A program made the translations under genes and the position numbers. A stretch of DNA of 64,000 nt, taken from the IMG/VR virus record IMGVR_UViG_3300027861_004723; one strand, given 5' to 3'. The stretch comes from an uncultured virus (IMG/VR IMGVR_UViG_3300027861_004723) (lineage: Duplodnaviria > Heunggongvirae > Uroviricota > Caudoviricetes). The notes under the pieces are model-generated. The model was given only the letters and a program-made list of their open reading frames with translations. It made no database searches and had not been told where the DNA came from. How positions within the stretch are numbered: position 1 is the stretch's first letter; each line of letters opens with the position of its first letter. Positions 1-64,000 of the stretch are shown piece after piece.

Positions 1-2
1 AT

Positions 3-2555
3 GCCTATCGAAGTATCCGGAACATCAATACCTTCTAGTAAAGCCTCAACACTTAGCATGCATCTTACACGACCCTTATTACTTGAAAATGATTCCATCA
101 TCTTTCGTCTAAGCTGCGACGGCTGTTTAGAGTGGTAATTCCCAAAAGGGATCAAATACTCTTCATCTGTGTGGGAAGTAAAAGAGTAGTCATCACTCAT
201 AAAAGGATAAGCAATAAACTCCCCGGCCATCCAATCATTAAAGAGAAGGGTATAAAGTATATTCATCGGTCTTACGCGTTTATGGAAGCATATTACCTTT
301 TTGCCCTGAGATAACGCTTGTTTGATTAGGCAATAGGCACTAACTATGCGTGCTGGGTCCATCCAAGAATATTCTCTTTTAAGCGCTCTTTCCGCTAAGC
401 TGCTATCATTATCAATTTCATGAAATATTGTTGGTGCAGTATATAACCAAGTTAGATTAAAATGAGAAATTGTTTGCATTGCCAAAGCCCGAGGTAGGTC
501 ATATTTAGCAATAAGCGGGCCGCATTGCTCCTCTAGGATATCCCATCTCTTAGAAATCTCTTCTTTTTTTGATAAAGCATCATGATCATCCTCGTCTACG
601 TCATTAGTGTTTGGTAGTGTCGCAGAGACGCCCAAGGTGTATTTGTGGTGATAGGTTGAGGGCTTCCCCTTTAGGCACGGATAATCTCTAGAGTGATCCC
701 CTATCAGGACACCCAACACTCTCCTGCTAGACGCGGAAGTTGCACGATGGGCCTCATCCAAAATAAGGAAATTTTTAGCCACGCCCCGTTTTATGCTTAC
801 CCGGCATTCTAGCTCATCAATAGCGGATGCGTAGGTCATAATTGCAATACTGCCAGGAGCTAAAATAGTTTTAGGATTTCTCTTTATAGGTGTGATCCTG
901 CCAACTACTTTGCCTTCCGCCTCTGACCAGGAGGTTAGATCAGGATGATAGGATCTTATCTTGCTTTCTCCGAAAGTATATATCACTGAACGCGAGCCGA
1001 TATCCTCATCCCTTTTTAGGTTTTCCAACCACTGCCCCACTAGGGCATTAGTAGGAACCATAATGGTTACTGATATGCGCTTCTTCTCTTCGTAAAGAAG
1101 ATGCTTTATAGCACCAATGCATAACCTAGTCTTTCCCGCCCCTGTCACTGCCTCAACTAGACCTCTATATTTCGATCTAGTTGTAAGTTTTATCTTCCTA
1201 TTTTTCTTATTTCGAGCATAGGGAGTTATGCCCTTCCATCTATCTAGAACCCTAGCTTGCCATGCATACCGTAGCGAGCCGTCTTCTGCGTCCTCTACTT
1301 CTCTTTTCGTGAATAGGGAAAGTAAGCTACTTCTTGCTGAACCGGCAGGAGGCTCTACGGCGATTGGTATACCATCTGGCCCTCCTCGTATTATCTCAAT
1401 TTGATCAGGTTTAATACGAGAGCCTTTAGCTAGCTTCACCAATCCGAACCCACTAAGTAACTTAGCTCTATCCATCTTATAGCAACAATTTTTGAAAGGA
1501 ATTGACTTGTTGTCCGCATATCGAGAACCGCAGTCACAGATCAATACGCTGCCCCGCCCTACACCAGCACTAAGCAGGTCTTTTCTTCGTTCCGACCACT
1601 CAGATCTCTCCCTGGGCTTGTCCTTATTGCCTGATAGTGTCCAAGCATAGGCAAATCTCCTACGATTTTGCTGACTTTCATGGCTGAGACATTTATCTTC
1701 ATCCGTCAAACAATCCTGGCAGGCATCCTCTTCTGGGTAAGCCCAATAATCTGGTATAAATGGGATAGGATATCCTAAGCCGAGATCTGATTGTCTCTGG
1801 GGGCTTGCAAAATCCGATTCTGGGTGTGTTTCCCTTTTTTTATCTGCCCTGCAAGCCAACACCCTATCACACTTCTCTTTAGCTTTAGCCCTCTTGGCAC
1901 CTCTTCTAAGGGGCCTGTTTTTAAGAATACTAATACCATGGCAATCGCAGGAGTGTCTGCGCTTAATTTTCCTAAACTTGGCCTTCGGCTTAAATCGTCG
2001 TCCTCTACGAGACGAGGATCTATCCGACCTTTGCAGTGCTCCTGTTTTTTTCTTAATAGAAAATCCAAGAGATTGGGATTCCACCCAACTATCATCAATT
2101 GGATACCTCGGATCATAGGGTATGTGCTTAAACCCCCATTTGTTTTTAAGAATATTTCCAGGAACCCTACCTTCTACGGAGTCAGGCTCCTGCTCCCACT
2201 TACATATCCAGTCGCTATTTACCTTATTTATTATTCCTAATTGCACAGTTACTAGTTCGTAAAGATCATCAATAGATAGATTTTTAAAATACAAAGGAAG
2301 TCTGTCGTACCAGCTAGAAGGCTTAAAGGCAATAGATATAGGATCCAGATCAGCTACTACCTTTATATCTACTATATCACCATTTTTTTCGTATCGTGGA
2401 ATCCAACCAAATGCTTTAGCATTCATCAGTATTTGCTGAAGAAGATATGCTTTTCTAAGTTTGATGTCCTTAGATCTTTGTCTTCTAGCATCCGCTTCAA
2501 GCGGCCCATCCCCATAATCTGCAGGAAAGGGGATCGGATTATCATGATAGTACAT
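3..2555 (-). CDS. SF2 (DEAH-box, XPB/SSL2-like) helicase with long N-terminal extension; runs off the left edge of the window
   Basis: Absent from the ORF track (no stop in window). Manual translation from ATG 2555 (MYYHDNP...) is open to position 3 and contains AVTGAGKT (Walker A), ILDEAH (Walker B), GVSAT (motif III) and LEGIDVPD (motif V). Confidence 0.9.
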   Translation of the reverse strand, partial: MYYHDNPIPFPADYGDGPLEADARRQRSKDIKLRKAYLLQQILMNAKAFGWIPRYEKNGDIVDIKVVADLDPISIAFKPSSWYDRLPLYFKNLSIDDLYELVTVQLGIINKVNSDWICKWEQEPDSVEGRVPGNILKNKWGFKHIPYDPRYPIDDSWVESQSLGFSIKKKTGALQRSDRSSSRRGRRFKPKAKFRKIKRRHSCDCHGISILKNRPLRRGAKRAKAKEKCDRVLACRADKKRETHPESDFASPQRQSDLGLGYPIPFIPDYWAYPEEDACQDCLTDEDKCLSHESQQNRRRFAYAWTLSGNKDKPRERSEWSERRKDLLSAGVGRGSVLICDCGSRYADNKSIPFKNCCYKMDRAKLLSGFGLVKLAKGSRIKPDQIEIIRGGPDGIPIAVEPPAGSARSSLLSLFTKREVEDAEDGSLRYAWQARVLDRWKGITPYARNKKNRKIKLTTRSKYRGLVEAVTGAGKTRLCIGAIKHLLYEEKKRISVTIMVPTNALVGQWLENLKRDEDIGSRSVIYTFGESKIRSYHPDLTSWSEAEGKVVGRITPIKRNPKTILAPGSIAIMTYASAIDELECRVSIKRGVAKNFLILDEAHRATSASSRRVLGVLIGDHSRDYPCLKGKPSTYHHKYTLGVSATLPNTNDVDEDDHDALSKKEEISKRWDILEEQCGPLIAKYDLPRALAMQTISHFNLTWLYTAPTIFHEIDNDSSLAERALKREYSWMDPARIVSAYCLIKQALSQGKKVICFHKRVRPMNILYTLLFNDWMAGEFIAYPFMSDDYSFTSHTDEEYLIPFGNYHSKQPSQLRRKMMESFSSNKGRVRCMLSVEALLEGIDVPDTSIG

Positions 2556-2683
2556 AGAGGTATTATCTCATAAAATGCTGATGTTTGAAACAGCAATTTT
2601 GCCTGGCTTCGTCTGCACGACTTGATTTTTAGATCTTTCAATGTAAAATAGCTATTTCCGTTGAAATTAATATCGAGGTATAG

Positions 2684-4324
2684 ATGTGCGGTATATTTTG
2701 TTTTTGGGGCAAGAATCCTCCCAAACAACTACTCCCAGTTACAGAAGCTTTCAAGAGCCTCCAGCATCGAGGCCCTGATAATACACAATTAATACCAACC
2801 AGCGACTCTGGGAATAATGCCGCATTACTGGGTTTTCATCGCCTGGCAATTATGGATACCTCCCCCAAAGGTAATCAGCCCTTCGTAACGAAGGAAGTAT
2901 CCCTAGCCTGCAACGGAGAAATATATAATTCTAAACAGCTTAGAGCACAATATCCAGACTATGATTATCAATCAGACTCTGATTGCGAGGTTATTATCCC
3001 CCTCTACTTAGATCGCGGGATCGAAGGAGCAGCCAGAGCCCTTGATGGCGAATTTGCTTTTGTGCTTTATGACCATAGGGATAAAAAAGTTTATGCTGCC
3101 CGAGACCCTATTGGTATTAGACCTCTTTTTTACGGATTACCACAAGACCATTTGAAGGTAAATCCAGATGACTTTGCCATTGCATTTGCTAGCGAAGCCA
3201 AAGCCCTCTCTAGTTTTTGTGATGACGTTAAGCCTTTTTTGCCAGATTGCTTTTACGATGGCCAAGGAGTCCGCTTAAGGCGAATTGATCGAATAACGCA
3301 TCAACGACCTATCAAGGATACCCTACCAAACTACCTAACTGAGATCAGGACCAAGTTTATAGAAGGGGTAAGAAAACGACTAACTAGCGATGTGCCTTTA
3401 GGGTTTTTGCTTAGTGGGGGACTAGATTCTAGCTTAGTCTGCTCAATAGCAACAAAGCTACTTGATGAGCCTATCACCACCTTTTCAATCGGAATTGAAG
3501 AAAATCCCATCGATGTTAAATACGCCAAAGAAGTAGCAGATTATCTTGGATCAACGCACCATGAAGTCCTGTTTACTGAGCAAGAGGTTCTAGATGTTCT
3601 GGACGAACTAATCTATCATTTGGAATCTTGGGATATCACCACTGTGCGAGCCTCTGTAGGAATGTACCTTTTATGCAAATACATTAGAGAGAAGACGGAT
3701 ATCAAGGTGGTTCTAACTGGTGAGGTTAGCGATGAGCTTTTTGGCTATAAGTATACTGATTTCGCCCCCTCTGGTGAAGAATTTCAAAAGGAAGCTATTA
3801 AGCGGGTCGAAGAGCTGCATGTTTACGATGTCCTACGGGCTGATCGATGTATAGCCGCTCACGGCCTTGAGGCCCGCGTGCCATTTAGTGACAGGGATTT
3901 CGTTAGGTATGTGATGGCAATTCCGGGTGATATAAAGATGAACACTTATGGGATTGAGAAAGCTCTACTCCGCAACGCATTCCATCCAGATTCAGCCAAA
4001 GAAGAGTTTCTCAAGGACAACATTCTATTTCGTGCGAAGGCAGCTTTTAGCGATGCTGTGGGCCACAGAATGGTCGATTTATTGAAAGAAACCGCCGAAG
4101 CTAAATATACGGAAGCAGATTTAAAGAACGCGGAAAAAAGGTATCCTCACTGCCCACCCTTTACCAAAGAATCATTGATGTATCGAGAGATCTTCGCAAA
4201 GCACTTCCCTAACCAGGATAAGCTAATTCCGGATTATTGGATGCCAAATAAAAGCTGGGAGAACTGCGATGTAAGCGACCCCTCAGCCAGGGCTTTGCCT
4301 AATTATGGAAAAAGTGGGAATTAG
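2684..4324 (+). CDS. asnB: Asparagine synthetase B (glutamine-hydrolysing)
   Basis: N-terminal MCGI (Ntn Cys), HRGPD, FHRLAI, NGEIYN, SGGLDSS, GEVSDE, GLEARVPF. Confidence 0.95.
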   Translation: MCGIFCFWGKNPPKQLLPVTEAFKSLQHRGPDNTQLIPTSDSGNNAALLGFHRLAIMDTSPKGNQPFVTKEVSLACNGEIYNSKQLRAQYPDYDYQSDSDCEVIIPLYLDRGIEGAARALDGEFAFVLYDHRDKKVYAARDPIGIRPLFYGLPQDHLKVNPDDFAIAFASEAKALSSFCDDVKPFLPDCFYDGQGVRLRRIDRITHQRPIKDTLPNYLTEIRTKFIEGVRKRLTSDVPLGFLLSGGLDSSLVCSIATKLLDEPITTFSIGIEENPIDVKYAKEVADYLGSTHHEVLFTEQEVLDVLDELIYHLESWDITTVRASVGMYLLCKYIREKTDIKVVLTGEVSDELFGYKYTDFAPSGEEFQKEAIKRVEELHVYDVLRADRCIAAHGLEARVPFSDRDFVRYVMAIPGDIKMNTYGIEKALLRNAFHPDSAKEEFLKDNILFRAKAAFSDAVGHRMVDLLKETAEAKYTEADLKNAEKRYPHCPPFTKESLMYREIFAKHFPNQDKLIPDYWMPNKSWENCDVSDPSARALPNYGKSGN

Positions 4325-4351
4325 CGCTCCCCGTTGACAACTTAGTTACAC

Positions 4352-4768
4352 ATGATACCCTATATTCTGAACAGGAAAAAAATGGGCCGCTTCAAAGAAG
4401 ATGATTTAGTGCGGGTTATCGCACAACCACCAAAGCAATTTGTACAAATCAAGGGCCTATGCGGATACATCGAAGAAGTATCCGAAGAGGGTGATTACTA
4501 CGGCTTCCAGTCACTTGAACACAACGGAAGTGTCGGAGGATATGGCGGCGTTCCAGATAACTGTCTGGAACTCTGTGATGAAACTTGGCTGGTGAGAGCC
4601 AAAGAGATCCGATATAAAACTCTACAAACTAATTGGGAAGCTTGTCAGCGCAGGTCCAATAGAGTCAAAGAAGCATTACAGAAATTAGCAGACAAGCATC
4701 GTATTAGTTTGGAAGAGATAAGAGCTATACAGCTTGATCTTAAAGAATTAGATAGCGTTTATTTCTAG
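4352..4768 (+). CDS. Hypothetical protein (true start possibly ATG 4382)
   Basis: ORF downstream of TTGACA at 4334; followed by an RBS-led gene. Confidence 0.6.
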   Translation: MIPYILNRKKMGRFKEDDLVRVIAQPPKQFVQIKGLCGYIEEVSEEGDYYGFQSLEHNGSVGGYGGVPDNCLELCDETWLVRAKEIRYKTLQTNWEACQRRSNRVKEALQKLADKHRISLEEIRAIQLDLKELDSVYF

Positions 4769-4776
4769 GAGTAAAA

Positions 4777-6117
4777 ATGAAATCTTGTGAGAAACCCGAT
4801 TGCTGTGCAGATAAAGTTTCCGAAATACCTGAACATCTCAGTAAGTACGTTGGATTAGATCCGTTCCCGTATGACGCGCCATACTTGAAGCTGTGCTTTT
4901 ACTCAGGCTTCCGTGTTATCGAAACTACAACGCCGGATGGGCAGGTAACTCACTCGATTAAGCGAATACTCTGCAAAGGTAAACGCTGTCCCTTCTGCTA
5001 TCCCTTCCTTCATGTTCCACGTATCAAGGCCAAGCTGGAGACTGTCCCTCTCGACCAGGACTCTGCCTTTGGTACGTTTTGTCCTGATCAAACAAGGCTC
5101 ACTGGTTGGGGTATCAACCCAGGCGCTACTCAGCTCGCGTCTGGTGCAATGATCGGCCACGTCCGCGTCAAGATGCAGGAGCTATTCGGCAGCGACCATT
5201 GGCAGTACTTCTGCGTTTCGGAGTCGCACAAGAGGGGTGGAATTCACCATCATCCCCTCTTTCGTGATCTTCCTTCTCTCGACCACGTTTGGTCTGTCGG
5301 CGCGGACAAGCTCCTGGCCGATGGCAGTAAGCGCGGACGCCTTATTGACGCTCCTGCTGGTGGGTATTGGGCTACCGCGAACAAATTTTTCTTTCACCGC
5401 GCCTATCGTGGTAGGGACATCGCAGACACCGGAAGGAAGATCCGCGTTCACTGGCAAAACAAGCGGTATTGGGACTATTCCAAGGTCAGCCGGTATCACG
5501 CACTTTTTGGACTGGGAAAGGACGCCCCCCAGTTAAAGAAGAACCTTGTCTCGATGTTCAAGAAGCGGCGGCGGTCGAGCAAGAACCGCGCTGGTCGTCA
5601 ACATCTTTACCAACAATATCAGCGCGAGGTCGGCCTGGTAGAGCGCGACGTTCCTATCGACGGCTGTTTGTGCCACCCGGACTCAGAGCATTATCAATAC
5701 CGCGATCAGCACAGCGTCGAGGATGAGTACCGGGCCATCTTGCTTGAGTGCATTACTCAAATCTACGCCACGGAGACTGGCTTTGGTGACGTGTTCATCT
5801 TGCCGGTGTTCAGTCCCGAGGCGACTAGGGAGTACGTCGTTAAGGAAATGACCAAGGTATCGCAGCAAACGTCTAATCGTCCCAAGAGGGTTCCGATTAC
5901 ACGTTCGACGCATAAATTCTTCCGGGAGTATCAGGAAGAGGAAGATGAAAACACGCACCGTCAGCGGATGATTAAGGGTGGGAGTCTTGCTGGTGCTGTT
6001 AACGCACTCAAGAAGCAAGGCAGCGTTCTTGGTGCAGAAACAGTCGTCTCCCGAAAGGGGCCAGGTGACGATGTTCCGTTTTCAGAATTATCTACTATCA
6101 GGAAATCCAAGGAATGA
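4777..6117 (+). CDS. HUH rolling-circle Rep-like endonuclease
   Basis: CKGKRCPFC Zn motif, FGTF (motif I-like), ESHKRGGIHHH (motif II-like), EYVVK (motif III YxxK-like); AGGAG RBS. Confidence 0.65.
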   Translation: MKSCEKPDCCADKVSEIPEHLSKYVGLDPFPYDAPYLKLCFYSGFRVIETTTPDGQVTHSIKRILCKGKRCPFCYPFLHVPRIKAKLETVPLDQDSAFGTFCPDQTRLTGWGINPGATQLASGAMIGHVRVKMQELFGSDHWQYFCVSESHKRGGIHHHPLFRDLPSLDHVWSVGADKLLADGSKRGRLIDAPAGGYWATANKFFFHRAYRGRDIADTGRKIRVHWQNKRYWDYSKVSRYHALFGLGKDAPQLKKNLVSMFKKRRRSSKNRAGRQHLYQQYQREVGLVERDVPIDGCLCHPDSEHYQYRDQHSVEDEYRAILLECITQIYATETGFGDVFILPVFSPEATREYVVKEMTKVSQQTSNRPKRVPITRSTHKFFREYQEEEDENTHRQRMIKGGSLAGAVNALKKQGSVLGAETVVSRKGPGDDVPFSELSTIRKSKE

Positions 6118-6518
6118 CAGAACACTATATTAATCCATTAACAGATTTTCGTCTACCTCTATCTGAGCTTAAGAAAGAAATAGAAGCTCTTATAGATAAA
6201 TATGGTGAAGATGCTATTATCTTTCCCGATGCTGGCTATAACAATGTCGAGATAGTTGTGATTACAGGATGATAGACGTTGATTGCGCCATGTGCCAGGA
6301 TACTGGCCGAATAGGTATGTGTTGGTGCAGTACAACCTATCCGCCGTGTTCTGGATGCACCGAACCTTTGCGACCAGATGACGAGTGGAGGATATGCATT
6401 GATTGCGATGATGAAAAAGAGAATAGATTCAAGGATGAATGCGACTGCCCTGATTTATTTTCTTTCGGCTGCCAAGACAAGGAAAACCATCGCTGACTAA
6501 CAAGGTATTAAGTGGCCC

Positions 6519-6893
6519 TTACCTAAAATAAACGTAAGCGCCTGCACCCAGTAATACTACTCCAGCAACCACGCCTAAATGCCAAGGCTTGAAAGCAGTG
6601 TCAGCAACATAGATAACATCTTCTTGCTTTCTTACTGCGTCTGCTGCTGTTCCCTGCCCTACGTTCTCTAGCCGCTGCGCTAATGCACTTTGATCAGCAG
6701 ATGCCTGCTCATCACGCCTTCTTGCCATGTCTTGTAAGTCTTGCTCAGTAGGCTGTGGTATTTGTGCTAGCTGGCAGGCTAATCCATTTCCTTGAGCACA
6801 CAACCCGGGAAGTTCTGCGTCACTTGCATTCATGGCGAGGCTGTCGGATTCGCTTGTTCTTGCACTGGTTTGTCCTAGATATGTATAACTCAT
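6519..6893 (-). CDS. Small protein with C-terminal transmembrane anchor
   Basis: WHLGVVAGVVLLGAGAYVYFR tail; TATACT 6 nt upstream of ATG. Confidence 0.7.
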   Translation of the reverse strand: MSYTYLGQTSARTSESDSLAMNASDAELPGLCAQGNGLACQLAQIPQPTEQDLQDMARRRDEQASADQSALAQRLENVGQGTAADAVRKQEDVIYVADTAFKPWHLGVVAGVVLLGAGAYVYFR

Positions 6894-6972
6894 ACATCAA
6901 GTATACTAAAAGGATTAAGGAAAATCCAAAGTGGCTGCTCTAGTTTTTAGATTATTTTGTTAAGATTACGGC

Positions 6973-7260
6973 ATGCCTGAAACTGCAAACAAACGCCTAG
7001 ATAAACTCGCCATTTGGTCACTACAAACCATCTTTGGTATCGGACTACTGGTTGCCAGTTGGTTCCTGGGAGGTCTCTACGAGCGTGTAGAAAAGGTGGA
7101 TACTAAAGTTAACACCAATGCCACCCAAGCACAGGTCAACAAAGAAAAGCTTGAGGGCCAGGCCGCATCAAATGGTAGGCAATGGCAAAAAATAAGCGAT
7201 TTGGAGTCCAGGGTTAGCCGATTAGAAGGCCAGATCAACGCGCTCAACCCAGGCAACTAA
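6973..7260 (+). CDS. Membrane protein, N-terminal TM helix plus coiled coil
   Basis: Hydrophobic helix at about aa 12-36, then heptads; TGTTAAGAT 6 nt upstream of ATG. Confidence 0.7.
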   Translation: MPETANKRLDKLAIWSLQTIFGIGLLVASWFLGGLYERVEKVDTKVNTNATQAQVNKEKLEGQAASNGRQWQKISDLESRVSRLEGQINALNPGN

Positions 7261-7265
7261 GTCTA

Positions 7266-8795
7266 TTAACCTAGAAATTCCTCTACCCAAAGCAGACCAT
7301 CTTCTTCATTATCGAACAGCCCAGCCTCTTGGGCTGCTTTAGTGGCTTTAAGTATCCTGCCCATTTCGATCCCCTGGATTGCCAGCCCATGAGCAAGCAA
7401 GGTTCCTCCAGTAATAATAGGACGATAGAAGCGATCCCTAATCCAGTTTTCAGCATCTCGCTTAGTATTGATCTTGCACTTAAGCTGGATCTGGTAGGCT
7501 TCCGCAATAATTTTACCCATTCCGGGGCCTGGCTTTACCAAACCACTACTGATCAACATCTTCCCCGTTACTAGCTTCTTTGGCGGGCTAAAGAGAATGC
7601 CATCTTCATCGGCAATTTCCATTAGTCGAATAGCTGTCTCTGGCAACTGTTTAGGCTTTGGTGGTCTGCCGCTGTGATCGGCCTCAATAAGCAGAATTAG
7701 CTCTGCAATACACGCCGGTTTTAGTCTGTAAGAGAGCCTTCTAATAGCAGGAAGCTTCTTAGCATCAATATATGAAAGATGTTCGGCCATCAAAGGCGGA
7801 ACCTTTTCGATAATCTTGTTTAGAGCACCGATAGATGTGAGGAAGTCAACCGCTGTGTCGATACCTTCCACACCATGACCAGGACTGCGATACCTGCCCC
7901 GATCAAAAACAGTCGTAGCATGCTTTCCAATATCGTGGCACAGCGCAGCAAACATCAAAGTAGCTCTTTCTAGCCCTTGCGCCTCTTCTCTGCGTGCAAT
8001 ATCCATTGCAGCATCAACAACGTGTTGGGTATGGATAAAGACATCTCCCTCGGGATGCCACTCGGGATCCTGCGGGGTATCCATTAGATTTTGTAGTGCA
8101 GGATAGGCTTCTATCCAGCCTGTATCAACCAGAAATTGTAGACCGGCTCCTGGGGAGACACTCTTCGTCGCCCACTTATACCACTCACCCCAGATTCTCT
8201 CCGCAGGGAAGGTGTCATACTCGCCCAACAAGGAATAGCACATTTCTGCTGTTTTAGGATCAACAACAAAATTAAACCTACCAGCAAATTGGAATCCCCG
8301 CAAAACTCTTAGGGGGTCTTCAGCAAAGGCAGGCCCTATATGACGAATAATGCCATTACGGATATCCTCCTCACCACCAAAGAAATCTAACATTTCTCCG
8401 GTTCCCAGATCATACATTAGCGCATTGAATGTGTAGTCGCGTCTTGAGGCCGCTTCTTGTGGATCCATGAAAGGGTCTATCTCTACTTCAAACCCTTTGT
8501 ATCCCCTACCGATTTTCTTCTCTCTGCGTGGCATGGCAAAGTCATAGTCATTATCTTTGGTGTAGAGCTTAATCACACTAAAGCTCTTACCTACATCAGC
8601 TTGGACTTTTCCGTATGGCTCAAGAAAATCAGCTAGAATGTCGGGCTGCAGACCAAAAACTTCGATATCTAGATCCTTGGGGTTGAGCCCAAGAACTACG
8701 TCTCGGACTGCACCACCTACGAGATAGCATTTACCGCCTATGGCGGCTATATCCGCAGCAATGGTGAGCAATTCTTGTGGAAAATCAGTAATCAT
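7266..8795 (-). CDS. cca: CCA-adding tRNA nucleotidyltransferase with HD domain
   Basis: VGGAVRD, DLDIE, RRDYTFNA, EDPLRVLRG, HPEGDV..H, HDIGK. Start placed at ATG 8795, 6 nt after TGCTACACT. Confidence 0.92.
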   Translation of the reverse strand: MITDFPQELLTIAADIAAIGGKCYLVGGAVRDVVLGLNPKDLDIEVFGLQPDILADFLEPYGKVQADVGKSFSVIKLYTKDNDYDFAMPRREKKIGRGYKGFEVEIDPFMDPQEAASRRDYTFNALMYDLGTGEMLDFFGGEEDIRNGIIRHIGPAFAEDPLRVLRGFQFAGRFNFVVDPKTAEMCYSLLGEYDTFPAERIWGEWYKWATKSVSPGAGLQFLVDTGWIEAYPALQNLMDTPQDPEWHPEGDVFIHTQHVVDAAMDIARREEAQGLERATLMFAALCHDIGKHATTVFDRGRYRSPGHGVEGIDTAVDFLTSIGALNKIIEKVPPLMAEHLSYIDAKKLPAIRRLSYRLKPACIAELILLIEADHSGRPPKPKQLPETAIRLMEIADEDGILFSPPKKLVTGKMLISSGLVKPGPGMGKIIAEAYQIQLKCKINTKRDAENWIRDRFYRPIITGGTLLAHGLAIQGIEMGRILKATKAAQEAGLFDNEEDGLLWVEEFLG

Positions 8796-8899
8796 AGTCA
8801 TAGTGTAGCATATTTCTAAAAACAGTCTATAAATGATTTAAGACGGCTCCTTGTTTAAAAAAGGATCATTGGTAAAGTAGACGAACCTAGGCGGTTACC

Positions 8900-10685
8900 A
8901 TGTCACTCTCAGAAGAAAATTTCCCAGCTAAATTTCTATCCCAATTCATGGAAGCCATGAAGCATGTCGATAAAATCGAAGACGCATCTACATGGAAAAA
9001 AGATAAATGGGATACGCCACCTCTTTGTAAGGTAAGGGATGATTACGAAGTTGATGAAAAGACGTTTAAAGATTTCGAAAAGATACTTTATTTTCTTACC
9101 CTAGCCGTTTTCGGAACAGGAAGTGAAGGCCGCTCTCGGGGCCGCTTCGTTGATTTCTACCTTAAAGACAAGACCAAAGATTACGCGGCTTTACCGATGT
9201 GGCGAATCACCAGACCTGATAAGGTTGAAAACAGCCTACGTAAACTGTTAAGAGCCCGAGATTTAGCTGATGGCAACGCTAAGATGGCACAGAGTGTTGT
9301 TGAAGACTTTGATCGATACATAAAGTATGCTCTAGACTGTGATTATGGCAACCTTCTCCCAGAAGTGGAAGAGTGCGTTCACTGCGGCTGGAAACGTGAC
9401 TCAGGCATATGACAGACGATAACGAATTTGGGGGCTTACAGTACAACTACTCTTGGAACTTCTTTCTACGTCGTATAGATGGTGTCGCTTTAAACCACCC
9501 TTCCTGGGAGGTATCTCCCACGATCAGAGGAAAAGTCTGGGATGCTATACAGCCATATGTACTGGTGGCCCCGAATAGATACTCGCGTAGACATGTTGTA
9601 AGAGACTTGATGACATCAGTTTTAAATGCTGTGATTTCAGAAGATAAGGAGTCCGCATGAGCGCTCTGTTTAAGATCTGGTCCAAACAACACGACCGCGC
9701 TGTTAGCATCTACGGGGTAAGGCAGACTAGATTCCTAGTTTGGACCACTAAGGGATGGTCGTGGGTTGACCACAGCAAGTTCATACCAATGACATCCTCA
9801 CCATACGAAGAATCCGTAGCCTACGAAGAAAGTGTTTTTTATACTGGGCAACGAGAAGAGTCATGAAAATGGGAACCGAGGAGTTCTACGAAGCCATTCG
9901 TGCTCTTCATACTCCACTATGGCCGTATAACAACCACCCAAAAGGATGTGGGCACGGTAAAGATGATCGACTAGTCACTACCAAAACTCGGATGCGCAAA
10001 GACCGAGTAGCTGTTATGACTTTGGTTTGTTGGAAGAATCGCTGGAAGGAAAGCGAAGATGAGATCCCACTTAATGAGCCTCTTCACAAGGCTCTTTTTG
10101 TCAGAACTACGGCGTTAACTGTTGAAAATGCAGTTTTGATTGGACAAACCCTGACTGATTATCTGGAAACCGGCAACGAGCCCACAGCTATCATGGATAT
10201 GCCCATGTATCCTGGGTATGAGGATATTGATAACCGGAAATTCAGATGAAACAACCATCGATCAGAATTCGTAGTATTAAAACCAGAGTTAGGAATCGTA
10301 TTTTTGGAAGAGGTCTTCCTTGGAACAAAGTCAGGAATAAAATTTTTGGCCCGGTCTATGATCAAATCCCTGAGATTTTTGAGAAGGTGCATCAAGCCTT
10401 GCTAGAAGAGTGGCCGCGTGATAAGATCAGAGATCAAAGATCAGCGCTAGGAAATGACCTGTGGGGGTCTGCGGAGCGTCATCTCTAGTGGCTCCTGCTC
10501 AGATCCGCCTCAACTACCTTTACGAAAGGGTTGACAGTACTTTTGAAGCTCTCTATCAAGAGCATTGGCACAGCCAAGCACATCTAGTCAACAAAATAGT
10601 TTGGGCCGTAATTACTCCTGTGTGGGACGACGTTTGTATTCCAATATTTAATTCAGTGACAGGCGACCCTCCCGACTCCGTATAA
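8900..10685 (+). CDS. Cluster of six short overlapping hypothetical genes (8900, 9409, 9657, 9863, 10246, about 10488)
   Basis: ATGA-type stop/start overlaps on the same strand; no recognisable motifs. Confidence 0.6.
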
Positions 10686-10705
10686 GCCTTCAGAGGTGCA
10701 GACAA

Positions 10706-11761
10706 ATGAGTATTTTCGTAGGATTTCCAAAAATCGGCCAGTTTCGCAATGTCGTTCAGGGCCTCACTATGCATGAGCGGTATGCTGGCCGAGATGAAAC
10801 CGGGGAGCCTATCTATGATAGTAATAGGCTACTTCCTAAGCTAGTTTTCAATGGTACTGTTAAGCTGCACGGCACTAATGCAGGGTTCGGGCTTTACAAC
10901 GATGAAGTCTGGTTCCAGAGCCGTACCAGCGTTATTACCCCCGTCAAGGATAACGCAGGCTTCGCTGCTGCTTTTTCCGGAGCAGATAAGCTCAGCTACA
11001 TCAAGCAGACACTTGAGGGCCTCAAGAACCAGCACAACGTAGATGATGACAAAGTCGTTGTCATGTTTGGTGAGTGGTGCGGAGGTTCTATCCAGAAGGG
11101 CGTAGCCCTTAACCAGCTTGATAAGCGTTTTGTGCTTTTCGGCATTCGAGTAGTTGGGCACGAGCGCAACGATGATGGCAACTATACCTACGATGAGTGG
11201 CTGCCAATTTCTGGAGTTAGTAACCACGAAATTGGATTCTACAATGTCGAAGACTACGAGCGCTATGAGTTGTCAGTAAATCTCAATGATCCAAAAGCAT
11301 CTCTTAATAGTATTGAAAATCTCGTTAAGGCTGTTGAGGCCGAGTGCCCTTTCAGCAAGGCTTTTGGTATCTCTGGTCTAGGAGAGGGCATTGTCTGGAC
11401 CACCCTACATAAGGGCACTCGATATGCCTTCAAGACCAAGGGCGAGAAACACGCTAATGTTCGTCAGAAGAAACCAGCTTCCGTTGACCCAGAAAAGGTC
11501 AACAATGTTGCTGAGTTTATCTCTTACTCTGTAACCGAAAATAGGCTTAATCAGGCGATTGAGCAGGTTTTTACTACTCAGAGCATTGAACCTTCCATTA
11601 AGGGAACCGGGCTATTTCTTAAGTGGCTTGTTAATGATATTGTCACCGAGGAGATTGATACTCTTTCTGCTAATGGTCTTTGCGCCAAGGATGTCAACGG
11701 TTCTATCTCCAAGGCAGCACGAACTTGGTTCTTTGAGTATCTCGACAAGCTGGTTTTCTAG
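10706..11761 (+). CDS. RNA ligase, Rnl2 family
   Basis: KLHGTN (motif I), FGEWCG (III), GEGIVW (IV), FKTK (V). Confidence 0.85.
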   Translation: MSIFVGFPKIGQFRNVVQGLTMHERYAGRDETGEPIYDSNRLLPKLVFNGTVKLHGTNAGFGLYNDEVWFQSRTSVITPVKDNAGFAAAFSGADKLSYIKQTLEGLKNQHNVDDDKVVVMFGEWCGGSIQKGVALNQLDKRFVLFGIRVVGHERNDDGNYTYDEWLPISGVSNHEIGFYNVEDYERYELSVNLNDPKASLNSIENLVKAVEAECPFSKAFGISGLGEGIVWTTLHKGTRYAFKTKGEKHANVRQKKPASVDPEKVNNVAEFISYSVTENRLNQAIEQVFTTQSIEPSIKGTGLFLKWLVNDIVTEEIDTLSANGLCAKDVNGSISKAARTWFFEYLDKLVF

Positions 11762-11863
11762 GTCAATTATAAAAATCAAAAATAAAATTCTGGCTTAGAT
11801 TTCCGACAACCCTTGCCAGGCCCCCAAAATATGTTCTAATAAGCACAGACAAAAGGAATTAAA

Positions 11864-12283
11864 ATGACAGATCTTACAACCGCAATTCAAGATATTACTA
11901 AACAAGCTGAAATCGCTGACAATGCAACACGCAATGTTGGCGATAACATGAAACTAGGAGAGGCTGTTCGTCAAGGCGATCTCTACCTCTTCAAGGTAGA
12001 GAAGGACGTTTCTGGCCTAAAGGCCATTCCAGGCCAGAAGCAGCTTGTTCCAGGGACGACCCAAGGTTCCCGGCACCACGCAGAAGCTCCTGCCGTTCTT
12101 TTTGAGAACGATGGTAGCTCCGTTGAAGGCATCGATACTAACGCCCTTCTAGGACCCATCGTTGACTCGCCTTCGCGTTTCGAGGTTAGCCACCCCGAGC
12201 ATGCCCATATCTCGCTTCCCGCAGGAACCTACCAGGTTCTGTATCAGCTTGATTTCCAGGCGCAACGCCGCGTTGCGGACTAG
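11864..12283 (+). CDS. Conserved RQGD-motif protein typically found next to DUF6745 genes
   Basis: RQGD, SRHH, HPEHAHI.LPAG.Y motifs. Confidence 0.7.
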   Translation: MTDLTTAIQDITKQAEIADNATRNVGDNMKLGEAVRQGDLYLFKVEKDVSGLKAIPGQKQLVPGTTQGSRHHAEAPAVLFENDGSSVEGIDTNALLGPIVDSPSRFEVSHPEHAHISLPAGTYQVLYQLDFQAQRRVAD

Positions 12284-12326
12284 CCCTACACTACCAGCTA
12301 GCCCACACTCAATCTAAAGAGAGATT

Positions 12327-13184
12327 ATGACATCTACCGATGAACAGCAGCGTATTGAAAAGCTCACACCCGAACAGGAAGCCCAGCTATCTGTTTACCG
12401 AGATAAGTGGATTGCTATTGGGCTCCAAACCGGTCTTGCTGACCGGGAACGAGCCGAAGCAGGGGTTAAGCTTATCTATGAAGCTGCCGACCTCCCCCAC
12501 CCAGATGAAATTGTCTGGGTAGATTCTCCCTATGCTGGACATAAGAAGGCTAAGGAGTTTACAGATGACCCAAAACCTCTTCATGGGCAGCATTCTGCTG
12601 CCTGGCTCAGCTTCTATGAGTATTTCTATGAGGTTGTGGGCCTAGAGTGTGTGAAACCGCTGGTAGGTTTCTTTGAGGTTGCTAAAAGCGCGGGCTGGTG
12701 GTGGTGCTTTGATAAGCTCGCCATTATGAGCGAGCGGGCCTCCGAGAGCCATATGGATGAGCAAGGGCGTCTACATCGCGAGGCGGGCCCTGCTATTGTC
12801 TACCCAGATGGCTGGGGTGTTTACTCCTGGCATGGCGTGAGGGTTCCAGAAAAGGTAATCATGGACCCGTCCTCATTGACGGTTGATGAGATTCAGGCCG
12901 AGCAGAACATTGAAGTTCGTCGGATTATGATCGAGCGATACGGTGTTGGAGACTTCTTGCACCAGACCAAGGCTGAGATTGTTGATATGGATGCATCGCC
13001 CATTGCTGGTGGTGCCCCTCGTGTCTTGATGCGGGATAGCCAGGGCTTGCAGTTCCTATGCGGGACCGATGGTAGCACCAAGCGTGTCTACTTTATGTCC
13101 GTTCCAGATGATGTCGCTACCTGTAAGGCAGCGCATGAGGCTATCTGTGGCTTCTCGGAAGACCGCTTGGTTGCTGAGTCCTGA
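12327..13184 (+). CDS. DUF6745-like protein
   Basis: GQHSAAWLSFY, GWWW, RLHREAGPAIVYPDG, WHGV, EQNIEVRRIMIERYG. Confidence 0.8.
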   Translation: MTSTDEQQRIEKLTPEQEAQLSVYRDKWIAIGLQTGLADRERAEAGVKLIYEAADLPHPDEIVWVDSPYAGHKKAKEFTDDPKPLHGQHSAAWLSFYEYFYEVVGLECVKPLVGFFEVAKSAGWWWCFDKLAIMSERASESHMDEQGRLHREAGPAIVYPDGWGVYSWHGVRVPEKVIMDPSSLTVDEIQAEQNIEVRRIMIERYGVGDFLHQTKAEIVDMDASPIAGGAPRVLMRDSQGLQFLCGTDGSTKRVYFMSVPDDVATCKAAHEAICGFSEDRLVAES

Positions 13185-13206
13185 GATTTATCTGTCCTGT
13201 CCTGCA

Positions 13207-13258
13207 AAGCTAGCCCAGAACCCGGAATGCCCAGCACTCCAGTGTTCTGGGCTAGCTT
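13207..13258 (+). terminator. Long stem-loop after the DUF6745 gene
   Basis: AAGCTAGCCCAGAAC / GTTCTGGGCTAGCTT inverted repeat; weak U-tract. Confidence 0.5.
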
Positions 13259-13283
13259 CATGCCAACCAAGAACGAGAGATAG

Positions 13284-16200
13284 ATGAACGAAAAATACTT
13301 TCAGGTTTGGCTTGGTTTGCATGAACCTATTTTTGATTACATCTACGATAAAACCCTGCCACCAAAAGGAGAAGAGCCTACATATATTGTGCGAGATTAT
13401 GATACTTGGTGTAGAACCAATGATTTATACGCAGCAGTGTTCAACAGGCTGGAATTCGGAGACTCCTTGATGGATGAGCTAGAAATTTCAAATCACGACC
13501 GGACTTCATTGTTTTGGGCGCTGACGAGGCAGGTTGCCCCCAACCGTCGAGGACGTGCTTAATACGGGCTATTACTTTAGAACAAAAATCGCAGCCATAG
13601 CCTTTCTTCAGCAACATGTAGCACATCCAAGATAAGGAACTAGTATGAACGAAGAAGAACGATGGGATGATACAAAAGAAAACGGCTCAAATATACCTTC
13701 CTCTGAGCCAGATTGGACTGTTAATCCTTTGGATGGCCGCTGCAACTCATCCGAAATGTTCAATATGCTCGTCGTTGAGGTTGGAAAACTGATTCGGGGA
13801 GATGCTCATACTCTGCTAAACGGCCACGCCGACAGCACTGCTCGCCTTATCGTGGCCCAGCTTGCCCATAAATACAAGCTACAGCCAAATTTGCAAGCTG
13901 TCCATGATGAACGACAAGAAGCTATCGATGCTATTGAAGCTGAGTTTCTAAAAATTCCCAATGTCCCTTTTGCCAAAGCCAATGTCGTAGTCCACGTAAC
14001 AACAGACTACACTTCGGATGAACCTCTTCGAGATGATGGAACACTAGGAAACGGAACATTAGAAGATCTGCAACCCATTTTCGACGCCGAAAGCGATATG
14101 ATAGATCGCTTTCCTACTATTCATTTCGATTTTAACTCAAAGCGCGTTGGAAAAATATGTAACGATGAGGATGATGAGGATGATGAGTGATCCAGGTTGT
14201 CAATTCAAGGGTTGCTTTAATACAGACCCTACCAGTTCTTTGGGGTGGATTACCGTAATAATCTTGACAGACCATAAAAGACAATTTTGCTGTCCTGCCC
14301 ACGCTATCTACTATATATCTCATCCAGAAAAACATGATGCTGATCCTAACGACGAGATAATAGATCTGAATATTACTGTGTGAGGCAAAGAATGCTACAA
14401 GAAGAAAAATGGGAAAAAACCAAACAGGAACTTAAAGCTGCCAATAGGTCGTTGTGGGATTTCGGCCTTAGTCTGTCTTTTGAAGAAGAAGCTGATTTTC
14501 GAACCTACTTGTCTAATAACGAGCTAGGGCTTGCTTGGGAATTACTTCGTGATAAGTTTCTAGGACATAGCCCCTTCCTAAAACAAATGATGCGGGCTGC
14601 AAACTTAATGCAGCTGTCCGACCCTTTCGGCACAAAAGGGGAAAGAGATTCCGATGGCCAAAGTAATGATTCAAACGACAATTGACTGTGAAGTAAATTC
14701 ATCTGAAGCTGCCCACCAGCTAGGTCGCGAACTCGAAGATAGATTACACTCAGTCATCACACAACTTCTCCCAAACCTACGCTACGCAGAAAACATAAGA
14801 GATGGGAGCATTCGCTTTCACCTAGAAATCACTGGAAGACGGGTTACCATCTCAGCCCCCGAAAAAGCTAAAGATAAATAAAATGGACATTGATGGTCCA
14901 AGCTACCGCGCAACACTTCAAGATGCAGAAGACTGCCTTCTTCGCCCGCCTCGTCCAAAATTCCCCTGGCCGATGATGTTAGTGCTGCTAGTTTTTGCAT
15001 TTATGATGGTTTATGCTGGTCAAAAGGTCGAAACACTTAGATACGAAAATAAATTGCTCCAAGCAGAGCTAGACACGCTTAAAGGTGACAATAATGACAA
15101 AAGATGAGTGGATTCAAAAGGCCAAAGCTCTCTTTTTCGATTGCACTTTTTGTGTTGATTCCAGTGGCATCCACAAAGAGATTGACGAGCTTCTCAAAGA
15201 GGGTGGTGGCTATGATTATAGGGTTGAGAGCGCCAAAACACCCCTAAAATGGGCAGGAAACTCTGATGATGAGTAATAAACAGCCGTTCACATACAAAGC
15301 TAAAAACGGTAATTTTTTTAGTGCGAAACAATGCGACTTCAATGAACCAATTTTTGCCCATTATCCCCAAAAAGACGGAGACGGAATATCGCGACCAATC
15401 GGGTTTGATACCAAAGGTTTGACGCCTCTTGAGATATCAGAAATTCTCATTGAAGATGGTCAACAAAAACTGATGGCTGATGTTGCCGAAATGATTGGTT
15501 ATCATGCAATAAATGTTCTTCCAAAATTGAAGGATTTTCAAGGATATGATAGCCTTCATTTTATTATTTGCCGTAATTGTGAACAGTGAGGTAGGTTGTG
15601 AGAAGAGAAAAATGTGAATTCTGTCCTGGCACTGATCTGCTGCGGGTTTGGGTAGATAAAGCTTACCGCAGGGGTGGAACTACTTATGAACGCGAGGATG
15701 GGGAGTATTGGATTGCTGATGAGTTCAACTTAGATCTTGATAACCCTTTGCCGGGGATTCTCGATGGCGGATCGGTTGACATGGTGGTATGTCTCGACTG
15801 TCAGAGGATCCAGGGCTTCGCCCTGACTGCCGAGCAGAAAGCCGCCCTTATTGCGGAGCACATCAAACACGGGCACAACCCTCTCGAACGTCAGCGGGAA
15901 AAAGATGCAGAAAAGGCAGCACGTAAAGCCGAACGCGAAGCAAAAGAAGTACTTTATGCCGAGTGGCGAAAAGGCCAACCACCACGGGAGTTATAATGAA
16001 GAAAGGGTATATAGTTCACTATTGGGGCGAGGTTGCTGTTGAAGAAGTCAGTATCTTCTCAGAGTTTGTGTTTGATGGTCGAGAATATTATGCTCTTCAA
16101 AAACAACACATGATCTGGTCGTCAGTTGGTGGTCCGAAAGAAAAGCCTAACTATCAAAACACGCACCCCCTCGCCCATATGCTAAAAAATCCTCAAGAAT

Positions 16201-16400
16201 CAGATTTTCAATACGAGAGAATTTTTCTATCATTAGACGAAGTAAAGAAAGAAATTAGAAGTCAAACACCCAAGCAAATAGAAGAAGCAGAAAGACTAAT
16301 GCTTAATTGTAAGCGTAATTTAGAAGCTCTCAACAATCTAGATTTAGATACTATTCCCAAAGAAGATTACACCTCCCTTTTTACTGGAAAACCCACTTAA
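13284..16400 (+). CDS. Run of about 10 short hypothetical genes (13284, 13645, about 14180, 14380, 14654, 14883, about 15094, 15266, 15598, 15996)
   Basis: Tightly packed, overlapping co-oriented ORFs; some with CxxC pairs. Confidence 0.6.
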
Positions 16401-16489
16401 ACAGGAAGAACAAAGAAAGGCTCTAAAACGGTGCAAATATTTGTGACAACCAAGGGTTGCCTAGAGAGTCAGAGAAGTAGGAGGCTAAC

Positions 16490-16807
16490 ATGCTAATCAA
16501 AGGAGGAGAGTATCGTAAAATCCGGGTTCTCAAGGACATCGAAAGAGAAAGTTATTGCACCGGAGAAATGATGAGCTGGAAAGCTGGCAAATTTGAGGAA
16601 GGCTACGTCGATGAGCCAGGGCGGCGGGCTGAGATAAATTGGGGCTGAGGACAGATAACATTGCTCTTCGTGGAAGGGTATTCTGAGGACGGTAAAGTTT
16701 CGGGGGAATTTGAAATAATGGAACCGGGTAGCTGTGAAAACTGCACCTGGCAAGAAGATGGCCAGTTTTTAAGTGCATGTGATGCATGTGATCGGTCGAA
16801 TCACTAA
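16490..16807 (+). CDS. Candidate selenoprotein (105 aa, in-frame TGA at 16646-16648)
   Basis: AGGAGG RBS; frame stays open for 52 codons past the TGA to TAA; SECIS-like hairpin 16652-16685. Confidence 0.65.
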
Positions 16808-16825
16808 AACTAGAAGAGTAAAATC

Positions 16826-16891
16826 ATGCCTGCTTATCACTTAACAACACCGATTTATTACGTTAATGCCGCGCCGCATATTGGTCATGCC
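16826..16891 (+). pseudogene. metG: 5' fragment (22 codons) of methionyl-tRNA synthetase
   Basis: MPAYHLTTPIYYVNAAPHIGHA matches the MetRS N-terminus with the HIGH motif; similarity ends abruptly and the ORF stops at 16945. Confidence 0.85.
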
Positions 16892-16901
16892 CGGATCCAA
16901 C

Positions 16902-17108
16902 TCAACTTGAGTTACATGAAGCTTCAAACAAAATACCTAGAATAATAGCTATCTCCCCAGCAGGGACAACTAGCAATTCTGAAACTCCAGACACAGTCAT
17001 ATCGACCCCGGATCTAGACGCTAGCACCTGTACTGGGATATTTTCAAGACGATCCGAAGCTAGAGTATTTTGGGTTAATTGTTTATTTCTGATCAGAGCC
17101 TTTGCCAT
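16902..17108 (-). CDS. Short, possibly truncated protein
   Basis: TGCTATACT promoter and AAGGAGG RBS upstream; ends head-on with the metG fragment. Confidence 0.6.
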   Translation of the reverse strand: MAKALIRNKQLTQNTLASDRLENIPVQVLASRSGVDMTVSGVSELLVVPAGEIAIILGILFEASCNSS

Positions 17109-17221
17109 ATGTTTACCTCCTTAGAGTATAGCAAATTATTATATATCTAACATCAAATTTGCGCGATCACTCTAGACTACTACAAATTTAAAACAAGAGC
17201 TATATTTGGTATGATACTAAC

Positions 17222-17812
17222 ATGCACAGAGAGCCCAAATTAATTCAACTACCTCCGCAGCTTTTCGTTGGCCCTGGGGTAGAATCTGAAAAAATGACCC
17301 CAGCAACTAATACGGCCAGTGGTTGGATTAAGCCCGAAGGCGGTTTGTGGACTTCTACTTACGACCCAGAGTGCGGAAGCGGATGGGTTCAGTGGAGTAT
17401 GGGGGAGCGGTTCCGGGTTGAGTGCGATGACGATTACGAAACTTGCTATTTTGATTGTTCCATTCTTTACCCAAAACCAGCTAGAATTCTTATAATTGAC
17501 ACCCACCAAGATTTGGTAGATGCTATACAAGATTACCATTTTGTAGGATCAGAACCTCGTTCCTACTATGCCGAGGATTACCTAGATTTTGAAGAAATAG
17601 CAGAGGACTATGATGCTGTTCATCTGACGGATCGTGGTCAGTGGAAGACCAGAAGAACACGCCCGGGATTATATGGGTGGGATTTAGAGTCTACTGTATG
17701 GTTAAGATGGATGTTTTCTGAGGTCGAACATATAGGAAGAGTTGGCTTCAGCAGTTGTGATATGTCAGCCACAGAAGAGAAAAAGTTAAAAATGCTGGGA
17801 TTGTTCCGATAA
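17222..17812 (+). CDS. Conserved hypothetical phage-type protein (KPxGGLWTS / YDAVHLT / YGWD motifs)
   Basis: Well-formed ORF; TGGTATGAT 6 nt before ATG. Confidence 0.7.
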   Translation: MHREPKLIQLPPQLFVGPGVESEKMTPATNTASGWIKPEGGLWTSTYDPECGSGWVQWSMGERFRVECDDDYETCYFDCSILYPKPARILIIDTHQDLVDAIQDYHFVGSEPRSYYAEDYLDFEEIAEDYDAVHLTDRGQWKTRRTRPGLYGWDLESTVWLRWMFSEVEHIGRVGFSSCDMSATEEKKLKMLGLFR

Positions 17813-17867
17813 CGCTAACTTAGCGCTGATCCTTGATCTTTGAGCCCCGCTCCTATACAATAGCTCT

Positions 17868-20800
17868 ATGCCGAAGATATCCCAGGACCTTATTCAGTCA
17901 GATACCCATTTCCTAAAACTAGTAGCCACCCTAGAAGATAGCAACAAGCCAGATGAATGGCTTCTAAAAATCCACGTAAGTGGAGTCGAGAGAGAATTTC
18001 TAAGCGATACTGTAACTCGATCAAAGGCTATAGAGTATGCAACACAATTCGAGAGTTGCGTAGAAGCAACGACCAAAGACTCGGTAACTAGCGCATTAGA
18101 AAATGTTTTACGAGATTTCGGAAATAGATCCAGTAGGGGCCGTAAATGACCACCAGAACAATCCTATTCTCCAGCGGTGAGTACTCCGACTACGGCCTTT
18201 CCGGTTTCCTAGAAATTGACTCCGATGCTTATCAAAAAGCTAAGAGCGAGTGCGAAAAACTAATAGAAGAAGAAAAAGCCATCAAAAAGAAGGTAGCCGC
18301 GAGATCTAAAGAAGAGGGTGCCACCCGTAAAGAGCTTCAAGAGATGGCTCGGGGTGGTGATGCGCTGAGGCAAGAACGGCGAGATATTTGGTGGAATCTT
18401 AGAGAGACTGGTAAGCCAGTGCCTTTCGAAGAGTTTTGGCACGGAGATGCTTACTAATGAGCCAGTTAAAAACTGCAGATTGCCGTAAATGGCTTGCTAC
18501 CGACGACGACATTCAAAATCTAGTTAAAGACCGGTATGGCTGGTCCGATAATATCGAAGATATGCTTGAAATGTGTGATAATGATCAAGATGAAATAGAT
18601 CAAATAAATGATGTGGTAGCGCAAGCCGCTAAACCTAAAAATTGGAAAAGATACACCAAATTTAAGCTGGGCTCCGAGACTGACCAAAAAAATTGTGATT
18701 ACGGACTACTGTTTCCTGGTGAAGGTGTAGTTCGCCAATTCAACCTTGATGACACCGAAATAGCTGTCATGATCCTTGAGCAAAACGGCAAGCTATCCTT
18801 CTTAAACGATTTGAGTGATTAATGGGTATGCCGACACCTGATGAGATCGACTCTATGATTAAACAAGCAGCATTTGGCTGTTTTATGTTCGTAGTGTTTC
18901 TCGTTTCTTGCGCCTTTCTCCTTGGCTATACTTGGGCTTAATATGACTAATATAGAAGAACTTGAGCTATCCGAACTTGATACCAAGTCTTTTGAGGCAC
19001 TGGGCGCTGCTTGGTTTGCTGAAAATACCAAGCGCAACCCTCTTCCTACGACACAAGACGTGCATGATGCTCACAACAGGGCATTCTACGAGCCATGTGA
19101 GTGCTTCCAAGAATGCTGCGATGAAGATACTTGCGATAAGTGCCATGGAAGTGGACTTGCTGCGATGAAGGCTTGCGCTACGTGCAAAGGCATGGGCCAA
19201 TACTTTATTCCAGATAGTGTTGCTAATGAATCAGCAGGCGGGCATATAGACAAAGATGGGAACTGGGTTAAAGGCACTAACCAGAGAAGTATACTACATA
19301 ATGAGTGTAGCGATAATGAGAAAAAGCTCTCAAAGGAGGCCCGCCTTGAAATTTTTGTTGGATACAGCAAAAGTTTTATGGCAGATGATGTCTTTGAATT
19401 CTTCAAAGGTGTCATAGCTAACCTGGGAGCAAAATTAGAAATGCACCCAATCTATGAATGGGATCAAAGCATGGTAGTCTACATGCCTAATTACCCTAAC
19501 AAGAAGTGAACAATGAAATTAAAGATAGTAGCACCTGGCGAGCCCTGTAACCGCAATACTGTTGAAGCTGAGATTGCGGGAACAGTTACTTTGTCTGAGG
19601 TATTTGCGGGAATTAGTATTGTCACAGAAGATGACGGTGCCACTGGATCCCAAAGATTCGGAATTGTGCAAAGAGACTCGGGGCTAGAAATATATTGCCC
19701 TGATGGGGCCATGCTTGAAATAGGAATTACTGACTCTGGTGAGACGTGTGTAAAGGCTTACACTGCTAGCTGTCCCAAGTGGGCTGGTCAACCAGAAGAC
19801 GGAAAACAAGAAAACTAAAATGGGCCGACAACGCACCAAAATCACACTAGAAGATCATGTAGCCTTATATTGCTCTCTATGGCCTGGCGTGCAAGTAGGT
19901 AGTGACGTACGAGTACAAACCAGCCAAGAAATAGAAGAATTCATCTGGACTTGCCTAGATGGCGATTCCCGCCGACCTACCAACATGTCTTTTAGAGCCC
20001 GCGCAGGATTAGTAGCCCGAGGAAGAAGCGCATATCAGTTTGTAGCATCAACCCTACAAGCACAAATTAGCCAAGACACAAAACGGAGAAATAAATATGA
20101 CTGAGAAAACTAAGTTGCTACCCGAGAATGGGCATTCCGTTCACTTCTCCGAGCCCACCGGCAACGTGACCATCGGGTCTGCAAAGGTTCGCCACATTCC
20201 GATCTACTCACCACGCCACTTTGATAACTACCGTGAGGAGGCACGTTTGGTGATGAAAGTGCTCAAAGGCGAGTGCAGCAAGGAGGAGGCACTAACCCTC
20301 CCAGAGTTCAGCTATAATGCCTGCGGCTTGAATACTTTTCTTGCCGCATTGGCTTATGAGATCCTAGAAGGGGAGCAATGACCTTCGAAGACCTAAAACA
20401 AAAAATCGTCGCAGTCGTCAGCCCCTATCATACAATCAATGGCAATGATGAAAATGGATGCCCCTATCTCTGTTCATCATGCAGAGATAGGCGACGTATC
20501 CGAGACAAAGTAAAACAACTTTTTGAAGAATATGAAAACCCGGCGTCCCTTGATTCTTGATAACGTAACTTACCACGACATCGGATATGATGGCTCCCTA
20601 GATGACCTAAGCGAGCTACAATGCTTCGGCCCACGACCGGGCGCTGGGCCTGCCCTAGATGGTGTAGAAATTTTTGTCAAAAACAAAGAGCTAATGGCAC
20701 GGCACAATAACGAGATATTTGAAATCAACTTGTGCGAAGGATGCTATGAAAGTATCATTTGCAAATTACTAGAAAAGACACTATGACCTGCATCACTGAT

Positions 20801-21972
20801 ACCTCTCTAGGCCCTTGCCACAACTGCAACACTATAACAGATGGTAGCTGGACTCGAAAAGATGCGGCTGGTCGTAGCTGGATCATCGGTTATGAGTGCC
20901 CCAAATGTAAGGAGAAATAGTGGACGGCAAGTTTCTTGAATTTCTTATAATTCCCATCATACCATTGATGTGGGCCCTTGATAAACTGCTCCCACCAGAC
21001 GTTGGACCCGGAGGCTTAGGTGTGGGGGTCATGCTTTTATTTGGTCTTATCGTTTGCTTTTATGCCAGTTTGGTAACTCTCGCTGCCGTAAGTTGGTGGG
21101 GATATTCACTCGTGGCGTATGCAGCTTTCTTTGCCTCTGGCTACTACATGAACCGGCCTCTTGAGGATAAGAAATCTAATGATTAAACATTTCGATTCAA
21201 CAGAAATAACTCATCTTCGAAATCTAGCTGATGCCATTGCAATCAAGCCAGAAGATTCAGATAACTTTATAGATATACTCTTAAATGTTGTTGTCCCTTC
21301 CAGCAAAAGCGATCCAGCATTCATAAAATATTTGAACAAGCTCAAGAATGATCTGGTGGAAAAGAAACTTAGTTATCCTGGAAATGATTTGAACAGCATT
21401 CGACAGGTAGCTGATAGCTATGCAACTTCAACTGATACAGCAATCCGAAGAATGGGTGAAACCCTTCTCTGGGGTTTGACACACAAGAGAAGCGCGAGCC
21501 GACAGAAGGGCAGAAAATGAAATTACACCTAGCTGACGACGAATCTCCAAAGGAAGTTCTTTTTTTAACTAATCCCTGCTATCGCTCCCCAGAACAGCGC
21601 GAAAAAGCTAAAAGTTCTGACTGGTTTATGACTGATGAGGAACTAGATAAGCTTTATGGGAAAAGCTGGCAGCAGCCGATCCATCCACAAAGCTTCTCGA
21701 CCCTAGCCTACTGCGGGGTAACTCTAGAAACAAAACCAAAACCAGCCCCCGAAGTTCTCTACGAAATGATCAACTATACAGTTGCTTACTGCTTACTTGA
21801 GCACCAAGAAGACGGAGAAGAGATTTGCTGGGACTGTGTTGCTAAATTAGACAAAATACGTAACGATGAAGGTCGTTGCGAAGTAATGCAACGTCTTCGA
21901 AATCCTGATTCTTGCGATTGCGCCTTGTGGGTGCTGATGCGAGAAGGATGCCGGTGCGAGAAAGAAAACTAA
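17868..21972 (+). CDS. Run of about 13 short hypothetical genes, including a CxxCxGxG Zn-finger protein (18922) and a membrane protein (20920)
   Basis: Co-oriented overlapping ORFs; CDKCHGSG and CATCKGMG repeats; hydrophobic ORF at 20920. Confidence 0.6.
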
Positions 21973-21974
21973 CT

Positions 21975-22217
21975 ATGATCAGACCATCACAAGGACAAAA
22001 GTTCAAGCATTTCAAGGGGGGGATCTATAAGGTTCACTTCATCGCCAAGTCAGCAGATACCCAAGATAACATCGTTTGTTATGAGTCCCTTACTCACGGA
22101 GGTTACTGGGCACGTAGGCTAGAGGAATGGCAGGAAACAGTAGACAGGCCCGAGTATCAATACATCGGTCCTAGATTCGCCCTCATTCACGAGACTGATG
22201 CTAAAAACAAGATATAA
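21975..22217 (+). CDS. DUF1653-like protein
   Basis: FKHFKGGIY, VCYESL, WARRLEEW, PRF. Confidence 0.8.
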   Translation: MIRPSQGQKFKHFKGGIYKVHFIAKSADTQDNIVCYESLTHGGYWARRLEEWQETVDRPEYQYIGPRFALIHETDAKNKI

Positions 22218-22633
22218 CCCTCCATATCATCCAGTCGGATTCCAGCTTTTTGATTTGCAAGAATCAAGAGTGTGGGGCCGTGTTGGAAAGGCTCTCCATC
22301 CTGATATTCGTGCCTTTTTTTGGGAGGAATTTAAAGAGCCTCTGCAAGGGCGGGTGGTTATTGTTGATGACGCTATTAGACATCAGATAGAAGACGATGT
22401 ATAAATTCCTATCAAAACAACACGAAGTCCAACACAAACTACGCTCTGTCTCTCAACGAGGCAGCGATTCCTGGGCTTATTTTCCTTGGATATATAGAAA
22501 TTGGGTCGCTGAACAGTTGCGGCCCGAGCAAGTTTCTATAGTCTGGGAACAGATTTGGGAAGAGCTTAAAGATGAATTTAGTGAAATAGAGTTTGGTCTG
22601 ACCTAGTTCTCTCCAGTTTGCTATCATGCAAGA

Positions 22634-23035
22634 ATGTCGTACATTAAACCTGGTGACGCTATCATAAGAAAGAAATTCGGTTTCTGGGGCAATTTCTATA
22701 TTCACTGGGGGCTTTACATAAGAGATACCGAGCCGGAGATCATCGAGAAACAAGATATTGGGGTTCGGCAGATAGCTTTTGGTCGATTTCATAAAGATAT
22801 GCCCTACACAGTAATACCCTATACCGGCGATGATCCTAGAGAGCTTGTAATAGAGAGAGCCCTAGCCCGCGCCGACGATAAAAATTTTGCTGCGCTAAAT
22901 GATAACTGCGAAAGTTTTGTAAAGTATTGTCAAACAGGCAAAACACCGATAAGCCGCCAGATTACTGCTAGTTTAACTTTAATTGCGATAGGATTCCTAG
23001 CTTTACTCTGGGCTATTATACAGATAATTTGGTAA
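22634..23035 (+). CDS. LRAT-like permuted NlpC/P60 protein with C-terminal TM
   Basis: HWGLY ... NCESFV catalytic motifs in permuted order; hydrophobic tail; TGCTATCAT 6 nt before ATG. Confidence 0.8.
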   Translation: MSYIKPGDAIIRKKFGFWGNFYIHWGLYIRDTEPEIIEKQDIGVRQIAFGRFHKDMPYTVIPYTGDDPRELVIERALARADDKNFAALNDNCESFVKYCQTGKTPISRQITASLTLIAIGFLALLWAIIQIIW

Positions 23036-23044
23036 TATATCTGT

Positions 23045-24517
23045 ATGAGAAGACGAAGAAATCCTCCCAAGAGAAGAAAATGTGGTAACTGTGGAAGAAC
23101 AGGCCATAATTCCAGAACCTGCACGTATAGTAGTAGATCAAGTAGATCAAAACCAACCTCCAGAAGACGATGTGGTACTTGTGGTGGGATAGGGCACAAT
23201 GCTAGAACCTGCACCGCAGGCAGAACCCAACAAACCCAGCAAACCAGACAAACCAGCCACACTCAAAGTCGTAGCAGACAATCCTCTTCCTCAGAATCTC
23301 GCAACCTCCAAGAGATTTTTGATAACCTAAACGATGAGTATTTCCAAGGACGGCTTACCTGCTCTATCCGCTGGACTACCAGCGTTATCACTAGTATGTG
23401 GGGATATTACGAACCAGGAAGAAACCGTATAACCCTAAACCGAGTTTACCAAAGTCCGGAAATACCTTTCTACTGTCTAGAAAGCACAGTTTATCATGAG
23501 ATGGTTCACGCCGACGTGCCGGTATATCGCGGAGCCAACGGTTGCCGGGTAATACATGGTCCAGAATTCAAGCGTAGAGAGAAGCTTTATAGACACTATC
23601 ATGAATCTAAAGCATGGAAAAAGGCAAATGGTCACTACATTATGGACAAAGAATCCGGGGCCACCACAATAGAAACATATGAAGGATTACGCGTAGGGCA
23701 AACCTTTGTTTTCCGTGGAACAAGTTTTACTATCATTAACTTCAAACCAAGTCAGTGGAAGTATCCAGTTATGGTACAAAATGCCAGAGGAACTGTATAT
23801 AAGATGACTCTAGCTCAAGTTAAAGGAACACCCACCCCACCTCGAACTTCCCAAACACACACCAGAAGACGCCCCAGAGCAAGCAGTTCCGTGCAATCTT
23901 TTGACGGCCTTGAGGTTGGAGATACTTTTACTGTTCGCAGAACTACCTATACCATTGTTGGATTTAAGGCTAGTCGTTGGAAGTATCCTGTAACTGCCGA
24001 AGGCCCTCGTGGTGGCAAATGGAAATTCACTCTTGCCCAAGTAAAAGGGGGTAGAAGAAGAAACCCTCAAGGACTAGACCCACAACAACTAGTTTGTGAG
24101 ATCGATTATGATGACCCAGGACATCAAGGCGATGTTATAGAAGAACACGATACTGCAAATCGCAGACATCGTAGACGTAGAAACCTACACAGACGTAATC
24201 CATTCACCTGTAATCCAGAACTAGATGTATGCCCAGTCGATCATGATGACCCAGGACATCGAGGCGATGTTATAGAAGAACATGACGCTCACCGGAGAAA
24301 CCCCAATGCGACAGAACTGTCAGACCAGGGAATCTATTACATGGGGGACAGATCCTCATTCATAGAGGAGTGCAGCGAACTAGAGACTATAAACTACGAT
24401 CCCTCTTTTTGGGGCGGGCCTGGTTATTACCAATTCGATTATGATAATCACCGAGCCCACAAGATAGACTCCCCACGGAGGAGAAACTCCAAAAGAAGAA
24501 AGCGCCACTATGGCTAA
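23045..24517 (+). CDS. Multidomain SprT-like metalloprotease with two Zn knuckles, duplicated small beta domains and RRNP motifs
   Basis: CxxCxxxGHxxxxC twice, HEMVH...HGPEF, two G.TF......TI..FK.S.WKYPV repeats, two DDPGH.GDVIEEHD repeats. Confidence 0.8.
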   Translation: MRRRRNPPKRRKCGNCGRTGHNSRTCTYSSRSSRSKPTSRRRCGTCGGIGHNARTCTAGRTQQTQQTRQTSHTQSRSRQSSSSESRNLQEIFDNLNDEYFQGRLTCSIRWTTSVITSMWGYYEPGRNRITLNRVYQSPEIPFYCLESTVYHEMVHADVPVYRGANGCRVIHGPEFKRREKLYRHYHESKAWKKANGHYIMDKESGATTIETYEGLRVGQTFVFRGTSFTIINFKPSQWKYPVMVQNARGTVYKMTLAQVKGTPTPPRTSQTHTRRRPRASSSVQSFDGLEVGDTFTVRRTTYTIVGFKASRWKYPVTAEGPRGGKWKFTLAQVKGGRRRNPQGLDPQQLVCEIDYDDPGHQGDVIEEHDTANRRHRRRRNLHRRNPFTCNPELDVCPVDHDDPGHRGDVIEEHDAHRRNPNATELSDQGIYYMGDRSSFIEECSELETINYDPSFWGGPGYYQFDYDNHRAHKIDSPRRRNSKRRKRHYG

Positions 24518-25103
24518 TTTAGTACCAAGTGGAATTGACATTACAACAGGACAGTCGCAGAAAGTATCATCCGCAGATAATTTAGTAAACTCCAGCGGAA
24601 CGCCTTTGGCTGTTGGCGGGCTGCAATTGATCGAGCGCAAGGAGTTCTTGTCCGACACCGCGAGCTACACCTTCACAGGTCTTGATGGCGATACCGACGA
24701 AGAGTACGTCATCCAGGGCAGTGTTATGCACGGTACTGGTGCTGGCAATCATCAAGTTTATGTCCGCCCTAACGGACTCAGCACCAACCTGTCAGGCTTT
24801 TACGGGCAACTAGCTGGTGCTGTTTATTCGGGTGGGCCCCTGACGGGCTGGTGGCTCGCCGTCACTACCACCTCTGGCTTGGATCTTCCTGCACACGTAG
24901 ACGCCCACGTCTACGCGAAGCGGACGGGCGGGGGTCCTAATCGTCAACGCATGTTTCGTAACAACATGGTCCTCGCTGCCCCTCTTCTCGTGAACGGGAC
25001 CTGGAACGAGACGGTGACCAACATCACTTCCCTTCAGATCATTGCGACGATTGGCGTCATTGGGGTGGGCACCGAACTCAGCCTCTACAAGGTGATTAAG
25101 TAA
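24510..25103 (+). CDS. Putative virion or tail-fibre-associated protein, paralogue of 45182..45775
   Basis: Shared P.GID.TTGQ, LIE.KE, F.GLDG.TD..YV, G.W..T..N.TSL, LYK. Confidence 0.55.
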   Translation: MANLVPSGIDITTGQSQKVSSADNLVNSSGTPLAVGGLQLIERKEFLSDTASYTFTGLDGDTDEEYVIQGSVMHGTGAGNHQVYVRPNGLSTNLSGFYGQLAGAVYSGGPLTGWWLAVTTTSGLDLPAHVDAHVYAKRTGGGPNRQRMFRNNMVLAAPLLVNGTWNETVTNITSLQIIATIGVIGVGTELSLYKVIK

Positions 25104-25228
25104 TTCTAAGAAAAAGTTTGGAAAGTCTAGGTTTATGGAAAGATGTAGACGTTATTTTTAATTAAACTTTTCCTATTATTGACAACGATATAGGGCTTTT
25201 TGTTATACTTAGTGCAGGAGAAAATTTT

Positions 25229-25375
25229 ATGACAACAGTAGGGAATAATGTAATACTAGAAGAGGTCGTAGTGACTGGTGCTACAAGCACCGCAGCGTCT
25301 ACTTTTAATGGAAAGGTCGTAATGGCCGGATCAGATACTTCGTTCCTATCCATTCTGGGAAACATTTCTTTCTAA
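25229..25375 (+). CDS. 48-aa small protein (below ORF-track cutoff)
   Basis: TGTTATACT promoter, AGGAG RBS, MTTVGNNVILEE...ISF, followed by a terminator. Confidence 0.6.
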   Translation: MTTVGNNVILEEVVVTGATSTAASTFNGKVVMAGSDTSFLSILGNISF

Positions 25376-25397
25376 GAAATATTCTCACTGCCATTTA

Positions 25398-25436
25398 CAA
25401 AATCCTCTGCAGGCTTCGGCCTCGCAGAGGATTTTG
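25398..25436. terminator. Bidirectional intrinsic terminator
   Basis: CAAAATCCTCTGC / GCAGAGGATTTTG stem with inner C(UUCG)G loop, between convergent genes. Confidence 0.8.
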
Positions 25437-25449
25437 CATTTCATCACTT

Positions 25450-26106
25450 TCAGGGATTGCGTCTGCGTCGTCTAGGACTAACTGCTTGATATCGAGCAAA
25501 AGCCCTAGATTCACGCCTAGCTAGGGGCTTTAGCTTTTTCCGGGCTCGCCTGAACGCTTCCCTGTGTATCTTGTCAACTCGATCTACTAGAGCTATCGCC
25601 TCTTCTTCAGCAACCCAACCCAAAGCATTCGAAGCCTTTTTCTCGGCACGACGTGCTCGTTTTTCTGCTTTTCTTCTTATCTTTCTAGTGGCTTTTATCA
25701 GGGCTTTTCGGGCTTTTTCCCACTTCTTTTGTTTCTTCTTTTTCTTGGAAGGGTTTTTCCTACCCCTAAACCAGCGTCGGGGTGCAGCATATCGACCAGC
25801 ATATCTAGATGCCCTCTCGTGCTTTAGCTCTAGCTGTTTTAGGCGATATCTCCAATCCTTGAAATCTATAAGGCTTAGTCTCTGGGCTCTAGCAAGAATA
25901 TCTCTCGCCATTGCAAAACCATTGTACCTTCTTGCTCTATCTACTAAGATTTCTAGTTTACCGGGTTTTTCAGTAAGCTCAGTAAGATAGTCATCAAACT
26001 TCCAAGCTTCAAATCTAGATGGATTTCGCATCAAGCCACGAGGTGCCAGACTTTGATAATACCTTTCAACAGAACAGCTAGCGCATTTACAGTTTGGACA
26101 ACTCAT
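25450..26106 (-). CDS. Highly basic protein with three RNP/KNP motifs, ending in RRRRNP
   Basis: Start reassigned to ATG 26106, 6 nt after TGCTATAAT. Confidence 0.75.
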   Translation of the reverse strand: MSCPNCKCASCSVERYYQSLAPRGLMRNPSRFEAWKFDDYLTELTEKPGKLEILVDRARRYNGFAMARDILARAQRLSLIDFKDWRYRLKQLELKHERASRYAGRYAAPRRWFRGRKNPSKKKKKQKKWEKARKALIKATRKIRRKAEKRARRAEKKASNALGWVAEEEAIALVDRVDKIHREAFRRARKKLKPLARRESRAFARYQAVSPRRRRRNP

Positions 26107-26172
26107 GAAATTATTATAGCAAATCAAACCGTCTCTTGACAGATTTCCGTATACGCGGTATTCTATCAGAAG

Positions 26173-26761
26173 ATGGATAGTCTAGACTTTAAACAAGATC
26201 TTGAGCCAAAAGTCTCGCACAACCTCGAAAAAGAAGTTTGTGAAGGAATCTGCCAACTAGGATGGTCTTTTGCCGCAGAAATCTGCACCCCAGTTCAAGT
26301 GGAAGTATGGTTCGTAATCCAAGACCAGATTTGGGATGATGAATGGAAGGACACCCAGTGAGAAAATTACACATCCGACAAATGCTAATGGCTAGTCCTA
26401 TCAAAGTAACTCCAGTACATTCTCGCATATCAGATAGTCTTTACCAGCGTGTTATAGTTAAGATACTTCCTTCCAGACAACGACAAGAACCGATTGTTAA
26501 TCAAATTAGTCTTAAAATAGCAACTGAGTTAAAATGTTAGGTATGCCTTGGGGTAAGGAAGTAGAGCAACTATTGTGGGACAATGTGTATTACGACATTG
26601 TCAGACTGGTTACTGACAATGTGCGGGCAAAAGCCGATTTTCTAACCTTTGATATAGAAGAAGCCATTGGCGTAGATTATGAGGTAAGCACTTGGGATAG
26701 TGTTGGTCTAAGCCTATGCCAGAATATTCGAGAGAAAATCAATGAAGATCAAGAAATATAG
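26173..26761 (+). CDS. Three short QV/W-rich paralogue-like genes
   Basis: TTGACA-N17-TATTCT promoter at 26136-26164; overlapping ORFs. Confidence 0.55.
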
Positions 26762-26769
26762 ATGCTCTT

Positions 26770-27570
26770 TTAGAGGTTGAGGCAGGGGCCCAAACAATTA
26801 AAGCCTCCCTCGGGAGCGGGAGTCAGATGATCCATGCACATTCTAGCACCACAGGCTTCACAAAAATCCCAGCAATGTGTGCCTGCATTAGTGCAAGCTT
26901 CATCCCCGCAATCGCACTCTCTTATATGGTAAGAACAGGCTGGCTGCTTACAAACGTCGCATTTAGGAGCACATTGCGGGCATTCAACCTCACTACACTC
27001 ATCTTCACAATTAGTGCCACAATCCCGGCATACAGTCATATCATGTTCGTTGCAATAAATAGAACCTACATTACCGCAGACACCGCATTGTAGAATATGT
27101 CGTATAGGGCTTTCACTTAGATCATATATTGAAATGTCAACTTCATGCCCTTCCTTAAAATCTCCCCAACGCGACTTCGTAATACCGGAAAGACCTCGGG
27201 TTTCAACAGCCACAAGAACCTCTAGATGCGCTTTGATAACTTCAAGCTGCGTGGGTGGTGATGAAGCAGAGTGGTCTCCTAAATCAATGAAGCTATCATC
27301 GTCCCCGTCTGTGTGCCAGGCACCATGGCTTACTCCATACCAGCCATCATGTGGAGAGCCCGCTGAGGAAACCATGATCCCAGCTAAAGGGGATTGCATT
27401 TGCCACAGATTTTCGGGGCCAAACTCAAAGAGTCGATAAGTGGGGGGTAATAATTTCATACCAGAACGAAGACGCTGAACGTTGATCCTAGATCTCAGTT
27501 CTTCACCACCATTAACAGCGTATTCTCGTTCCAGTCTTCTTAATCTTTCATCAGGGTTGCGGTAGTACAT
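26770..27570 (-). CDS. MYYRNP-tagged protein with C-terminal CxxC repeats
   Basis: TGTTATACT 6 nt before ATG; Cys-rich C-terminus. Confidence 0.8.
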   Translation of the reverse strand: MYYRNPDERLRRLEREYAVNGGEELRSRINVQRLRSGMKLLPPTYRLFEFGPENLWQMQSPLAGIMVSSAGSPHDGWYGVSHGAWHTDGDDDSFIDLGDHSASSPPTQLEVIKAHLEVLVAVETRGLSGITKSRWGDFKEGHEVDISIYDLSESPIRHILQCGVCGNVGSIYCNEHDMTVCRDCGTNCEDECSEVECPQCAPKCDVCKQPACSYHIRECDCGDEACTNAGTHCWDFCEACGARMCMDHLTPAPEGGFNCLGPCLNL

Positions 27571-27588
27571 GACTATAGTATAACAAAA

Positions 27589-27981
27589 CTACTTACGAGA
27601 TTTCGGTCTACTTCTTCGACGAACTCGCTTAAACCGCTTCCCGCCCTTGGTGATAATACCTGTTTTACTAGAACTGGTTGCTGTAGAACTAGCTAATACG
27701 CCTAATCCGACAACAAGCGCAATTATCACCGCAACAAAAATTAGAATCATCTTTAAAGGGCTCTTACCTTGCCTGGCCGCAGGAAGGAAAGGCTGGTTAA
27801 GAAGTTTAGCCCTACGCTGGTCAAGTAAGAATCTTTTACCGGCATATTTAGTCTCCATCCCCGTGTTGTGGATATCAAATCCAGCAGACACTAGAGGATT
27901 TATTATAGCTGCAGCCCCGCCAGCTACATTCACAGGCGCGGGTGCAGGCTCTAATCCTAAAGTTCTAGTGGGGTATAGCAC
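27589..27981 (-). CDS. Membrane protein with basic C-terminal tail
   Basis: MILIFVAVIIALVVGLGVL helix. Confidence 0.65.
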   Translation of the reverse strand: MLYPTRTLGLEPAPAPVNVAGGAAAIINPLVSAGFDIHNTGMETKYAGKRFLLDQRRAKLLNQPFLPAARQGKSPLKMILIFVAVIIALVVGLGVLASSTATSSSKTGIITKGGKRFKRVRRRSRPKSRK

Positions 27982-27999
27982 TACTCTTCCTTAATATAA

Positions 28000-29142
28000 T
28001 CACAGAGCAGCTTCGACCTTGTGGGCCGCTACGCGGATTTTTTTGGTGGCTCCTGAGATTGATTGTCGAACTTGGCGCTCCAAGAAGTCAACCTGAGCAT
28101 CTGTGAGGTCTTTGAGCACGTTCATGTGGGCCATGTTTACTGCCTCATCTGCGCCGCTGTCAAGTTCATCTGCAGCCGCAAGGGCTGCATCTACTGTGTA
28201 GAATACCACCCGCGAGCGGTTGAGGATTATGAAGTCGCCGCCCTCATAATACTCGTTTTCTAGCCGGTCAATAGCAGTTTCACTCAGACTGACGCTGACA
28301 GCATCCCAGGATTCCATAGCCAGCCGCAGGGAGGCAAGGGTTTCATGGTCACCGGCTGCGGATGCAACCTTCCATGCTCGCTGTAGGACGCGTTCTGGGT
28401 TTCGTCTATAGTAACGCGATTCCCCTCCCGAGTGTGTTCCCAATTCCGCTAACTCTGCGACTAGTGCAGCGCGTCTCGCATCACCACCACCGCAGCACCA
28501 ATCACAGCCCGAATAGGTTCGATCCATCTCTTTGATCGCAGCCCGAATATCTGCGATGGCCTTCGCCCGTTGCTCATCCGTCTCCCTAGCCTTCGCTTTA
28601 GCCTTCCGGCGCTCTAGCTTCTTCTTTCGGCGTGATTTAGGGTTTTTTCGTCTACGGTAACGTGATCTAAGCTCCCAGCCTGGTCCAGAAAGCCCACGAT
28701 GTCTTCGTTGCTGCGCCTGCTTATTTTCTGCAAAGCCTCCCCATCCGCTTCCTGAGCGGGAACCGGAACTGAGTTTTTTCGCACCATCTTGTGGGCACTT
28801 TCCTCTACAGTAAGGAAACGCACTACATGCCCAGAATAAACCATACCTACCTGATTTTACTACGCATGGATTTTCGCACCCCGGGCACTCTGGGGCGTCA
28901 GAAGGCCCAGTAGCTTTTTTCCTCTTAGCAGCTTTCTTCTTTTTCTTGGGAGTTTTCTTTTTTAGGAGGCGAGACTTAACAGCCTTTTTCTTGGGGGCTT
29001 TCTTTCTAGCAACTTTTTTCTTAGGAGCTTTTTTAGCCGTCCCACGGCTAGAAGCGGACTTATGCCGTTTACAATACGTGCGAGCACAAGAAAGCCCGCA
29101 CTTTTTACCATCGGATTTCTTATAAGCTTTGCACTTGTTCAT
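28000..29142 (-). CDS. Basic, histone-H1-like protein with a topoisomerase-type C4 Zn ribbon and RxNP motifs
   Basis: KKAPKKK repeats; CPGC...KSGRYGLFWACSAFPYC. Confidence 0.75.
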   Translation of the reverse strand: MNKCKAYKKSDGKKCGLSCARTYCKRHKSASSRGTAKKAPKKKVARKKAPKKKAVKSRLLKKKTPKKKKKAAKRKKATGPSDAPECPGCENPCVVKSGRYGLFWACSAFPYCRGKCPQDGAKKLSSGSRSGSGWGGFAENKQAQQRRHRGLSGPGWELRSRYRRRKNPKSRRKKKLERRKAKAKARETDEQRAKAIADIRAAIKEMDRTYSGCDWCCGGGDARRAALVAELAELGTHSGGESRYYRRNPERVLQRAWKVASAAGDHETLASLRLAMESWDAVSVSLSETAIDRLENEYYEGGDFIILNRSRVVFYTVDAALAAADELDSGADEAVNMAHMNVLKDLTDAQVDFLERQVRQSISGATKKIRVAAHKVEAAL

Positions 29143-29735
29143 TATTTATCTTCCTTAACATAGATCAAATCACCCAGGATAGCCACGCCATCGCAAATAC
29201 TTTCTTCCATGCCATAACTAGTGTTTCCTTGCCAGTAGGATCGTGCCCAACTAGAAATTTCATCTTTAGCTCTTTCTCGGGCAGCAGTGTTAAGCCACCG
29301 ACTAGGTGCGCCACCATACATATTCCCCCCCAGGGCCCGCATGCAATCTTGTCTAGCTTCCGTCCACATTTCGGAATCGGTCGTAAAGATAGTTCCAGAA
29401 AATAGAACCTCATAAACATGAGTTCTCGCAGACCACTCACTGGGTTTACTGCAGAAGCCGCTATCAAGTTTAGGGCATAGGAATATGCAACCTATACGTG
29501 AAGGCGCTTCCGGGTTTGTTTTGATTCTTACCTCGTCAAAGACATCTTCTTGGAAGTTCCAAATCTTGTAGTGAACAAGCATCTCTGGATCAGCGTCAAT
29601 AGGCGGATCACTGCCCAGCCCTTTGAATTTGGGGACAAATTCTAAATCACAGGGGCCTTTAGCAGCCCAATACATAATTTGATCTTCGACGTGGTGGAAG
29701 CCAGGCTCTGTAACATCTGGGTTATATCTATACAT
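29142..29735 (-). CDS. DUF2441-like (putative ADP-ribosyltransferase fold) protein, starts MYRYNP
   Basis: FDEVR...P.APSRIGCIF, VYEV, YW.G, E; start coupled by a TAATG overlap. Confidence 0.55.
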   Translation of the reverse strand: MYRYNPDVTEPGFHHVEDQIMYWAAKGPCDLEFVPKFKGLGSDPPIDADPEMLVHYKIWNFQEDVFDEVRIKTNPEAPSRIGCIFLCPKLDSGFCSKPSEWSARTHVYEVLFSGTIFTTDSEMWTEARQDCMRALGGNMYGGAPSRWLNTAARERAKDEISSWARSYWQGNTSYGMEESICDGVAILGDLIYVKEDK

Positions 29736-32167
29736 TATTGGCACTCTCCACAAACTTCTTTGCCGTCTTCGTTTTCTTCTAAGTGTTCTTTACATACTCT
29801 GTAACCACATTCGGGGCATGAAGTTCCACATCCTTCACAGAGATCCATCCCACATTCCTCGCACTGATCCCTACAACATTTACATATTACATTATCACAT
29901 TCTGCACATTCACTAGAGTCACTACTGCAACAACTACCAAATAGGTGGGCACAAGAGCGTGTCCCACTTTCATCTCGGGCAGAACACTCAGTTTGACAGG
30001 TATCACAAATATGCGCATTTTGGCAGCACTGGCATGTTGTCATACAATCTCTACAGATACCACTACCGCAGCTATCACAGCTCATTAAACAATCACCACA
30101 AGCAGCTTCACCGCACTCGTCGCAGCCACCCATGCACTCTTCGCATCCCTCATTGCCGCAGTCTGTACATTCTATTACGCAGCTTTCACATCCCGCACTT
30201 TCCCCACAATTTCTGCATTCCGAAGCTTTTAGATGCCCGTGCGAGGAGCATATAAAGCTGGGCTCTAGAGTTTTGAATACCTCTATAAGTTTATCTCTGG
30301 CTTCTGAGTCCTCTAGATCCGAGTTATCTACGTCTTTAATTTCGACATGCCCGCTCATGTAAGTATTAGATATCACACCCGAGTAAGCTAATATAGGCCC
30401 AGTATTACTCATCAGGTCTAAATCTTCATTAACCTCAATATAGTAAAAAGGTCCTGATTCAAGATAGCGCTTTGCCATCGCCTCGTCTTTAATGCACCAA
30501 CGAGTTTTTTGCCCATATCTGTGAGCAGCTTCTGTATTACTAAGTTGGGTTATACGAAAATCATCATCTTCATATACTATTACCGCCCCACTCAATTCAA
30601 GCCGTTTTTCCCTACCGCGTTTAGATTCTTCGAAGTTGTCCCGCAAAGCTCTGGATAGATCTCCAGCCGAATCAAAGCTGTTAATATCTCTTAATTGTTG
30701 TGGCAGGCGATGTTTTTTCTGATCGAATTCACTTAGTAGTTCATGTAAAACCATGACATCATCTTCTGCTTGGCGGTTATTCATAAACACCTTGAATAAC
30801 CAGTTAGCATACTTGCCTCTTGGCGTTGGATCAGTAGCGTCTAAAAAGCGAATAACACGATCAATAACCCCGCCCTGATACCGAACTTCTTGCACATAGG
30901 CTGAGGCACTGCTTACATAACCTTCCCAGTGTGCGCTAATACGTTGTTGCGAGGAACCACCATCAAGACTGTGCTCACCAGTAGGGCTACCTGAGAAAAT
31001 TATCATACTGTTTTTATACTTAGGGCTTTCTTCTCTAAAGATGGTCAGCGTCAGCGGGCCTAGTTTTTCTTGCGATAAAACAGTGCGTTTAGTGCCTGGC
31101 TCCCAGCGGCCTCCCCTCTTAGGACGAAGATAGAATTTTTCAGCCAATTTCCTGAAATGATCAATACGAGCTTCGCTCAAAGGGTTTCTTGCCCAAGGAT
31201 TGTATCTGTAATTCGGCATGTCGGTATTATAGCATGTTTCTTTAAGCTTAGATCTGGTTTTCATCAACAGACGGCCAAGATGGTTATGGCCGACCCCACC
31301 CGATATACCCCAAAAAGTATCCCCCCAGGAATTTTCTTCAACAAGATCTTCGCCAAGAGTGTTTAGTAGTTTTTGGCCAAGCTCTGGTATTGAAAACTTT
31401 TGTCTTAATAGATAATCCATTACTTCAAGTTTTATCTCAGACCAATCCGCCCTTTCAGGTAGCTTGTGCTTTCTCATTGCTCTTTTTGCACGCCCCGGTG
31501 TTGTCTGATTCTGTATAATAAGCATATCTTTGGGATTTTCACACTTAGCTGCTTGGTAGGCATGTTCTACAGAAGGAAAATCTAACCCCATATAGACTAC
31601 ATGCGAAGGATAAAAATTACTAAGAAACTTATATTCATCCTTAAAAGATGTTATAGGGTTTGTGAGATATTCTTTTTTAGTAAAGTAATCTGGCTTTTCT
31701 CTGACAATGAATTTGACCCCAAAGTGCAAAGGTTCCGGCAAATCAGTTACAGGAAACCACTCATAAGAGTCATTCTCCCAGTTCAGTTCCATATCCCAAG
31801 CATCTCTTTGTTCTTCGGTTATCCTGGCCAGGAAAGTAACGTATTTGAAGTTGCCCTCTTCGAATATTACTTTATCGAAGAAATCTATGGGGTCGGGCAG
31901 ATAATACTCCTCACCCCCGCATAGTTCTTCTATTGTTTCCTTTATAGCATTTTGAAAGAAGACATCCAATGACAAGTGTTCCTGACCTAGAGAATCCTCC
32001 TCGGATTGGATATACATCTCACCTATAGCACCGCCTGGTATACCCCAGGTGCCAGGTTCTTGGACGTTTGGGCTTCGTTCCAGTAGCAATACTTGGTTTT
32101 GGCAGAAAAATAGTATACCTGCGCCAGCTTTACCATAAAATTCTGGGTTTGATCTATATCTAGTCAT
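29735..32167 (-). CDS. Fusion protein: Nudix + NADAR (YbiA-like) + conserved phage domain + CxxC repeats
   Basis: GAGILF, TWGIPGG, AIKETIEE (Nudix); FLSNFY, SVEHAYQAAK, FWG, G.N.LG.LLM (NADAR). Confidence 0.85.
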   Translation of the reverse strand: MTRYRSNPEFYGKAGAGILFFCQNQVLLLERSPNVQEPGTWGIPGGAIGEMYIQSEEDSLGQEHLSLDVFFQNAIKETIEELCGGEEYYLPDPIDFFDKVIFEEGNFKYVTFLARITEEQRDAWDMELNWENDSYEWFPVTDLPEPLHFGVKFIVREKPDYFTKKEYLTNPITSFKDEYKFLSNFYPSHVVYMGLDFPSVEHAYQAAKCENPKDMLIIQNQTTPGRAKRAMRKHKLPERADWSEIKLEVMDYLLRQKFSIPELGQKLLNTLGEDLVEENSWGDTFWGISGGVGHNHLGRLLMKTRSKLKETCYNTDMPNYRYNPWARNPLSEARIDHFRKLAEKFYLRPKRGGRWEPGTKRTVLSQEKLGPLTLTIFREESPKYKNSMIIFSGSPTGEHSLDGGSSQQRISAHWEGYVSSASAYVQEVRYQGGVIDRVIRFLDATDPTPRGKYANWLFKVFMNNRQAEDDVMVLHELLSEFDQKKHRLPQQLRDINSFDSAGDLSRALRDNFEESKRGREKRLELSGAVIVYEDDDFRITQLSNTEAAHRYGQKTRWCIKDEAMAKRYLESGPFYYIEVNEDLDLMSNTGPILAYSGVISNTYMSGHVEIKDVDNSDLEDSEARDKLIEVFKTLEPSFICSSHGHLKASECRNCGESAGCESCVIECTDCGNEGCEECMGGCDECGEAACGDCLMSCDSCGSGICRDCMTTCQCCQNAHICDTCQTECSARDESGTRSCAHLFGSCCSSDSSECAECDNVICKCCRDQCEECGMDLCEGCGTSCPECGYRVCKEHLEENEDGKEVCGECQ
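31220..31234 (-). promoter_or_regulatory. Internal extended -10 promoter with in-frame leaderless ATG at 31219
   Basis: TGCTATAAT-accgac-ATG(PNYRYNP), the same geometry as free-standing genes. Confidence 0.7.
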
Positions 32168-34621
32168 CTAGCGCCGCCTTCTTCTCAATTTACGTTTGCT
32201 GCGTTTTCTAGTATAAGCGCAAGGCAAGTGTTCTTCCTGGTTACAGCACCACTGTTTGTTGCAAACAGGGCAGACGGCTCGGGCGTAGCAGCCTTTACAT
32301 AGTTTCTTTTTATTATGGTCGCACAGTTTCGTGCAGTCCTCGCAGAAAGGCTTTTTACAGTCATCGCATTTTTCGTGCGTATTAGTATCACACTCTACTT
32401 CTTCCTTGCCTGTTTTATTATTGACAACATACTCTTCTATCTCTGTGTTGGAACATTGCTCCGGCTCGCAATTCTCGCAGTGTCTGCAATCCCAGCCATC
32501 ATACGGGCAATCACAATCCTCGCAGCCTGTTACGCAGCTTTCACAGTAATCTCCATCACAATGTTCACAAGTCGTGCTGCAAGCAGGGCAGGTGCTCCCG
32601 CAGCTATCGCACCCGTTACTAGCTTCGCAGCTATCACAATAATCAGTACCACAGGTAGGACAACTATTAGTACACTCGGAACAGACACTGCCGTAACAGT
32701 TATTTTGCACCCCGCACTCACGAAGGTGGTCCCCGCACACAGCATTTTCGCAGGATTCGCATCTATACTGGCAATCTTCGCAAACTTCCACGTCACAGCA
32801 CTCTAGGGTGACTAGATCACTTGGGCCGTAGTCAGAGCCACAGCCAGCACATTCCGTAAGATGCTCATTACATACATAGTCGGCATTGTAGGACGAGCCA
32901 ACGTCCGTTGCACATTCATCACAATAATAAGCCGGTTCTGAATCTTTTACTGCAGGACCAACGCCTCTGGCTTCACATTCCCGGCACGTATGAGCATGAT
33001 CTTCACATACAAGACCGCAACAATCACCGCCCACGCACTTAAAGAATTTCTTGCATAGAGGACATCCGTGATCTTCTGGGTCGTCACTTTCCCCACAGTC
33101 GTAGCACCACATGTTTCTTATTCCAACCATGTTGTCCATTAGTTGTTGGTCGCCCTCATAATGACCGTGCGGTGGGCCATTACATAGCAGCAGATCAAAT
33201 CTATCCAGCGCCATAGATACCCTAGAAGGATCCGGTATAGTAGCTTCACTTTCTTTCTGCCCACAGGTATCACAATAATCTTCTCCATGGAGGTAAAGAT
33301 GCTGACCAGCGGGGCAGGGATCTGGCCCATACCCAGGAAGGGATCCTCCGAGAGGCGACCAGGTAGCTCCTTCTTCCCGCGCCCGACGCGCCAATACCTC
33401 CTCGCGGTCTATAGCCGAATCCATAGCCATCTGAAGTAGCTTAATGAGATCACCATACTCTTCCGTACTTATAGGATGAACACCACAATCATTGGTATCC
33501 ATAAATTGCATAGATTGGCAGTGAATTAGGCCATACTTCTTTTGGTCTCTCAGGATAAGATAGAGTGGGCCTTCCCTAAGATATGCCGCTGCAGTACCTT
33601 CATTACAAACACACCAGTTAGTCATATTAGCAGCCTTGCTAGCGGCTTTAGCATTGGTAATGCGTATAATCTGGTATTCTGTGCCGTTGATCAAATCACG
33701 AAAGATGGATTGCACACCCTCTTTTTGCAATTCCATCACACTTTTAGTCTCTGGTAGCCATTTCTTGACGAACATGAATAATTGCTGCGTGCTATTAAAG
33801 TTCTTTATTTGCCTATACTCTACGGGCAGTCTACGTTTAATACGATGATAGGTAGAGAGTAGCTCTCGGGTTTTTTCTGAATCCTCTGGCAATTTTATCT
33901 TGTTGTTTATTACAAGATTCATAATCCATTCACAATAACTACCTGATTTGCTAGGATCCGCTTCCCCTATTATAGCCATCTGTCTACGGATATCTGCTTC
34001 ACGTTTTGCTACATTGACCTGGATTGGTGATCCTACTTTTTTGGTTAGCTTGTTTTGGAACCGGTCCATGAGGTATTGGCGACGTTTATCACTAATGGGA
34101 TTGCGGTATCTCCTATCAAACTCCCCCAACTCGGCGCTCTCTCTTTGTGGATTAGGGAAAACCGCTCTAATGTCTAGAACTTTGCGTCTATCTTTTTTAC
34201 GTGGAGACGTATCAACAATAACCTCTCCATCGTAATCTAGTAATAATGCGTGCCCTTGAACTCGTATCATATAACGAGTCCCTTTAGGATCACCCCAAGA
34301 ATTTTCCGAGGCATGGCGGCCTAGCTCATGTGTGAGCCATTTAATTATATATTTTGCCCTGGCAACTGTCTTTACCCCCGGCTTATAGCCTATATTTCTG
34401 TAACCTCTTTTAAGATGTGAATTACGAGAACGTGCGGCCCATCCATTCTTACGAAGAATAGCAAGACGCTGTTTCAGCTGCCCGCTATAGTGATAAGAAC
34501 ATGAATTTATGCCGAAAGCAGCTAATACCGCACTAGTACAGACGGTTTTAGAGCCTCCTCTAAATCGGAGGTGTTCTGGCACTCCACGAGCATTGGGGTC
34601 TTCTCTAGGATTAGGTTGCAT
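32168..34621 (-). CDS. 817-aa protein: conserved phage domain plus long CxxC-repeat region
   Basis: ADPS..G.Y..WI, LPED.EK, TNWCV, YL.EGPLY; more than 30 CxxC-like pairs; TGATAAAAT 6 nt before ATG. Confidence 0.85.
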   Translation of the reverse strand: MQPNPREDPNARGVPEHLRFRGGSKTVCTSAVLAAFGINSCSYHYSGQLKQRLAILRKNGWAARSRNSHLKRGYRNIGYKPGVKTVARAKYIIKWLTHELGRHASENSWGDPKGTRYMIRVQGHALLLDYDGEVIVDTSPRKKDRRKVLDIRAVFPNPQRESAELGEFDRRYRNPISDKRRQYLMDRFQNKLTKKVGSPIQVNVAKREADIRRQMAIIGEADPSKSGSYCEWIMNLVINNKIKLPEDSEKTRELLSTYHRIKRRLPVEYRQIKNFNSTQQLFMFVKKWLPETKSVMELQKEGVQSIFRDLINGTEYQIIRITNAKAASKAANMTNWCVCNEGTAAAYLREGPLYLILRDQKKYGLIHCQSMQFMDTNDCGVHPISTEEYGDLIKLLQMAMDSAIDREEVLARRAREEGATWSPLGGSLPGYGPDPCPAGQHLYLHGEDYCDTCGQKESEATIPDPSRVSMALDRFDLLLCNGPPHGHYEGDQQLMDNMVGIRNMWCYDCGESDDPEDHGCPLCKKFFKCVGGDCCGLVCEDHAHTCRECEARGVGPAVKDSEPAYYCDECATDVGSSYNADYVCNEHLTECAGCGSDYGPSDLVTLECCDVEVCEDCQYRCESCENAVCGDHLRECGVQNNCYGSVCSECTNSCPTCGTDYCDSCEASNGCDSCGSTCPACSTTCEHCDGDYCESCVTGCEDCDCPYDGWDCRHCENCEPEQCSNTEIEEYVVNNKTGKEEVECDTNTHEKCDDCKKPFCEDCTKLCDHNKKKLCKGCYARAVCPVCNKQWCCNQEEHLPCAYTRKRSKRKLRRRRR

Positions 34622-34722
34622 AAATCTATTTTATCAAAAATGCGCTGATCTTTGATCTCTGATCTTTGTTCTTTGTAATAGCAGCGGGTTGTCTTAGCAA
34701 AAATATCATCTATACTTAGTAT

Positions 34723-35191
34723 GTGGAAGACATCAGAAAAACTCGCCTCCGCAAAGGCTTGGCCCAACTTAGCAAGGAGCAAATATCAAAGCTCCTTGAA
34801 GCCCCGGAAGAGTCCCTGGTTATGGATGAATTTTACTACCACGATGGGCTTTGGTGACCGCTAGCTGTAGCTCTGGAGTTACCAGGCAAAATAGACGATC
34901 CTACCAACGAAAAAGTTCGCGATACTATCACTGATATGGGATACCAGGTGATCCGAATCCTCAAGGGTTTCGAGATTCCTGTGCACGCCGTCGCGCTGAC
35001 GAAAATGGACCGCGTCGAGTACGACGAGCAGACCTTCCGAGATCGGGAGGCCGAGGTGCGTCTGCTCCTCGACGAGTACGGCGTCAAACAATGATCTCAA
35101 TCCAATGAAAGGCGTACCAGGCGTCTACTACACAACAGATAGGTATGAGGATTTAATCAGGCTTGCTAAAGAATTGTCACCTTTGCTATAA
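34723..35191 (+). CDS. Candidate selenoprotein gene (TGA 34855-34857), apparently interrupted by an insert of about 148 bp
   Basis: TATACT-N6-GTG; frame open past the TGA (W-TGA-PLAVALEL) to 35094; plausible native C-terminus NPMKGVPG...SPLL in the +1 frame, ending 35191. Confidence 0.55.
34945..35092 (+). pseudogene. Fragment of an EF-Tu/EF-1A/SelB/CysN-family GTPase (G4 region)
   Basis: AVALTKMDRVEYDEQTF....EVRLLLDEYG; about 59% GC by hand count, higher than the flanks. Confidence 0.6.
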
Positions 35192-35197
35192 TAGGGC

Positions 35198-37465
35198 ATG
35201 CCCTTACGTCGCTATAACCCCATCAGTGATTCCAGACTACCAAATATTCGTAGCTACATAATAAAATGGATGGTAGGCTACTATAATGAATTGGGTGCCA
35301 CGCGGAGAGCCGCACAGGATATTATCAAACCCTACCAAGACCTCATACACAAAGAGACAATCGGGCTATTTAAAATCAGAGTCTATTCTGAGCCCAAAGA
35401 ATTTAAGTCGTGGATGGAGCCAGGCTATGATCCTGGCCACAGATATGTAATTTTTGCACCAGCAGAAATCAATGAATACAACGATGAATACGCACGCTAT
35501 CCGCGTGTATTGGGCGGCGACCCAGGATCCTTTGTATCTGCGGAGAACAAGGTAAGCCCTACTGATGATAGAGATATACAACATACTCTTCTATTACTAA
35601 GAAGATCTTTTGAAGATGTAACCACCCATATTGAAAGTTCAGCGGATCACTTGCTGAGGCAACTTAAAGATGCTGATCCTACACACACGGGAGAATATGC
35701 ACGTTGGATAGCTAAACAAGTAATAGAAGAAAATCTACGGTTTCCAGAAGATATCGAAAAGGTTAATGATGATTTAACTGGTTTTCATGGTATCAAGGCT
35801 CGCAAAGTGCTGCCCAAAGAACATCGTGATATAAATAAGTTTGCTACATACGGAGAGTTTTTTGAAATTCTAAAGCAGTTTGGCGGGGTTCTTAGCGACC
35901 GGGAAAAAGTAGCCCGAGCTATGGAAAGTGGTAATACCATTTACGAATCTGAAACTTATCGGGTTATAGAAGTCAAAAAGTGGCAGCTAGCCAAACACCT
36001 TGCCCAAGGAACCGGTTGGTGTGTTCGTGGCACAGATATGGCCCAGCACTACCTGCAAGAACCGGAAAAGTATCCGTTATACTTCTTTTTTAGAGATGGT
36101 GAGCAATACGGCCTATTATCAAGTCGTCCAGACGAGCCACAATTTAAAGATGTAAACGATGTTGAGTTTACTAAAGAGGCTATTGAAGAAGATTCGGAAC
36201 TTGTAAGCATCTTACCCAAGATTTGTGATTGGATTGTCTGCGTTGGTTGTGGGACTGTTTATGCTGAAAAATTCGATTTAGATCGCTTTAGTGATGAACT
36301 ATCCGAATTGACTGGAACTAATTTTCAATCCGATAGGCCCATTCCAGTAAAAGACACTGGGGTTACTTTCGGGGTTGGCAGTTACCTGGTATTCCAGTCT
36401 CCCCCAGCCATAAGCAACTATCCTGTTATCACAACGGAAACAATGCTTAATGATAAGGTAATGCTTGGACCCGCCCGAGGAGTTTTAAAACAAATTGCTG
36501 ATGTAAAGTTTCCTGCTATTGATAAGTTTTTTGAGAAAGCTGGAATCTCTAACTCCGCTGATATTGTAAGGGATATTACGAAACGGGTTGTAGAGCCTTT
36601 GCTTTGTTCTTGTGGGGGCCTTGATAGACCTATCGATGCAGGGGAGGTTAGAGATGAAATTCTCCATGCTTTGTTTGTTATTCAGCCCTGCGAAGATTTT
36701 GGCGTTATGTCAGGCTACGTCGTATGCGGGCATGACTTATCGCCCAAATATCGAGGGCCTGCCTGCCCCGCTAGACTCATGGATTGGGGTCCTTTTGTTG
36801 GTATGCGCTGCGTCTGCGGAGTTTTCGTACCTTACGGATCAAGATTTTCCATATGCCCAGCTTGTTTACGAGATGATGAACCCACAGAATATTACACAGG
36901 ACGCCCGCTCGATGAAGATGAACAAGACGATCTTAACTGGACAGGTGATTATCCCAAAGACGGATGTCCTCTTGAGGAACTATCTCAGATATTATCCTCT
37001 ACTTTACCTAAATGGAGGCACGCAGCAACATTTAAGTGGGATTTTTCATATGACCCCAAGTTAAGAACGGGGCATAGTAGAGAGGCTAAGCCGAAATGGC
37101 ACTCCCAGAAACCTCCTTCCCTGGCAGAGAAACTTAACCTAAGAAAATCGATTGACATGTATGGGTACGCGGTGTGGAATATCCGTCCTCTTCCTAGGTG
37201 GCATGAATTTGCGCAGGTATACGTTGCGCTATACCAGTTTCCCGAGTTCCGTGACTTGCCAGAAGTCTACTTCAGCCCAGAATTCGGGGAATTTCTTTCT
37301 GAATACAGGGATCTTTTCGAAGCAGTCAATGAACAGCAGTATTTTGATAAGGAAGCCTTCATGTATCTACTAGATGCATTTGAGAATATATCCAGCGTAG
37401 TAAAGAAGATAATCAAAACTGACTCCCACGCACACAATTATTGTTGTGAGGCCCTTGATCCATAA
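35198..37465 (+). CDS. 755-aa RRYNP-tagged paralogue of the conserved domain in 32168 and 29735
   Basis: ADPT.TG.Y..WI, FPED.EK, TGWCV; TGCTATAAT 5 nt before ATG. Confidence 0.85.
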   Translation: MPLRRYNPISDSRLPNIRSYIIKWMVGYYNELGATRRAAQDIIKPYQDLIHKETIGLFKIRVYSEPKEFKSWMEPGYDPGHRYVIFAPAEINEYNDEYARYPRVLGGDPGSFVSAENKVSPTDDRDIQHTLLLLRRSFEDVTTHIESSADHLLRQLKDADPTHTGEYARWIAKQVIEENLRFPEDIEKVNDDLTGFHGIKARKVLPKEHRDINKFATYGEFFEILKQFGGVLSDREKVARAMESGNTIYESETYRVIEVKKWQLAKHLAQGTGWCVRGTDMAQHYLQEPEKYPLYFFFRDGEQYGLLSSRPDEPQFKDVNDVEFTKEAIEEDSELVSILPKICDWIVCVGCGTVYAEKFDLDRFSDELSELTGTNFQSDRPIPVKDTGVTFGVGSYLVFQSPPAISNYPVITTETMLNDKVMLGPARGVLKQIADVKFPAIDKFFEKAGISNSADIVRDITKRVVEPLLCSCGGLDRPIDAGEVRDEILHALFVIQPCEDFGVMSGYVVCGHDLSPKYRGPACPARLMDWGPFVGMRCVCGVFVPYGSRFSICPACLRDDEPTEYYTGRPLDEDEQDDLNWTGDYPKDGCPLEELSQILSSTLPKWRHAATFKWDFSYDPKLRTGHSREAKPKWHSQKPPSLAEKLNLRKSIDMYGYAVWNIRPLPRWHEFAQVYVALYQFPEFRDLPEVYFSPEFGEFLSEYRDLFEAVNEQQYFDKEAFMYLLDAFENISSVVKKIIKTDSHAHNYCCEALDP

Positions 37466-37488
37466 AATATATGTGGTAATATCTTTTT

Positions 37489-37896
37489 ATGACTAAAACC
37501 AGAATCAAATCTCAAGTTCGGCTCACGGGTTCTGTAGATCCCGAACACATTACTAAACAGCTAAAAATGGAAGCCGATGAAACTTGGAAACTCGGTGATA
37601 AGATGGCCCATACCTGTCGTCGCCATAAAGACAACGGCTGGGAGCTTACATCGGGATGGGAGGATTCCTCGGATCTTGGTGAGCAAGCCAAGAAAATCCT
37701 TGATCGAGTCAACTATAGGATTGGTATCTTAAAGCAGTGGGCAGCTAATAACCGCCAAACACTTGATATGGAACTATCTTGTTGCGTTGAGTTGTGCGAC
37801 CAAGCCCCATCAATCAACTTTGGTCCTGTCTTGCTAGAGCGAGCCGCTAGTTTAGGGATGACCATTGACGTCGATATTATTCAAGTCGCGAATTAG
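37489..37896 (+). CDS. DUF4279-like protein
   Basis: DPE.IT..L...ADE.W..GD, W.L.S, C-terminal IDVDI; TGGTAATAT 6 nt before ATG. Confidence 0.7.
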   Translation: MTKTRIKSQVRLTGSVDPEHITKQLKMEADETWKLGDKMAHTCRRHKDNGWELTSGWEDSSDLGEQAKKILDRVNYRIGILKQWAANNRQTLDMELSCCVELCDQAPSINFGPVLLERAASLGMTIDVDIIQVAN

Positions 37897-38140
37897 CACC
37901 CATTGCTGGGCCTTTGGGGAAGCTGTGAAACACGAGCTTACTCACATAGCACTCAGCATAGGTTATACGGGCGCACCCCCAATCCAAAATTACGGGTTTC
38001 GAGGCAATGTTTATGATGGTACAGAAGCTACTGTGCTCAGGGCTGTCAAATTTTCGGTAAGAGACATTATTCGCGATGAGATTGAGGACAGAGATCGAAG
38101 ATCAAAGATCAGCGCCTAGTTAATATGCTACAATAGGCCT

Positions 38141-39820
38141 ATGCGATACAGAAGAAATGCTGATTCACGTCTTAGAAAACTAGAACGTCGGCTACATAGC
38201 GGTGATTTGACCGCAGCTATGCCACTTACCCATGAATTGCAAAGAACAATGGGGGCGGGTCCGGATTTTGTTGATGCCTTGCTGAGAAATGATCTCTTAC
38301 CTAGGATACCCGAACAGCCCTATCAAAGTACTGGGCAGTTGCCTGCCTTCTTTGAGCACATCGACCCACAGTATTGGTATCCATATACAGCGCTAATTAG
38401 CGAATTAGTAAGTCGAGGTATTCCTTTTGGTCTCAGGCCAAATGGTGCAACCTGCGGCTGTGAGCACAGTAATTGCCAACACCCAGTAAGAAATGATTAC
38501 TGCTATGATTGCAACATTGCTGGTACAATGGTTCCTCTAGAAGAGTTTTATGACTTAGATAAGACGCATGTTTTTGATTGCGCTTGTGGGCGTCGGTTTA
38601 CAGGAACTCCTGATTATAAGAAGCATGCCCAGGATTGCGGGGGGGATCCAGAGGTTGTTGGAACGCTCAGAGAGGTAGCAGCAAATGCTCAAGACGAGGG
38701 GTGGAGTAGATACGATATTATTTGCACTAAATGTAAAGACATAAGAGGATACTATACCCCAGGAGATGGCCCTTGCGGCGAGCTACCTTGGCGAGGCTAC
38801 AATAATGACCTAGGTGGTATTTGTGATTTCTGCTTCGCTGGCTATCCACAAGTTTGGCACAGCAATATATGTCAATGTCTTGAGTGCAGCGAAGGTATTG
38901 GCCCTCTTATCCTTCTTAGAACTCGTATGATGCCTCCCAGAGATCTAGAATCTATGCTTGATGATTACGAAACTTTTTACGGTGATGGCCGTAAAGTAGA
39001 CGTTGCTTTCAGTATTGATAGAGATTCAGAATATGCAGAAAACTGGTGGACGGAATATGGTTATGATAATGATAATGGCCATCGTAAGCTAGACACTTTA
39101 TCTCTGCATTGCATAGAAATACGACCTAATGGCGGATACAGATTACGAGAATATAGTCATCTTAATGAAAAGATGATACTGCCTAGATTCAGAGAAATTT
39201 TAGATCATAGATTGGCCCAGCCAGGCCCTCCCGGCGCTAAAGAACTTTTTAGGTGTCATATGCTAGGCAGAGACTTTTCTCTACCCGAACTAATAGACCA
39301 TCTTGCAGTTCATAATACACCTAATATGCCGCAGTTTATACAGCAGGTTTATGATGTTGTTAAAGAAGAAATCTCTTTCGACGCCATTTTCCAGCTAGAC
39401 CGAATAGACCCGACTTTGAGAGAATTTGAATGTCTTGGCTACTGGTCTCCCCCAGCACCAGACTTCTATATCGAAGGCTTTTTGACATCACAAAGAACAC
39501 TAGCCGGGTTCAGTGAACTGCCCTTGCGAGTAGTATTTTCTAGGCATTCCCAGACAGATACAGTAACCTTTTACCTTCTAGGAGACAGATTCGGTGATAC
39601 TAGACAAGAATTTAATCGCCCATACAGTGATCACTCAGAATCTAAAAAACCTACTCTAGAAAATATTACCAAGCGATTGGGGTGGGCATTAGATCGTGCT
39701 CAACGATCTCCTATGGAGGGCCATATACAACCAGGTCGGTTGGAAATGTTAATTAATAATTTCTGTCCGCACGGCTATCAATCAGAAGAGTGTAAGAAAT
39801 GCGGGACACAGCATGGATAG
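38141..39820 (+). CDS. 559-aa Cys-rich protein starting MRYRRNADSRLRKLERR
   Basis: TGCTACAAT 6 nt before ATG. Confidence 0.8.
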   Translation: MRYRRNADSRLRKLERRLHSGDLTAAMPLTHELQRTMGAGPDFVDALLRNDLLPRIPEQPYQSTGQLPAFFEHIDPQYWYPYTALISELVSRGIPFGLRPNGATCGCEHSNCQHPVRNDYCYDCNIAGTMVPLEEFYDLDKTHVFDCACGRRFTGTPDYKKHAQDCGGDPEVVGTLREVAANAQDEGWSRYDIICTKCKDIRGYYTPGDGPCGELPWRGYNNDLGGICDFCFAGYPQVWHSNICQCLECSEGIGPLILLRTRMMPPRDLESMLDDYETFYGDGRKVDVAFSIDRDSEYAENWWTEYGYDNDNGHRKLDTLSLHCIEIRPNGGYRLREYSHLNEKMILPRFREILDHRLAQPGPPGAKELFRCHMLGRDFSLPELIDHLAVHNTPNMPQFIQQVYDVVKEEISFDAIFQLDRIDPTLREFECLGYWSPPAPDFYIEGFLTSQRTLAGFSELPLRVVFSRHSQTDTVTFYLLGDRFGDTRQEFNRPYSDHSESKKPTLENITKRLGWALDRAQRSPMEGHIQPGRLEMLINNFCPHGYQSEECKKCGTQHG

Positions 39821-40286
39821 AAGACTAAGAGAATTACAACGTCGCGCCGCACAAGATCCTACTGCTAAGGACAGATACACAAGAGAACTTATTCGCAGCG
39901 GCAGAGTAGAAGAGTGCTTAGAAACTATATGCGACGTTAGTGAGCTATACCTCAAGAATGTTGGTGGCGAGGAATTTTGGGAGTCTAATTATAAACGCAG
40001 AGAAATCCTATCAAAAGTTGCAGATTGCACAAAACTGGGGGTTTTCGTTGTTATAGGATATGATGATGAGGGTGATGGCAGTCCTGATCGAGTTTTCGTC
40101 TCAGAAGACCAAGCCCTTAAGTGGGTAGTTGACTTGATTATGGAGCAAGGCGAGTATATCTTTGATGATGAGACCGCTAATGATTTTCAGCTTCTATACA
40201 ATGGGCGTAATTTTAGAGACATAATGCGGGAAGCCCGTTTCCAGGGAATTGATTACTCAATACACACGGTACTTCTATCGGGTTAG
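39813..40286 (+). CDS. Hypothetical protein starting MDRRLRELQRRA
   Basis: Overlaps the upstream stop. Confidence 0.75.
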   Translation: MDRRLRELQRRAAQDPTAKDRYTRELIRSGRVEECLETICDVSELYLKNVGGEEFWESNYKRREILSKVADCTKLGVFVVIGYDDEGDGSPDRVFVSEDQALKWVVDLIMEQGEYIFDDETANDFQLLYNGRNFRDIMREARFQGIDYSIHTVLLSG

Positions 40287-40287
40287 A

Positions 40288-40716
40288 TTAGAAATCTAAT
40301 ACCCTAGCGCCCATCGACCCAAACTGGGCAAGACTGTTTATCCTTCCCATTTTAGCTTCTACTGCAGGGCATGGTTGGCAAGGTATTGAAGGTGTTATTG
40401 GGCAAGGTGGCGGTGACGGACAAGGTGAAGGTGTTGGGCAGGAAAATCCTGAAGGCTTTGGACAAGGTTTGGCTGTTGGGCAAGAGGGGGCTACGCAGGG
40501 CGTAGGTGCTGGGCACGACAATACGGGGCACGGCGGTGCCACGGGACAGACAGGACACGTTACGCGGTCATCCACTCCGTCAACTAGACTAGATAGTATA
40601 TAAGAAAGCCCTACTGAGATAAGCCAAAATTTGACCCTATCTTCTGGTTTCCAGAAGAAGTTCAACCCATAACCTATACCTAAAGTCCCTAAACCTATAA
40701 TAGCAGCTTTGTTCAC
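40288..40716 (-). CDS. Two-TM membrane protein with Cys/Pro-rich (CP) repeats
   Basis: TATAAT 6 nt before GTG 40716; CPVCPVAPPCP repeats. Confidence 0.7.
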   Translation of the reverse strand: MNKAAIIGLGTLGIGYGLNFFWKPEDRVKFWLISVGLSYILSSLVDGVDDRVTCPVCPVAPPCPVLSCPAPTPCVAPSCPTAKPCPKPSGFSCPTPSPCPSPPPCPITPSIPCQPCPAVEAKMGRINSLAQFGSMGARVLDF

Positions 40717-40778
40717 ATCTCTATTATACAAAAGGAGGGTGTTGTTGCTTATCTAATTTGCCCTGATAATATGGGAGT

Positions 40779-42056
40779 ATGAACGACCAAGAACTAAGTG
40801 AGCAAGAATTAGAGAATATATTTAGAGATTATTTAGCTGCTGGACGAAGCGTATATTTACCAGAATTACTAGACCAGGGAAATAGCAAAAGATGGGAGAA
40901 AGACGTAGAGGAGTATCGTAAGCGGTTGTGTTTGCCCAGTAGTTCTGAAGGTACTAATTCGGCCATTTACCTAGTATACCAAAACTAAGCGTCATAGCTG
41001 CGCTGATCTTTGATCTCTGATCTCCGAGCTTAGACCTGAGTCTTGCATTACTTAGAAAAAACGCTAAAATAAATAACACTGATACTGCTACGGAGAATAA
41101 ATGGAAATTGATAGAGAATTAGTCGAAGGCTGTCTTTCGGACATGAAGTTCGCTCACAAATACTTAGTGGACATTTCTAAGCTAGGAGTTCCTGTTTTTC
41201 TACAAGCTTCGATGCTTAGCCTCAGAATCCTAGACCTAGAAACAGAACTAAGGGATAATAAAACAGATGATGTTTGTTCCAGTAACTAGAGGCTATCTCA
41301 GGCGCGTTGATGATCGCGGAGTAACTCTTGAATTTAGCTTTGCTGGCAAGCGCGAGGCTGACGACTTTGAAAAGCAATGGAAGCGAGCTATTGAAGACGC
41401 TAGCTGCCCCAGTTGTAGGATACTCTGGGAACAAGTTATGGGCGACCGTAATGTTAGCCACTGCAAAGAATGCAAGTGGCCTGAGATGCTGGTGGAGCGA
41501 AACCGCAAAAAGATCAAAGCCTTAGAAGTAAAGAATACTGAGTTACAGAAACAATGCACAACAACAAAGGAAAATTAAAATGGGAATGCCAACTTGCTCC
41601 TCAACTCCAGTCAAAGCCAAGGTAGCCGGATGGTGGAATGGAATGGCTACCGGCCCTAGACAACTACCAGAGTGGATGCTAATGGTATCTTCTCTAGAAC
41701 AAGAATGTTATGAAGATCATTTGATAGGTCAGGTTTATGATCCACAAACTAACCCCGACCCTACCGTTACTGTCCCACAGCGAGTAGATCTAGAAGGCAC
41801 TGGTTGGATTTTTGAATGGCAAATGAAAGATTTCAAGAGTTCGAGCTATTGCGTCCACGCTCTTGTTATTAGTAAAGAGGGCAAGGAAATCTATGTTCTA
41901 AATACGGACCAGTATTCTGGCTGTGGGGAGATCACTGTAGAGTTCTTTGCACTCGGAGATAATGCCGAGAGCGACCTACTGGATTTCGTCAATGATCTAA
42001 TCCCCCACAGGTCAATGGATGTGGAAACTGATACAACTGTTCATCAGTGGATGTAA
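40779..42056 (+). CDS. Four hypothetical genes (40779, 41101, 41267, 41580)
   Basis: Co-oriented ORFs with RBS or leaderless starts. Confidence 0.6.
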
Positions 42057-42179
42057 AACAAGTATATCCAGGTATAAGCCAGGTCTGGATCGGGGTTGGG
42101 GTTCCGATAGCAGATGGCGTTTGGGATCAAGTTGAGGATCTAGTGTGGATACCTATATTGGAACTAGTTTGGGACCAAG

Positions 42180-43250
42180 TTGGTAGTGAAGTTGAGGATG
42201 AAGCCGAGGATCGTGACAACAAGTAAGCCACAACAAGCCCAACTCAACCTTAACCGCCTCTACCAAGAATGCGACGACGCGCTCTCTTACGACATCTACT
42301 GTAAGGCTAATTGGTTTTTTGGCACGTATCCGGCCCCTAGCAGAGAAAAAAATCCTATTCAGTGGTTAGTGGGAATGTATTTAATGCAACAACTATATGT
42401 GGATGATCATAAGGGGTTAAATACATGAGTAAACTACAGCAATCCGATGTTTATTTCCACCAAGTTCGGGATAAGATGCTTCGGCCCGTGTGCCCGCCTG
42501 CTGATTCTCCTGGCCCACAGGGAGCATCATTTCATGTTTGGGCCCAAGTTATGGACCAAGTTCGGGCTCCGGTTTGGTTTCAAGTTCAAGTTTATTATCG
42601 AGTGCGGAATCAAATTTGGGAGGATAGTGAAGGGCACCCTCTTTCACAGCCAGCAAATCCGTGGGTGATATGAAGCAACAGCACCATCGGATTCAGAACA
42701 AAGTCTTGTCCCCGACTCAAATTATTGGTGATTACGTTCAGGTTCTGATTCGCGCCCGCGTCCAGGTCGAAGTTATTGATCAAGTTGATAGTCTGGTTTT
42801 GCCTATTCGAGCCCAGGTTGCAGACCAAAGTCAGTATGACAATACCAGATAGGCTACAGCAACAGAAAGTTTTTTGTCTACTACAACCGAAAGTCTGGCG
42901 TCAAGTTATAGGCCAAGTAGAAAAAGTTCCTTGGAACCGTATACACGAGATAGTAGTCCAACTTGAGGACACCCTCTTTCACAGCCAGCAAATCCGTAAT
43001 CAGGTTTGGATTGATTATCAAAATGAATGATATAGAACAAAGCATTCGCGCCACAGTTTATAGCCAAGTTTCGCAACTTACTGGCGACTACGCTATCCCT
43101 CAGCAAGTTGAGGCCCGAGTTTTTGTTCCAGTTAGGGACCAAGTTTATTTTCAAGTTGGCGACAAACTAGAGTGGAGCCTGCGTGGCAGGTGTGAAGTGG
43201 AACAGTATAAAGGCGCTGTTGCGATGTATTTGGCTATCTTTTTAATATAA
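42180..43250 (+). CDS. Tandem short QV-rich genes
   Basis: Repeated QV..QV..QIW patterns; 28-bp direct repeat at 42635 and 42970. Confidence 0.55.
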
Positions 43251-44425
43251 GTGACAAACCCGGGATCAGAAACATCAATTAAATCCATAGATAGCAAGGT
43301 TTCTACACTTGGCATAAATTCCTTTTTTACATTTTGCCCATCGCTCTGCTTACGGCCCGGTATATAGGTAGGAGCAGCAGGATCGCGGAATCTTTCATTT
43401 AACCAGCGAGCACTGATTACCGTGCGAGTTGCCAAAAGATGGTCGATTGGATAAATTTGATATGCGTCAGGAATACAACTTTCATACTGTACTTTAGCTT
43501 GGATTTTAATGTTCTTCTTTCGAGCATGAAGGAATTTTAGTTCTTTGCACCGCTCGCCTTTACACTTCGGATCATAGTTGGCTTTTGTTTTCCCACAACG
43601 GCAAGCATAATCGTGATCTCCGTCGAGATTTTTGTACTCGGCAATTTGCTTGTTTATTTCTCTGATAACCCGTTTTTTTGTAGCGGCTTCAATAGGCACA
43701 ATATTTTTTTTGGGAATATCTATAGTATTAGTATCACAGTAATCATACTTGTCAATTAGGTTCCTATCACCCTGAACTTCCCACCAGGTATCAGCACTAT
43801 CTGACCTGAAACCTTCTACGGAATAAATACAGGGGTCGTAGTCAAAAGAATCCTCGATTTGTCCTGTCAAATTTGAATATCCCATATCCTTTAGGGGTTC
43901 TGACCCAGTTACGGTTACCCACTCATCATGCCCGTGTTGCATGGCAACAGCTAAAACCATTCCACTGTAGAGGACGAACCCCAGGCCCTGTCCTGGCACT
44001 ATAACCCCAGAAGGAGTGTGGGATCGGAGACATTTTTGGTAGTTTTTTGGTTTAGCTTTTGGATCAGCTTTTCGAGCGGCGGCCTCGTTTGCTAAACGCC
44101 GTTGCACAAGGTCCTTGTGGAATGCCTCTCTTATTTTACTTTGTCCCTGCCAATTCCCGCCATCCGGGTTTCTCCTAAACTCGCGTGGCTTCCCTCGAAT
44201 ACCTATTTCTGCATCAAAATAACCGGACCCAACAGTAGACAAGTGGTTTACTGAATAATTTTTGCCGGGTTTGCTGAGAGTATGGATTATTACTTCTGAT
44301 ACATCCATACCCCCTTCTTCCTCTCCCGGTAGAGCCACGGATACTCCATACGGTTTTAAGGTTTTAGGATTGAGAATTATACCAACGGGCACAAGGTCAT
44401 GATTGTAATAAGCAAATTCTTCCAT
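43151..44425 (-). CDS. 424-aa hypothetical protein with internal FRRNP
   Basis: Long ORF directly downstream of the 44431 gene. Confidence 0.75.
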   Translation of the reverse strand: MEEFAYYNHDLVPVGIILNPKTLKPYGVSVALPGEEEGGMDVSEVIIHTLSKPGKNYSVNHLSTVGSGYFDAEIGIRGKPREFRRNPDGGNWQGQSKIREAFHKDLVQRRLANEAAARKADPKAKPKNYQKCLRSHTPSGVIVPGQGLGFVLYSGMVLAVAMQHGHDEWVTVTGSEPLKDMGYSNLTGQIEDSFDYDPCIYSVEGFRSDSADTWWEVQGDRNLIDKYDYCDTNTIDIPKKNIVPIEAATKKRVIREINKQIAEYKNLDGDHDYACRCGKTKANYDPKCKGERCKELKFLHARKKNIKIQAKVQYESCIPDAYQIYPIDHLLATRTVISARWLNERFRDPAAPTYIPGRKQSDGQNVKKEFMPSVETLLSMDLIDVSDPGFVTYIKKIAKYIATAPLYCSTSHLPRRLHSSLSPT

Positions 44426-44430
44426 TTGTT

Positions 44431-45096
44431 TTAGGCAGGATATCCCTGAGCATCAAAACAATCCTCAATCACCCTTAGCATACACTTTTGTAGGTTTTCC
44501 CAGTGTCGCGCACCGTGCGCTTCAAACCTTGGGTCGCCTGGGTGGTCAAGAGCACCCGTCAGCCGCACGCCGAGCCCGCCGACAGCGACGTGAGTGTCCT
44601 CGTGAGAGCCCTTATCCTTCATCCACCAGTAAGAGAATTCATCAGGAATCTCTTTTCCACGGGAGTCTAGGGTCAGGCCTGTTAGCACGCCCGCATGAAG
44701 AGTAATGGCTCCTAATAGCCTTACAGCCTCAATCCTTAACTCTGGGTATAGATGGAAATCATCTCCAGAAATCATATGGTCTAGTCTATCACACATCATA
44801 TTAAACACGTCCGTTTGCACACGCAACGTTTCTAGTCTTCCGTGAGCGAAGATTAAATTCCCGTCAATATCTCGGTCCTGATTTGGTCCTCTTTCGTGAT
44901 GACCTCTTGCAATCGGATCTCGCAGAACATGACGTTCTGTCCGAAGGTCTACAGCCCATTTGCGCTCGTCGTCGAGGGGCAGGTCTCCGTGATCCACCCG
45001 GTCGAGTGGCTTAGACTTTTTCTTTACCTTTTTCTTTGCGTTTCGGCGGTAATAGTGTTGTGGTTCATCTTCGGGATTTCTTCTTCTTCTATACAT
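44431..45096 (-). CDS. Protein starting MYRRRRNPEDEPQHYYRRNA
   Basis: TGCTATACT promoter and GGAG RBS before ATG 45096. Confidence 0.8.
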   Translation of the reverse strand: MYRRRRNPEDEPQHYYRRNAKKKVKKKSKPLDRVDHGDLPLDDERKWAVDLRTERHVLRDPIARGHHERGPNQDRDIDGNLIFAHGRLETLRVQTDVFNMMCDRLDHMISGDDFHLYPELRIEAVRLLGAITLHAGVLTGLTLDSRGKEIPDEFSYWWMKDKGSHEDTHVAVGGLGVRLTGALDHPGDPRFEAHGARHWENLQKCMLRVIEDCFDAQGYPA

Positions 45097-45181
45097 AGTA
45101 AGTCTCCAACTATGAGTATAGCAAATTATGATCAACCCGAATTAAGATTATGATAGAATAAGATGAGGAACTGAGGAACGT

Positions 45182-45775
45182 ATGGCACAGATAAACCCGA
45201 CTGGCATAGACCTGACAACTGGTCAGAGAAGACAATTAACATCCAGCGATACATTGGCAGATGCAGGCGGCGGCTCTTTAGCAGTTGGAGATTTGATCCT
45301 CATAGAGAAGAAAGAAATAACATCGCACACCACCACAACTACTTTTTCGGGCCTTGATGGAAATACCGATGGTATTTATGTTCTTCAATCCTTTTGGGTT
45401 TCCGATACAGCAGCGAGCCCTCTTCTTTACTTGAACCCTAACGGGCTCACTACTAACCAAATTTCTGAAAGTGCTAACCTATCAACTTCTTACGGATGGG
45501 CGAACAGTTCTAGAAACCTGATAGCCGATAATTTCACCACAACAAATCAAAGCTATTGTGTAACCCATATTTGGGCGAGGGCTGCCGGTCCAGGGGCTAC
45601 GAGTTTGCGTCGTTTGTTTAAAACAAATCATCAAAGAGGACGCTCTACATTTATGAAGGCTGGTGAGTGGAGCGATACCTCCACCAATTTAACCTCTCTA
45701 GTGCTTGAGTCTAGTGTGGCCTCCAACATCAGAATTGGCAGCACGTTCATACTCTACAAGTTAGCGTCAGCGTAA
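45182..45775 (+). CDS. Putative virion or tail-fibre-associated protein, paralogue of 24510..25103
   Basis: Same length (197 aa) and shared motifs. Confidence 0.55.
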   Translation: MAQINPTGIDLTTGQRRQLTSSDTLADAGGGSLAVGDLILIEKKEITSHTTTTTFSGLDGNTDGIYVLQSFWVSDTAASPLLYLNPNGLTTNQISESANLSTSYGWANSSRNLIADNFTTTNQSYCVTHIWARAAGPGATSLRRLFKTNHQRGRSTFMKAGEWSDTSTNLTSLVLESSVASNIRIGSTFILYKLASA

Positions 45776-45799
45776 CAAGTAATTTGCTATACTACATTC

Positions 45800-46276
45800 A
45801 TGCCAATAATGCCAGCAACCCGACACGTCTTTGCCAAGCACTCGCTCAATGACCACGTTTTTGGCAGCAAGAAGCCTCTTCGCCACCCATCGGTAATAAA
45901 AGAGCAGCGATATTTGCCGCCACCTGACGATGCTCCCTTTATCGAGCGGGTCTATGATCTGAACTCTGTTCTTAAAGCAGCTAATTACTTAGTTCGAGTT
46001 GAGGATCGGATGTTGCCAGTCGCCTTCTTTGCGGAACCTCGCTACGGTTTTACGACAATCATAGGTCTTTTGACTAAAGTTCGGAAATGGAAAAGCCAGG
46101 GATATACCCAAATCCGAATGATCCATAAACCAGATGCCAAAGTAAGCATTCATCAACCTTTTGGCAGATACTATGTTTGGGAATGGCGGCTGAAAACCCT
46201 TAAGGACATTGAGCCAATAAACCAAAGAGCCCCTGGAAATCTAGCTGGGGTTGATTATTGGTTTGGGAATAAGTAG
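45800..46276 (+). CDS. Hypothetical protein, leaderless
   Basis: TGCTATACT 6 nt before ATG. Confidence 0.7.
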   Translation: MPIMPATRHVFAKHSLNDHVFGSKKPLRHPSVIKEQRYLPPPDDAPFIERVYDLNSVLKAANYLVRVEDRMLPVAFFAEPRYGFTTIIGLLTKVRKWKSQGYTQIRMIHKPDAKVSIHQPFGRYYVWEWRLKTLKDIEPINQRAPGNLAGVDYWFGNK

Positions 46277-46589
46277 CAAAGATCAGCGTTGATCTTTGGG
46301 CTTTGATCTTTGTATACGCTGGTATTCGTGCCAAGATAGTAATTGATTTGCTAGGTCGGCTTGCTTGTGCCTGCTGCGCCTGGCGATCCCTAGCCCCCTG
46401 GCTGCCAACGCGGGTTTAGTATCGGATTAACTCCATAATCTTCTACCATACGTTGCCGGGTTTCGGGATAAAGAATCCAGGCAGCTATTCTGTTTGTTAG
46501 CGTGGGAATTGATCGTTTATTCATAAGCTCATGGTAACAAAGATCAAAGATCAGCGCCACTACAACATCTTTCGCGCACTTGTTAGCGC

Positions 46590-47630
46590 ACTGATACAAA
46601 CTTGCAACAAACTTGCAACAGCAACAGTAAGTTTTCAAAATTGCAACAGTTTGCAAAAGTTTGCAAAAAGTTGCTATAAGTTGTTTGTTTTCAACACCTT
46701 AGCGGTTACCACAAAGGGGATAGTCGGTGTAACCTACTGTCATATAAGGACTTATGACGAAACATATAATCTGCACCGGGGGGATGGGGGATGAGACGCC
46801 TGCGTCGGAAAAGCAGACTTATAGGACGCAACCGCTTGTAAACAGCTTACCAGAGCTTTGATACATGCTTAAAACGCTAAATGCACGTATACATGCACCT
46901 TTTAAGGCAAAAACGCGCTAAAAACAGCGTTACGTTGCACAAAGCTAGTAACTATGCTAATCAAAACTACGTTTCGGAATTGTGCGTGTTTGTTATCACG
47001 TTTGCTATAAAAACGCTTAAAAAGGGCCATTCTGGGCGTCGGTTTTCGGAGATGTTCGGGTTTTATTAGGTTTGGGGTAGGTTCGGGCGCTAGTTAGGGG
47101 TAAGTTAGGGTCTGGGCCTCGATGTTCGGGGTAGGTTAGGGTCCAGTGGCCCCCTACCAGTGGCCCCATATAAGGACTTAGGGCATAGTGGCCTAAACCA
47201 CTATCCCATATAGGGTTACGCTAAGGGTTGACCAGTGGTCTAGGCCATGATACCTTATAGGCAGTAGAGGACCGCTGGCCCCGTCCAGTGGCCCCTACCA
47301 GTGGCCCCAGGGGGGCGCTACCAGGGGGTCCAGTGGCCCCTACCAGTGGCCCCAGGAGGGCGCTAGGGGGTCCAGTGGCCTAAGCCTTTATCCCCCACCA
47401 CTTTACGCTAAGGGTTGCACTGGCCTAAACCCGTGGTATCTTATGGGTATTGGAGGGGTGTAGAGGCTTAGGCCAGTGCCCCCCAGGAGCCCAGGAGGGC
47501 GTGACACTGGCCCCAACCAGGGGCGTAGTATAGAGGGATAACCCCAGGAGCGGCCTAAGCGCCTATCCCAAGGCCCCTAAAGGACTTAGAGGAGCGGGGA
47601 GATAATCTCAACGCTAAGGGTTGTTTGAGC
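46590..47630. repeat. Non-coding repeat block (TTGCAA repeats, AAAACGC tracts, CCAGTGGCCCC repeats, ACGCTAAGGGTTG x3)
   Basis: No credible ORF; CCAGTGGCCCC(C)TACCAGTGGCCCC at about 47143, 47286 and 47330, plus single copies on both strands. Confidence 0.8.
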
Positions 47631-47684
47631 GGAAAAGCCGCTTACCCTATGGGCAGTGAAGAAGAACCACCAACGGAGAATTGA

Positions 47685-48008
47685 TTGAATATCAAAGCGT
47701 ATCTAACCGCCTTTCATAGCGAGGACGATAAGGGTCAAGTAAAGGTCCGCCCTATTCGGGTGCCTCAGACGATCTTAGCGGGCCTTGACAGCGAGGACAC
47801 CAACGCGCTGCTAAACGAGGCGTTCCGCTACGGGCAAAACGATTTCCAGCCTGTTGAGGGCTGCTACTCGCTCTCTGTGGGCGACGTGGTGGAGCTAGAC
47901 CCCGCTCGCCGCTATCGAGTCGCGTCGTTCGGATTTAAGCCGCTAGCGCCCTCTGACGATCCCGTGGCGCTAATCGGCTGGGACGCCCAGCAGGCTGGCC
48001 GGGGTTAG
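47685..48008 (+). CDS. YodL-like domain protein
   Basis: YSLSVGDVVEL....YRVASFGF; GGAG RBS. Confidence 0.55.
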   Translation: MNIKAYLTAFHSEDDKGQVKVRPIRVPQTILAGLDSEDTNALLNEAFRYGQNDFQPVEGCYSLSVGDVVELDPARRYRVASFGFKPLAPSDDPVALIGWDAQQAGRG

Positions 48009-48168
48009 TCCTTACGCTCTTTGCCCCCTATCCGTTTACCGGGTAGGGGGCTTAGGGCGATGCCCAGTAAAGGGTAGCACCGAAACGACTTAGAGATAAT
48101 CGGCGCTATCACTTGACTGGACAACGAGTCGGGTTTAAGATTGGCGACAGACGAGCAGGGAGGCTCTT

Positions 48169-49056
48169 ATGACGACTACGGCAGAAAAAGGCAAGACGCT
48201 AACAGCGTGCTGCCAGTGGGGGTTCTGGCAGGAGCCGGTGACGAACGCCGAGGGTCAATATACCGACCTTAGCGGCAAGGTCATCAAGAAGCCTATCATG
48301 CGGTGGGTTGAGGTGGGAACGCCCTGCAAGCCCTGTTTCGCCAAGGCTCAGGCCGAGCTAGACGACACCTGCGCCGATGGCCGGTGCAGCAAGGGCTTTT
48401 TCTGCGAGCAGCACGGCACGCAATACGACACGCCCCAGGAGTGGCCTACCACTAAGGCGGAGTACGAGGCCACTTTCGGCCAGCACCGTAACGTGCAGGT
48501 AGAGGGCGAGCGCAAGGTCGTTAGCGCCTATCACCGAAACCCGCTAACCGCTTTGACGGCTCTGGCGAAGCTGACCCAGCCCGCCCCCAAAGGCCGCAGC
48601 GTCAAAGAGTCGCTAACGGCGGTAAAGGCCGCTGTGGACCGGGTTTACACCCCGGAGGGGATCGACGCTATGGCTCGCCGCTGCCTCACCGAGCAGCAGA
48701 GCCAGGGACGCCACTGGCCCCTTTACGGGCAAGGGCTTTACGGGGATACCATTATTCTCGACAGCAACGCGGCGCTCTACCTCGCCCGCCTGGACGGAGA
48801 GGCCCCGGAGGTCGCCCAGGACGAGCCCCACGAGGACGAGCCCCAGGCCGCGACTCTGGTAGAGGAGGAGGACGACTACCCCGAGCCCGCCTACCAGGCT
48901 GACCCCGACGAGGGCCGTAGCGCCCTGGAGTGCGCCCTAGAGGCCGACTCCGAGGAGGAGGAGGCCGACGACGACGCGGACGCCTACGAGGCTCCCGCCG
49001 CCCAGGACGACGCCGACGACGCCGCCGCCCGCTGGCTCGCCCAGCACGAAGGATAG
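48169..49056 (+). CDS. Early protein with acidic C-terminus
   Basis: GGAGG RBS, own promoter, high GC. Confidence 0.75.
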   Translation: MTTTAEKGKTLTACCQWGFWQEPVTNAEGQYTDLSGKVIKKPIMRWVEVGTPCKPCFAKAQAELDDTCADGRCSKGFFCEQHGTQYDTPQEWPTTKAEYEATFGQHRNVQVEGERKVVSAYHRNPLTALTALAKLTQPAPKGRSVKESLTAVKAAVDRVYTPEGIDAMARRCLTEQQSQGRHWPLYGQGLYGDTIILDSNAALYLARLDGEAPEVAQDEPHEDEPQAATLVEEEDDYPEPAYQADPDEGRSALECALEADSEEEEADDDADAYEAPAAQDDADDAAARWLAQHEG

Positions 49057-49186
49057 GCCACTATCCCCCGCCCCGCTGCCCCCTACCAGCCCGACGCTGG
49101 TAGGGGGCTTAGGGCGATGCCCCTTATCTTGACAGGGATTGGTCGGCAGGCGATAATACCCACTAACCCAGCAAAAGGAGCCAAAC

Positions 49187-49471
49187 GTGGCAAAGACAAA
49201 GAATAAGCCTAAGAAGGCGAAGAAGTCACAAAAGGTCGAAGATACGGCTGAAGGCGCTTTTGTCCTAGAGTGGCTTGAAGAAGCCTGCGACGAATCAAAG
49301 GCCCTTAACGCTATTTTTAGCGACTCCTCGAAAAAGACATTGCGGACGTTTATCGCCGCGATGTGCGAACTCTGCGATGATTACGCAGAGGCCCTCTACG
49401 ACGACGAGGGCGACGACGAGGAGGACTACAGCGACGACGACGAGGACGACGACGAGGACGACGAGGACTAG
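49187..49471 (+). CDS. Small protein with basic N-terminus and very acidic D/E tail
   Basis: AAGGAG RBS; promoter at 49129. Confidence 0.75.
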   Translation: MAKTKNKPKKAKKSQKVEDTAEGAFVLEWLEEACDESKALNAIFSDSSKKTLRTFIAAMCELCDDYAEALYDDEGDDEEDYSDDDEDDDEDDED

Positions 49472-49498
49472 CCAACCGGCCAGACCCGAGCCCCAGAG

Positions 49499-49532
49499 AG
49501 GCCCTTACCGCTTTTAGTGGTAAGGGCCTTTT
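49499..49532 (+). terminator. Intrinsic terminator
   Basis: AGGCCCTTACCGCT / AGTGGTAAGGGCCT followed by a T-run. Confidence 0.75.
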
Positions 49533-50768
49533 CTGCATCTTTACCGCTTTATTTATTCTTGCGCTATGTATTGACTGGCTAAGAAGCCGCATGGTATGAT
49601 GCCAGGTTCGGTTTAGTGCGTTCCCAGATATGGGCTCAGAGGTCAAAGATCAGCGCACCAGATATGGGAAATGAGACGCAAATGAGCCAGTGGCCTTTTG
49701 TGACACGAACCGTTAGGGCCTACCCTAACTCTACCCTAACGGTGAATGTCTGACGCCAGATAACGGCTACCTAGAGGGGTGATGCTGGCCTTTTGTGGGT
49801 AGGGCCGTAGGAGCTTACCCAGTGGCCTATGAAACGAACCCCCATACGGTAGTATGGAGAGCCGATAAAAGCCGTTAGAGACGCCCCCAGTAGCTCTAAG
49901 AGTGTCAAGAACAAAAGCGGTTATCTCACGGAGTTTTCTTTCTTTTTTATTGGCTACGCTATGGGTTGACTGGACCCGGATAGTGCCTTAGCCTATGGGC
50001 AGTGGAAAGCAACTAGGAGGGCTTAAAATGTACGGAGGCAATTTCATGGGGCGGCTCGTGCCGTGCTCAATGTGTGGAAAAGCGGAAAGCGCGACAGACG
50101 CTAGCCCCTTTTGCGGAGCCTGTAACGAGGCTTATTACGCCGAGCAAGAGGAAGGCCGTAAGGCCGTAAAGGACACCCGCCAGTGCCGTTGCGAGGACTG
50201 CGAGGCACCGGGTCACTGCCGCAACTGTGGCGGCTGCGTCTACGAGATGAGCACCACAAGCGGATTGTGCGATAGCTGCTATCTTGGCGCGGGGTAAAGG
50301 TTTAAGGGCCTGGCAAGAAAATGCTTTTGCATATCTTGCCAGGAACCCTTACCCCGATTAAGATAGGGGCATAACCACCCAGGAGCGAACCTTGACCTTA
50401 GACGACGCCCACGAGATTGTTGAGCAATTAGATGCCAACAACGTCAACTCGACGATTTACTACGGCTATCAAGGCCGTGGCATGGACAACGCCACCACGG
50501 GCGTCGTTACCCGCAACGCGGACGACGCAATAGACGCTATGACCCAGCGAGGGATTATCTGGTCTTTCCGCCAGGACGCTATGGGGCTCGACACAATAAT
50601 CTACTAGGTCACTTGACAGTAATTCCTACCCGGTGTAGGATACGGCATAACGAAAACACGAGTCCTTCCTTCCTCTCGCCTGTTTGAAGCCCGCTATCGC
50701 TTGTTGCGATAGCGGGCTTAGGGTGATGCCGGGAGACTGGCACTAAACCACCAAACAAAGGCAATCCC

Positions 50769-51128
50769 TTGACCAACTTGCAGAGAATCCTAAACTTTCT
50801 CGCTGGGAACCCCCAGCCCCAGAGCGCCGCGAACATCGCTCGTGCCATGACGATCAAGGTCGGCACCGTCCGCGCCAACCTCAAGCGAGCGCGGGAGGCC
50901 GGAACGGTCCAGGCCAGCAAGCAGGGCAACGCCCAGCACTGGACCCTGGCGACGGTCCACGTCAACAAGGGGCGCACCACTCGTGCCCTGATCGTCTTGC
51001 TGCGCGAGCGCCAGGCCAAGCACCGAGAGGCCCTGGCGACCGGCTGGAGCCGCCGCGAGCGCCAGCAGGCCCGCCGAGGGGTCAAGCGCACCACGCGCCG
51101 CCTGGCGACCTTGGAGGCCCGCGTTTAG
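50769..51128 (+). CDS. Winged-helix DNA-binding protein
   Basis: RILNFL...SAANIARAM.IKVGTVRANLKR.REAG.V pattern. Confidence 0.65.
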   Translation: MTNLQRILNFLAGNPQPQSAANIARAMTIKVGTVRANLKRAREAGTVQASKQGNAQHWTLATVHVNKGRTTRALIVLLRERQAKHREALATGWSRRERQQARRGVKRTTRRLATLEARV

Positions 51129-51435
51129 CGGGTTACCCGCTCTTTCCCCCTAACCCCCTATCCGCCAGTCGGGTAGGGGGTTTAGGGCGATGCCGCCCAG
51201 GCGCAGTAAACCGCTAAAAAGCGACGGTAGCTGCAAAGGGAGCTAACTTTTAATGTTCGACGCCTCCTACCCGTTTAGCGGGTAGGGGGCTTAGAGCGAT
51301 GAGGCTGCTAAACACAGCAACATACACTAAGAAAGTTTCTTTTGTATGTATCGACAGGAATCGCAGAGAACCGTAGAATACAAACCGTCGAGCAGCAAGC
51401 ACGACAACGAACCCACCCGCTAGGAGTAGCAAACA

Positions 51436-52092
51436 ATGAGCATCGCTGACAAATTGAAGGCCCCAGAGGCTCCCGAAGCCGCCACCGCAACCGCCAGCAC
51501 GCCCGAGCCTGCCGTCGAGCCGAAGGCCAGCGCCAAGCCCCGGAAGCCCCGGAAGCCGCGCAAGCCCAAGAACACGATCACCGAGGCCGACGCGACGGCT
51601 TTCGCCGCCATGTTCAGCCCGGAGGAGATCCGCGCCAAGCTGTCCAGCCAGCACGTTGCCGCTCTCGGAACGTCGAGCTTCGAGAAGATCGTCGCTGGCC
51701 TTGTGGAACTGGGCCAGGCGTCCGAGAAGGAAGCCAAGGGGATCGAGTCCGTCCGCGTCTACCGCGACGGTCGCATTAAGACGAGCGGCGCTCGCAAGCA
51801 GCGTGCCAAGCGCACCCTGGGTGCCCGCCTTGGCGGCGACGAGGGTAGCGCCGAGCCCGAGGGTGAGGGTGAGGTCTTGCAGGCCGCGCTTGTCGCGCTC
51901 TACAGCAGCGAGGGCGGGCCGAAGCAGGCCGCAATCGTGGCGGCTCTCGCCAAGACGCGCCAGGGCGTCGAGTGCAGCCAGGCGACCGTCTCCAACTGGC
52001 TCCGAGGCGCGATCCCGAGCGCCCGCTTCCACAAGCGGCTCCGCAAGGTCTTGGAAAAGGCCGGGTTCCTCGAAACCGAGGCTAGCGACTAA
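51436..52092 (+). CDS. Protein with C-terminal XRE-like HTH
   Basis: QAAIVAAL...SQATVSNWLRG..P; AGGAG RBS. Confidence 0.6.
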   Translation: MSIADKLKAPEAPEAATATASTPEPAVEPKASAKPRKPRKPRKPKNTITEADATAFAAMFSPEEIRAKLSSQHVAALGTSSFEKIVAGLVELGQASEKEAKGIESVRVYRDGRIKTSGARKQRAKRTLGARLGGDEGSAEPEGEGEVLQAALVALYSSEGGPKQAAIVAALAKTRQGVECSQATVSNWLRGAIPSARFHKRLRKVLEKAGFLETEASD

Positions 52093-52304
52093 ACACTCCT
52101 GGCTCCGACCCCCCGCCCCTAACCCCTTGGTGGTTCTGGGCGAAAGGGGCGGGGGTGTTGGCCCTTTAGCCTTTGACGCTTTAAGCCCGTAGCTGGTAAA
52201 ACAGCACGGGCTTAGAGCGATGCTAGCGAATAAAGAAAAACATTCGCTATATGTAGACAGCAGCATCCTGCCCATGTTACCTTATGGGCAGTAGAGGGAA
52301 CCCA

Positions 52305-55300
52305 ATGGCCGCTCGCGCAAAGAAGCCCACAAAACCCGCCCGCCTTTACTCGCTAGACGAGATTCGCGCTACGCGGGTTTTCCAAAAGCTGCAAGAGGCT
52401 TTGCCGAATCTGCGAGAGCACGAGGCTATGCGCCTCGCCCGTAACGAGATTCAGGTAGCCTGGGACGATACCCAGAGGGCCAAGGTTAATAGGGCCTGCG
52501 AGGCTTTCAGGGCCAAGCTAGCCTCTTTGGGGATCGAAGGCAAGAGCGTTACCTTAGTGCTGGTAACCGACAAGCACGGTAACGGCTATTACGACGTTAC
52601 CAGCCAGCCAGGCGGGCGCAAGCACGCAGAGTCGGAGACGCTGCCCAAGGGCTCGTTCAAGGTTACCCGTAGCACAGGATAGCCTTTAGCGCAAGCTAAA
52701 AGAAAAAGTCCTGCATCTCTGGACAGTAACCGCAAGCTGCGGTAAGATGTAAGCATAACAGCAAGGAAGGAACCACCATGCGAATCAACCACGAAACAAT
52801 CAGCAGTGAGGCCGTGCGCCAGCGGGGCGGTAAGTATACCACCCGCAAGTATGGACTCAAGCTGTCGGTTAGTGTTATGCTGGGCGAGGAGCACGAGTAC
52901 TGCACCCGCTGCCAGGATCAGAGCCGCACCAGCTTCCAGATGAGCGGAGCCGCCGAGGATTTACCGTTTAGCGCCAAAACGCACAGGAACGGTATTAGCC
53001 TCTGGACCAAGGGGTACCAGGAAAAGTGCGAGACGTGCGGCTGGGATAGCGTAGTCCAGGCAGTCACCTTTCGCTTTTGGCTCCCCAGCGACCGTCCGAG
53101 CGAGACGTTCAGCGAGAGCCAGGCCATGAAGATGATCGCAAAGCGATCACCAGAAAACGCCGAGCGTGGCTATAGCCACGAGCAAGAGCGGCCTTTGGCT
53201 TTAGAGGCTATCTTGGAGGGGCGTATCTTGGCACAATTCGCCGCGCTCGACAAAGACATCATTCGCGCTAACGCGGCGCGTCAGGCGTGCCGTTTGGCGA
53301 GCCACTACGCCGCCGACGCCCGAAAGCAAGCAAAGGAAAGCTGCAACTGGGAATCTCGCCTAGCGGCTTTGTGCGCGGAGGTTGAGGCCGAACAGCAGCG
53401 CGTCCTAGCGAGCGAGCTAGAGGGCCTGCAAGCCGCCTGCGACAAGCACGAGGAGGAGTGGCACCCAGAGGCCATTCGACTCGCTACGGAGCGTGCAGCG
53501 AGCCTCCTACGCTCTGCCATGCCCTCTGGCTTCCCTCGCGGCCTGGGCCGGGAGGAGCCGGTTAAGGCAGAGGAGGTGCGCCTACCGGGTGACCCCGAGC
53601 CCTCCGACGAGGACGAGGCCGACAGCACCGACGAGTAGCGGCTAAAGTTTAGTGGGGTAGTTAGTTTTCTTACTGCCCCGCTAAACCGCTCCCCAGAAAA
53701 GAAAAAACAAAACCAGTCGCTATACCTAGACAGTAACATGCCCTGCATGTTACCTTATGGGCAGTGAAAGGAATCACCACTATGGCTTGGAAGCACCACG
53801 ACGAGATGACGGTCGAAGAAGCCCGTCAAGAGATGCACCACCTTGAGGGCTACTTTGCCTCTTGCGCGGAGATCGGGCAAGGCATTAACACTAAGGAGAG
53901 CGTGCGCCACCGGGGCTGCAAGGCTATGGTGACTCTGCACGACGAGCTAGGTGTCAAGCCGTCGTCCTACCAGAGCCTAGAGGGTGGCGTGCTAGGGTTC
54001 ACGCTGTGGGGATACGACCCCGACAACGGGCAGGGCGCAGCCGAGGCCGCAATTAACGGCTAACACTAACTTGCTAAACTTGCCAAAACAAAACAAACAA
54101 AGAGGAAAAAGAAAACATGAGTAAGGCACGTAAGAAGCACGTCAACAGCAGCGACCCGCGTAAGCTCTCTATCAAGGCAGCGTTGCTCCGAAAGGCAGGG
54201 CGGGGCACCAAGGTAACCCTCGTGACCGAGGATTGTGTCGAAAACACTTTCACGGGGCACGTTATGGCAAAGCAGCCTGGTCGCCGTAACTGGGATTCCC
54301 TGGGTAATATCACTGTTACCAGTGCAGAGGTGGGATTCCCTGGGTAATATCACTGTTACCAGTGCAGAGGTGGCTACAAATAGCGCCGTGCCGCTTAGTT
54401 AGCGGCTAGTTGGGGTGGCGATATTCCCAATGATTGAAGCAGCCTAACCGCTGTAACAAAAGCCCCGAATCTCGGAGAGATTGGCGCGGTTAGCGTCATT
54501 AGCTTACACCGCTGGAGTGCTAATTATTTAGCGCAGCGATAGCAGGAAAGCACTAGCAAGAAAAAGCCTCTATCACACCCGGCGCGGCTGGGATAGTGAT
54601 AGGGGCTTTTTCGCTTTTCCCTTGACAACTTTTTTCGCTTTTCCCCCTTGACAAAAAAGCTGCATCACGGATATTTAGCGTTTTAGCAGCTTTTCTTTTT
54701 TCGGCAGCTATTACGGTATCTATTGACTGGTCGCAGGCGGGCGTGTTACCATACAAGATGAACAAGATGGCGCTGATCTTTGTGCGTTGATCTTTGAGCC
54801 TATATCTTGACAGCAACAAAGCGCCGTGCTAGAATACCAGATTCGCCGTAAAAAAGATCAAAGAACAAAGATCAACGCTATCTATTGACTGGAACAAACG
54901 CGCCGTGCTATGATGCCAGATGGCAAAGAGTGAAGATCGAAGATCAAAGATCAGCGCAAAGAGGCTACATCTATTGACTGTAAGTGATTACTTGTTTATG
55001 CTGTAAGCATAACAACAGGGGGCACAGATGGCACGTCGCGTTGCTAAGAAGCGGGTAACTAAGAAAAAGGTAGCCAAGAAAACCGGGGCCGGAACCAGCC
55101 TGTTCCCCAGTCGTATTACGATTGAGTGGCCTGATGGCACAAAAGAGGTACTGGCTTTCTCGTGTCCGCGCTTTAGTGCTAAGGGCAATATGAACGCGCA
55201 CGCAGGGGACAAACTGCACCGCAATGGCAACATCTTGCGTGTCAACTGCAACGTAACACAAAGCCGGGGATAACCGGCTGCATCTATTGACTGTAAGCAG

Positions 55301-58300
55301 CTATCTGCTAAGATGCAGCAATGAGCAAGCCAAACCCCTACAACGCGCTACCGGCTGATTTTGACGCTAATTGCGCTAGCGCCTGGGCCTCGCTAATATC
55401 TTACGCAAAGCCGGGTGACCGTTATTGCGCCTATTGCGGCGAGGATCTAACTAGCGATACCATTGGACCTAATGGTGACGCACAGTGTCTTGCTTGCTTT
55501 GAGCAGCAAGCACTAAACGATATTGCAGGAGGTAAAACCACCGATGGGTATCGTAACTTAGAGTTTTTCCTTAGCGACATCTCTTGCCTGTAGATGGCTA
55601 CCAGGCTAAGATGCAAACTCGATACAGGGGGGACCAATGATCGACAAACGAACAATTCCAGCCGCCGACATTAAGGCTGCACTAGACGCAGCTATCGCGG
55701 TACTGGCTATGACTAGCCGCGAGCACGCCGAGGAAATTGGCGGTTACATCCGCCAGGCGTTTCGCCCTAACCCGGAGCTAGTGCCCATTGGCGTGGCTGT
55801 TATGTTCCACCAGGGCGCGGCGGAATTGACCCAAAAGATGCTCAAGGTTCACTACCCAGACAATTATGGCTGGTAACTTGGTCGCGTCCGAGCTACGGAA
55901 ATTGCCCGGTGTTGATGCGGTTTTCGGGGACGGGGGACAATATGGCTCGTAAGCGCGGTAAAATGCACTGTCGGTTTTGTGGTGACTCAGCTACCACCGA
56001 CCCAGATACGTGGGAGCCAACAGGGCTTTGTACAGCGCACGCAGAGCCCGCTAACAAGGCGATACGCAAGGCGCGTAGGGCAGTCCGTCGCTCCGAGCGT
56101 GAGGAGGTTGTGGTAGACCAAAAGCCGCTACAGCCTAACGGCCCTTACCGCACTATCAAAACCTACAGAGGTGAGGTTGTGGTAAATGATGCGGGTGAGC
56201 CAGTTTAGCGTTAAAACGCTAATAAGAAATCTTCCTGCATCTATTGTCAGGAATCTCGGATTCGCTACAATGAAAAGCGTAAGCACAACGAGGAAGAACC
56301 ACCTTGACTATGACCGAACAACACCTATGCACGAGCTTCACCCGTCGCCACAAAGGCAAGGGTCGCCCGCAACGTGACGCCGTTTGTGGCGTCTGTGACG
56401 CGACCTACAGTGAGCACCACCCCAAGGGTGAGGCGCTGCCCGCCCTCGCAAAGTGGGTTCGCCCCGCTGAGTGCGGACACTTTACCAAAACCGATAAGAA
56501 GCGCGGAAAGCCCTCCCCTAGCAGCTTTTGTGCTGTCTGCGAGGTTGTCTGGACAGATCACTCCCCGCGTGGTAGTGAGTCCCTCGTGCTCCACCCCGAC
56601 GCTATCCGCCCGCAGGAATTGGCGCTATCTCCTAAAGTGGGTAGCAGGCTTCCCCAGCCCGCCGCTAAGGCTCCTACGGTCGCCCGTAAGCTGACCAAGG
56701 TGGCGACGGACACGCCCGCTCCTGTGGAGCCTGTAGTGCTCGCTGTAGAGCCTGTGGTGGAGCCTGTCGAAGCCCCTGAGCCGCCCGCAGAGGCTTTCGA
56801 GGAGCCCACGGAGGAGCCCCGCGAGCCTGGCCGTTTCCTGGCCTGGATGGACGCGCAGCACGAGGAGGACATTAGCGCCTATATGGCGCAGGGTCTAACC
56901 CGCGAACAGGCCGAAGCCAAAGTCGAAGATGATAACGACTGGTAAGCAGTAAACGGCGCTAAGGTGAAACTTAACAGGCGAAAAAAAGCCGACCTTAGTG
57001 CGCGTTTACTTTCTTCACAAAGATGGGCTATACCTAGACAGGAACATGCGCTGCATGTTACCTTATGGGCAGTGAGAGGGCGTGGAAGATGAGCAATAGA
57101 ACTTGCCAGCAACCCAACGGCTGCGAAGGCGTTAGCAGGCTCGACGCCTGGGAGCTAGAAGCCCCCGCGCTTTGTATCCTTTGTCAAACGGTGTTGTGCG
57201 ATGTTTGTGCCGCATGGCTAGACAATATCCCTACCAATAAAATCCCTATCAAACGGTTCCGAGAAAACAAGCGTCCCGAGCATGATACGTGCAGCGGCGT
57301 TCTGTGTAGCAATTGTTTTGTTGAGGATTGGGTGTAGCAGCATCCCTAGACAAGCGCCAGGCACTAAGTTAAGATAATCACAACAGAGTAGGGAACTATG
57401 CAAGCTATCAGAAACCGCAGTATCACAATCTTGGACGAGGCTGTTGGCGAGCCCCGCGAGGGCCGCGAGGGGCGAGAGGCCGAGCAAGACCGGCTGGTAG
57501 CCAGCGTGTCTTACTGCAAGGGTCGCGGCTACACCTTGCGTGCAAGGGTTGAGGTCGCGGAGGAAAGCGGCGGTACCGGCTGGCGCAGATTCGCGCTAAT
57601 GACCGGAATCGGCTACACGGAACACGTCCTTAGTGCCTCTCGCTATAGCGCAAAGAAGCTAACTACTCTTTCCGCCACTATCAAAGCTGATACCAGCTTG
57701 GTAGAAAAGCTAGCACCACTAAAGGTCGAGTTGGCCCGCCGCCTGGCCGCTGGAGAAAGTTACTAAAGCAGCCTACGTCTATTGACTGTAACAGGCTACC
57801 CGGTATAATTCAAGCATGAACCACACCGACGAAAACAGCATTGACACCGTGCCCACTACCATTGAGGGCACCGAGCACAGCCAGAGTTGTGGCGCTCGCT
57901 GGAACCCTTACACTCGCCGTTACGTTCTCGACGACGAGGGCAACGAGTGGAATAGGTGTAGTGCTGGAAACAGCTTTTACCCTCTTTCTCACGCGCACTG
58001 GGCGCGGGATATGTCGGCAGCGGGTGTTGGTCACCTGTACCACGAGGTTTACTACCAAGACGGTGTTCGCACGCTTGGTAAGCGCCCTAACGTCTTACAC
58101 GAGATTGCTCAAGGGCTCAACGCCTATGAGGCTGGTCGCAACACCTACGGCAACGGTCGCCTGTTCTGGGGCGTGTTCCAGGGACAGCTTTTCTTCCGTT
58201 CGGAAAAGAAATAATGACAAAGCCTGAGCCCATCGGCCCTTTGCCGCACAGTGTTAGTGGTATTGCTGTTTCCGCTTATGAGCATTACGCCTATGTCAGC

Positions 58301-61300
58301 GGCGCGGTGTTCGTCAACGGCAAGCTGCCTACTGGCGTCTGGGTAAACCCTAATCACTGGGGCCACCCGGAGATCGAGATTGGCTTTAGCGATCCTGGGG
58401 AGGAAGCAGCTTTCCTTAGCCTCCTAAAAGGCGAGAACATCCCGTTTAGGAAAACCGGCTGCATCTATTGACAGTAGCCGCTTGCTGGAGTAAACTCTAA
58501 CCAGTTATCCAGAGCGGTGAACCGTGACAGACGCAGAGCAAATAGCTAAAGTCCGCGCAAAGCGAGATCCCGTATTTGCCACTATGATGCGGAGAATAGC
58601 AGGCCGCACAAGTAACCCAGCTTTTACGAAAGAAGCTACAATTCGCCACTACTCGCAAGCTGCTGGTGTTCCGGTAAGCCGTAAAAGCGTCCGCAACGTC
58701 GTTTTGTTCCTATCAGAGATAGGCGTTTGTGAGTTTGTACAAAACCCAGAGCAACGTATTTCTGGTATTAGCTGGCGAGTAGACGCAATCAACTTTAGTC
58801 GTAAAGTGATAGGGCTTCAATGGAGCCCGTCCGACGACGAGATACGCGCTTTTATGGAAGGGCTGTAATGGACACTAAGATTCGCCAGCTAGAGCGTCAG
58901 GCGGCTACAGGAAGCCGAGAGGCCCACCAAGCCTTGCTCTGCACTAAGCAGCGCGTAGGGCGGCGCAGATTGCTTGGTATGAGCCTTAGCTTTTGTATTA
59001 AGAGTGTTTTGCAGGGCGACGTGCAGCCTAACGAGATTTTTGGTATCATCTCTAATACTCACGGCTTTGTTTTGACGCGCCCGTGGGCTCCCGGTAGATA
59101 CCACAGCTATATTGCCTATAGCCACAAAGGCACAAACTACCAAACCATCTTTGATCGCTATATGGAAACATACTGGCGTAATTGGAGCCGGGAACAAGTC
59201 GAACAAGTTTGTTCAGAACTGTTACAACGAATATCAGAGCGCAAGCACGGATTACCAGATTCGTGGATCGACGCTGATAGTCCTTACGAGTGGGGCCAAG
59301 TCCCACAGGGCAGCGGTGAGGGCATGGTAGGCACCTACATCAATCCTGCTAACAACGAAATCCTGCAAACCCCTAATGAGATTAGGGTATACACAGAACG
59401 TAGATAGTCTGCTGCATCCCTTGACAGTAACCAGCTACCCGGTTACGATGCAAGAGTAACAACGGAGGGCGATCATGGCTGCAAAAACCAATGTTCAGAC
59501 CAATTTGCTTGGCAAGCGTGTAAACCTTAGCGCGGAAAACACGCAAGCGGCTATCCGCTATGCGGACGCCTGCCCCGAGACGGATCTGCCCTGGCTCAAG
59601 CTGCACCCCGAGGGCGGCGAGGTCGTAGCGGTGTTCACTGACCGGGATGGTGAATTGAACATTACCGCAAGCACTCAGGCTGGCGATCTGGTCACCTTGC
59701 CTGTTGGCTGGCTCAAGCTGTCCCCCAGAAAAAGCGGCTTGTAGACCGCTATCTCTGGACAGCAACAAACCTCTAGGATACAATCCACGTAATGCAAGAC
59801 AACGAAGACAACACGCCGCTCCACGCCCGCCAGCTAAACGCAAGCTGCTACGGCAGCAAGAGCGACCCCGACGCGCCTGGTGACTATATCGAGTACACCG
59901 GCTACAGTGTGCCCGTGACTGGCCCCCTGCCCTCCAGGGAAATCTGCGACCGCTTTAACGCGGAAAAGGGCGAGGACAACTGGAAGGAGCATATTTACTC
60001 CTGGCGCGATTATGTCAAGTACAATCTTCTCCAAGATGGGACTGTCTTTCTGGACTCTGGCCGGGGCTCAGAGGAGAAGGATAGGGTTATCGAAGATCCT
60101 ACCACTATCGCGCTAATTCACGCGATGCGCGACGAGGATACGGAGATTGCCCGCGCTCGTATCTGCCTTGCAGACGACGTTGCGAACGCCCGCTACAATG
60201 GCGACCAGAACGCCTTTATCGCGCTACGTGCCGCTATCTCTTACTGCCCTGGCGATCCTACGTCTTTCTCAAAAGACGGAATTGATTTTTACAGCGTGGG
60301 CCGTAACGCCTCGCACAGCTTCTACATGGGGCTCCGCAAGAACGACGACGGCACTATCAGCCTGTTCAGCGGAGCGGACGCCTACGACGACCCTTTTAGC
60401 TACCGCGAGAAGGAAACTTGGGCTGGTGGCTATTACGGTCACCACTAATTCCCTAATACCGAAAAGAGGTAGTAATGGCGAAGATTGATATGGCAATGGT
60501 TGTTTTCTCAGTAACCTTGCGGAATGTAGAGGTTCCTGACGACGCCGAGCCCTGGCAACAGCGCGAGATTCTGATCGGACTGGCGGGGTCAGCCCAAAGA
60601 GCCTCCGAGGCCGTAATTCACGATTGCTCTAACAGCGAACTGATTGATTAGGAAACAGCAGCGTCTATTGACAGCAAGCAGCTACCCGGTTATGATGCGA
60701 AGAACAAGCGAGCGGGAGCAGCATGACTACTTTGAATAACTGGTCATTCCAGACTACGGGCGTTTACTGTCCCCCTGAGTGTTCTAACATTGTGCTTAAT
60801 GGGGAAACCCAGGGACACCCCAGATACCCAGATGGTTCGCGTATTCAGACGACGCCAATAGCACTAACCCCGCAAGGGTTTACCTCCTTTTCGGGCAGGG
60901 AGTGGACTCTTGGCACTCCGAGCAGCGAAACGACGCTAGAGGGCTTTACAGAACAGTTTATCAGTATTGTCGAAGGGCTAGCAGCCAACGGCAGGAGCCT
61001 GGCTGACCCGCGAAACCCGCACTGTTAGCATCTATTGACAGTAACCGGCTACCCGGTTATGATGCGAAGAACAACACCGACAAAGGGGTCCGACTTGGAC
61101 GACGACGCATACGCTAAATACGGCGAATACGACGAAGATTACGAGGATCTTTTCAATTACCCGGACGTTTGGGAGATTTAAGTGGCTAACCGAGAAATCA
61201 CGTTGCCGGTGTTTGGCATTGTTGTCACTCTGATTCCCGGTCCTGGCGGCATCCTGATCCACTCTGGGGGCAGCATTTCCTCCGATCTGGAGGAAGAATG

Positions 61301-63925
61301 TGAGTGCGGACAAATGGATAGGGGCTATTGCTCTGACTGCGGTTACAACGACGCCATGCTGGGTATCGAAGCCCTCATCCTGGGCCACGCTTGCGCCGGT
61401 ATAGACATTACGACGCTGGCCTATATTGAGGGAATTGAGTCAGCGGTTCAAGGCGCAGCGAATAACCGCTAGAAGCCTGCATCACTAGACAGTAACCAGC
61501 TACCATGCTACCTTATGGGCAGTGAGGGAGACAACATGCCACATCACAAACGCGGCGCTTACGACCGTTTCGACTCTTTCGCAGAGGTGCTCGCTTACTA
61601 CAAGCGTTGCCGAAAGCGCAAGGCATTTATCCTCTCCGAAGCTGGGGTGGAGCTAGAGCAAGAGGCGGTCTGCAAGGGGTGTGGTAAGCACCTTAGCGTC
61701 GTCGTGTCGGAAACCCCCGGTTATCACGGTAACCGTTGTGACTTTTACCCGAGAAGCAAGAAGATTGTGGTAAAGCACTATACGTGCGCCTGGGGAGCTA
61801 CCCTGTCTGCTATTTCCCGCATGGGTTGACAGTATCTCCTGTAAAGGATAGAATCCGCACTGGAAACCCAGGCTTAGTAAAGCCGGAACAGTAGAAAAGA
61901 TGAAAACTTACTATTGCACTGATATTGAGTGGGATACTGACGGGCTTCCCGCTGATCTACCAACCGAGACGATGGTAAGAATTGACGAAAGCAGCGAATA
62001 CGTTGCTGACGCGCTTTCCGACGAATACGGGTTTTGTATCTTTGCACTATGTATCACTCTTTTGTGCGACAGATGCGAGCAGGAAACTCGTAACAGTGAT
62101 CTGGACAATAACGGGCTTTGTCCCGATTGTTGCCCCGATCCCGCTCGTGATGATCCCGAGTTTGACGAGGAATAAATGAGTGAATATAGTTGCGAGTGCG
62201 ACCGCTGCCTAAAAGGCTGGGGATGTCAAAACCTAGCAGAAGGCTATCAGTGTAAGCATTGCGGGGAAACTCCGACCTACCAAGAGCTTGATAACGGTTC
62301 ATGCAGCGGATGTAGTTAGCCGCTATATCTGGACAGAAAAGTGACGGCGTGCTAAGATCAAAGATCAGCGCGATTTTCAGCTAACAAGGCTGCTAACAAG
62401 GCTGCTAACAAGGCTGATAACAACAACGAGGACGGTAATTTGCAAAACGACAATATCAGAATTGTATCACCCGGTAATATGGGTGAGGGTTACACGGTAT
62501 CACACTGGTCCATTAAGATCAATTACGATCCCGTGTTAATTGGTAATTTTGATACACCCGAAGCAGCCGTTGCTTGGGCGGGCGAGTGGCTTGTTTACAA
62601 CCCGCAGATCAAACTGGTAGTGCCCACTATTAGCGTTGATACTGCACAGAGAGCTATTGCTTACGCTATGAAAAAGAAAGACGATGCGGAGTTCTAGCTT
62701 ATCTTGACAGTAACCAGCTACCCGATTACAATGCAACCTAACTCAACGAGGGGGAATTATGGCTGACAGCGACATCACGGGTCTACCGGAAGCAGAGCCA
62801 GAGCGCGTTGTTCATAACTTTGAACTGGACGGGCTGGAGGTTTCCCTTTACCGAGGCTCAGACGGAAAATTGATAGTGGACATTGATTCCGAGGGGCTAG
62901 AGGAGGCAGACGCGCATCCCAGCACGATGGTCCCTAACATTCGCATCTGGGTCAACGAGCAAAAGATTGAGTTTGCCGCTGACGGAGAGCTACTAGAGAG
63001 TTAGCATCCATTGACAGTAACCGGCTACCCGGTTAAGATGCAATCTCAACAGGGAAACGATCATGGCTGACACCGACGACATTACGGGCTTGGACTGGCC
63101 GGGGGTTCCCGCAACAGTCGAAGATTTCACGATCATTACGCCTGTTAAGATCGAAAAGCAGCGCGTCTGGGATCTTCTCTGCAACATCATGGAAGGCGGG
63201 AGCTACAACAGTTTTATCATTGTTGAGTATCTCCCCGAGGGGATCGAGAATCACCCCGACTGCACTTACCGGCATATCGACGTGCCGTTCCTGGGCGGCT
63301 CCATTGGCCTGATTGACAAGTATGGGGATAGCCCTATTGTTTATCAGCTTGACCGTGCAGCTATGGAGCGTGGTCTAAAGATCATGGCTAACAAGTTTCC
63401 GCGCCACTTTGCGGATTTCCTAGATCAAGGCGACGACGTTATCACGGCTGACGTGTTCCTGCAATGCTCGCTTTTGGGCGACGTTATCTACGGCTAGCCC
63501 TTGACAGGAATGTAGCAGAAAAGCTACAATTAGTAAAACAAAGGCTGGGGGTTCCTTCCCCCTCCTCCTTCCGGGAGCCTCCAGCCACCTACAACGCGCT
63601 GATCTTTGGGCTCTGAGCCCCGCGCAACTTAACAAAATCCAAAATCTCTGACAGGAGACGACCAGCCGCCCGTAATAGGGGCAACAAGGGAACGGAACGA
63701 ACAATGGGTAAACGTGCAAAGCGCCGCAAGGCAAAAGCCAAAGCCAAACTAGGCTTTGTTCCAGTATTGCTGGAACAGTCGAACGGACGCAAGCGTGGCG
63801 CACAAGGGCTTGGCCTGGGCGCTCATCAGGATACCAGTCCGATGGCCCGAGCTACCCTTACACCCGATAGGCGGGAAATCCAGCGTCGTAAAGACCGCAA
63901 GGCCAAGCAACAGGGCTGGGGATAA
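52305..63925 (+). CDS. About 25 small early hypothetical genes (e.g. 52778, 54117, 55028, 55321, 55637, 56304, 57398, 57816, 58214, 58524, 58868, 59475, 59792, 60723, 61182, 61900, 62440, 62759, 63063, 63704)
   Basis: All on the + strand; most directly behind one of the repeated promoters with RBS or leaderless starts. Confidence 0.7.
54291..54373 (+). repeat. Perfect 40-bp tandem duplication
   Basis: TGGGATTCCCTGGGTAATATCACTGTTACCAGTGCAGAGG twice, followed by TGG. Confidence 0.95.
54560..54612. terminator. Bidirectional intrinsic terminator
   Basis: GAAAAAGCCTCTATCAC / GTGATAGGGGCTTTTTC. Confidence 0.7.
62380..62423 (+). repeat. 12-bp tandem repeat, three copies plus a partial copy
   Basis: GCTAACAAGGCT x3, then GATAACAA, in a 5' leader. 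Confidence 0.9.
63537..63590 (+). ncRNA. Candidate small RNA hairpin with CCUCCUCC loop
   Basis: Own promoter 63501-63530, no ORF, 13-bp stem with two G-U pairs. Confidence 0.4.
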
Positions 63926-64000
63926 AACAGGTTTATGGATCAAACCCAAAACAACCCAAACGGGCTAAACGCTCACTGGCAAAACATCTTTGAGGTGCTG

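What the first reader, a model, noticed from the sequence alone, without database searches (positions are those of the whole stretch)
3..45096. A shared [Y/R]-R-x-N-P tag on about 12 unrelated proteins: candidate capsid-sorting or polyprotein-processing system
Seen: proteins with otherwise unrelated domains begin with MYYHDNP (helicase), MRRRRNP (SprT), MYYRNP (27570), MYRYNP (29735), MTRYRSNP (32167), MPLRRYNP (35198), MRYRRNA (38141) and MYRRRRNP..YYRRNA (45096). The motif also recurs internally at domain borders. In the 810-aa ORF the order is YRSNP|Nudix|YLTNP|NADAR|YRYNPWARNP|conserved domain. RYRNP|ISDKR in the 817-aa ORF mirrors RRYNP|ISDSR at the start of its paralogue. It separates modules of the SprT protein and forms the extreme C-terminus of the 26106 protein. 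Most tagged genes belong to the leaderless promoter class. Known analogies: the T4 internal-protein capsid targeting sequence removed by gp21, prohead-protease processing of phiKZ/SPN3US ejection proteins, and Asn-Pro autocleavage in FlhB/YscU. Inference: the tag marks proteins packaged into the head and cut into separate effectors (Nudix, NADAR, ART-like, protease, helicase) for delivery with the DNA. I know of no description of this motif.
Basis: partly seen in the sequence, partly recalled or inferred. Interest (0 to 1): 0.9.

Follow-up and report, generated by a model that had tools for sequence, protein, structure and literature searches.

The report
Portable Asn-Pro tag on phage proteins
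About a dozen otherwise different proteins of an uncultured marine phage begin, or are joined together, with the same tiny peptide (a few arginines or tyrosines followed by asparagine-proline), which looks like a portable label for a shared fate such as loading into the virus particle, although what reads the label is still unknown.

Summary
All eight N-terminal strings are at the stated starts, and a ninth was found (22198, MLKTRYNP). [RY][RY]NP lies in the first 12 residues of 6 of 81 ORF products left of 47 kb, against 0.02 expected (0 of 2000 shuffles). Internal copies number 8 against 0.3 expected. Codons vary, so selection acts on the peptide.

The tag was added in this lineage at the N-terminal edge of modules. 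Of 116 NADAR homologues, only the closest carries it, at the same border. All 3 relatives of the 755-aa protein start M[WM]RNPISD. In relatives of the 266-aa protein, 21 of 24 copies of one helix module follow a tag: 6 N-terminal and 15 at internal joints.

AlphaFold puts the tags in coil outside the domains.

Packaging is supported only indirectly. One tagged domain resembles a mass-spectrometry-confirmed virion protein of phage PA5oct. The 810-aa protein has a polyvalent-protein architecture. Cleavage is not shown, and the FlhB NPTH analogy fails.

Best reading (0.4): a portable address or junction tag for virion cargo.

The scan has noted analogous tags with other sequences in other uncultured phages, but not this motif or this DNA.

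The parts
2535..2552 (-). YYHDNP, residues 2-7 of the helicase (gene 3..2555, runs off the window; 973 aa in P0124). This is the weakest variant of the tag.
22210..22221 (+). RYNP in MLKTRYNP, start of the 68-aa ORF 22198..22404.
23048..23065 (+). RRRRNP, residues 2-7 of the protein 23045..24517, which has two CCHC knuckles and a SprT-like domain.
24053..24304 (+). Three internal copies in the SprT-like protein (RRRNP 24053-24067, RRNP 24191-24202, RRNP 24293-24304). They bracket two short repeated modules (...DDPGH.GDVIEEHD).
25453..25473 (-). RRRRRNP as the last seven residues of the basic 218-aa protein (25450..26106). The same protein also has RNP at 26020-26028 and GRKNP at 25750-25764.
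27553..27567 (-). YYRNP, residues 2-6 of the 266-aa protein (26770..27570). The AlphaFold helix starts at Pro6.
28396..28416 (-). RYYRRNP inside the 380-aa Lys-rich protein with a Top1-type zinc ribbon (28000..29142), directly before a copy of the helix module. A second copy, YRRRKNP, lies at 28639-28659.
29718..29732 (-). YRYNP, residues 2-6 of the 197-aa protein (29142..29735). Its ATG overlaps the stop codon of the 810-aa gene.
32144..32161 (-). RYRSNP, residues 3-8 of the 810-aa protein (29735..32167), directly before the Nudix domain.
31655..31669 (-). YLTNP between the Nudix and NADAR domains of the 810-aa protein. The NADAR fold starts at the next residue (ITSF...).
31181..31219 (-). 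ATG at 31219 preceded by TGCTATAAT N6, then MPNYRYNPWARNP. This is a double tag before the third module of the 810-aa protein, and a possible internal start or a relic of a fused gene.
34097..34114 (-). RRYRNP inside the 817-aa protein (32168..34621), at the border between a 170-residue N-terminal extension and the family's conserved start ISDKR.
35207..35221 (+). RRYNP, residues 4-8 of the 755-aa protein (35198..37465).
38144..38161 (+). RYRRNA, residues 2-7 of the 559-aa protein (38141..39820). This is the N-A variant, before the helix module.
44165..44176 (-). RRNP inside the 424-aa protein (43151..44425), residues 84-87.
45037..45093 (-). YRRRRNP (45073-45093, residues 2-8) and YYRRNA (45037-45054) of the 221-aa protein (44431..45096).

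Best explanation
The window is part of a large uncultured marine phage. A subset of its proteins, clustered at 22-45 kb plus the helicase, carries a 4-7-residue short linear motif: two to five Arg/Tyr (sometimes Lys), then an invariant Asn-Pro (rarely Asn-Ala). The motif sits in unstructured sequence immediately in front of a folded module. It comes mostly right after the initiator Met, also at joints between modules, and once at a C-terminus.

I read it as a portable address tag that each module brings with it and that a single common partner recognises. The most likely fate is incorporation of these proteins into the head as internal or ejected cargo, as with the T4 capsid targeting sequence. 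The proteins include anti-defence-type enzymes, a protease, a helicase and very basic DNA-binding proteins.

Internal copies would then be tags kept after gene fusions. They may also mark where a protease, possibly the tagged SprT-like enzyme, separates the modules.

Shown: the motif, its enrichment, its position at module borders, its selection at the peptide level, its lineage-specific addition and its conservation in relatives.

Inferred: that a partner reads it, that the partner is part of the prohead, and any cleavage.
For: 1. Enrichment and order-specificity. 6 of 81 N-termini carry [RY][RY]NP against 0.02 expected. [RY][RYK]NP occurs 16 times against 0.88 under local shuffles.

2. Selection on the peptide. 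Arg is encoded by AGA, AGG, CGA, CGT, CGC and CGG; Asn by AAT and AAC; Pro by all four codons.

3. Added to unrelated folds at their exact N-terminal edge.
- Stand-alone Nudix relatives P0013-15 start at the residue that follows the tag here.
- 115 of 116 NADAR homologues have no [RYK]NP in the 22 residues before the FLSNF landmark; most of them start M-I-x-S-F, where the window has YLTNP|ITSF.
- The exception is the closest relative, P0004 (63% identity), with ...GPMRRNP|ITDF at the same border.

4. Kept in relatives.
- 3 of 3 homologues of the 755-aa protein start MWRNPISD or MMRNPISD, with N and P invariant.
- In 20 of the 23 relatives of the 266-aa protein, 21 of 24 helix-module copies are preceded by the tag (18 NP, 1 NA, 2 NPG). 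Six are N-terminal and 15 are at internal joints.
- Other modules in the same proteins also start after RNP.

5. Separable from the fold. Three relatives and the window's own 39813 protein start the helix module with no tag. AlphaFold leaves residues 1-5 of the 266-aa protein, and the segments 155-167 and 315-331 of the 810-aa protein, as coil or low-confidence linker.

6. Module-wise behaviour. P0128 differs from P0126 by a module of about 60 residues inserted exactly at ...RGNP|, and the insert brings a second ...TKNP|.

7. Link to virions. The domain shared by three tagged proteins matches 11 PA5oct-type jumbo-phage records (E 2e-8 to 5e-6). The PA5oct copy is annotated as a structural protein found by ESI-MS/MS.

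8. Kind of proteins. Nudix+NADAR+further modules in one 810-aa chain, a SprT-like metallopeptidase, a helicase, and Lys/Arg-rich zinc-ribbon proteins. This matches the published picture of diverse defence-countering internal proteins united only by a targeting sequence in T-even phages (PMC3012670, passages), and of packaged, processed polyvalent proteins (PMC5512222, passages).
Against: - No capsid, portal, scaffold, terminase or prohead-protease gene was recognised in the 64 kb. Pfam was run on 76 proteins and PHROGs on 37. There is therefore no head-gene neighbourhood and no candidate receptor.
- The PA5oct homologue is distant (22-26% identity over 17-33% of the query) and has no tag.
- A helicase and a SprT-like protease are not typical head cargo.
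- Several tagged genes sit behind sigma-70-like extended -10 boxes. In many phages such boxes mark early genes, not late virion genes. Timing is unknown here.
- A single targeting tag would suffice for a multi-module protein. Yet up to four copies are kept, and 15 of 21 tags in relatives are internal, which a pure N-terminal address does not explain.
- The tag has nothing in common with the T4 CTS sequence.
- No expression or proteome data exist.
Confidence: 0.4

Rival explanations
1. Processing site only. The motif marks where a phage protease cuts multi-module (polyvalent) proteins into separate effectors, with no role in targeting. The candidate protease is the SprT-like zinc peptidase at 23045, which itself carries four copies.
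For: - Copies lie exactly at module joints in unstructured linkers.
- 15 of 21 tags before the helix module in relatives are internal.
- A metallopeptidase sits in the same gene cluster.
- The polyvalent-protein model predicts processing by zincin-like peptidases (PMC5512222, passages).
Against: - The most frequent position is residues 2-8, where a cut would only remove a 5-8-residue leader.
- One copy is the very C-terminus, with nothing to release.
- Nothing after N-P is conserved.
- Whether the SprT-like domain belongs to the MPTase group of that paper was not tested; 'SprT' occurs 0 times in its text.
Confidence: 0.15
2. Docking motif for another common partner: nucleic acid (an AT-hook-like arm), a host hub protein, or the gate of a phage-made compartment. 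The tagged proteins would be brought to the DNA or replication site rather than into the capsid.
For: - Many tagged proteins act on or bind DNA: helicase, SprT-like protein with CCHC knuckles, Top1-type zinc ribbon, NADAR.
- Four copies sit in strongly basic runs: RRRRNPPKRRK, YRRRKNPKSRRKKK, GRKNPSKKKKK, YYRRNAKKKVKKK.
- Position-independence (N-terminal, internal, C-terminal) is typical of a short binding motif.
Against: - Seven of the 24 tags are followed at once by an acidic residue (NPDE, NPED, NPEF, NPDV, NADS, NPER, NPDG).
- The invariant pair is Asn-Pro, not the Arg-Gly-Arg-Pro core of an AT-hook (core recalled, not from a call).
- The RNA ligase and the CCA-adding enzyme, which also act on nucleic acid, are untagged.
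- No compartment-shell gene was seen in the window.
Confidence: 0.2
3. No dedicated reader. The motif is a junction convention spread by module shuffling: a basic linker plus an Asn-Pro helix or strand cap. It persists because it is harmless at module edges.
For: - In the 266-aa protein the helix starts at Pro6, so N-P can act as a cap.
- Six of the window's tags are inherited within two module families.
- A module insertion lies exactly at an NP joint.
Against: - The tag precedes beta-strand starts as well (Nudix, NADAR).
- It is kept with varied codons on at least ten unrelated contexts.
- It is absent from 115 of 116 NADAR homologues, so the fold does not need it.
- The Arg/Tyr run has no capping role, and a linker makes little sense directly after Met1.
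Confidence: 0.15
4. Translation-level or self-scission element. The X-Asn|Pro step stalls or breaks the chain, so one ORF gives several products. The break could be a ribosomal pause or skip at the Pro codon as in 2A peptides, or Asn cyclisation as in reovirus mu1 and FlhB.
For: - Asn-Pro is invariant, with a required Arg just upstream.
- Two relatives have ...YRDNPGP and ...YRDNPGS.
- The motif sits at every module joint.
- The comparisons to 2A, SecM-type arrest and mu1 are recalled, not from calls.
Against: - 0 of 24 window tags have N-P-G-P or N-P-T-H.
- At residues 2-8 the nascent chain is too short to act in the exit tunnel.
- Known Asn-Pro autocleavages need a folded context, whereas the tags are in coil.
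- 2A activity is known only on eukaryotic ribosomes (recalled).
Confidence: 0.05

Closest known systems
Capsid targeting sequence (CTS) of phage T4 internal proteins IPI-III and Alt
   Same: A short N-terminal peptide is the only thing shared by a diverse, fast-changing set of phage proteins, several of them counter-defence enzymes (PMC3012670, passages).
   Different: - There is no sequence likeness. The T4 CTS ends in a Glu-type site for the gp21 protease (recalled); this tag ends in Asn-Pro.
- This tag also occurs at internal joints and at a C-terminus, often in several copies.
- Packaging and removal are shown for T4 and not here.
Polyvalent proteins of phages and conjugative elements (Iyer, Burroughs, Anand, de Souza, Aravind 2017, PMC5512222)
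   Same: - Several disparate effector-type domains lie in one chain of a phage (Nudix+NADAR+two more modules in the 810-aa protein).
- A zinc metallopeptidase is in the same set.
- The paper predicts delivery with the DNA and proteolytic release of the domains (passages).
   Different: - In the passages I read, that work describes domains, not a conserved peptide at the joints.
- Here the same peptide also heads single-module proteins.
- Neither NADAR nor SprT appears in the paper's text ('nadar' 0 occurrences, 'sprt' 0).
Prohead-protease propeptides of giant phages (SPN3US gp245, phiKZ, 201phi2-1)
   Same: N-terminal segments of head and ejection proteins are defined by a short recurring protease motif, sometimes in several copies per protein (PMC10052503, passages).
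   Different: - Those propeptides are 20-254 residues long, and 13 of 14 sites are N-terminal removals. Here the tag is 4-7 residues long.
- Their motif ends in Glu (recalled), not in Asn-Pro.
- No protease of that kind was seen in the window.
Cargo-loading peptides of encapsulins (recalled, no call)
   Same: A short terminal peptide docks unrelated cargo enzymes to the inside of an HK97-fold shell. It works at either terminus.
   Different: The sequence is different, encapsulins are cellular compartments rather than virions, and no shell protein is known here.
Asn-Pro autocleavage sites (FlhB/YscU NPTH; reovirus mu1 Asn42-Pro43) and 2A NPGP peptides (recalled, no call)
   Same: An invariant Asn-Pro pair lies at a place where one chain could become two.
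   Different: Those sites need a folded domain or a longer conserved upstream peptide plus Gly-Pro. Here only N-P is shared, in coil, with an Arg/Tyr run instead.

Membership tests
T4-type capsid targeting sequence | Short N-terminal peptide shared by otherwise unrelated proteins of one phage | tested here: met
   Nine N-terminal cases on at least seven unrelated proteins. Enrichment: 6 of 81 against 0.02 expected.
T4-type capsid targeting sequence | Peptide ends in the prohead-protease site (Leu/Ile-x-Glu in T4; recalled) | tested here: not met
   All tags end in N-P or N-A, and none has Glu at the last position.
T4-type capsid targeting sequence | Tagged proteins are inside the capsid, and the tag suffices to load a foreign protein | not testable with these tools
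   The only indirect link is a distant PA5oct homologue of one tagged domain that is a virion protein by MS.
Polyvalent proteins (PMC5512222) | Two or more disparate effector-type domains in one polypeptide of a phage or conjugative element | tested here: met
   810-aa protein: NUDIX 15-147, NADAR 176-309, the GTxWC domain shared with the 755 and 817-aa proteins, and a Cys-rich tail.
Polyvalent proteins (PMC5512222) | Zincin-like metallopeptidase (HExxH) in the same chain or system | tested here: inconclusive
   A SprT-like domain (PF10263, E 4.5e-11) lies in a separate tagged gene at 23045. Its relation to the paper's MPTase group was not tested.
Polyvalent proteins (PMC5512222) | Delivered with the DNA and processed into units | not testable with these tools
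   This is a prediction in the paper itself. No data bear on it here.
FlhB/YscU-type NPTH autocleavage | N-P-T-H in a loop of a conserved folded domain | tested here: not met
   0 of 24 tags are followed by T-H. The tags lie in coil or low-pLDDT linkers before unrelated folds.
2A ribosome-skipping peptide | D-(V/I)-E-x-N-P-G-P at the end of a peptide of about 18 residues; eukaryotic ribosome (recalled) | tested here: not met
   0 of 24 window tags have N-P-G-P. The genome has phage-type 4-base gene overlaps and -10 boxes. Two relatives have NPGP or NPGS.
Twin-arginine (Tat) signal peptide | R-R motif followed by a hydrophobic stretch and a signal-peptidase site (recalled) | tested here: not met
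   The residues after the tags are polar or acidic (DERLRRLE, EDEPQH, PKRRKCG). No hydrophobic segment follows.
AT-hook | R-G-R-P core flanked by basic residues (recalled) | tested here: not met
   The core here is [RY]-N-P, and no tag contains G-R-P. Seven of the 24 tags are followed by an acidic residue.

The most novel reading that the evidence does not exclude
The [Arg/Tyr]n-Asn-Pro element is a self-contained 'cut here' signal that works in a bacterium. The chain would be broken at Asn-Pro, either by Asn cyclisation or by ribosomal skipping at the Pro codon (a prokaryotic counterpart of viral 2A peptides). One phage ORF would then yield several effectors, and every product, including those of single-module genes, would start with Pro instead of formyl-Met.
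Probability: 0.06. Interest if true: 0.95.

Novelty: new variant of a known kind. Interest (0 to 1): 0.66.

Why it matters
Outside T4 and a few giant phages, little is known about how phages choose which proteins travel inside the particle, or how multi-domain 'polyvalent' effectors are handled.

A 4-7-residue tag that each module carries with it through gene fusions and splits would give a readable code for a phage's cargo or effector set. It would let such proteins be listed directly from metagenomes: tagged modules here include NADAR, Nudix, a SprT-like protease and many unknown folds. It would also offer a very small handle for loading foreign proteins into capsids.

The tag would be unusual among phage address signals because it marks module joints as well as N-termini. 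Even if the reader of the tag turns out not to be the capsid, a peptide this short, under this much selection, on this many folds, points to an undescribed recognition step in a widespread marine phage.

Tried and rejected
Genome and context searches that gave nothing useful:
- Megablast of 26-46 kb against 50,697 phage records: no match.
- Viral-contig searches with the 755-aa protein, the 266-aa protein, alignments A1 and A2, and a back-translated RRNPDxxLRxLER pattern gave no relatives. The one hit was an unrelated locus, L004: 58% GC, weak match, no tags.
- Metagenome contigs with A1 gave two loci with only distant, untagged GTxWC-domain proteins.
- The tool that finds encoding contigs is closed and was not called.
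- Genome contigs with A2 and with P0129 gave only weak Cys-rich matches.

Protein and fold searches that gave nothing useful:
- A search with the helicase N-terminal 440 residues found only the protein itself.
- tblastn of the 559, 197 and 221-aa proteins against phages: no match.
- Foldseek of the 266-aa model against PDB and BFVD: nothing at E <= 0.001.
- PDB profile search with A1: only a 45-residue repeat-like match.
- Atlas look-ups gave only unnamed viral clusters, a weak PcfJ lead for the GTxWC domain and weak fibre-like leads for the 24510/45182 paralogues.

Population and expression data:
- Laying contigs of 4 runs on 25.4-45.4 kb listed no variant. The phage is near-clonal in those runs, so no population test of selection on the tag was possible.
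- No RNA holder was listed.

Explanations rejected:
- A DNA-level explanation (conserved promoter, leader or recombination site encoding the peptide) is rejected. Only AAYCC is constant, and the upstream sequences share just the -10 box.
- A link to leaderless translation is rejected as the cause. The class TGnTAnAnT N5-6 ATG includes untagged genes (45800, 34621, 26106, 8795, 6893). Tagged genes 32167 and 29735 are coupled to upstream stop codons, and 45096 has an 18-base leader.

Not attempted: complex prediction was not used because no candidate receptor is known.

Literature: four searches found no description of the motif. They covered capsid targeting sequence; Asn-Pro autocleavage with capsid and phage; 'RRNP' with phage; and jumbo-phage propeptide or targeting motifs. 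I saw listings and abstract openings only. The library lacks most subscription journals.

Full report
**What the DNA is**

The window has tightly packed genes with 4-base start/stop overlaps, for example 9409..9660, 9657..9866 and 9863..10249. It has no tRNA. Its enzyme set is Asn synthase, a CCA-adding/HD enzyme, an RNA ligase, DUF6745, LRAT, DUF4279, a SprT-like domain, Nudix and NADAR.

The RNA ligase matches 380 phage records by tblastn, the best at 40% identity to Ralstonia jumbo phage RsoM2USA. Nothing in 50,697 phage records is close at the DNA level.

The same DNA is held by runs labelled seawater or marine metagenome. Sixteen runs were listed, 10 with at least half of the sampled words, from 10 studies, and 3 flagged as possible sources. 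In four runs laid on it, most contigs are 99+% identical (41 of 48, 54 of 65, 47 of 59, 43 of 51), with no variant listed.

I take it to be part of a large uncultured marine phage. No capsid, portal, terminase or protease gene was recognised among 76 proteins scanned with Pfam or 37 scanned with PHROGs.

**The observation**

- Thirteen proteins carry 26 N-P/N-A sites with Arg or Tyr in the three residues before; two N-A sites in the 817-aa protein look like chance, leaving 24.
- [RY][RY]NP lies in the first 12 residues of 6 of 81 ORF products left of 47.2 kb, against 0.02 expected. None of 2000 shuffles reaches this. Internal copies: 8 against 0.3.
I met it by shuffling within 12-residue blocks: [RY][RYK]NP occurs 16 times against a mean of 0.88 (largest 4 of 1000).
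- Arg precedes 15 of 53 NP dipeptides, against 3.6 expected.
- Of 22 six-frame regex matches, 18 are in the frames of the called genes.
- None of 35 ORF products right of 47.2 kb has the tag.
- The codons differ from copy to copy, and only AAYCC is constant. Selection therefore acts on the peptide.

**Anatomy**

The consensus is two to five Arg/Tyr (Lys allowed at -1), then an invariant Asn, then Pro (Ala in two cases). Nothing is conserved after it: the next residue can be D, E, I, P, K, S, Q, F, N, W or L.

In the 810-aa protein the copies sit at residues 3-8, 167-171 and 320-329, around Pfam NUDIX 15-147 and NADAR 176-309.

An AlphaFold model built on 50 sequences gives a confident NADAR fold from about residue 171 to 315. 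The segment 155-167 has low confidence and 315-331 is coil. The Nudix part is poorly modelled because only three relatives were in the alignment.

In the 266-aa protein, residues 1-5 are coil and helix 1 starts at Pro6. The tag is therefore an unstructured prefix of a module.

**The tag is an addition, not part of the folds**

- Stand-alone Nudix relatives (P0013-15) begin M-I-Y-W-G-S-A-G-A-G-I-L-F, where the window has MTRYRSNP-EFYGKAGAGILF.
- Of 116 homologues with the NADAR landmark FLSNF, 115 have no [RYK]NP in the 22 residues before it; most begin M-I-x-S-F. The exception is the closest relative (P0004, 63% identity), which has ...GPMRRNP|ITDF at the same border, inside a longer protein.
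- Conversely, the helix module that follows the tag in the 266, 559 and 380-aa proteins also exists without any tag. Examples are the window's own 39813 protein (MDRRLRELQRR) and three relatives that start M-A-D or M-S-D.

**The tag in other genomes**

All 3 homologues of the 755-aa protein (36-38% identity, from other contigs) start MWRNPISD or MMRNPISD. N7 and P8 are invariant in the alignment with the two window paralogues.

An exhaustive HMMER search with the 266-aa protein found 23 relatives. My regex found 24 copies of the helix module in 20 of them.

- 21 copies are preceded by the tag: 18 by N-P, 1 by N-A and 2 by N-P-G.
- 6 of the tagged copies are near the N-terminus and 15 are at internal joints.
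- 3 copies are untagged.
- P0128, P0145 and P0146 were not matched by the regex. P0145 does have ...RYNPDSEL.
- Other modules in those proteins also start after the motif: MRNPVP..., SRRNPISHG..., MGKRNPDD..., DYRRNPGH....

P0128 differs from P0126 by a module of about 60 residues inserted exactly at ...RGNP|. The insert carries its own ...TKNP|.

The motif therefore marks the N-terminal border of shuffling modules in a set of related, so far uncultured, genomes. Their genomic contexts could not be fetched.

**Relation to promoters**

A box TGnTAnAnT lies 5-6 bases before the ATG, which implies leaderless mRNA. It occurs at three tagged starts (35198, 38141, 27570) and at the in-frame ATG 31219 inside the 810-aa ORF, which is followed by MPNYRYNP. 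It also occurs at the untagged 45800, 34621, 26106, 8795 and 6893.

- Starts 2555 and 23045 have weaker boxes.
- Start 45096 has an 18-base leader.
- Starts 32167 and 29735 abut upstream stop codons.
- Gene 45182 has a GAGGA Shine-Dalgarno sequence.

Tag and promoter class are therefore separable. The box inside the 810-aa ORF suggests that its third module was, or still is, also made on its own.

**What it most likely does**

The features to explain are these: an invariant dipeptide after a basic/aromatic run, unstructured, on many folds, mostly terminal but tolerated at joints and at a C-terminus, optional, lineage-specific, and limited to a subset of genes. That is the signature of a short linear motif read by one partner.

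I think the partner is most likely part of the prohead, for these reasons.

- The tagged set looks like phage cargo. It includes counter-defence-type enzymes (NADAR, Nudix), very basic DNA-binding proteins (the 380 and 218-aa proteins) and multi-module chains.
- In T-even phages a diverse set of internal defence proteins shares only a capsid targeting sequence (PMC3012670, passages).
- Phage polyvalent proteins are predicted to be packaged and cut by zinc peptidases (PMC5512222, passages).
- The domain common to three tagged proteins resembles a PA5oct protein annotated as a structural protein found by MS. The match covers 11 records, all PA5oct-type phages, at 22-26% identity.

This support is indirect, and I put the reading at 0.4. 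Cleavage at the tag is possible. A SprT-like peptidase carrying four tags is in the cluster. But the commonest position (residues 2-8) and the C-terminal copy argue that cutting is not the primary role.

**Rivals**

- Processing site only: 0.15.
- Docking to DNA, a host hub or a compartment: 0.2. Many tagged proteins act on DNA and four tags lie in basic runs, but seven are followed by an acidic residue.
- Junction convention without a reader: 0.15.
- Translational or self-scission element: 0.05.

**Comparison with what is known**

The tag works like a T4 CTS or an encapsulin cargo peptide, and the proteins look like polyvalent proteins. It is not a member of the T4 CTS family, because the protease-site feature is not met. 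It is not an NPTH or 2A site, a Tat signal or an AT-hook (see the membership rows).

Four literature searches found no description of it (listings only).

Notes from this scan describe analogous tags with other sequences in other uncultured phages and in archaeal viruses. One of them also lies at polyprotein joints. They are unchecked leads and concern other DNA. Searches of those notes by sequence found nothing like these proteins.

**Verdict**

The feature is real, strongly non-random and undescribed. Its role as a virion address is plausible but unproven.

Noticed in passing
window 10431, 17823, 34642, 38099, 41000, 46541, 49640, 54862, 54941, 62355, 63596: A 17-base element, AGATCAAAGATCAGCGC, often preceded by a further AGATCAG, occurs 11 times at up to 2 mismatches (0.01 expected). 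It lies on both sides of the GC shift. Three copies lie 5-18 bases upstream of the -10 boxes of 34621, 38141 and 40966, so it looks like an operator or upstream promoter element. It holds two to three GATC sites.
   Followed up: partly
window about 47000-48000: G+C jumps from 43-48% to 52-60% and stays high to the end. No tag, Pfam or PHROG hit occurs to the right. The shared 17-base element argues that both parts belong to one genome rather than to an assembly chimera.
   Followed up: partly
window 24510-25103 and 45182-45775: Two paralogous 197-aa proteins (MANLVPSGIDITTGQ / MAQINPTGIDLTTGQ) flank the tagged gene cluster. The Atlas gives only unnamed viral clusters, with weak fibre-like leads (Gly_rich_2 by structure; Mtd_N and Phage_fiber_2 at 0.79). 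They may be small receptor-binding or fibre proteins.
   Followed up: partly
window 26770-27300, 29735-30400, 32168-33300: The 266, 810 and 817-aa proteins end in long Cys-rich CxxC tails. The tail of the 266-aa protein (CPQCAPKCDVC...HCWDFC) is conserved in relatives P0126, P0128-P0130 and P0139.
   Followed up: no
window 23072-23200: The SprT-like protein has two CX2CX4HX4C (retroviral-type CCHC) zinc knuckles right after its tag. This is an unusual partner for a SprT domain in a phage.
   Followed up: no
window 35198-37465; L001 3890-5338: The domain ADPTxxGxYxxW...RDIN.F...GTxWC (residues about 148-300 of the 755-aa protein) has no Pfam family. It is shared with PA5oct EST35_0205 (a virion protein), with a DUF4116-repeat protein in L002 and with a bacterial protein in L003. 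The Atlas gives a weak PcfJ lead.
   Followed up: partly
relatives P0126-P0148 (not in the window): The core of the 266-aa family has invariant His and Trp residues (SHDGWWGxxH, plus H100 and H115 in window numbering). This suggests a metal site. No fold match was found in PDB or BFVD.
   Followed up: partly
P0129: One relative with an internal tag lies on a contig of 859 kb (JGI; also Logan/ENA). The tag system may therefore also occur in a very large genome, cellular or viral. The contig could not be fetched.
   Followed up: no

Follow-up and report, generated by a model that had tools for sequence, protein, structure and literature searches.

The locus lies at positions 16490 to 16807 of a 64,000-nucleotide stretch of uncultured-virus DNA, the whole of which we call the window. 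It consists of an open reading frame that is divided halfway by an in-frame TGA (Table 1). The AGGAGG in front of this frame is the strongest Shine-Dalgarno site of the 39 listed starts, and the next ATG downstream of the terminal TAA is found at 16826. We re-read in the sequence the anatomy given by a preliminary description of this DNA (AGGAGG, 52 codons, TGA at 16646, 52 more open codons and TAA) and found it correct. Translated across the break, the frame yields a product of 105 residues (P0001) that reads E-I-N-W-G-U-G-Q-I-T at the TGA, with the local motif W51-G52-U53-G54, and carries the cysteine pattern C82-x2-C85-x11-C97-x2-C100 near its C-terminus.

The two halves of the frame differ in how they are recorded. 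The 52-amino-acid product of the first half (P0021) occurs in exactly this form among the recorded proteins of 18 contigs, which reach up to 368,768 bp in length, whereas the protein collection has no entry in which this second half forms a separate gene. The preliminary description had also seen no obvious ribosome-binding site for the 3' half, and this statement needs correction: a GAGG that overlaps the TGA, followed by an in-frame TTG, forms a possible start for the second half. The RNA ligase gene at 10706 begins with a signal of the same geometry, 10-nt spacer included, and two bases of the TTG lie inside the 5' arm of the hairpin described below.

Table 1. Features of the interrupted gene and annotated genes elsewhere in the window, in order of position.
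Feature	Position	Strand	Evidence or remark
Asparagine synthase	2684-4324	+	Asn_synthase, 1e-70
CCA-adding tRNA nucleotidyltransferase with HD domain	7266-8801	-	
RNA ligase	10706-11761	+	phrog_548, 1e-56
DUF6745	12327-13184	+	
AGGAGG Shine-Dalgarno site	16479-16484	+	Read directly; ATG 16490 lies 5 nt downstream
First half, 52 codons, ending ...E-I-N-W-G	16490-16645	+	Product P0021
In-frame TGA, candidate Sec codon U53; alternatively leaky or true stop	16646-16648	+	
Rival start signal: GAGG 16647-16650, 10-nt spacer, in-frame TTG 16661-16663	16647-16663	+	
Second half, 52 sense codons and TAA (16805-16807)	16649-16807	+	Starts G-Q-I-T
SECIS-like stem-loop, upper and lower stem	16652-16685	+	
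Four-Cys zinc-ribbon-like motif, CxxC...CxxC	16733-16789	+	
LRAT-like	22634-23035	+	
SprT-like	23045-24517	+	
810-aa protein with NADAR domain and weaker NUDIX-like PHROG match	29735-32167	-	
DUF4279	37489-37896	+	

The genes of the window are mostly of unknown kind, and those that could be named are accessories typical of phages; no structural phage genes were recognised in the 64 kb. The window is part of a very large marine element of huge-phage size, as inferred from the presence of P0021 on the 368,768-bp contig. The block between 14 and 20 kb seems rich in small cysteine-knuckle proteins: a small ORF at 15598-15996 (plus strand) has a paired CxxC (CEFC...CLDC), and another at 18922-19509 (plus strand) reads CDKCHGSG...CATCKGMG and looks DnaJ-like by eye. 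The plus-strand ORF that directly follows the interrupted gene (16826-16945) starts with MPAYHLTTPIYYVNAAPHIGHA, which resembles the N-terminus of methionyl-tRNA synthetase with its HIGH motif. Its match to Pfam tRNA-synt_1g (E = 0.0014) is below the cut-off, the homology extends over 16842-16891, and beyond it the sequence departs from the synthetase, the ORF ending after 39 codons in all. A large number of contigs from other organisms match just 16842-16891 and differ from 16890/16891 onwards; because these foreign contigs share only this segment, we consider the ORF a 5' fragment of a metG-like gene.

The TGA is the same in four other assemblies. Over 16400-16900, TGA included, the window agrees at 100% identity with L001, a metagenome contig of 7,666 bp, and contigs of the runs X7 (record 9), X8 (record 16) and X11 (record 2) span the codon with 0 differences, so that the TGA, for which the preliminary description had called for support from reads, recurs as the same codon in these further records. 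Run X13 matches solely a conserved stretch further downstream. In total, 15 public marine or seawater runs from nine named studies contain the whole or part of the stretch, 10 of them with at least half of its sampled words, and no RNA run is among these 15. No sequence variants were seen in the aligned contigs of four runs, some runs covering the stretch in parts only.

Elsewhere in the window TGA is an ordinary stop, as had been stated: it ends 27 of the 79 non-overlapping ORFs between 1 and 47 kb and 30 of 112 window-wide. The TGA at 16646 is the sole in-frame TGA within a plausible gene of the window. We also considered genetic code 4 (TGA read as Trp) or another reassignment and rejected it; the longest ORFs remain nearly unchanged when TGA is treated as a sense codon.

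The last part of the window (47000-64000) stands apart in composition. From about 47 kb the G+C content is 0.51-0.61, against 0.42-0.50 before, A strongly exceeds T, and TGA ends 3 of 33 ORFs compared with the 27 of 79 before this point. None of the 12 ORFs tested in this part has a Pfam or PHROG match, and reassigning any one stop codon leaves its ORFs short. This part may be a foreign module, the product of a chimeric assembly or a region of unusual coding.

Relatives of the protein were sought by an exhaustive HMMER scan of 1.84 billion representative proteins, which returned 12 matches at E <= 0.001. We kept nine of them as a family and left out P0003, P0011 and P0012, which are repeat proteins with compositional matches. 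The nine comprise seven ORFs that correspond to the first half only, all ending in N-W-G or D-W-G, one that covers just the second half (P0013, whose called start precedes the window's TTG by one column), and one full-length protein of 100 residues (P0004), which matches on both sides of the break in one uninterrupted alignment and has the sequence VNWG-C-GQ there. A word-indexed protein search found a single relative of 57 residues that ends in ...EINWG. Cluster look-ups added three first-half-only forms, a second full-length protein with Cys at the TGA column (P0015, NWG-C-GQ) and a 106-residue protein from a 746-bp contig (P0016) that reads VNWG-W-GQITLLF... The W of the latter may reflect a gene call under translation table 4 or a real TGG.

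The preliminary description had named homologues with Cys or TGA at the TGA column as the observation to look for, and a non-Cys residue there or a loss of similarity at the TGA as observations that would speak against its proposal. The two unambiguous full-length relatives, P0004 and P0015 (83% identical over the first-half columns), carry Cys in this column, W takes its place in P0016, and all three align across the break. ORFs that end exactly at the column are found in 11 relatives forming eight clusters at 90% identity; with that of the window itself, nine clusters carry the break versus one fused Cys cluster. On the reading favoured below, the stop of these relatives would likewise be TGA. 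Identity among the first halves of the family ranges from 32 to 98%, and the form nearest to P0004 and P0015 is the first-half-only P0008, at 53-60%. As judged from these alignments, the break dates far back and its position is exact.

Among the four full-length sequences the column is preceded by 20 invariant positions out of 52 and followed by 19 out of 52. They comprise N50, W51, G52, G54, Q55 and all four Cys of the CxxC...CxxC motif, the Cys being kept also in P0013. Because the two halves are about equally conserved, selection acts on the second half as well, which must therefore be translated. The cysteine at position 23, which had been put forward as a partner of the residue at the TGA, fared differently: it is present in the sequence of the window alone, one of 15 aligned. 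Directly behind the column the window and P0016 (about 77% identity) share a run of 16 identical residues. We considered this run as the footprint of a selenocysteine insertion element (SECIS) and dropped the idea; a run of 14 identical residues is also found at the C-terminus, so that runs of this kind are nothing unusual at such an identity.

At the DNA level, the collections scanned yielded the family only as identical copies. Scans of viral contigs gave chance matches or none (L002-L015 are non-members by translation), scans of genome contigs found none, and the metagenome scan found only the identical copy L001. P0001 had no tblastn match in isolate phages or in plasmids, the single match of P0015 in isolate phages (E = 0.3) falls within a tape-measure gene, and blastn of 15000-19000 against phages gave no match. 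Searches of Pfam, PHROG and PDB sequences with the whole protein and with each half gave nothing significant, the match of the four-Cys tail to Pfam DZR_2 having an E-value of 0.09.

An AF2 model of the first half alone has a pLDDT of 83.7 and five beta strands. The model of the full protein has a pLDDT of 70.4, with values of about 48-53 in the four-Cys tail. In these models the fold is an SH3-like beta barrel followed by a four-Cys zinc-ribbon-like tail. The best Foldseek E-value of the full model is 0.1, and its best VIA match is the C-terminal domain of 2akl (Z 4.4, rmsd 2.7, 60 residues aligned), followed by many SH3 domains at Z 3.2-4.1, Z-scores of a size that the tool itself describes as common. 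Against the full model, SH3 and PhnA-like chains cover residues 6..79, with Z up to 4.4; against the first half by itself, the same chains match along only some three quarters of their length and Z stays at 3.2 or less. 2gnc_B, for example, is aligned over chain positions 6..60 with the full model and 6..47 with the first half. This weakly suggests that the modelled barrel depends on strands behind the break to be complete. In the protein atlas all leads were below 0.9 and pointed to SH3-like or DUF4926 models with TM scores of about 0.45-0.53.

The hairpin that the preliminary description had placed behind the UGA, with a GUG loop 21 nt after it and two G-U pairs, is present as claimed. Its 5' arm (16662-16669, UGCUCUUC) pairs with the 3' arm (16673-16680, GAAGGGUA) over 8 bp and closes the loop 16670-16672, and an optional lower stem joins 16652-16655 to 16682-16685. 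The calculated energy is -6.6 kcal/mol for the hairpin and -8.3 kcal/mol with the lower stem. The consensus model for bacterial SECIS elements is that of Zhang and Gladyshev which, in the part of the summarising paper available to us, has a loop of 3-9 nt, an upper stem of 4-16 bp, a G within the first two loop positions at 16-37 nt from the UGA, and a minimum free energy of <= -7.5 kcal/mol (PMC13188914). The stem-loop 16652-16685 fits this model in all its constraints.

However, 321 of the 1910 UGA triplets of the window (17%) fit the same model. A perfect hairpin of equal quality stands behind 82 of these triplets (4%) and is found at 5-6% of positions when every 7th base is sampled, and the 65-nt fold at the TGA has a z-score of -0.49. 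The proposal of a SECIS-like hairpin thus holds as far as the fit to the bacterial model is concerned, while the structure is within what chance provides in this DNA. Rfam gave only a chance snoRNA match near the site (E = 3) and no family in the whole 64-kb window, and no transcription terminator was found at 16652-16685.

Taking these results together, we favour the reading that 16490-16807 forms a single gene of some 105 codons, belonging to an unnamed family of small phage proteins, and that UGA 16646 is decoded as selenocysteine (Sec); we put its probability at roughly 0.4. To the same degree we hold that this may be the first phage selenoprotein gene and the representative of a new family, marked by N-W-G-U-G-Q and spread over at least nine marine lineages, in which the Sec form would be the rule. 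The stem-loop 16652-16685 would then be the SECIS and would bind SelB-GTP-Sec-tRNA(Sec) of the host or of the phage as the ribosome nears the UGA. Sec would be inserted into N-W-G-U-G-Q, the most conserved motif of the protein, between the modelled strands five and six, and ribosomes that do not insert Sec would release the 52-residue N-terminal fragment. As a guess, the Sec or Cys residue could act in redox chemistry or in metal binding, together with the four-Cys cluster close by. The Sec machinery would, on this reading, be accessible to the phage; selA, selB and selD domains were absent among the 60 ORFs scanned in the 64-kb window of an element of at least 369 kb, and the window holds no tRNA, tRNA-Sec included.

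Sec insertion, as originally proposed, draws support from the Cys at the column and from the similarity that continues across the TGA; it is weakened by a hairpin within chance expectation, by the W form, by the possible TTG start of the second half and by the lack of conservation of Cys23. Cys in relatives where the window has TGA is the classical Sec/Cys signature. It is not decisive, as Cys forms are also expected, though less strongly, from a fusion or a split of genes, TGA and TGY being one base apart. More in favour of Sec is that the conserved G54-Q55 precede the one candidate codon for a restart, in a stretch that, as a non-coding spacer, would be expected to drift freely. A second half that is as conserved as the first and hence translated, yet is never called as its own gene, also counts for Sec. 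Against it, the W of P0016, if a real TGG, speaks against an essential Sec, a partner of the CxxU/UxxC type is absent at U53, and the first half is modelled with higher confidence than the whole protein. In most Sec/Cys families the Cys forms outnumber the stop forms, the reverse of the nine clusters versus one seen here, and this ratio would require Sec-decoding hosts for all these phages.

Two coupled genes are a serious alternative, somewhat less probable than Sec. A 52-amino-acid protein A (16490-16648) would end at the TGA, and ribosomes would restart at TTG 16661 via the GAGG to make a 48-amino-acid zinc-ribbon protein that associates with A; the hairpin would mask the TTG until the terminating ribosome opens it, and the Cys and W forms would be secondary fusions that arose by a single base change in the stop. 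Such an arrangement works without Sec machinery and takes TGA as the normal stop that it is in this window, where chance in-frame adjacency also occurs (for example, 18922-19509 followed by 19513). The match of the start signal to that of the RNA ligase gene, the existence of P0013 with its start next to the TTG, the confident five-stranded model of the first half, and nine break clusters versus one fused Cys cluster, as expected for an ancestral boundary, all agree with it. However, G54-Q55 would lie in the spacer and are nevertheless invariant among forms that are only 43-47% identical, and the best-conserved motif of A would be its extreme C-terminus, at a fixed length in 12 sequences. The gene calls also fit badly, with no separate second half for this phage against a first half on 18 contigs, and one second-half-only against seven first-half-only proteins among the nine family matches of the HMMER scan. 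In addition, a TTG behind a 4-base Shine-Dalgarno sequence is a poor start and, as a weak argument, the modelled barrel needs the strands behind the break.

A programmed leaky UGA, read by a near-cognate tRNA (Trp or Cys) to give a minor 105-amino-acid product beside the 52-amino-acid one and with little importance of the inserted residue, seems unlikely to us. Near-cognate reading of UGA gives Trp or Cys, and both W (P0016) and C (P0004, P0015) are seen at the column; a stop kept in nine clusters in front of a conserved in-frame second half would suit a two-product design, the first half is predicted to fold confidently alone, host Sec machinery would be unnecessary, and phage Qbeta offers a precedent. 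On the other side, the column lies within the most conserved motif, which suggests that the residue matters, the W of P0016 is equally well explained as a table-4 call on a 746-bp contig, and a low yield of the long form fits poorly with the equal conservation of the halves. We also know of no bacterial context that promotes readthrough beyond the neighbouring bases. Translation through UGA 16646 by some means, Sec or other, is on balance probable. An error of sequencing or assembly, or a gene in decay after a recent nonsense mutation, is usually behind an isolated in-frame stop of a short hypothetical ORF; here it is very improbable and in our view already refuted. The TGA is the same in L001 and in three further runs from different studies and years, and the second half retains its invariant positions with all four Cys. 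An error is rejected, as is a reassigned code, because the TGA recurs, TGA is common as a stop and ORF lengths do not change, and a recent nonsense mutation is excluded because the break is exact and old in 11 divergent homologues of eight clusters. Readings beyond these four share a small remainder.

If UGA 16646 indeed encodes Sec, the expression of a phage gene would be tied to the selenium status of the host and to the specificity of its SelB, so that host range would have a determinant of a new kind and host prediction a new marker. The phages would depend on a Sec-decoding system or carry one, the fold would be new to the selenoproteome, and gene callers would split such genes systematically, as in the first half called on 18 contigs and the second on none. 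Sec decoding is known from cells and, according to the portion of the literature available to us, from a few poxviruses with a captured cellular glutathione peroxidase (PMC8310308). If instead one of the rival readings is true, the locus would be a clean natural case of conserved programmed UGA readthrough or of a split barrel with coupled translation.

Among known systems, the closest are the bacterial genes decoded by SelB and SECIS, such as E. coli fdhF. Like them, the locus has a UGA within a frame that codes before and behind it, homologues that carry Cys in its place, and a stem-loop that follows the UGA immediately on the 3' side, here with a 3-nt loop starting G-U and an 8-bp upper stem; in the sequence features compared it agrees with this class, of which it is a candidate member. 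It differs in having a phage-like carrier, an unnamed family with a modelled fold of SH3-like and zinc-ribbon-like parts, no CxxU/UxxC motif and more stop forms than Cys forms. The A1 protein of phage Qbeta is a UGA readthrough extension of the coat protein, so that a short and a long product are made, and shares with the present locus a phage gene, a conserved UGA and an in-frame extension. Qbeta, however, is an RNA phage and inserts a Trp without a chemical role, whereas the homologues described here have Cys in a conserved motif.

PhnA-like proteins consist of a zinc ribbon and an SH3-like barrel. PhnA/YjdM-like proteins (PDB 2akl, 2akk) and SH3 domains match the full model best in structure; sequence similarity is absent, the order of the domains would be reversed, the Z-scores are in the common range, and no function is transferable from this resemblance.

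We found no report of a phage selenoprotein in the full-text literature searched, outside of which such papers may exist, and the words 'phage', 'viral' and 'virus' are absent from the accessible part of a 2026 review of prokaryotic selenoproteomes. The only link between phages and Sec decoding in the literature searched is a putative tRNA-SeC gene of Basilisk-like Bacillus phages, a tRNAscan-SE prediction (PMC6145125). In that case, as far as the available sections of the paper go, a tRNA is predicted and no selenoprotein gene is reported, whereas the window has a candidate gene and no tRNA (PMC6145125).

Viral selenoproteins are, in the sections of the source at hand, represented by the glutathione peroxidase of the poxviruses molluscum contagiosum virus and fowlpox virus, the latter with its SECIS within the coding region (PMC8310308). 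Common to these and to the present locus is a virus gene with a UGA that is read as Sec by host machinery, putatively so in our case. A cellular counterpart of the family described here was not found in the HMMER protein scan or in the scans of genome contigs. The poxvirus enzymes, as described in those sections, belong to eukaryotic viruses, derive from captured cellular genes and use a eukaryotic SECIS, whereas the element proposed here is of the bacterial type and a candidate (PMC8310308).

What the first reader, a model, noticed from the sequence alone, without database searches (positions are those of the whole stretch)
34723..34890. Candidate phage selenoprotein 2: W-UGA-PLAVAL
Seen: a leaderless-type start (TATACT-N6-GTG), 44 codons, TGA (34855), then a continuing open frame. 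A hairpin CUGUAGCU-CUGG-AGUUAC(C)AG has its loop 15 nt after the UGA, a weaker SECIS match than candidate 1. Two independent mid-gene UGAs, each with a 3' hairpin, make random nonsense mutation less likely. Inference: Sec in a U-P-L-A motif.
Basis: partly seen in the sequence, partly recalled or inferred. Interest (0 to 1): 0.75.

Follow-up and report, generated by a model that had tools for sequence, protein, structure and literature searches.

The report
Probable selenoprotein gene in marine phage
The mid-gene UGA "stop" sits where relatives of this small phage-type gene have an invariant cysteine and is followed by a conserved RNA hairpin, so it most likely encodes selenocysteine, although this window's copy is also broken further downstream by an inserted piece of another gene.

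Summary
GTG 34723, 44 codons, TGA 34855, then an open frame to TGA 35092. Contigs from three other sequencing runs carry the TGA unchanged.

Of 61 HMMER hits, 56 belong to this family. 51 have Cys at the aligned column (G-x-F/Y-C-P-L-A), 3 end just before it and 2 show W. All 5 related metagenome loci found (44-59% identical) have TGA at that codon, and homology continues after it. All 22 Cys-type loci have TGT or TGC.

The TGA clade is monophyletic. It carries a hairpin 19-20 nt after the UGA with a 5-nt N-G-[U/G]-[U/G]-N loop. The hairpin is present in 6 of 6 TGA loci and 0 of 17 distinct Cys loci, with compensatory changes in 4 of 6 pairs.

TGA is an ordinary stop elsewhere in the window. 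No Sec machinery could be examined.

Caveat: from 34945 the "continuing frame" is a 148-nt high-GC insert copied from an EF-1alpha-like GTPase gene. The family's true C-terminus lies at 35093-35191, out of frame.

Verdict: selenocysteine about 0.75.

The parts
34645..34672 (+). Tandem 14-nt upstream motif (CTGATCTTTGATCT / CTGATCTTTGTTCT), probably a promoter-associated element repeated in the genome
   Evidence: Direct repeat D4. The same GATCTTTGATCT motif lies upstream of the L001 homologue. Other contigs in runs X5, X8 and X9 match only 34641-34672 (table 8).
34689..34716 (+). Promoter-like TTGTCT-16-TATACT; the -10 box ends 6 nt before the start codon (leaderless-type layout)
   Evidence: 9 of 12 matches; not more sites than shuffles give. 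TATACT is followed by 6-7 nt and the start codon in L001 and L002 too. The transcription start was not tested.
34723..34944 (+). N-terminal 74 codons of the family gene (GTG start, ends ...T-D-M-G-Y), containing the UGA
   Evidence: 59-60% identity to the L001 and L002 proteins over residues 1-76; alignments A1 and A2.
34855..34857 (+). In-frame TGA, proposed selenocysteine codon (codon 45)
   Evidence: Same codon in 5 of 5 related loci. Cys in 51 of 56 family hits. Present in contigs of 3 other runs.
34870..34887 (+). Conserved SECIS-like hairpin: stem 34872-34876 / 34882-34886 (extended by G34870-C34887 and C34871-G34886 with U34872 bulged in the MFE fold), loop AGUUA 34877-34881, 19 nt after the UGA
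34945..35092 (+). 148-nt foreign insert (GC 0.60, GC3 0.80). In the upstream frame it encodes 49 residues, 48 of them identical to residues 133-180 of an EF-1alpha-like GTPase (P0069)
   Evidence: Both junctions are spanned by contigs of runs X5, X6 and X9.
35092..35094 (+). TGA that ends the chimeric read-through frame, at the 3' junction of the insert
35093..35191 (+). Displaced true C-terminal part of the family gene (32 codons plus TAA), in frame +1 relative to the N-terminal part
   Evidence: 75% identity to L002 protein residues 76-103; translation.

Best explanation
The gene starting at GTG 34723 belongs to an unnamed family of roughly 105-130-residue proteins found mainly on very large viral contigs. 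The family has one nearly invariant cysteine, in the motif G-x-[FY]-C-P-L-A. In one clade of the family, which includes this window, that cysteine codon is UGA.

The most likely mechanism is the standard bacterial one. During translation in a host that has the SelA/SelB/SelC/SelD system, SelB carrying Sec-tRNA binds a small hairpin inside the coding region. Here that hairpin is 34872-34886, with loop AGUUA 19 nt after the UGA. SelB then delivers selenocysteine at the UGA, so that Sec takes the place of the family's functional Cys.

Shown here:
- the UGA is conserved;
- homologues have Cys at that column;
- coding continues past the UGA;
- the hairpin is conserved and covaries.

Inferred:
- that the inserted residue is Sec;
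- that SelB reads the hairpin;
- that the host supplies the machinery.

The protein's function is unknown. In a confident model the Cys/Sec sits between a beta strand and the start of a helix, which suits a reactive nucleophilic or redox residue (inference).

In this window the gene has also been hit by a 148-nt insertion copied from an EF-1alpha-like GTPase gene. Read-through therefore now runs into foreign sequence and stops at 35092, and the conserved C-terminal third (35093-35191) is out of frame. I think this copy is probably a recently crippled gene (about 0.6), while the intact selenoprotein form is represented by loci L002, L003 and L005.
For: 1. UGA conservation. A metagenome scan used a peptide pattern lying just upstream of the stop. 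It returned 150 pattern matches, of which 5 encode relatives. All 5 (44-59% identical to the query) have TGA at the aligned codon and remain homologous after it. L002, L003 and L005 run on to a normal stop. Three further database proteins (P0037, P0039, P0054) end exactly before that column.

2. Sec/Cys pair. Of the 61 phmmer hits, 50 have C at the column by BLASTP and P0062 has C by MAFFT. Two have W, 3 are truncated and 5 are not family members. All 22 Cys-type loci read TGT or TGC.

3. Translation continues past the UGA. pN/pS is 0.39 for codons +1 to +12 and 0.33 for +13 to +29, against 0.22 upstream, with pS about 0.7-1.0. No ATG, GTG or TTG lies in frame between the UGA and the conserved block in the window.

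4. Hairpin. All 6 TGA sequences have a 4-6 bp stem and a 5-nt loop (AGUUA, AGGUU, AGUUG, CGUGU, CGUGC, AGUUC) 19-20 nt after the UGA. At that place 0 of 17 distinct Cys-type sequences have one. Under a broad criterion the counts are 6 of 6 against 3 of 17. Synonymous-codon resampling matched the observed hairpin in 56, 38, 15, 6, 266 and 63 of 2000 trials (Fisher p about 5e-6). Four of 6 pairs show changes on both sides, 86% of cells are paired, and 1 of 500 shuffles does as well. The three TGA loci L003-L005 carry the same motif shifted by 1 nt relative to the reading frame, which points to selection on the RNA.

5. Fit to the published bacterial SECIS model. The model asks for a 3-9 nt loop, a 4-16 bp upper stem, G in the first two loop positions usually followed by G or U, and 16-37 nt spacing (PMC13188914, passages read).

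6. No reassignment of TGA. TGA ends 11 of 42 main ORFs in the window, 4 of 18 in L002 and 1 of 7 in L005.

7. Single origin. The TGA loci form one clade (support 97/85) with long branches, so the codon has been kept through deep divergence.

8. A second case in the window. The frame with UGA 16646 has a homologue that ends at the same spot, and it has a hairpin with loop GUG 21 nt downstream.
Against: - No Sec machinery was seen or could be sought. No genome is held for the window or for L002. The window has no tRNA and no Rfam family. L001-L005 have no tRNA-Sec. The host is unknown.
- The core hairpins are short and weak (-2.6 to -6.9 kcal/mol). The model's -7.5 kcal/mol threshold is reached only by longer folds, and some of those use other pairings. 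For the window alone the fold is not better than shuffles.
- No Rfam SECIS family matched at E <= 10.
- The narrow hairpin criterion was chosen after seeing the data. The six sequences are related, and alignment A6 was registered on the loop.
- Two clade members (P0003, P0023) are on record with W at the column. This could be a code-4 gene call of TGA, since L001, nearly identical to P0023, has TGA. It could also be a true TGG.
- The family has only one conserved Cys and no known fold or function, so there is no independent reason to expect redox chemistry.
- The window's own copy is interrupted.
Confidence: 0.75

Rival explanations
1. Programmed read-through of UGA by a standard near-cognate tRNA (Trp, Cys or Arg), helped by the UGA-C context and a downstream hairpin. 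The product would carry an ordinary residue at codon 45.
For: All six sequences have C immediately after the UGA. Two clade members are on record with W at the column. The hairpin is small. No Sec machinery was demonstrated.
Against: The column is Cys in 51 of 56 family members, so a Trp or Arg product would lack the family's one invariant residue. The C after the UGA is forced by the conserved Pro codon, which is also present in Cys forms. The hairpin's position and G[U/G] loop match the SelB-type model. L001, the near-identical DNA counterpart of the 'W' protein P0023, has TGA.
Confidence: 0.1
2. The UGA is a real stop. The clade makes a 44-residue peptide, and the downstream part is either untranslated or made separately.
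For: Gene callers produced 44-52-residue proteins ending there (P0037, P0039, P0054). The window has an in-frame ATG at 34936.
Against: The 26 codons between the UGA and that ATG are conserved at the protein level with saturated synonymous change. They contain no in-frame start. Homology to Cys-type full-length proteins runs straight across the stop in one frame in 6 of 6 loci.
Confidence: 0.05
3. The UGA is a plain inactivating nonsense mutation (pseudogene) and has nothing to do with recoding.
For: The window's copy is certainly damaged elsewhere, by the 148-nt insert. Cys TGT or TGC changes to TGA in one step.
Against: The same TGA occurs in 5 of 5 relatives, which differ at most synonymous sites. 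Three of them have otherwise intact frames. The clade is monophyletic with long branches. A covarying hairpin is present only in the TGA clade.
Confidence: 0.03
4. TGA is reassigned genome-wide (code 4 or 25, or a phage suppressor tRNA) in these elements or their hosts.
For: Some large phages are known to recode stop codons (recalled, not checked here). The two 'W' records suggest that a code-4 gene model was applied to short contigs.
Against: TGA ends 11 of 42 ORFs in the window, and long ORFs are intact under table 11. The same holds in L002 and L005. The family gene itself ends in TGA in L002. There is no suppressor tRNA in the window or in L001-L005. Reading TAG or TGA as sense does not rescue long genes.
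Confidence: 0.02

Closest known systems
Bacterial selenoprotein genes with an in-ORF SECIS read by SelB (consensus model as quoted in PMC13188914; the E. coli fdhF prototype is recalled)
   Same: In-frame UGA at the position of a conserved Cys in homologues. Hairpin inside the coding region 19-20 nt downstream, with a small loop carrying G followed by U or G. Coding continues in the same frame.
   Different: The protein family has no name, fold or function. It is carried on phage-like DNA rather than a bacterial chromosome. The stem is very short (4-6 bp). The decoding machinery was not observed.
Poxvirus glutathione-peroxidase selenoproteins (molluscum contagiosum, fowlpox; PMC8310308, passages read)
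   Same: A virus-encoded selenoprotein that must use the host's Sec machinery. In fowlpox the SECIS lies in the coding region.
   Different: Those are eukaryotic viruses with captured cellular GPx genes and eukaryotic-type SECIS elements. This case is bacterial-type and involves an orphan protein family.
tRNA-Sec genes predicted in huge phage genomes (PMC10747093, passages read)
   Same: They suggest that large phages may take part in Sec decoding.
   Different: In the passages read, that paper reports only tRNA predictions and names no selenoprotein gene. Here there is a selenoprotein candidate but no tRNA in the 64-kb window.
Orphan marine selenoprotein families GOS_A, GOS_B and GOS_C (PMC2398784, section 7 read)
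   Same: Marine metagenomic Sec/Cys families of unknown function with SECIS-like hairpins.
   Different: [quoted passage not shown] GOS_C has a thioredoxin fold and a UxxC motif, which this family lacks.
Stop-codon-recoded phages (recalled)
   Same: An in-frame stop codon in a phage gene that is nevertheless translated.
   Different: Here only one or two codons are affected, and TGA is otherwise a normal stop.
Other candidate phage selenoproteins noted in this scan (e1-6004491, MuF head protein; e1-6134436, three small paralogues)
   Same: UGA at a conserved Cys plus a hairpin in uncultured phage genomes (AI notes, unchecked by me).
   Different: They concern other genomes and, by their descriptions, other protein families. 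A sequence look-up with this protein found nothing.

Membership tests
Bacterial-type selenoprotein gene (Sec-UGA plus in-ORF SECIS) | In-frame UGA kept at the same codon in diverged orthologues | tested here: met
   5 of 5 related loci plus the window. 3 database proteins end there.
Bacterial-type selenoprotein gene (Sec-UGA plus in-ORF SECIS) | Cys-containing homologues with Cys aligned to the UGA | tested here: met
   51 of 56 family hits. 22 of 22 Cys-type loci read TGT or TGC.
Bacterial-type selenoprotein gene (Sec-UGA plus in-ORF SECIS) | Translation continues in frame after the UGA under protein-level constraint | tested here: met
   pN/pS 0.33-0.39 downstream against 0.22 upstream.
Bacterial-type selenoprotein gene (Sec-UGA plus in-ORF SECIS) | bSECIS core: apical loop 3-9 nt, upper stem 4-16 bp, G in the first two loop positions, 16-37 nt from the UGA (PMC13188914) | tested here: met
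   6 of 6: loop 5 nt, stem 4-6 bp, G at loop position 2, spacing 19-20 nt. Covariation in 4 of 6 pairs.
Bacterial-type selenoprotein gene (Sec-UGA plus in-ORF SECIS) | bSECIS minimum free energy <= -7.5 kcal/mol | tested here: inconclusive
   Core hairpins are -2.6 to -6.9. The 57-nt folds are -9.1 to -12.3, but several use other pairings.
Bacterial-type selenoprotein gene (Sec-UGA plus in-ORF SECIS) | selA, selB, selC (tRNA-Sec) and selD present in the host or the element | not testable with these tools
   No genome is held for the window or L002. No tRNA or Rfam hit in the window. No tRNA-Sec in L001-L005.
Bacterial-type selenoprotein gene (Sec-UGA plus in-ORF SECIS) | Selenium in the protein | not testable with these tools
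   This needs labelling or mass spectrometry.
Rfam SECIS families | Covariance-model match downstream of the UGA | tested here: inconclusive
   No SECIS family among 5 matches at E <= 10 in 33500-36500. Bacterial SECIS elements are diverse, so a miss is weak evidence.
Genome-wide TGA reassignment (code 4/25 or suppressor tRNA) | TGA not used as a stop, with many in-frame TGAs | tested here: not met
   TGA ends 11 of 42 ORFs. Only 7 same-frame TGA joins with coding signal on both sides were found in 64 kb.
Any curated protein family (Pfam, PHROGs) | Profile match above threshold | tested here: not met
   0 families for the read-through protein. No shared family among 43 members at E <= 1.
Self-splicing intron (for the 148-nt insert) | Intron covariance-model match or unusually stable fold | tested here: not met
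   No Rfam hit. Fold z = -1.36. The insert is 48 of 49 residues identical to part of a GTPase coding sequence.
Leaderless mRNA | Transcript 5' end at or next to the start codon | not testable with these tools
   Only the -10 box spacing is seen. No RNA run is listed.

The most novel reading that the evidence does not exclude
These marine giant phage-like elements may carry a small selenoproteome of their own: at least two unrelated genes with conserved UGA plus hairpin in this window (34855 and 16646). They may also bring part of the decoding apparatus, rather than relying wholly on the host. A candidate for that role is the divergent EF-1alpha-like GTPase, a fragment of which sits in this very gene, or a tRNA-Sec elsewhere in the genome. 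Sec decoding would then be a phage-controlled trait and a marker of host range.
Probability: 0.1. Interest if true: 0.9.

Novelty: new member of a known kind. Interest (0 to 1): 0.66.

Why it matters
If confirmed, this would be a bacteriophage-borne, bacterial-type selenoprotein family.

I found none in print. Four searches turned up nothing. The main texts of a 2026 review of prokaryotic selenoproteomes, of BSepDB and of deep-Sep contain no occurrence of 'phage' or 'virus'.

Four consequences would follow:
- Gene callers cut these genes at 44-52 residues (P0037, P0039, P0054), so the family is mis-annotated in databases.
- The UGA marks the single reactive residue of an orphan protein family that is widespread in jumbo phages, which gives a handle on its function.
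- A phage selenoprotein requires a Sec-competent host, so it predicts something about the unknown host.
- It offers a compact natural SECIS, a 15-nt stem-loop, for study.

The scan's own earlier notes list two other phage candidates, so this may be a recurring and overlooked phenomenon.

Tried and rejected
**Genome and collection access**
- Whole-genome searches for tRNA-Sec, selB and selD could not run, because no genome is held for the window. The L002 record is not held either.
- The phage collection had no DNA or protein match.
- The word-index protein search found nothing for the read-through protein. Only the full HMMER scan did.
- The viral-contig scans for the TGA clade, for candidate 1, for the window's own DNA and for the donor GTPase all came back empty. 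The P0003 scan gave only a spurious 19-residue match.
- Alignment A1 was too diverse for a locus scan, so I used A2 and A4 instead.

**Function**
- Pfam, PHROGs, Foldseek against PDB and BFVD, VIA-align wide (best Z 4.2) and the ESM Atlas gave no usable match.

**Alternative genetic codes**
- I considered TAG or TGA recoding of the ORF-poor 47-64 kb part. No clear lengthening of genes resulted.

**The insert**
- An intron or ribozyme reading has no support: no Rfam match and fold z = -1.36.
- There is no second copy of the insert and no rest of the GTPase gene in the window.

**Expression and coverage**
- No RNA holder is listed.
- The contigs of run X5 do not cover 34849-34884, and those of X8 do not cover about 34950-35146. 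These are gaps, not evidence.

**Other checks**
- P0002 (2009 residues, 29 matched stretches) is a low-complexity tandem-repeat sequence, and I disregarded it.
- The Phycisphaerales MAG that carries a Cys-type copy has no selB above the cut-off (best 165 bits against 242) and no close relative of the GTPase. This bears only on a Cys-type relative.
- The GOS paper's supplements hold none of five family motifs.
- Earlier notes of this scan have nothing for this genome or this sequence.
Full report
**1. The observation**

The window reads TATACT (34711-34716), six bases, then GTG at 34723. There are 44 sense codons, TGA at 34855, and the same frame stays open to TGA at 35092. The gene lies in a 575-nt gap between two divergently transcribed large genes, 32168-34621 on the minus strand and 35198-37465 on the plus strand.

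Both halves of the frame have codon usage like the window's long genes: 0.30 and 0.27 bits per codon, against 0.20-0.35 for 13 training ORFs.

It is not the minimum-energy fold, and the region folds no better than shuffles (z = -1.28, 21 of 200).

Contigs assembled from three other public seawater or marine runs (X6, X8, X9) cover 34855 with no differing letter. A fourth run, X5, has a contig break there. So the TGA is real DNA in a population seen in several studies.

**2. What the gene is**

Pfam and PHROGs give nothing, and the word-index protein search gave nothing.

A full HMMER scan of 1.84 billion representatives, using the read-through translation as query, gave 61 hits at E <= 0.001.
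- Five are not family members. One is a low-complexity repeat protein. Four are EF-1alpha-like GTPases that match only query residues 65-122.
- Of the other 56, 51 have Cys at the column aligned to the TGA, within G-x-[FY]-C-P-L-A (50 by BLASTP, plus P0062 by MAFFT).
- Three (44, 44 and 52 residues) end exactly before that column.
- Two (P0003, P0023) show W. Both come from single short assembly contigs.

**3. DNA of relatives**

I scanned metagenome contigs with a peptide pattern that lies just upstream of the stop. Of 150 pattern matches, 5 encode relatives. They are 44-59% identical to the query.

All five have TGA at the aligned codon, followed by P-[LIE]-A and continued homology. L002, L003 and L005 run on to ordinary stops (TGA, TAA, TAA). 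L001 and L004 reach the ends of their contigs. L001 is nearly identical to the 'W' protein P0023, so that W is probably a code-4 gene call of a TGA.

For the Cys-type branch I recovered 21 loci from viral contigs of 9-481 kb (15 of them over 95 kb) and one from a Phycisphaerales MAG. All 22 read TGT or TGC.

A maximum-likelihood tree of 43 members puts the five TGA loci and P0003 in one clade (support 97/85), with terminal branches of 0.5-1.6 changes per site. The UGA therefore arose once and has been kept through deep divergence.

Synonymous sites among the six TGA sequences are near saturation (pS 0.7-1.0). Meanwhile pN/pS is 0.39 and 0.33 in the two blocks after the UGA, against 0.22 before it. 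The sequence after the stop is translated in this frame. No in-frame ATG, GTG or TTG lies between the UGA and the conserved P-T-N-E block in the window.

**4. The RNA signal**

All six TGA sequences can form a 4-6 bp stem closing a 5-nt loop 19-20 nt after the UGA.

| Sequence | Hairpin (stem-loop-stem) |
|---|---|
| window | UCUGG-AGUUA-CCAGG (34872-34886) |
| L001 | CUUGG-AGGUU-CCAAG |
| L002 | CCUGG-AGUUG-CCAGG |
| L003 | UCUCGG-CGUGU-CCGAGA |
| L004 | UCGG-CGUGC-CCGA |
| L005 | AUUGG-AGUUC-CCAAU |

In L003-L005 the motif sits one base later relative to the reading frame.

On an alignment registered on the loop, 86% of cells pair and 4 of 6 pairs change on both sides. One of 500 shuffles does as well, and sliding the partner by one to three columns drops pairing to 21-56%.

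At that place none of 17 distinct Cys-type sequences has such a hairpin. Under a broad criterion the counts are 6 of 6 against 3 of 17. Mean folding energy of the 30-nt segment is -6.5 against -3.8 kcal/mol (Mann-Whitney p = 0.018).

Resampling synonymous codons reproduced an equally good hairpin in 56, 38, 15, 6, 266 and 63 of 2000 trials (combined p about 5e-6).

Three caveats apply. I chose the narrow criterion after seeing the data. The six sequences are related. The alignment was fitted to the structure.

The geometry fits the consensus bacterial SECIS model quoted in a 2026 review: loop of 3-9 nt, upper stem of 4-16 bp, G in the first two loop positions usually followed by G or U, and 16-37 nt from the UGA (PMC13188914, passages read). 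The model's energy threshold of -7.5 kcal/mol is not met by the core hairpins alone, which are -2.6 to -6.9.

No Rfam SECIS family matched.

**5. Alternatives**

- *Genome-wide reassignment of TGA* is excluded by stop usage. TGA ends 11 of 42 main ORFs in the window, 4 of 18 in L002 and 1 of 7 in L005, and it ends the family gene itself in L002. No tRNA is present in the window or, apart from one tRNA-Arg in L005, in L001-L005.
- *A simple nonsense mutation* is excluded by the conservation described above.
- *True termination* is contradicted by the constraint on the downstream codons.
- *Read-through by an ordinary tRNA* cannot be excluded. It would, however, put Trp or Arg at the one invariant residue of the family.

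I therefore put selenocysteine at about 0.75. What is missing is any view of selA, selB, selC or selD. No genome is held for the window or for L002, and the host is unknown.

**6. An unexpected complication in this window**

tblastn of the L002 and L001 proteins against the window shows that family homology stops at ...T-D-M-G-Y (34944). It resumes at 35093 in the +1 frame as D-L-N-P-M-K-G-V-P-G-V-Y-Y-T-T-D-R-Y-E-D-L-I-R-L-A-K-E-L-S-P-L-L-stop, which is 75% identical to L002 residues 76-103.

The 148 nt in between have GC 0.60 and GC3 0.80. The flanking gene parts have GC3 0.49 and 0.41.

In the upstream frame the insert encodes 49 residues. Of these, 48 are identical to residues 133-180 of P0069, a 458-residue EF-1alpha-like GTPase from a 171-kb contig. 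This is the region around its T-K-M-D motif. Related GTPases score best with EF-1alpha models but fall below their cut-offs.

Both junctions are spanned by contigs from runs X5, X6 and X9, so the insert is not an artefact of one assembly. No joint lacking the insert was seen in four runs.

It does not look like an intron: no Rfam match and fold z = -1.36. The rest of the GTPase gene is not in the window. Its composition resembles the window's own high-GC part at 48-54 kb, where ORFs have GC3 0.61-0.82. The donor may therefore lie elsewhere in the same genome, but that is a guess.

Removing 148 nt would join G-Y to D-L-N-P-M-K-G in frame. As the DNA stands, read-through gives a chimeric 122-residue product lacking the family's conserved C-terminal block. 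I think this copy is probably a recently disabled gene (about 0.6). The intact form of the selenoprotein is seen in L002, L003 and L005.

**7. Function and setting**

An AlphaFold2 model of the L002 protein, built with 43 aligned members, is confident (mean pLDDT 94.8, pTM 0.83). It has five helices and a small beta hairpin, and residue 45 sits between the second strand and helix 46-50.

No solved or predicted viral structure matches. Foldseek gave no hit at E <= 0.001 in PDB or BFVD, and the best VIA-align Z was 4.2. The ESM Atlas gave no usable hit for a Cys-type member.

In Cys-type loci the gene lies next to, or one gene away from, an IF-3 gene (L006, L008, L013). It lies near a methionyl-tRNA synthetase in L019 and next to a thioredoxin-like gene in L021 and L023. 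These hints at translation or redox roles are too weak to build on.

The window itself carries a helicase, asparagine synthase, tRNA nucleotidyltransferase, RNA ligase and a NUDIX-NADAR protein among many orphan ORFs. This is typical of very large phages, but no virion gene lies in the 64 kb. 'Phage' is therefore likely, not shown. L002 sits in a 711-kb contig, and a cluster mate occurs on a 938-kb contig.

**8. The second mid-gene UGA**

A scan for same-frame TGA joins with coding signal on both sides gave 7 cases. Its only database homologue (57 residues, 65% identical) ends exactly at the same point. The UGA is followed by an 8-bp stem with loop GUG 21 nt downstream. No Cys homologue was found for it.

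**9. Novelty**

Four full-text searches found no phage selenoprotein.

What I read:
- Passages of PMC13188914, for which a term search found no 'phage', 'virus' or 'viral' in the main text.
- Term searches of BSepDB (PMC13326102) and deep-Sep (PMC12013277), which gave no occurrence.
- Passages of PMC10747093, which predicts tRNA-Sec genes in three huge phages and speculates about selenoproteins.
- Passages of PMC8310308 on the poxvirus GPx selenoproteins.
- Section 7 and a supplement search of the GOS study PMC2398784.

Two earlier notes of this scan describe other phage candidates. They are unchecked leads, not support.

The mechanism proposed here is the ordinary bacterial one. What is new is the protein family and its carrier.

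Noticed in passing
window 16490-16807 (+), TGA at 16646: A second small frame with a mid-gene UGA (…E-I-N-W-G-U-G-Q-I-T…). Both halves have coding-like codon usage. Its only homologue, P0067 (57 aa, 65% identical), ends exactly at that codon. An 8-bp hairpin with loop GUG lies 21 nt downstream. No Cys homologue was found.
   Followed up: partly
window 47000-64000: GC rises to 0.51-0.61 (0.42-0.50 before) with A>T skew of +0.07 to +0.19. There are few long ORFs and none has a Pfam or PHROG match. ORFs there have GC3 0.61-0.82. Reading TAG or TGA as sense does not clearly restore long genes. This compositional compartment is unexplained.
   Followed up: partly
window 5083-5433, 5544-5752, 11975-12313, 12669-12875, 15739-15924, 17298-17434, 24741-25089, 28262-28597, 33264-33452, 40394-40607, 44458-44682, 44885-45015: Further short islands with GC >= 0.58 inside the low-GC part, several of them within long ORFs. 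They may be other foreign or ectopic fragments like the 148-nt insert.
   Followed up: no
window 34645-34672; L001 about 1067-1085: The tandem motif CTGATCTTTGATCT lies upstream of the gene. The same GATCTTTGATCT motif lies upstream of the L001 homologue. Other contigs in runs X5, X8 and X9 match only these 32 nt. It is probably a repeated promoter or operator element of this group of phages.
   Followed up: partly
window 35163-35198: The next gene (755 aa) has TTGCTA-18-TATAAT ending 5 nt before its ATG at 35198. This is again a leaderless-type layout, and the -10 box overlaps the TAA of the displaced C-terminal part.
   Followed up: no
window 32168-34621 (-) and 35198-37465 (+): The two large flanking proteins appear, by eye, to share a central segment (…P-E-D-x-E-K… H-x-I-K… R-x-I-N/K-x-F…). 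The 817-aa protein has a very Cys-rich C-terminal half. Neither matches any family.
   Followed up: no
window 19507 and 47682: Two further same-frame TGA joins with coding signal on both sides. At 19507 an ATG follows two codons later, so these are probably just adjacent genes.
   Followed up: no
L006 3329-3871, L008 3750-4289, L013 3326-3874, L019 194-1729: Jumbo viral contigs that carry the Cys-type gene encode a full IF-3 (both domains) beside it, or one gene away. One contig encodes a methionyl-tRNA synthetase nearby.
   Followed up: partly
L002 (contig of 711,776 nt); cluster of P0039/P0068: The closest intact TGA-type gene lies in a 711-kb contig, and a cluster mate occurs on 47 contigs of up to 938 kb. 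This is at or beyond the largest phage genome size mentioned in a 2025 preprint abstract (841 kb, listing). The carrier may not be a conventional phage.
   Followed up: no
P0069, P0036, P0042, P0053 (database proteins): The donor family of the insert is a divergent EF-1alpha-like GTPase with G-H-A-W-H-G-K-S-T, D-T-P-G-Q-E and T-K-M-D motifs. It scores below the cut-offs of the EF-1alpha, CysN, SelB and EF-Tu models. Its role is unknown.
   Followed up: partly

Follow-up and report, generated by a model that had tools for sequence, protein, structure and literature searches.

Conserved hairpin-tail elements between the early genes of an uncultured marine phage as candidate RNA processing signals

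Introduction

The closest described counterparts of the elements reported here are the five RNase III sites in the early transcripts of phage T7 (R0.3, R0.5, R1, R1.1, and R1.3). According to the sections of PMC1540722 used here, substrates of the Escherichia coli enzyme typically span two helical turns, internal loops confine cleavage to a single strand, with a protective 3′ hairpin left behind, and cutting or binding is inhibited by G-C pairs beside the scissile bond and by certain proximal and distal box pairs (PMC1540722). A second group are the PeSL cassettes of T4-type phages, whose GC-rich stem-loops cut lacZ expression as strongly as rrnB T1 (PMC2839356, in the part drawn on here). In the excerpts of both reports, these stem-loops are proposed to be terminators or attenuators, with an insulating role, and to form junctions at which modules are shuffled (PMC2839356, PMC4122927).

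Orphan genes abound in the early regions of uncultured phages, and signals that may organise the expression of these genes are of interest. We analysed a 64-kb stretch of DNA from an uncultured phage (the window), in which a first-pass annotation had pointed out a repeated hairpin with a fixed 3′ sequence.

Results and Discussion

Number, placement, and occurrence of the elements

A pattern scan found six exact matches to TTAGRGYGATG in the 64-kb window, all on the + strand and starting at 48052, 49109, 50718, 51182, 51291, and 52212; 0.12 (sd 0.36) are expected by chance and none of 100 shuffles reached six. Two additional matches with one mismatch, at 38977 and 40067, were not scored as elements by a covariance model. 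Immediately 5′ of every exact copy lies a GC-rich hairpin of 10–14 bp, with a loop of 5–6 nt that is never the same in any two of the window copies. All six elements are intergenic by ORF calls and oriented with the genes on the + strand, with a variable gap of 40–243 nt to the next of these. Searched over the whole window with filters off, the covariance model recovered the six copies at 54.5–69.4 bits and no seventh; the next-best + strand hit was an ordinary terminator hairpin (22.3 bits), and Rfam gave no family match at gathering score in the window.

The six intergenic copies behind hairpins described in the first-pass annotation are borne out. The same is true of a fixed 11-nt tail in place of a U-tract, as only TT follows the stem and the RNA reads UUAGRGYGAUG in all six. 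Its description of 12–14 bp stems with 5–6 nt loops holds for the loops and for the stems of c1 to c5 (the copies are numbered c1 to c6 from left to right) but not for c6, which has 6 + 4 bp and a bulged A.

Pattern scans of viral, metagenome, and genome collections yielded no copies beyond this phage group. The other copies belong to the same phage (L016; four runs without differences, and with no variant or rearranged form of the element) and to a single 1.7-kb metagenome fragment, L019. The hairpin and its 11-nt tail offer a searchable marker of early-gene borders in this marine phage group.

Individual copies and their surroundings

The elements lie in a rightward early region with a GC content of 59–61%, headed by three tandem promoter-like units on the + strand (47221, 47408, and 47614, spanning 47221..47667; CTAAGGGTTG... 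N17 ... TAYCYTATGGGYAKT; repeat families D9 and D12). By scan, sigma70-like promoters are enriched in the region (35 vs 9.0 expected) and U-tract terminators are not (23 vs 21.2 expected). A sigma70-like promoter is found 10–50 nt downstream of c1, c2, and c5 (promoter scan) and of c6 (repeat family D7), and the conserved block consists of hairpin and tail only, with the promoter outside. The same region also contains some 15 promoter units in which a 7-bp hairpin is embedded, an arrangement like that of PeSLs.

All copies are on the + strand. Copy c1 (48015..48062; 69.4 bits) starts 14 nt past the stop of ORF 47685-48008 and consists of the 5′ flank CGCTCT (48015-48020), a 12-bp hairpin (48023-48051) with loop TTTAC and one U·G pair, and the tail TTAGGGCGATG (48052-48062); the sigma70-like promoter downstream starts at 48113. 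Copy c2 (49070..49119; 56.1 bits) starts 21 nt past the stop of ORF 48169-49056, has a 13-bp hairpin (49078-49108) with loop CCGAC and the tail TTAGGGCGATG, and is followed by a strong promoter, TTGACA-17-GATAAT, the -35 box of which begins at 49129, 10 nt past the tail. One gene in the series, ORF 49187-49471, is followed in the same type of slot by an intrinsic-terminator-like hairpin with a T-rich tail (49499..49543, + strand; AGGCCCTTACC...GGTAAGGGCCT TTTCTGCATCTTT; 22.3 bits for the hairpin part only), which shows that U-tract signals are also present in the region.

Copy c3 (50681..50728; 64.4 bits) has a 12-bp hairpin (50689-50717; 14 bp and 50687-50719 if AA/TT is included; z -4.87), the loop TTGTT, and the tail TTAGGGTGATG. 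It sits in a leader, with a promoter upstream (50613-50641) and a winged-helix gene (50769-51128) 40 nt downstream. Past the stop of this gene by 24 nt starts c4 (51145..51192; 63.9 bits), with a 12-bp hairpin (51153-51181) that contains one U·G and an outer A-U pair, the loop CCAGT, and the tail TTAGGGCGATG, the TTAGGG of which pairs with the flank CCCTAA. Copy c5 (51254..51301; 63.7 bits) starts 109 nt downstream of the start of c4 and carries a 12-bp hairpin (51262-51290) with loop TTTAG and one U·G pair, followed by the tail TTAGAGCGATG and, at 51351, by a promoter. Copy c6 (52177..52222; 54.5 bits) starts 92 nt past the stop of ORF 51436-52092, with another GC hairpin (~52113-52155) in between; its bulged hairpin (52185-52211) has the loop GTAAAA and the tail TTAGAGCGATG. 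The c6 flank CGCTTTAA pairs with the tail without a break, giving 18 stacked pairs (flank energy -15.2, control fraction 0.008).

Covariation of the stem and pairing of the tail

When the six copies are aligned, 94.3% of the 70 cells are paired, and both sides have changed in 6 of the 12 stem pairs; none of 500 shuffles reaches the observed values and slid controls pair at 38–56%. These compensatory changes show that the hairpin is under selection, in agreement with the earlier remark that the stem arms change together. It had also been stated that the G-U pairs work on the + strand only, which is correct for the three T·G wobbles present (one pair common to c1 and c4, and a different one in c5); the argument is nevertheless weaker than implied, because these are only two independent events. 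The covariation, the wobbles, the uniform orientation, the lack of a U-tract, and the tail of L019 together support one part of the first-pass annotation: a structured + strand RNA signal which is not an ordinary terminator and in which the tail matters.

Constrained folds pair AGRGYG of the tail with a 5′ flank of the CGCYCT type, which brings the helix to ~18–22 rungs in all six copies. The flank energies sum to -64.7, compared with -45.8 (sd 6.9) for random flanks of the same region (fraction 0.005). The lower stems are short (4–8 pairs), and taken singly those of c3, c4, and c5 are no better than random flanks (fractions 0.27, 0.27, and 0.56). Both variable tail positions show transitions that preserve pairing in the constrained-fold structures: at position 5, c5 and c6 have an A facing U and the remaining four copies a G facing C or U, and at position 7 five copies have a C or U that faces G, c4 being unpaired there. 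The other 9 of the 11 tail positions are invariant in all seven copies (the six of the window and L019), whereas stem, loop, and 5′ flank vary.

L019 is a distant relative; comparison with the window gave a single protein match, of 36% identity over 55 aa. The tail of its element is nevertheless identical letter for letter. Its stem is different and comes closest to that of c2 (CTACAGC vs CTACCAGC), amid unrelated genes, and its loop is the same as the c3 loop. Only 8 nt separate the tail from the GTG start codon of the following gene, leaving no room for a promoter. L019 also has a leader homologous to that of c3, in which a tail-like CTTAGGGTATGAT is kept and the GC hairpin is absent.

Comparison with T7 early RNase III sites

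We folded the five T7 early sites in the same way, using cleavage coordinates that we take to be correct. They form a covarying GC-rich upper stem of 9–10 bp with G·U pairs and without a U-tract; three of the five share the 3′ tail UAUGAU, and all five have a lower stem to the 5′ flank. The elements resemble them in lying between or just upstream of small early genes in host-polymerase transcripts, in the GC-rich covarying upper stem with G·U pairs and no U-tract, in a short conserved 3′ tail that pairs with the 5′ flank over an internal loop, and in a whole helix of about two turns. Promoters are found on either side in both cases: the T7 sites adjoin promoters in the feature table, and c3 has its promoter upstream and its gene downstream.

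The two are alike in design but not in sequence: the covariance model gave no hit at E ≤ 1 in positions 1-8200 of T7 (8.2 kb). The upper stems are longer here (12–14 bp vs 9–10 in T7) and the lower stems shorter (4–8 pairs). Conservation of the tail is stricter here and does not extend to the 5′ flank, whereas T7 also keeps a CUCAAGG-type 5′ side. Unlike in T7, most genes here have their own promoter, and cutting of a polycistronic message is for this reason less needed.

Our best, still tentative reading, to which we give a probability of roughly 0.4, is that the elements are intercistronic RNA processing and 3′-end protection signals. Among the options listed in the first-pass annotation, a processing site fits best, because its geometry and placement match those of the T7 early RNase III sites. 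Host RNA polymerase would initiate at the many sigma70-type promoters and read rightward, and each element in the transcript would fold into a very stable upper hairpin, below which, beyond a small internal loop, the 3′ tail UUAGRGYG pairs with the 5′ flank, so that the helix is interrupted and about two turns long. It would then be cut on the 3′ side, at the foot of the upper stem or close to it, by an endonuclease specific for double strands, of which host RNase III is the most likely. Of the two resulting messages, the upstream one would carry a protective hairpin at its end and the downstream one would begin with the fixed leader UUAGRGYGAUG, and neighbouring early genes would be insulated in stability and translation, as by the T7 R0.3-R1.3 sites. 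The analysis establishes the structure with its covariation, orientation, and placement, the conserved tail of the distant relative, and the T7 parallel; that the elements act as RNA and are cut at all we infer, and the position of the cut and the enzyme are likewise predicted. The nearly exclusive use of G-C pairs in the stems counts against RNase III cutting by the E. coli rules. The invariant 3′ side and variable 5′ flank point to something that reads the sequence in addition to the shape, and for this RNase III by itself does not account.

The hairpin-tail is a candidate portable insulator or processing part, and it provides a concrete test case for how widely T7-style message punctuation occurs beyond T7-like phages.

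Termination and attenuation

A classical intrinsic terminator shares with the elements a stable GC-rich hairpin soon after a stop codon. It was rejected: the U-tract is replaced by an invariant 3′ sequence in all six copies, none was listed by the terminator scan, and the placement of c3 (between the promoter at 50613-50641 and the gene at 50769) and of the L019 copy requires read-through, for which reason processing fits better than termination.

A looser version is somewhat unlikely. The elements would be transcription attenuators or insulators: host RNA polymerase would be halted or delayed at the very stable hairpin, possibly with the aid of a factor that recognises the tail, and expression of each early gene would come mainly from its own promoter. 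Such a role would suit the start of c1, c2, and c4 14–24 nt past a stop codon, with c5 and c6 in the same gaps, the promoters shortly after c1, c2, c5, and c6, and the ordinary U-tract terminator at 49499 in the same slot, as well as the enrichment of promoters and not of U-tract terminators in the region. It is harder to reconcile with the absent U-tract, and an efficient stop at c3 or at the L019 copy would silence the next gene; the invariance of the 11 nt after the stem across distant phages is left unexplained. The PeSL cassettes, for which this role has been proposed, share several features with the elements in the sections cited: GC-rich stem-loops with no stated U-tract, strong sigma70-type early promoters, and gaps between small orphan early genes. 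There, however, the stem-loop is usually inside the promoter or overlaps with it, and these sections mention no invariant tail (PMC2839356, PMC4122927), whereas the hairpin-tail is a separate unit, 10–50 nt from the promoter or, as in c3, downstream of it.

A factor that reads the tail

The strict conservation of the tail raises the possibility that it is the address of a dedicated factor, which would make the elements a new factor-dependent signal for RNA end formation or shut-off in a clade of uncultured marine phages; we regard this as unlikely. Candidates could be a nuclease or a phage early protein such as the winged-helix protein encoded downstream of c3, the arginine-rich C-terminus of which accompanies Pfam matches to MarR_2, HTH_24, and Sigma70_r4_2 (all below curated cut-offs), and the tail would be read only when presented by a hairpin. 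The sites could then double as borders for the exchange of early-gene cassettes. If the tail is read by a specific factor, the two would constitute a new RNA-protein recognition pair.

Slightly less likely again is a plain docking site for a sequence-specific phage early or host protein, on RNA or on DNA. This protein would recognise the single- or double-stranded tail beside the hairpin and may act in the shut-off, stabilisation, or timing of early expression; one option is an oriented “stoperator”-like or RNA-operator mechanism. The 9 fixed tail positions in seven copies with otherwise variable stem, loop, and flank agree with docking, as does the presence of c3 in the leader of the winged-helix gene. 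The L019 leader with CTTAGGGTATGAT but no GC hairpin hints that the tail can act alone; this motif is inexact, though, and may be a relic. The distance between the tail and the promoter or start codon varies (40–243 nt), and a DNA roadblock at the tail would presumably stall the polymerase before the 3′ arm is transcribed, so that the hairpin would lose its role.

Recombination, antitermination, and hairpin promoters

It is improbable that the elements are primarily module-shuffling junctions or mobile palindromic repeats, with any effect on RNA secondary. They would then be either short homologies or recombination hot spots at cassette borders, as proposed for PeSLs, or selfish hairpins of the REP/MITE type. 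Homology between copies is indeed confined to ~45 nt at gene borders, and an L019 copy nearest to c2 amid unrelated genes is what would be expected if cassettes are exchanged there; the ~15 promoter units with a 7-bp hairpin also recall the PeSL layout in the passages cited (PMC2839356, PMC4122927). The compensatory changes, however, reflect long-term selection for pairing and not recent copying, the shared identical block is just ~15–17 nt, the four runs hold no variant or rearranged form, and the collections scanned hold no copies outside the phage group. A looser role as a PeSL-like module-shuffling junction may still apply to the elements.

A recombination site for gene cassettes, another of the earlier suggestions, is not supported in its integron form. 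With attC the elements share a strand-specific imperfect hairpin that closes a cassette on its 3′ side and a conserved 3′ box starting with TT; unlike in attC, their stems are perfect, without extrahelical bases, and the cassettes carry their own promoters. The tail (C/T)TTAGRG does not fit GTTRRRY, and the Pfam scan of 95 ORFs found no integrase, transposase, or Y1/RAYT family.

An antiterminator, which had also been suggested, is not supported in its lambda nut form either. Nut sites likewise have a 5-nt-loop hairpin in early transcripts, and CGCTCTTT, which we take to resemble the boxA consensus, precedes c1 and c4. It does so in only two of the six copies, the loops of the six window copies all differ, and the conserved part here is 3′ of the hairpin.

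The hairpin promoters of phage N4 have a 5–7 bp stem and a 3-nt loop and are read by the virion RNA polymerase. A promoter of this kind for a phage-encoded or injected RNA polymerase, with the start in the tail, is the least credible of the readings. Every copy is 40–243 nt upstream of a + strand gene, the L019 copy would yield a ~20-nt leader with a ribosome-binding site, and TTA/GGGCGA of the tail presumably resembles a T7-type start region. The stems of 10–14 bp and loops of 5–6 nt depart from the N4 design, the wobbles speak for the non-template strand, sigma70-type promoters already saturate the region, and no RNA polymerase family was found among the 95 ORFs of the 64-kb window, which is part of the genome.

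Separately from the hairpin-tail elements, the window contains a second repeat family (52.7–63 kb), which fits the PeSL layout better than they do.

Copies and covariation of the hairpin–tail element

The 11-nt tail TTAGRGYGATG occurs exactly six times in the 64-kb window, at 48052, 49109, 50718, 51182, 51291 and 52212, always on the + strand (mean expected by shuffling 0.12; none of 100 shuffles held six), and a GC-rich hairpin stands immediately 5′ of all six. The resulting elements, c1 to c6 (48015..52222), have stems of 12, 13, 12 (14 with AA/TT), 12 and 12 bp and, for c6, 6+4 bp with one bulge; their loops measure 5–6 nt and no two are alike. Permitting one mismatch adds two tail sites, both where the window is low in GC, which were rejected as elements on the basis of the covariance model. 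In the six-copy alignment, standard pairs fill 94.3% of 70 cells, the non-pairing cells being register shifts of c2 and c6, and both sides change in 6 of the 12 stem pairs. Neither the observed pairing share nor the count of both-side changes was attained in any of 500 shuffles, and sliding the partner by 1–3 columns lowered pairing to 38–56%.

A covariance model was built from the six copies and run with filters off on the window and on three metagenome contigs (L019, L030 and L031). The copies scored 54.5–69.4 bits, their reverse-strand images 16–31 bits, an ordinary terminator hairpin 22.3 bits and a truncated copy in L019 20.8 bits; no further elements were found in these four sequences. 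The first-pass annotation had proposed a covarying hairpin with an invariant tail in six copies, which exact pattern, shuffles, covariation and covariance model all confirm, and had confined the copies to part of the early region, which also holds (~4.2 kb). Its argument that G-U pairs work only on the + strand fares less well: three U.G wobbles fit (c1 and c4 share one pair, c5 has another) and can pair only on that strand, but as they represent just two independent events the argument is suggestive, not strong. At a 10% share threshold no differing letters were listed in four of the 15 sequencing runs containing window DNA (X4, X5, X8 and X10), so no population covariation was obtained from them. 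The hairpin–tail element is real, and selection acts on it as a + strand structure.

Pairing of the tail with the 5′ flank

Folding of the six elements under an enforced upper stem paired AGRGYG of the tail with a variable 5′ flank (CGCTCT, CGCCC, TCGCCT, CCCTA, GTTC and CGCTTTAA), and each element thereby reached 18–22 rungs. The summed flank energy was -64.7 kcal/mol, compared with -45.8 (sd 6.9) for random 20-mers of that region put in place of the flank (fraction at or below the observed value 0.005); in single-copy tests only c6 (0.008) and c1 (0.066) stand out. Both variable positions of the tail are transitions that preserve pairing: at position 5, the two copies with A have U across from it and the others pair G with C or U, and at position 7, C or U faces G in five copies, the position being unpaired in the fold of c4. 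Because the 5′ arm varies freely while the 3′ arm is fixed, the tail must also be read by something as sequence. That the element serves as a site where a sequence-specific factor docks is a rival reading, which we consider unlikely.

Placement among genes and promoters

Copies c1, c2 and c4 begin 14, 21 and 24 nt past a stop codon, the starts of c4 and c5 are 109 nt apart, and c6 comes after another GC hairpin that follows a stop codon. In c3 the element lies between a promoter (50613-50641) and the gene of the 119-aa winged-helix protein (50769-51128), which is 40 nt downstream. Promoters start 10–50 nt past c1, c2, c5 and c6. Behind ORF 49187-49471 an ordinary hairpin with a T-rich tail takes the place of the hairpin–tail, which indicates that U-tract signals occur in the region and that the hairpin–tail is something else. 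Matches to sigma70-type promoters number 35 over 46–64 kb, versus 9.0 expected, and 30 of them are on the + strand; U-tract terminators, at 23 versus 21.2 expected, are not enriched.

A mini-ORF of 10 codons, MFDASYPFSG, lies between c4 and c5 (51240-51285) and has a good ribosome-binding site; it enters hairpin c5, its stop being the TAG in the 3′ arm, and it could be a chance occurrence or a leader peptide.

At least one defining feature is missing for each of four known kinds: attC sites, nut sites, N4-type hairpin promoters and intrinsic terminators. Other ideas were rejected from the sequence. Short ORFs from the ATG of the tail lack conservation (tail as Shine-Dalgarno plus start), G-runs are absent from c3 and c6 (G-quadruplex), the complement of the tail is absent from the window at ≤1 mismatch (antisense partner), and no aligned -10 box follows the tail (promoter with a fixed -10 box).

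Relatives of the element and of the early region

Of 14 loci found when metagenome contigs were searched for the 3′ arm plus tail, 12 have no hairpin and were discarded as chance matches; the two real ones are L016, which is the same phage, and L019. The latter is a 1,686-nt contig that opens inside a hairpin (..CTACAGC ttgtt GCTGTAGGGGGC) and continues with the exact tail. Since L019 and the window share only the hairpin–tail element and a winged-helix protein (36% identity over 55 residues), the tail has stayed identical over a large distance despite a differing stem. Conservation of the tail elsewhere had been set beforehand as a test, and its exact occurrence in so distant a contig supports it: the 3′ tail is sequence-constrained and kept in a distant relative. 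The c3-bearing leader has a homologue ahead of the winged-helix gene of L019; at the position matching c3 (L019 1390-1415) this homologue holds CTTAGGGTATGAT, which nearly copies the tail but lacks the GC hairpin.

The L019 tail ends 8 nt short of the GTG that starts a zinc-ribbon gene, with the ribosome-binding site overlapping the tail end; a promoter would not fit there, so the element must be read through in L019. That the element is itself a hairpin promoter is a highly improbable reading.

Viral contigs scanned with GGGGCTTAGRGYGATG gave 15 loci, none with a hairpin, and a gapped pattern gave two, chance matches on two contigs already matched by GGGGCTTAGRGYGATG. Contigs of species-representative genomes gave a single chance match without a hairpin. 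L030 and L031, related via one L019 protein, were set aside because they have nothing else in common with the window and their hairpins bear other tails.

Relatives of the 295-aa and 218-aa (ORF 51436-52092) early proteins were not found in viral contigs, and the winged-helix protein matched only itself in a word index of 5.8 billion proteins. Phage records contained no relatives of the winged-helix protein, the helicase or an 817-aa protein, only a 54-nt chance match to 6 kb of the DNA, and no close relative of the phage, all matches being domain-level or chance. The NADAR/NUDIX protein search likewise gave domain-level matches only, and atlas look-ups of two large proteins without known family gave no lead.

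Comparison with RNase III sites of T7 and with PeSL cassettes

We folded 70-nt windows of T7 1-8200 around what we take, from the T7 literature, to be the five early RNase III sites; the RefSeq feature table, as shown, lists none. All five folds have a GC-rich, covarying upper stem of 9–10 bp with G.U pairs and, like the hairpin–tail element, no U-tract. A short 3′ tail follows directly past the stem (UAUGAU in three of five), and beyond an internal loop a lower stem forms with the 5′ flank. The T7 promoters B, C, phi1.1A/B and phi1.3 adjoin RNase III sites, upstream or downstream, an arrangement as at c3 and c2. The elements have no sequence homology to T7 sites within T7 1-8200, and the likeness is one of design, not descent.

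The substrates of E. coli RNase III usually extend over two helical turns; cutting is confined to one strand by internal loops, and the 3′ hairpin left by such a cut shields the product from exonucleases (PMC1540722). R0.5 and R1.1 of the T7 early region are described as efficient insulating processing sites (PMC3643576). The best-supported mechanism, to which we assign a probability of roughly 40%, is that the hairpin–tail would act as an intercistronic signal for RNA processing and 3′-end protection, like the RNase III sites of T7.

An attenuator or insulator is possible, if doubtful. PeSL cassettes of T4-type phages, a sigma70 early promoter plus a GC stem-loop, are described as terminators or attenuators in a reporter and as mediating module shuffling (PMC2839356, PMC4122927); the hairpin–tail occurs in a similar setting but has another layout, carries no U-tract and is read through in L019. 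As a junction for such shuffling it seems decidedly improbable. RNA polymerase, RNase III, integrase and transposase families were not found by Pfam among 95 ORFs. Processing, attenuation, docking, shuffling and promoter roles are not mutually exclusive.

Genomic setting

Composition shifts at ~47 kb, from a GC content of ~44% (1–46 kb) to 59–61% across 48–54 kb, and by its composition the early region looks foreign to the remaining phage; L019, its only relative, has 58% GC. The low-GC part codes for a helicase, an asparagine synthase, a CCA-adding-type nucleotidyltransferase, an RNA ligase and NADAR/NUDIX. The nucleotidyltransferase, which has an HD domain (7266-8801), and the ligase (10706-11761) form an RNA repair-like pair. 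Rfam and tRNA scans of the window gave no matches.

A repeat-rich non-coding stretch (46.3–47.65 kb) ends in three tandem promoter-like units opening with CTAAGGGTTG (47221, 47408 and 47614). It contains (46260-47660) AAAGATCA(AAGATCAGCGC) words, TTGCAA-type decamers and 2.3 copies of a 45-nt unit (GTCCAGTGGCCCCTACCAGTGGCCCC...), and could be a genome end, origin or control region. The small + strand genes that follow include two with acidic tails, one zinc ribbon, the winged-helix protein with its arginine-rich C-terminus and a second helix-turn-helix protein. ORFs 48169-49056 (295 aa, Cys-rich in its N-terminal half) and 49187-49471 (94 aa) have long Asp/Glu-rich C-terminal tails and gave no family match. 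Such tails occur in DNA-mimic or host-takeover proteins.

About 15 copies of a ~45-nt promoter unit, CTGCATCtaTTGACAGTAACCrGCTACCCGGTTAyGATGCAA, lie within 50327-63047, with a layout as described for PeSL cassettes. A second, promoter-like family occupies 47245-47270, 47431-47456, 52228-52300, 53701-53773, 57009-57081 and 61503-61528; its core TATGGGCAGT occurs six times, on the + strand only, and its three full-length copies (52228, 53701 and 57009) carry TAGACAG and an AACATGC/GCATGTT-type inverted repeat, followed by TACCTT and the start region ATGGGCAGTG. Counting its inverse, the word AAGATCAAAGATCAGCGC is found ~10 times, often beside promoters (46263-46557, 49630-49656, 54770-54957, 62345-62371 and 63596-63622), and is a candidate binding site for a regulator. 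Within the early region, 54291-54373 is a perfect 40-nt tandem repeat of 2.1 copies.

The 15 runs come from nine studies of seawater and marine metagenomes, with no RNA runs among them, and the source is an uncultured marine phage. The longest contigs matching the window, 114,425 nt and 114,431 nt from two different runs (X4 and X8), hint at a genome of ~114 kb.
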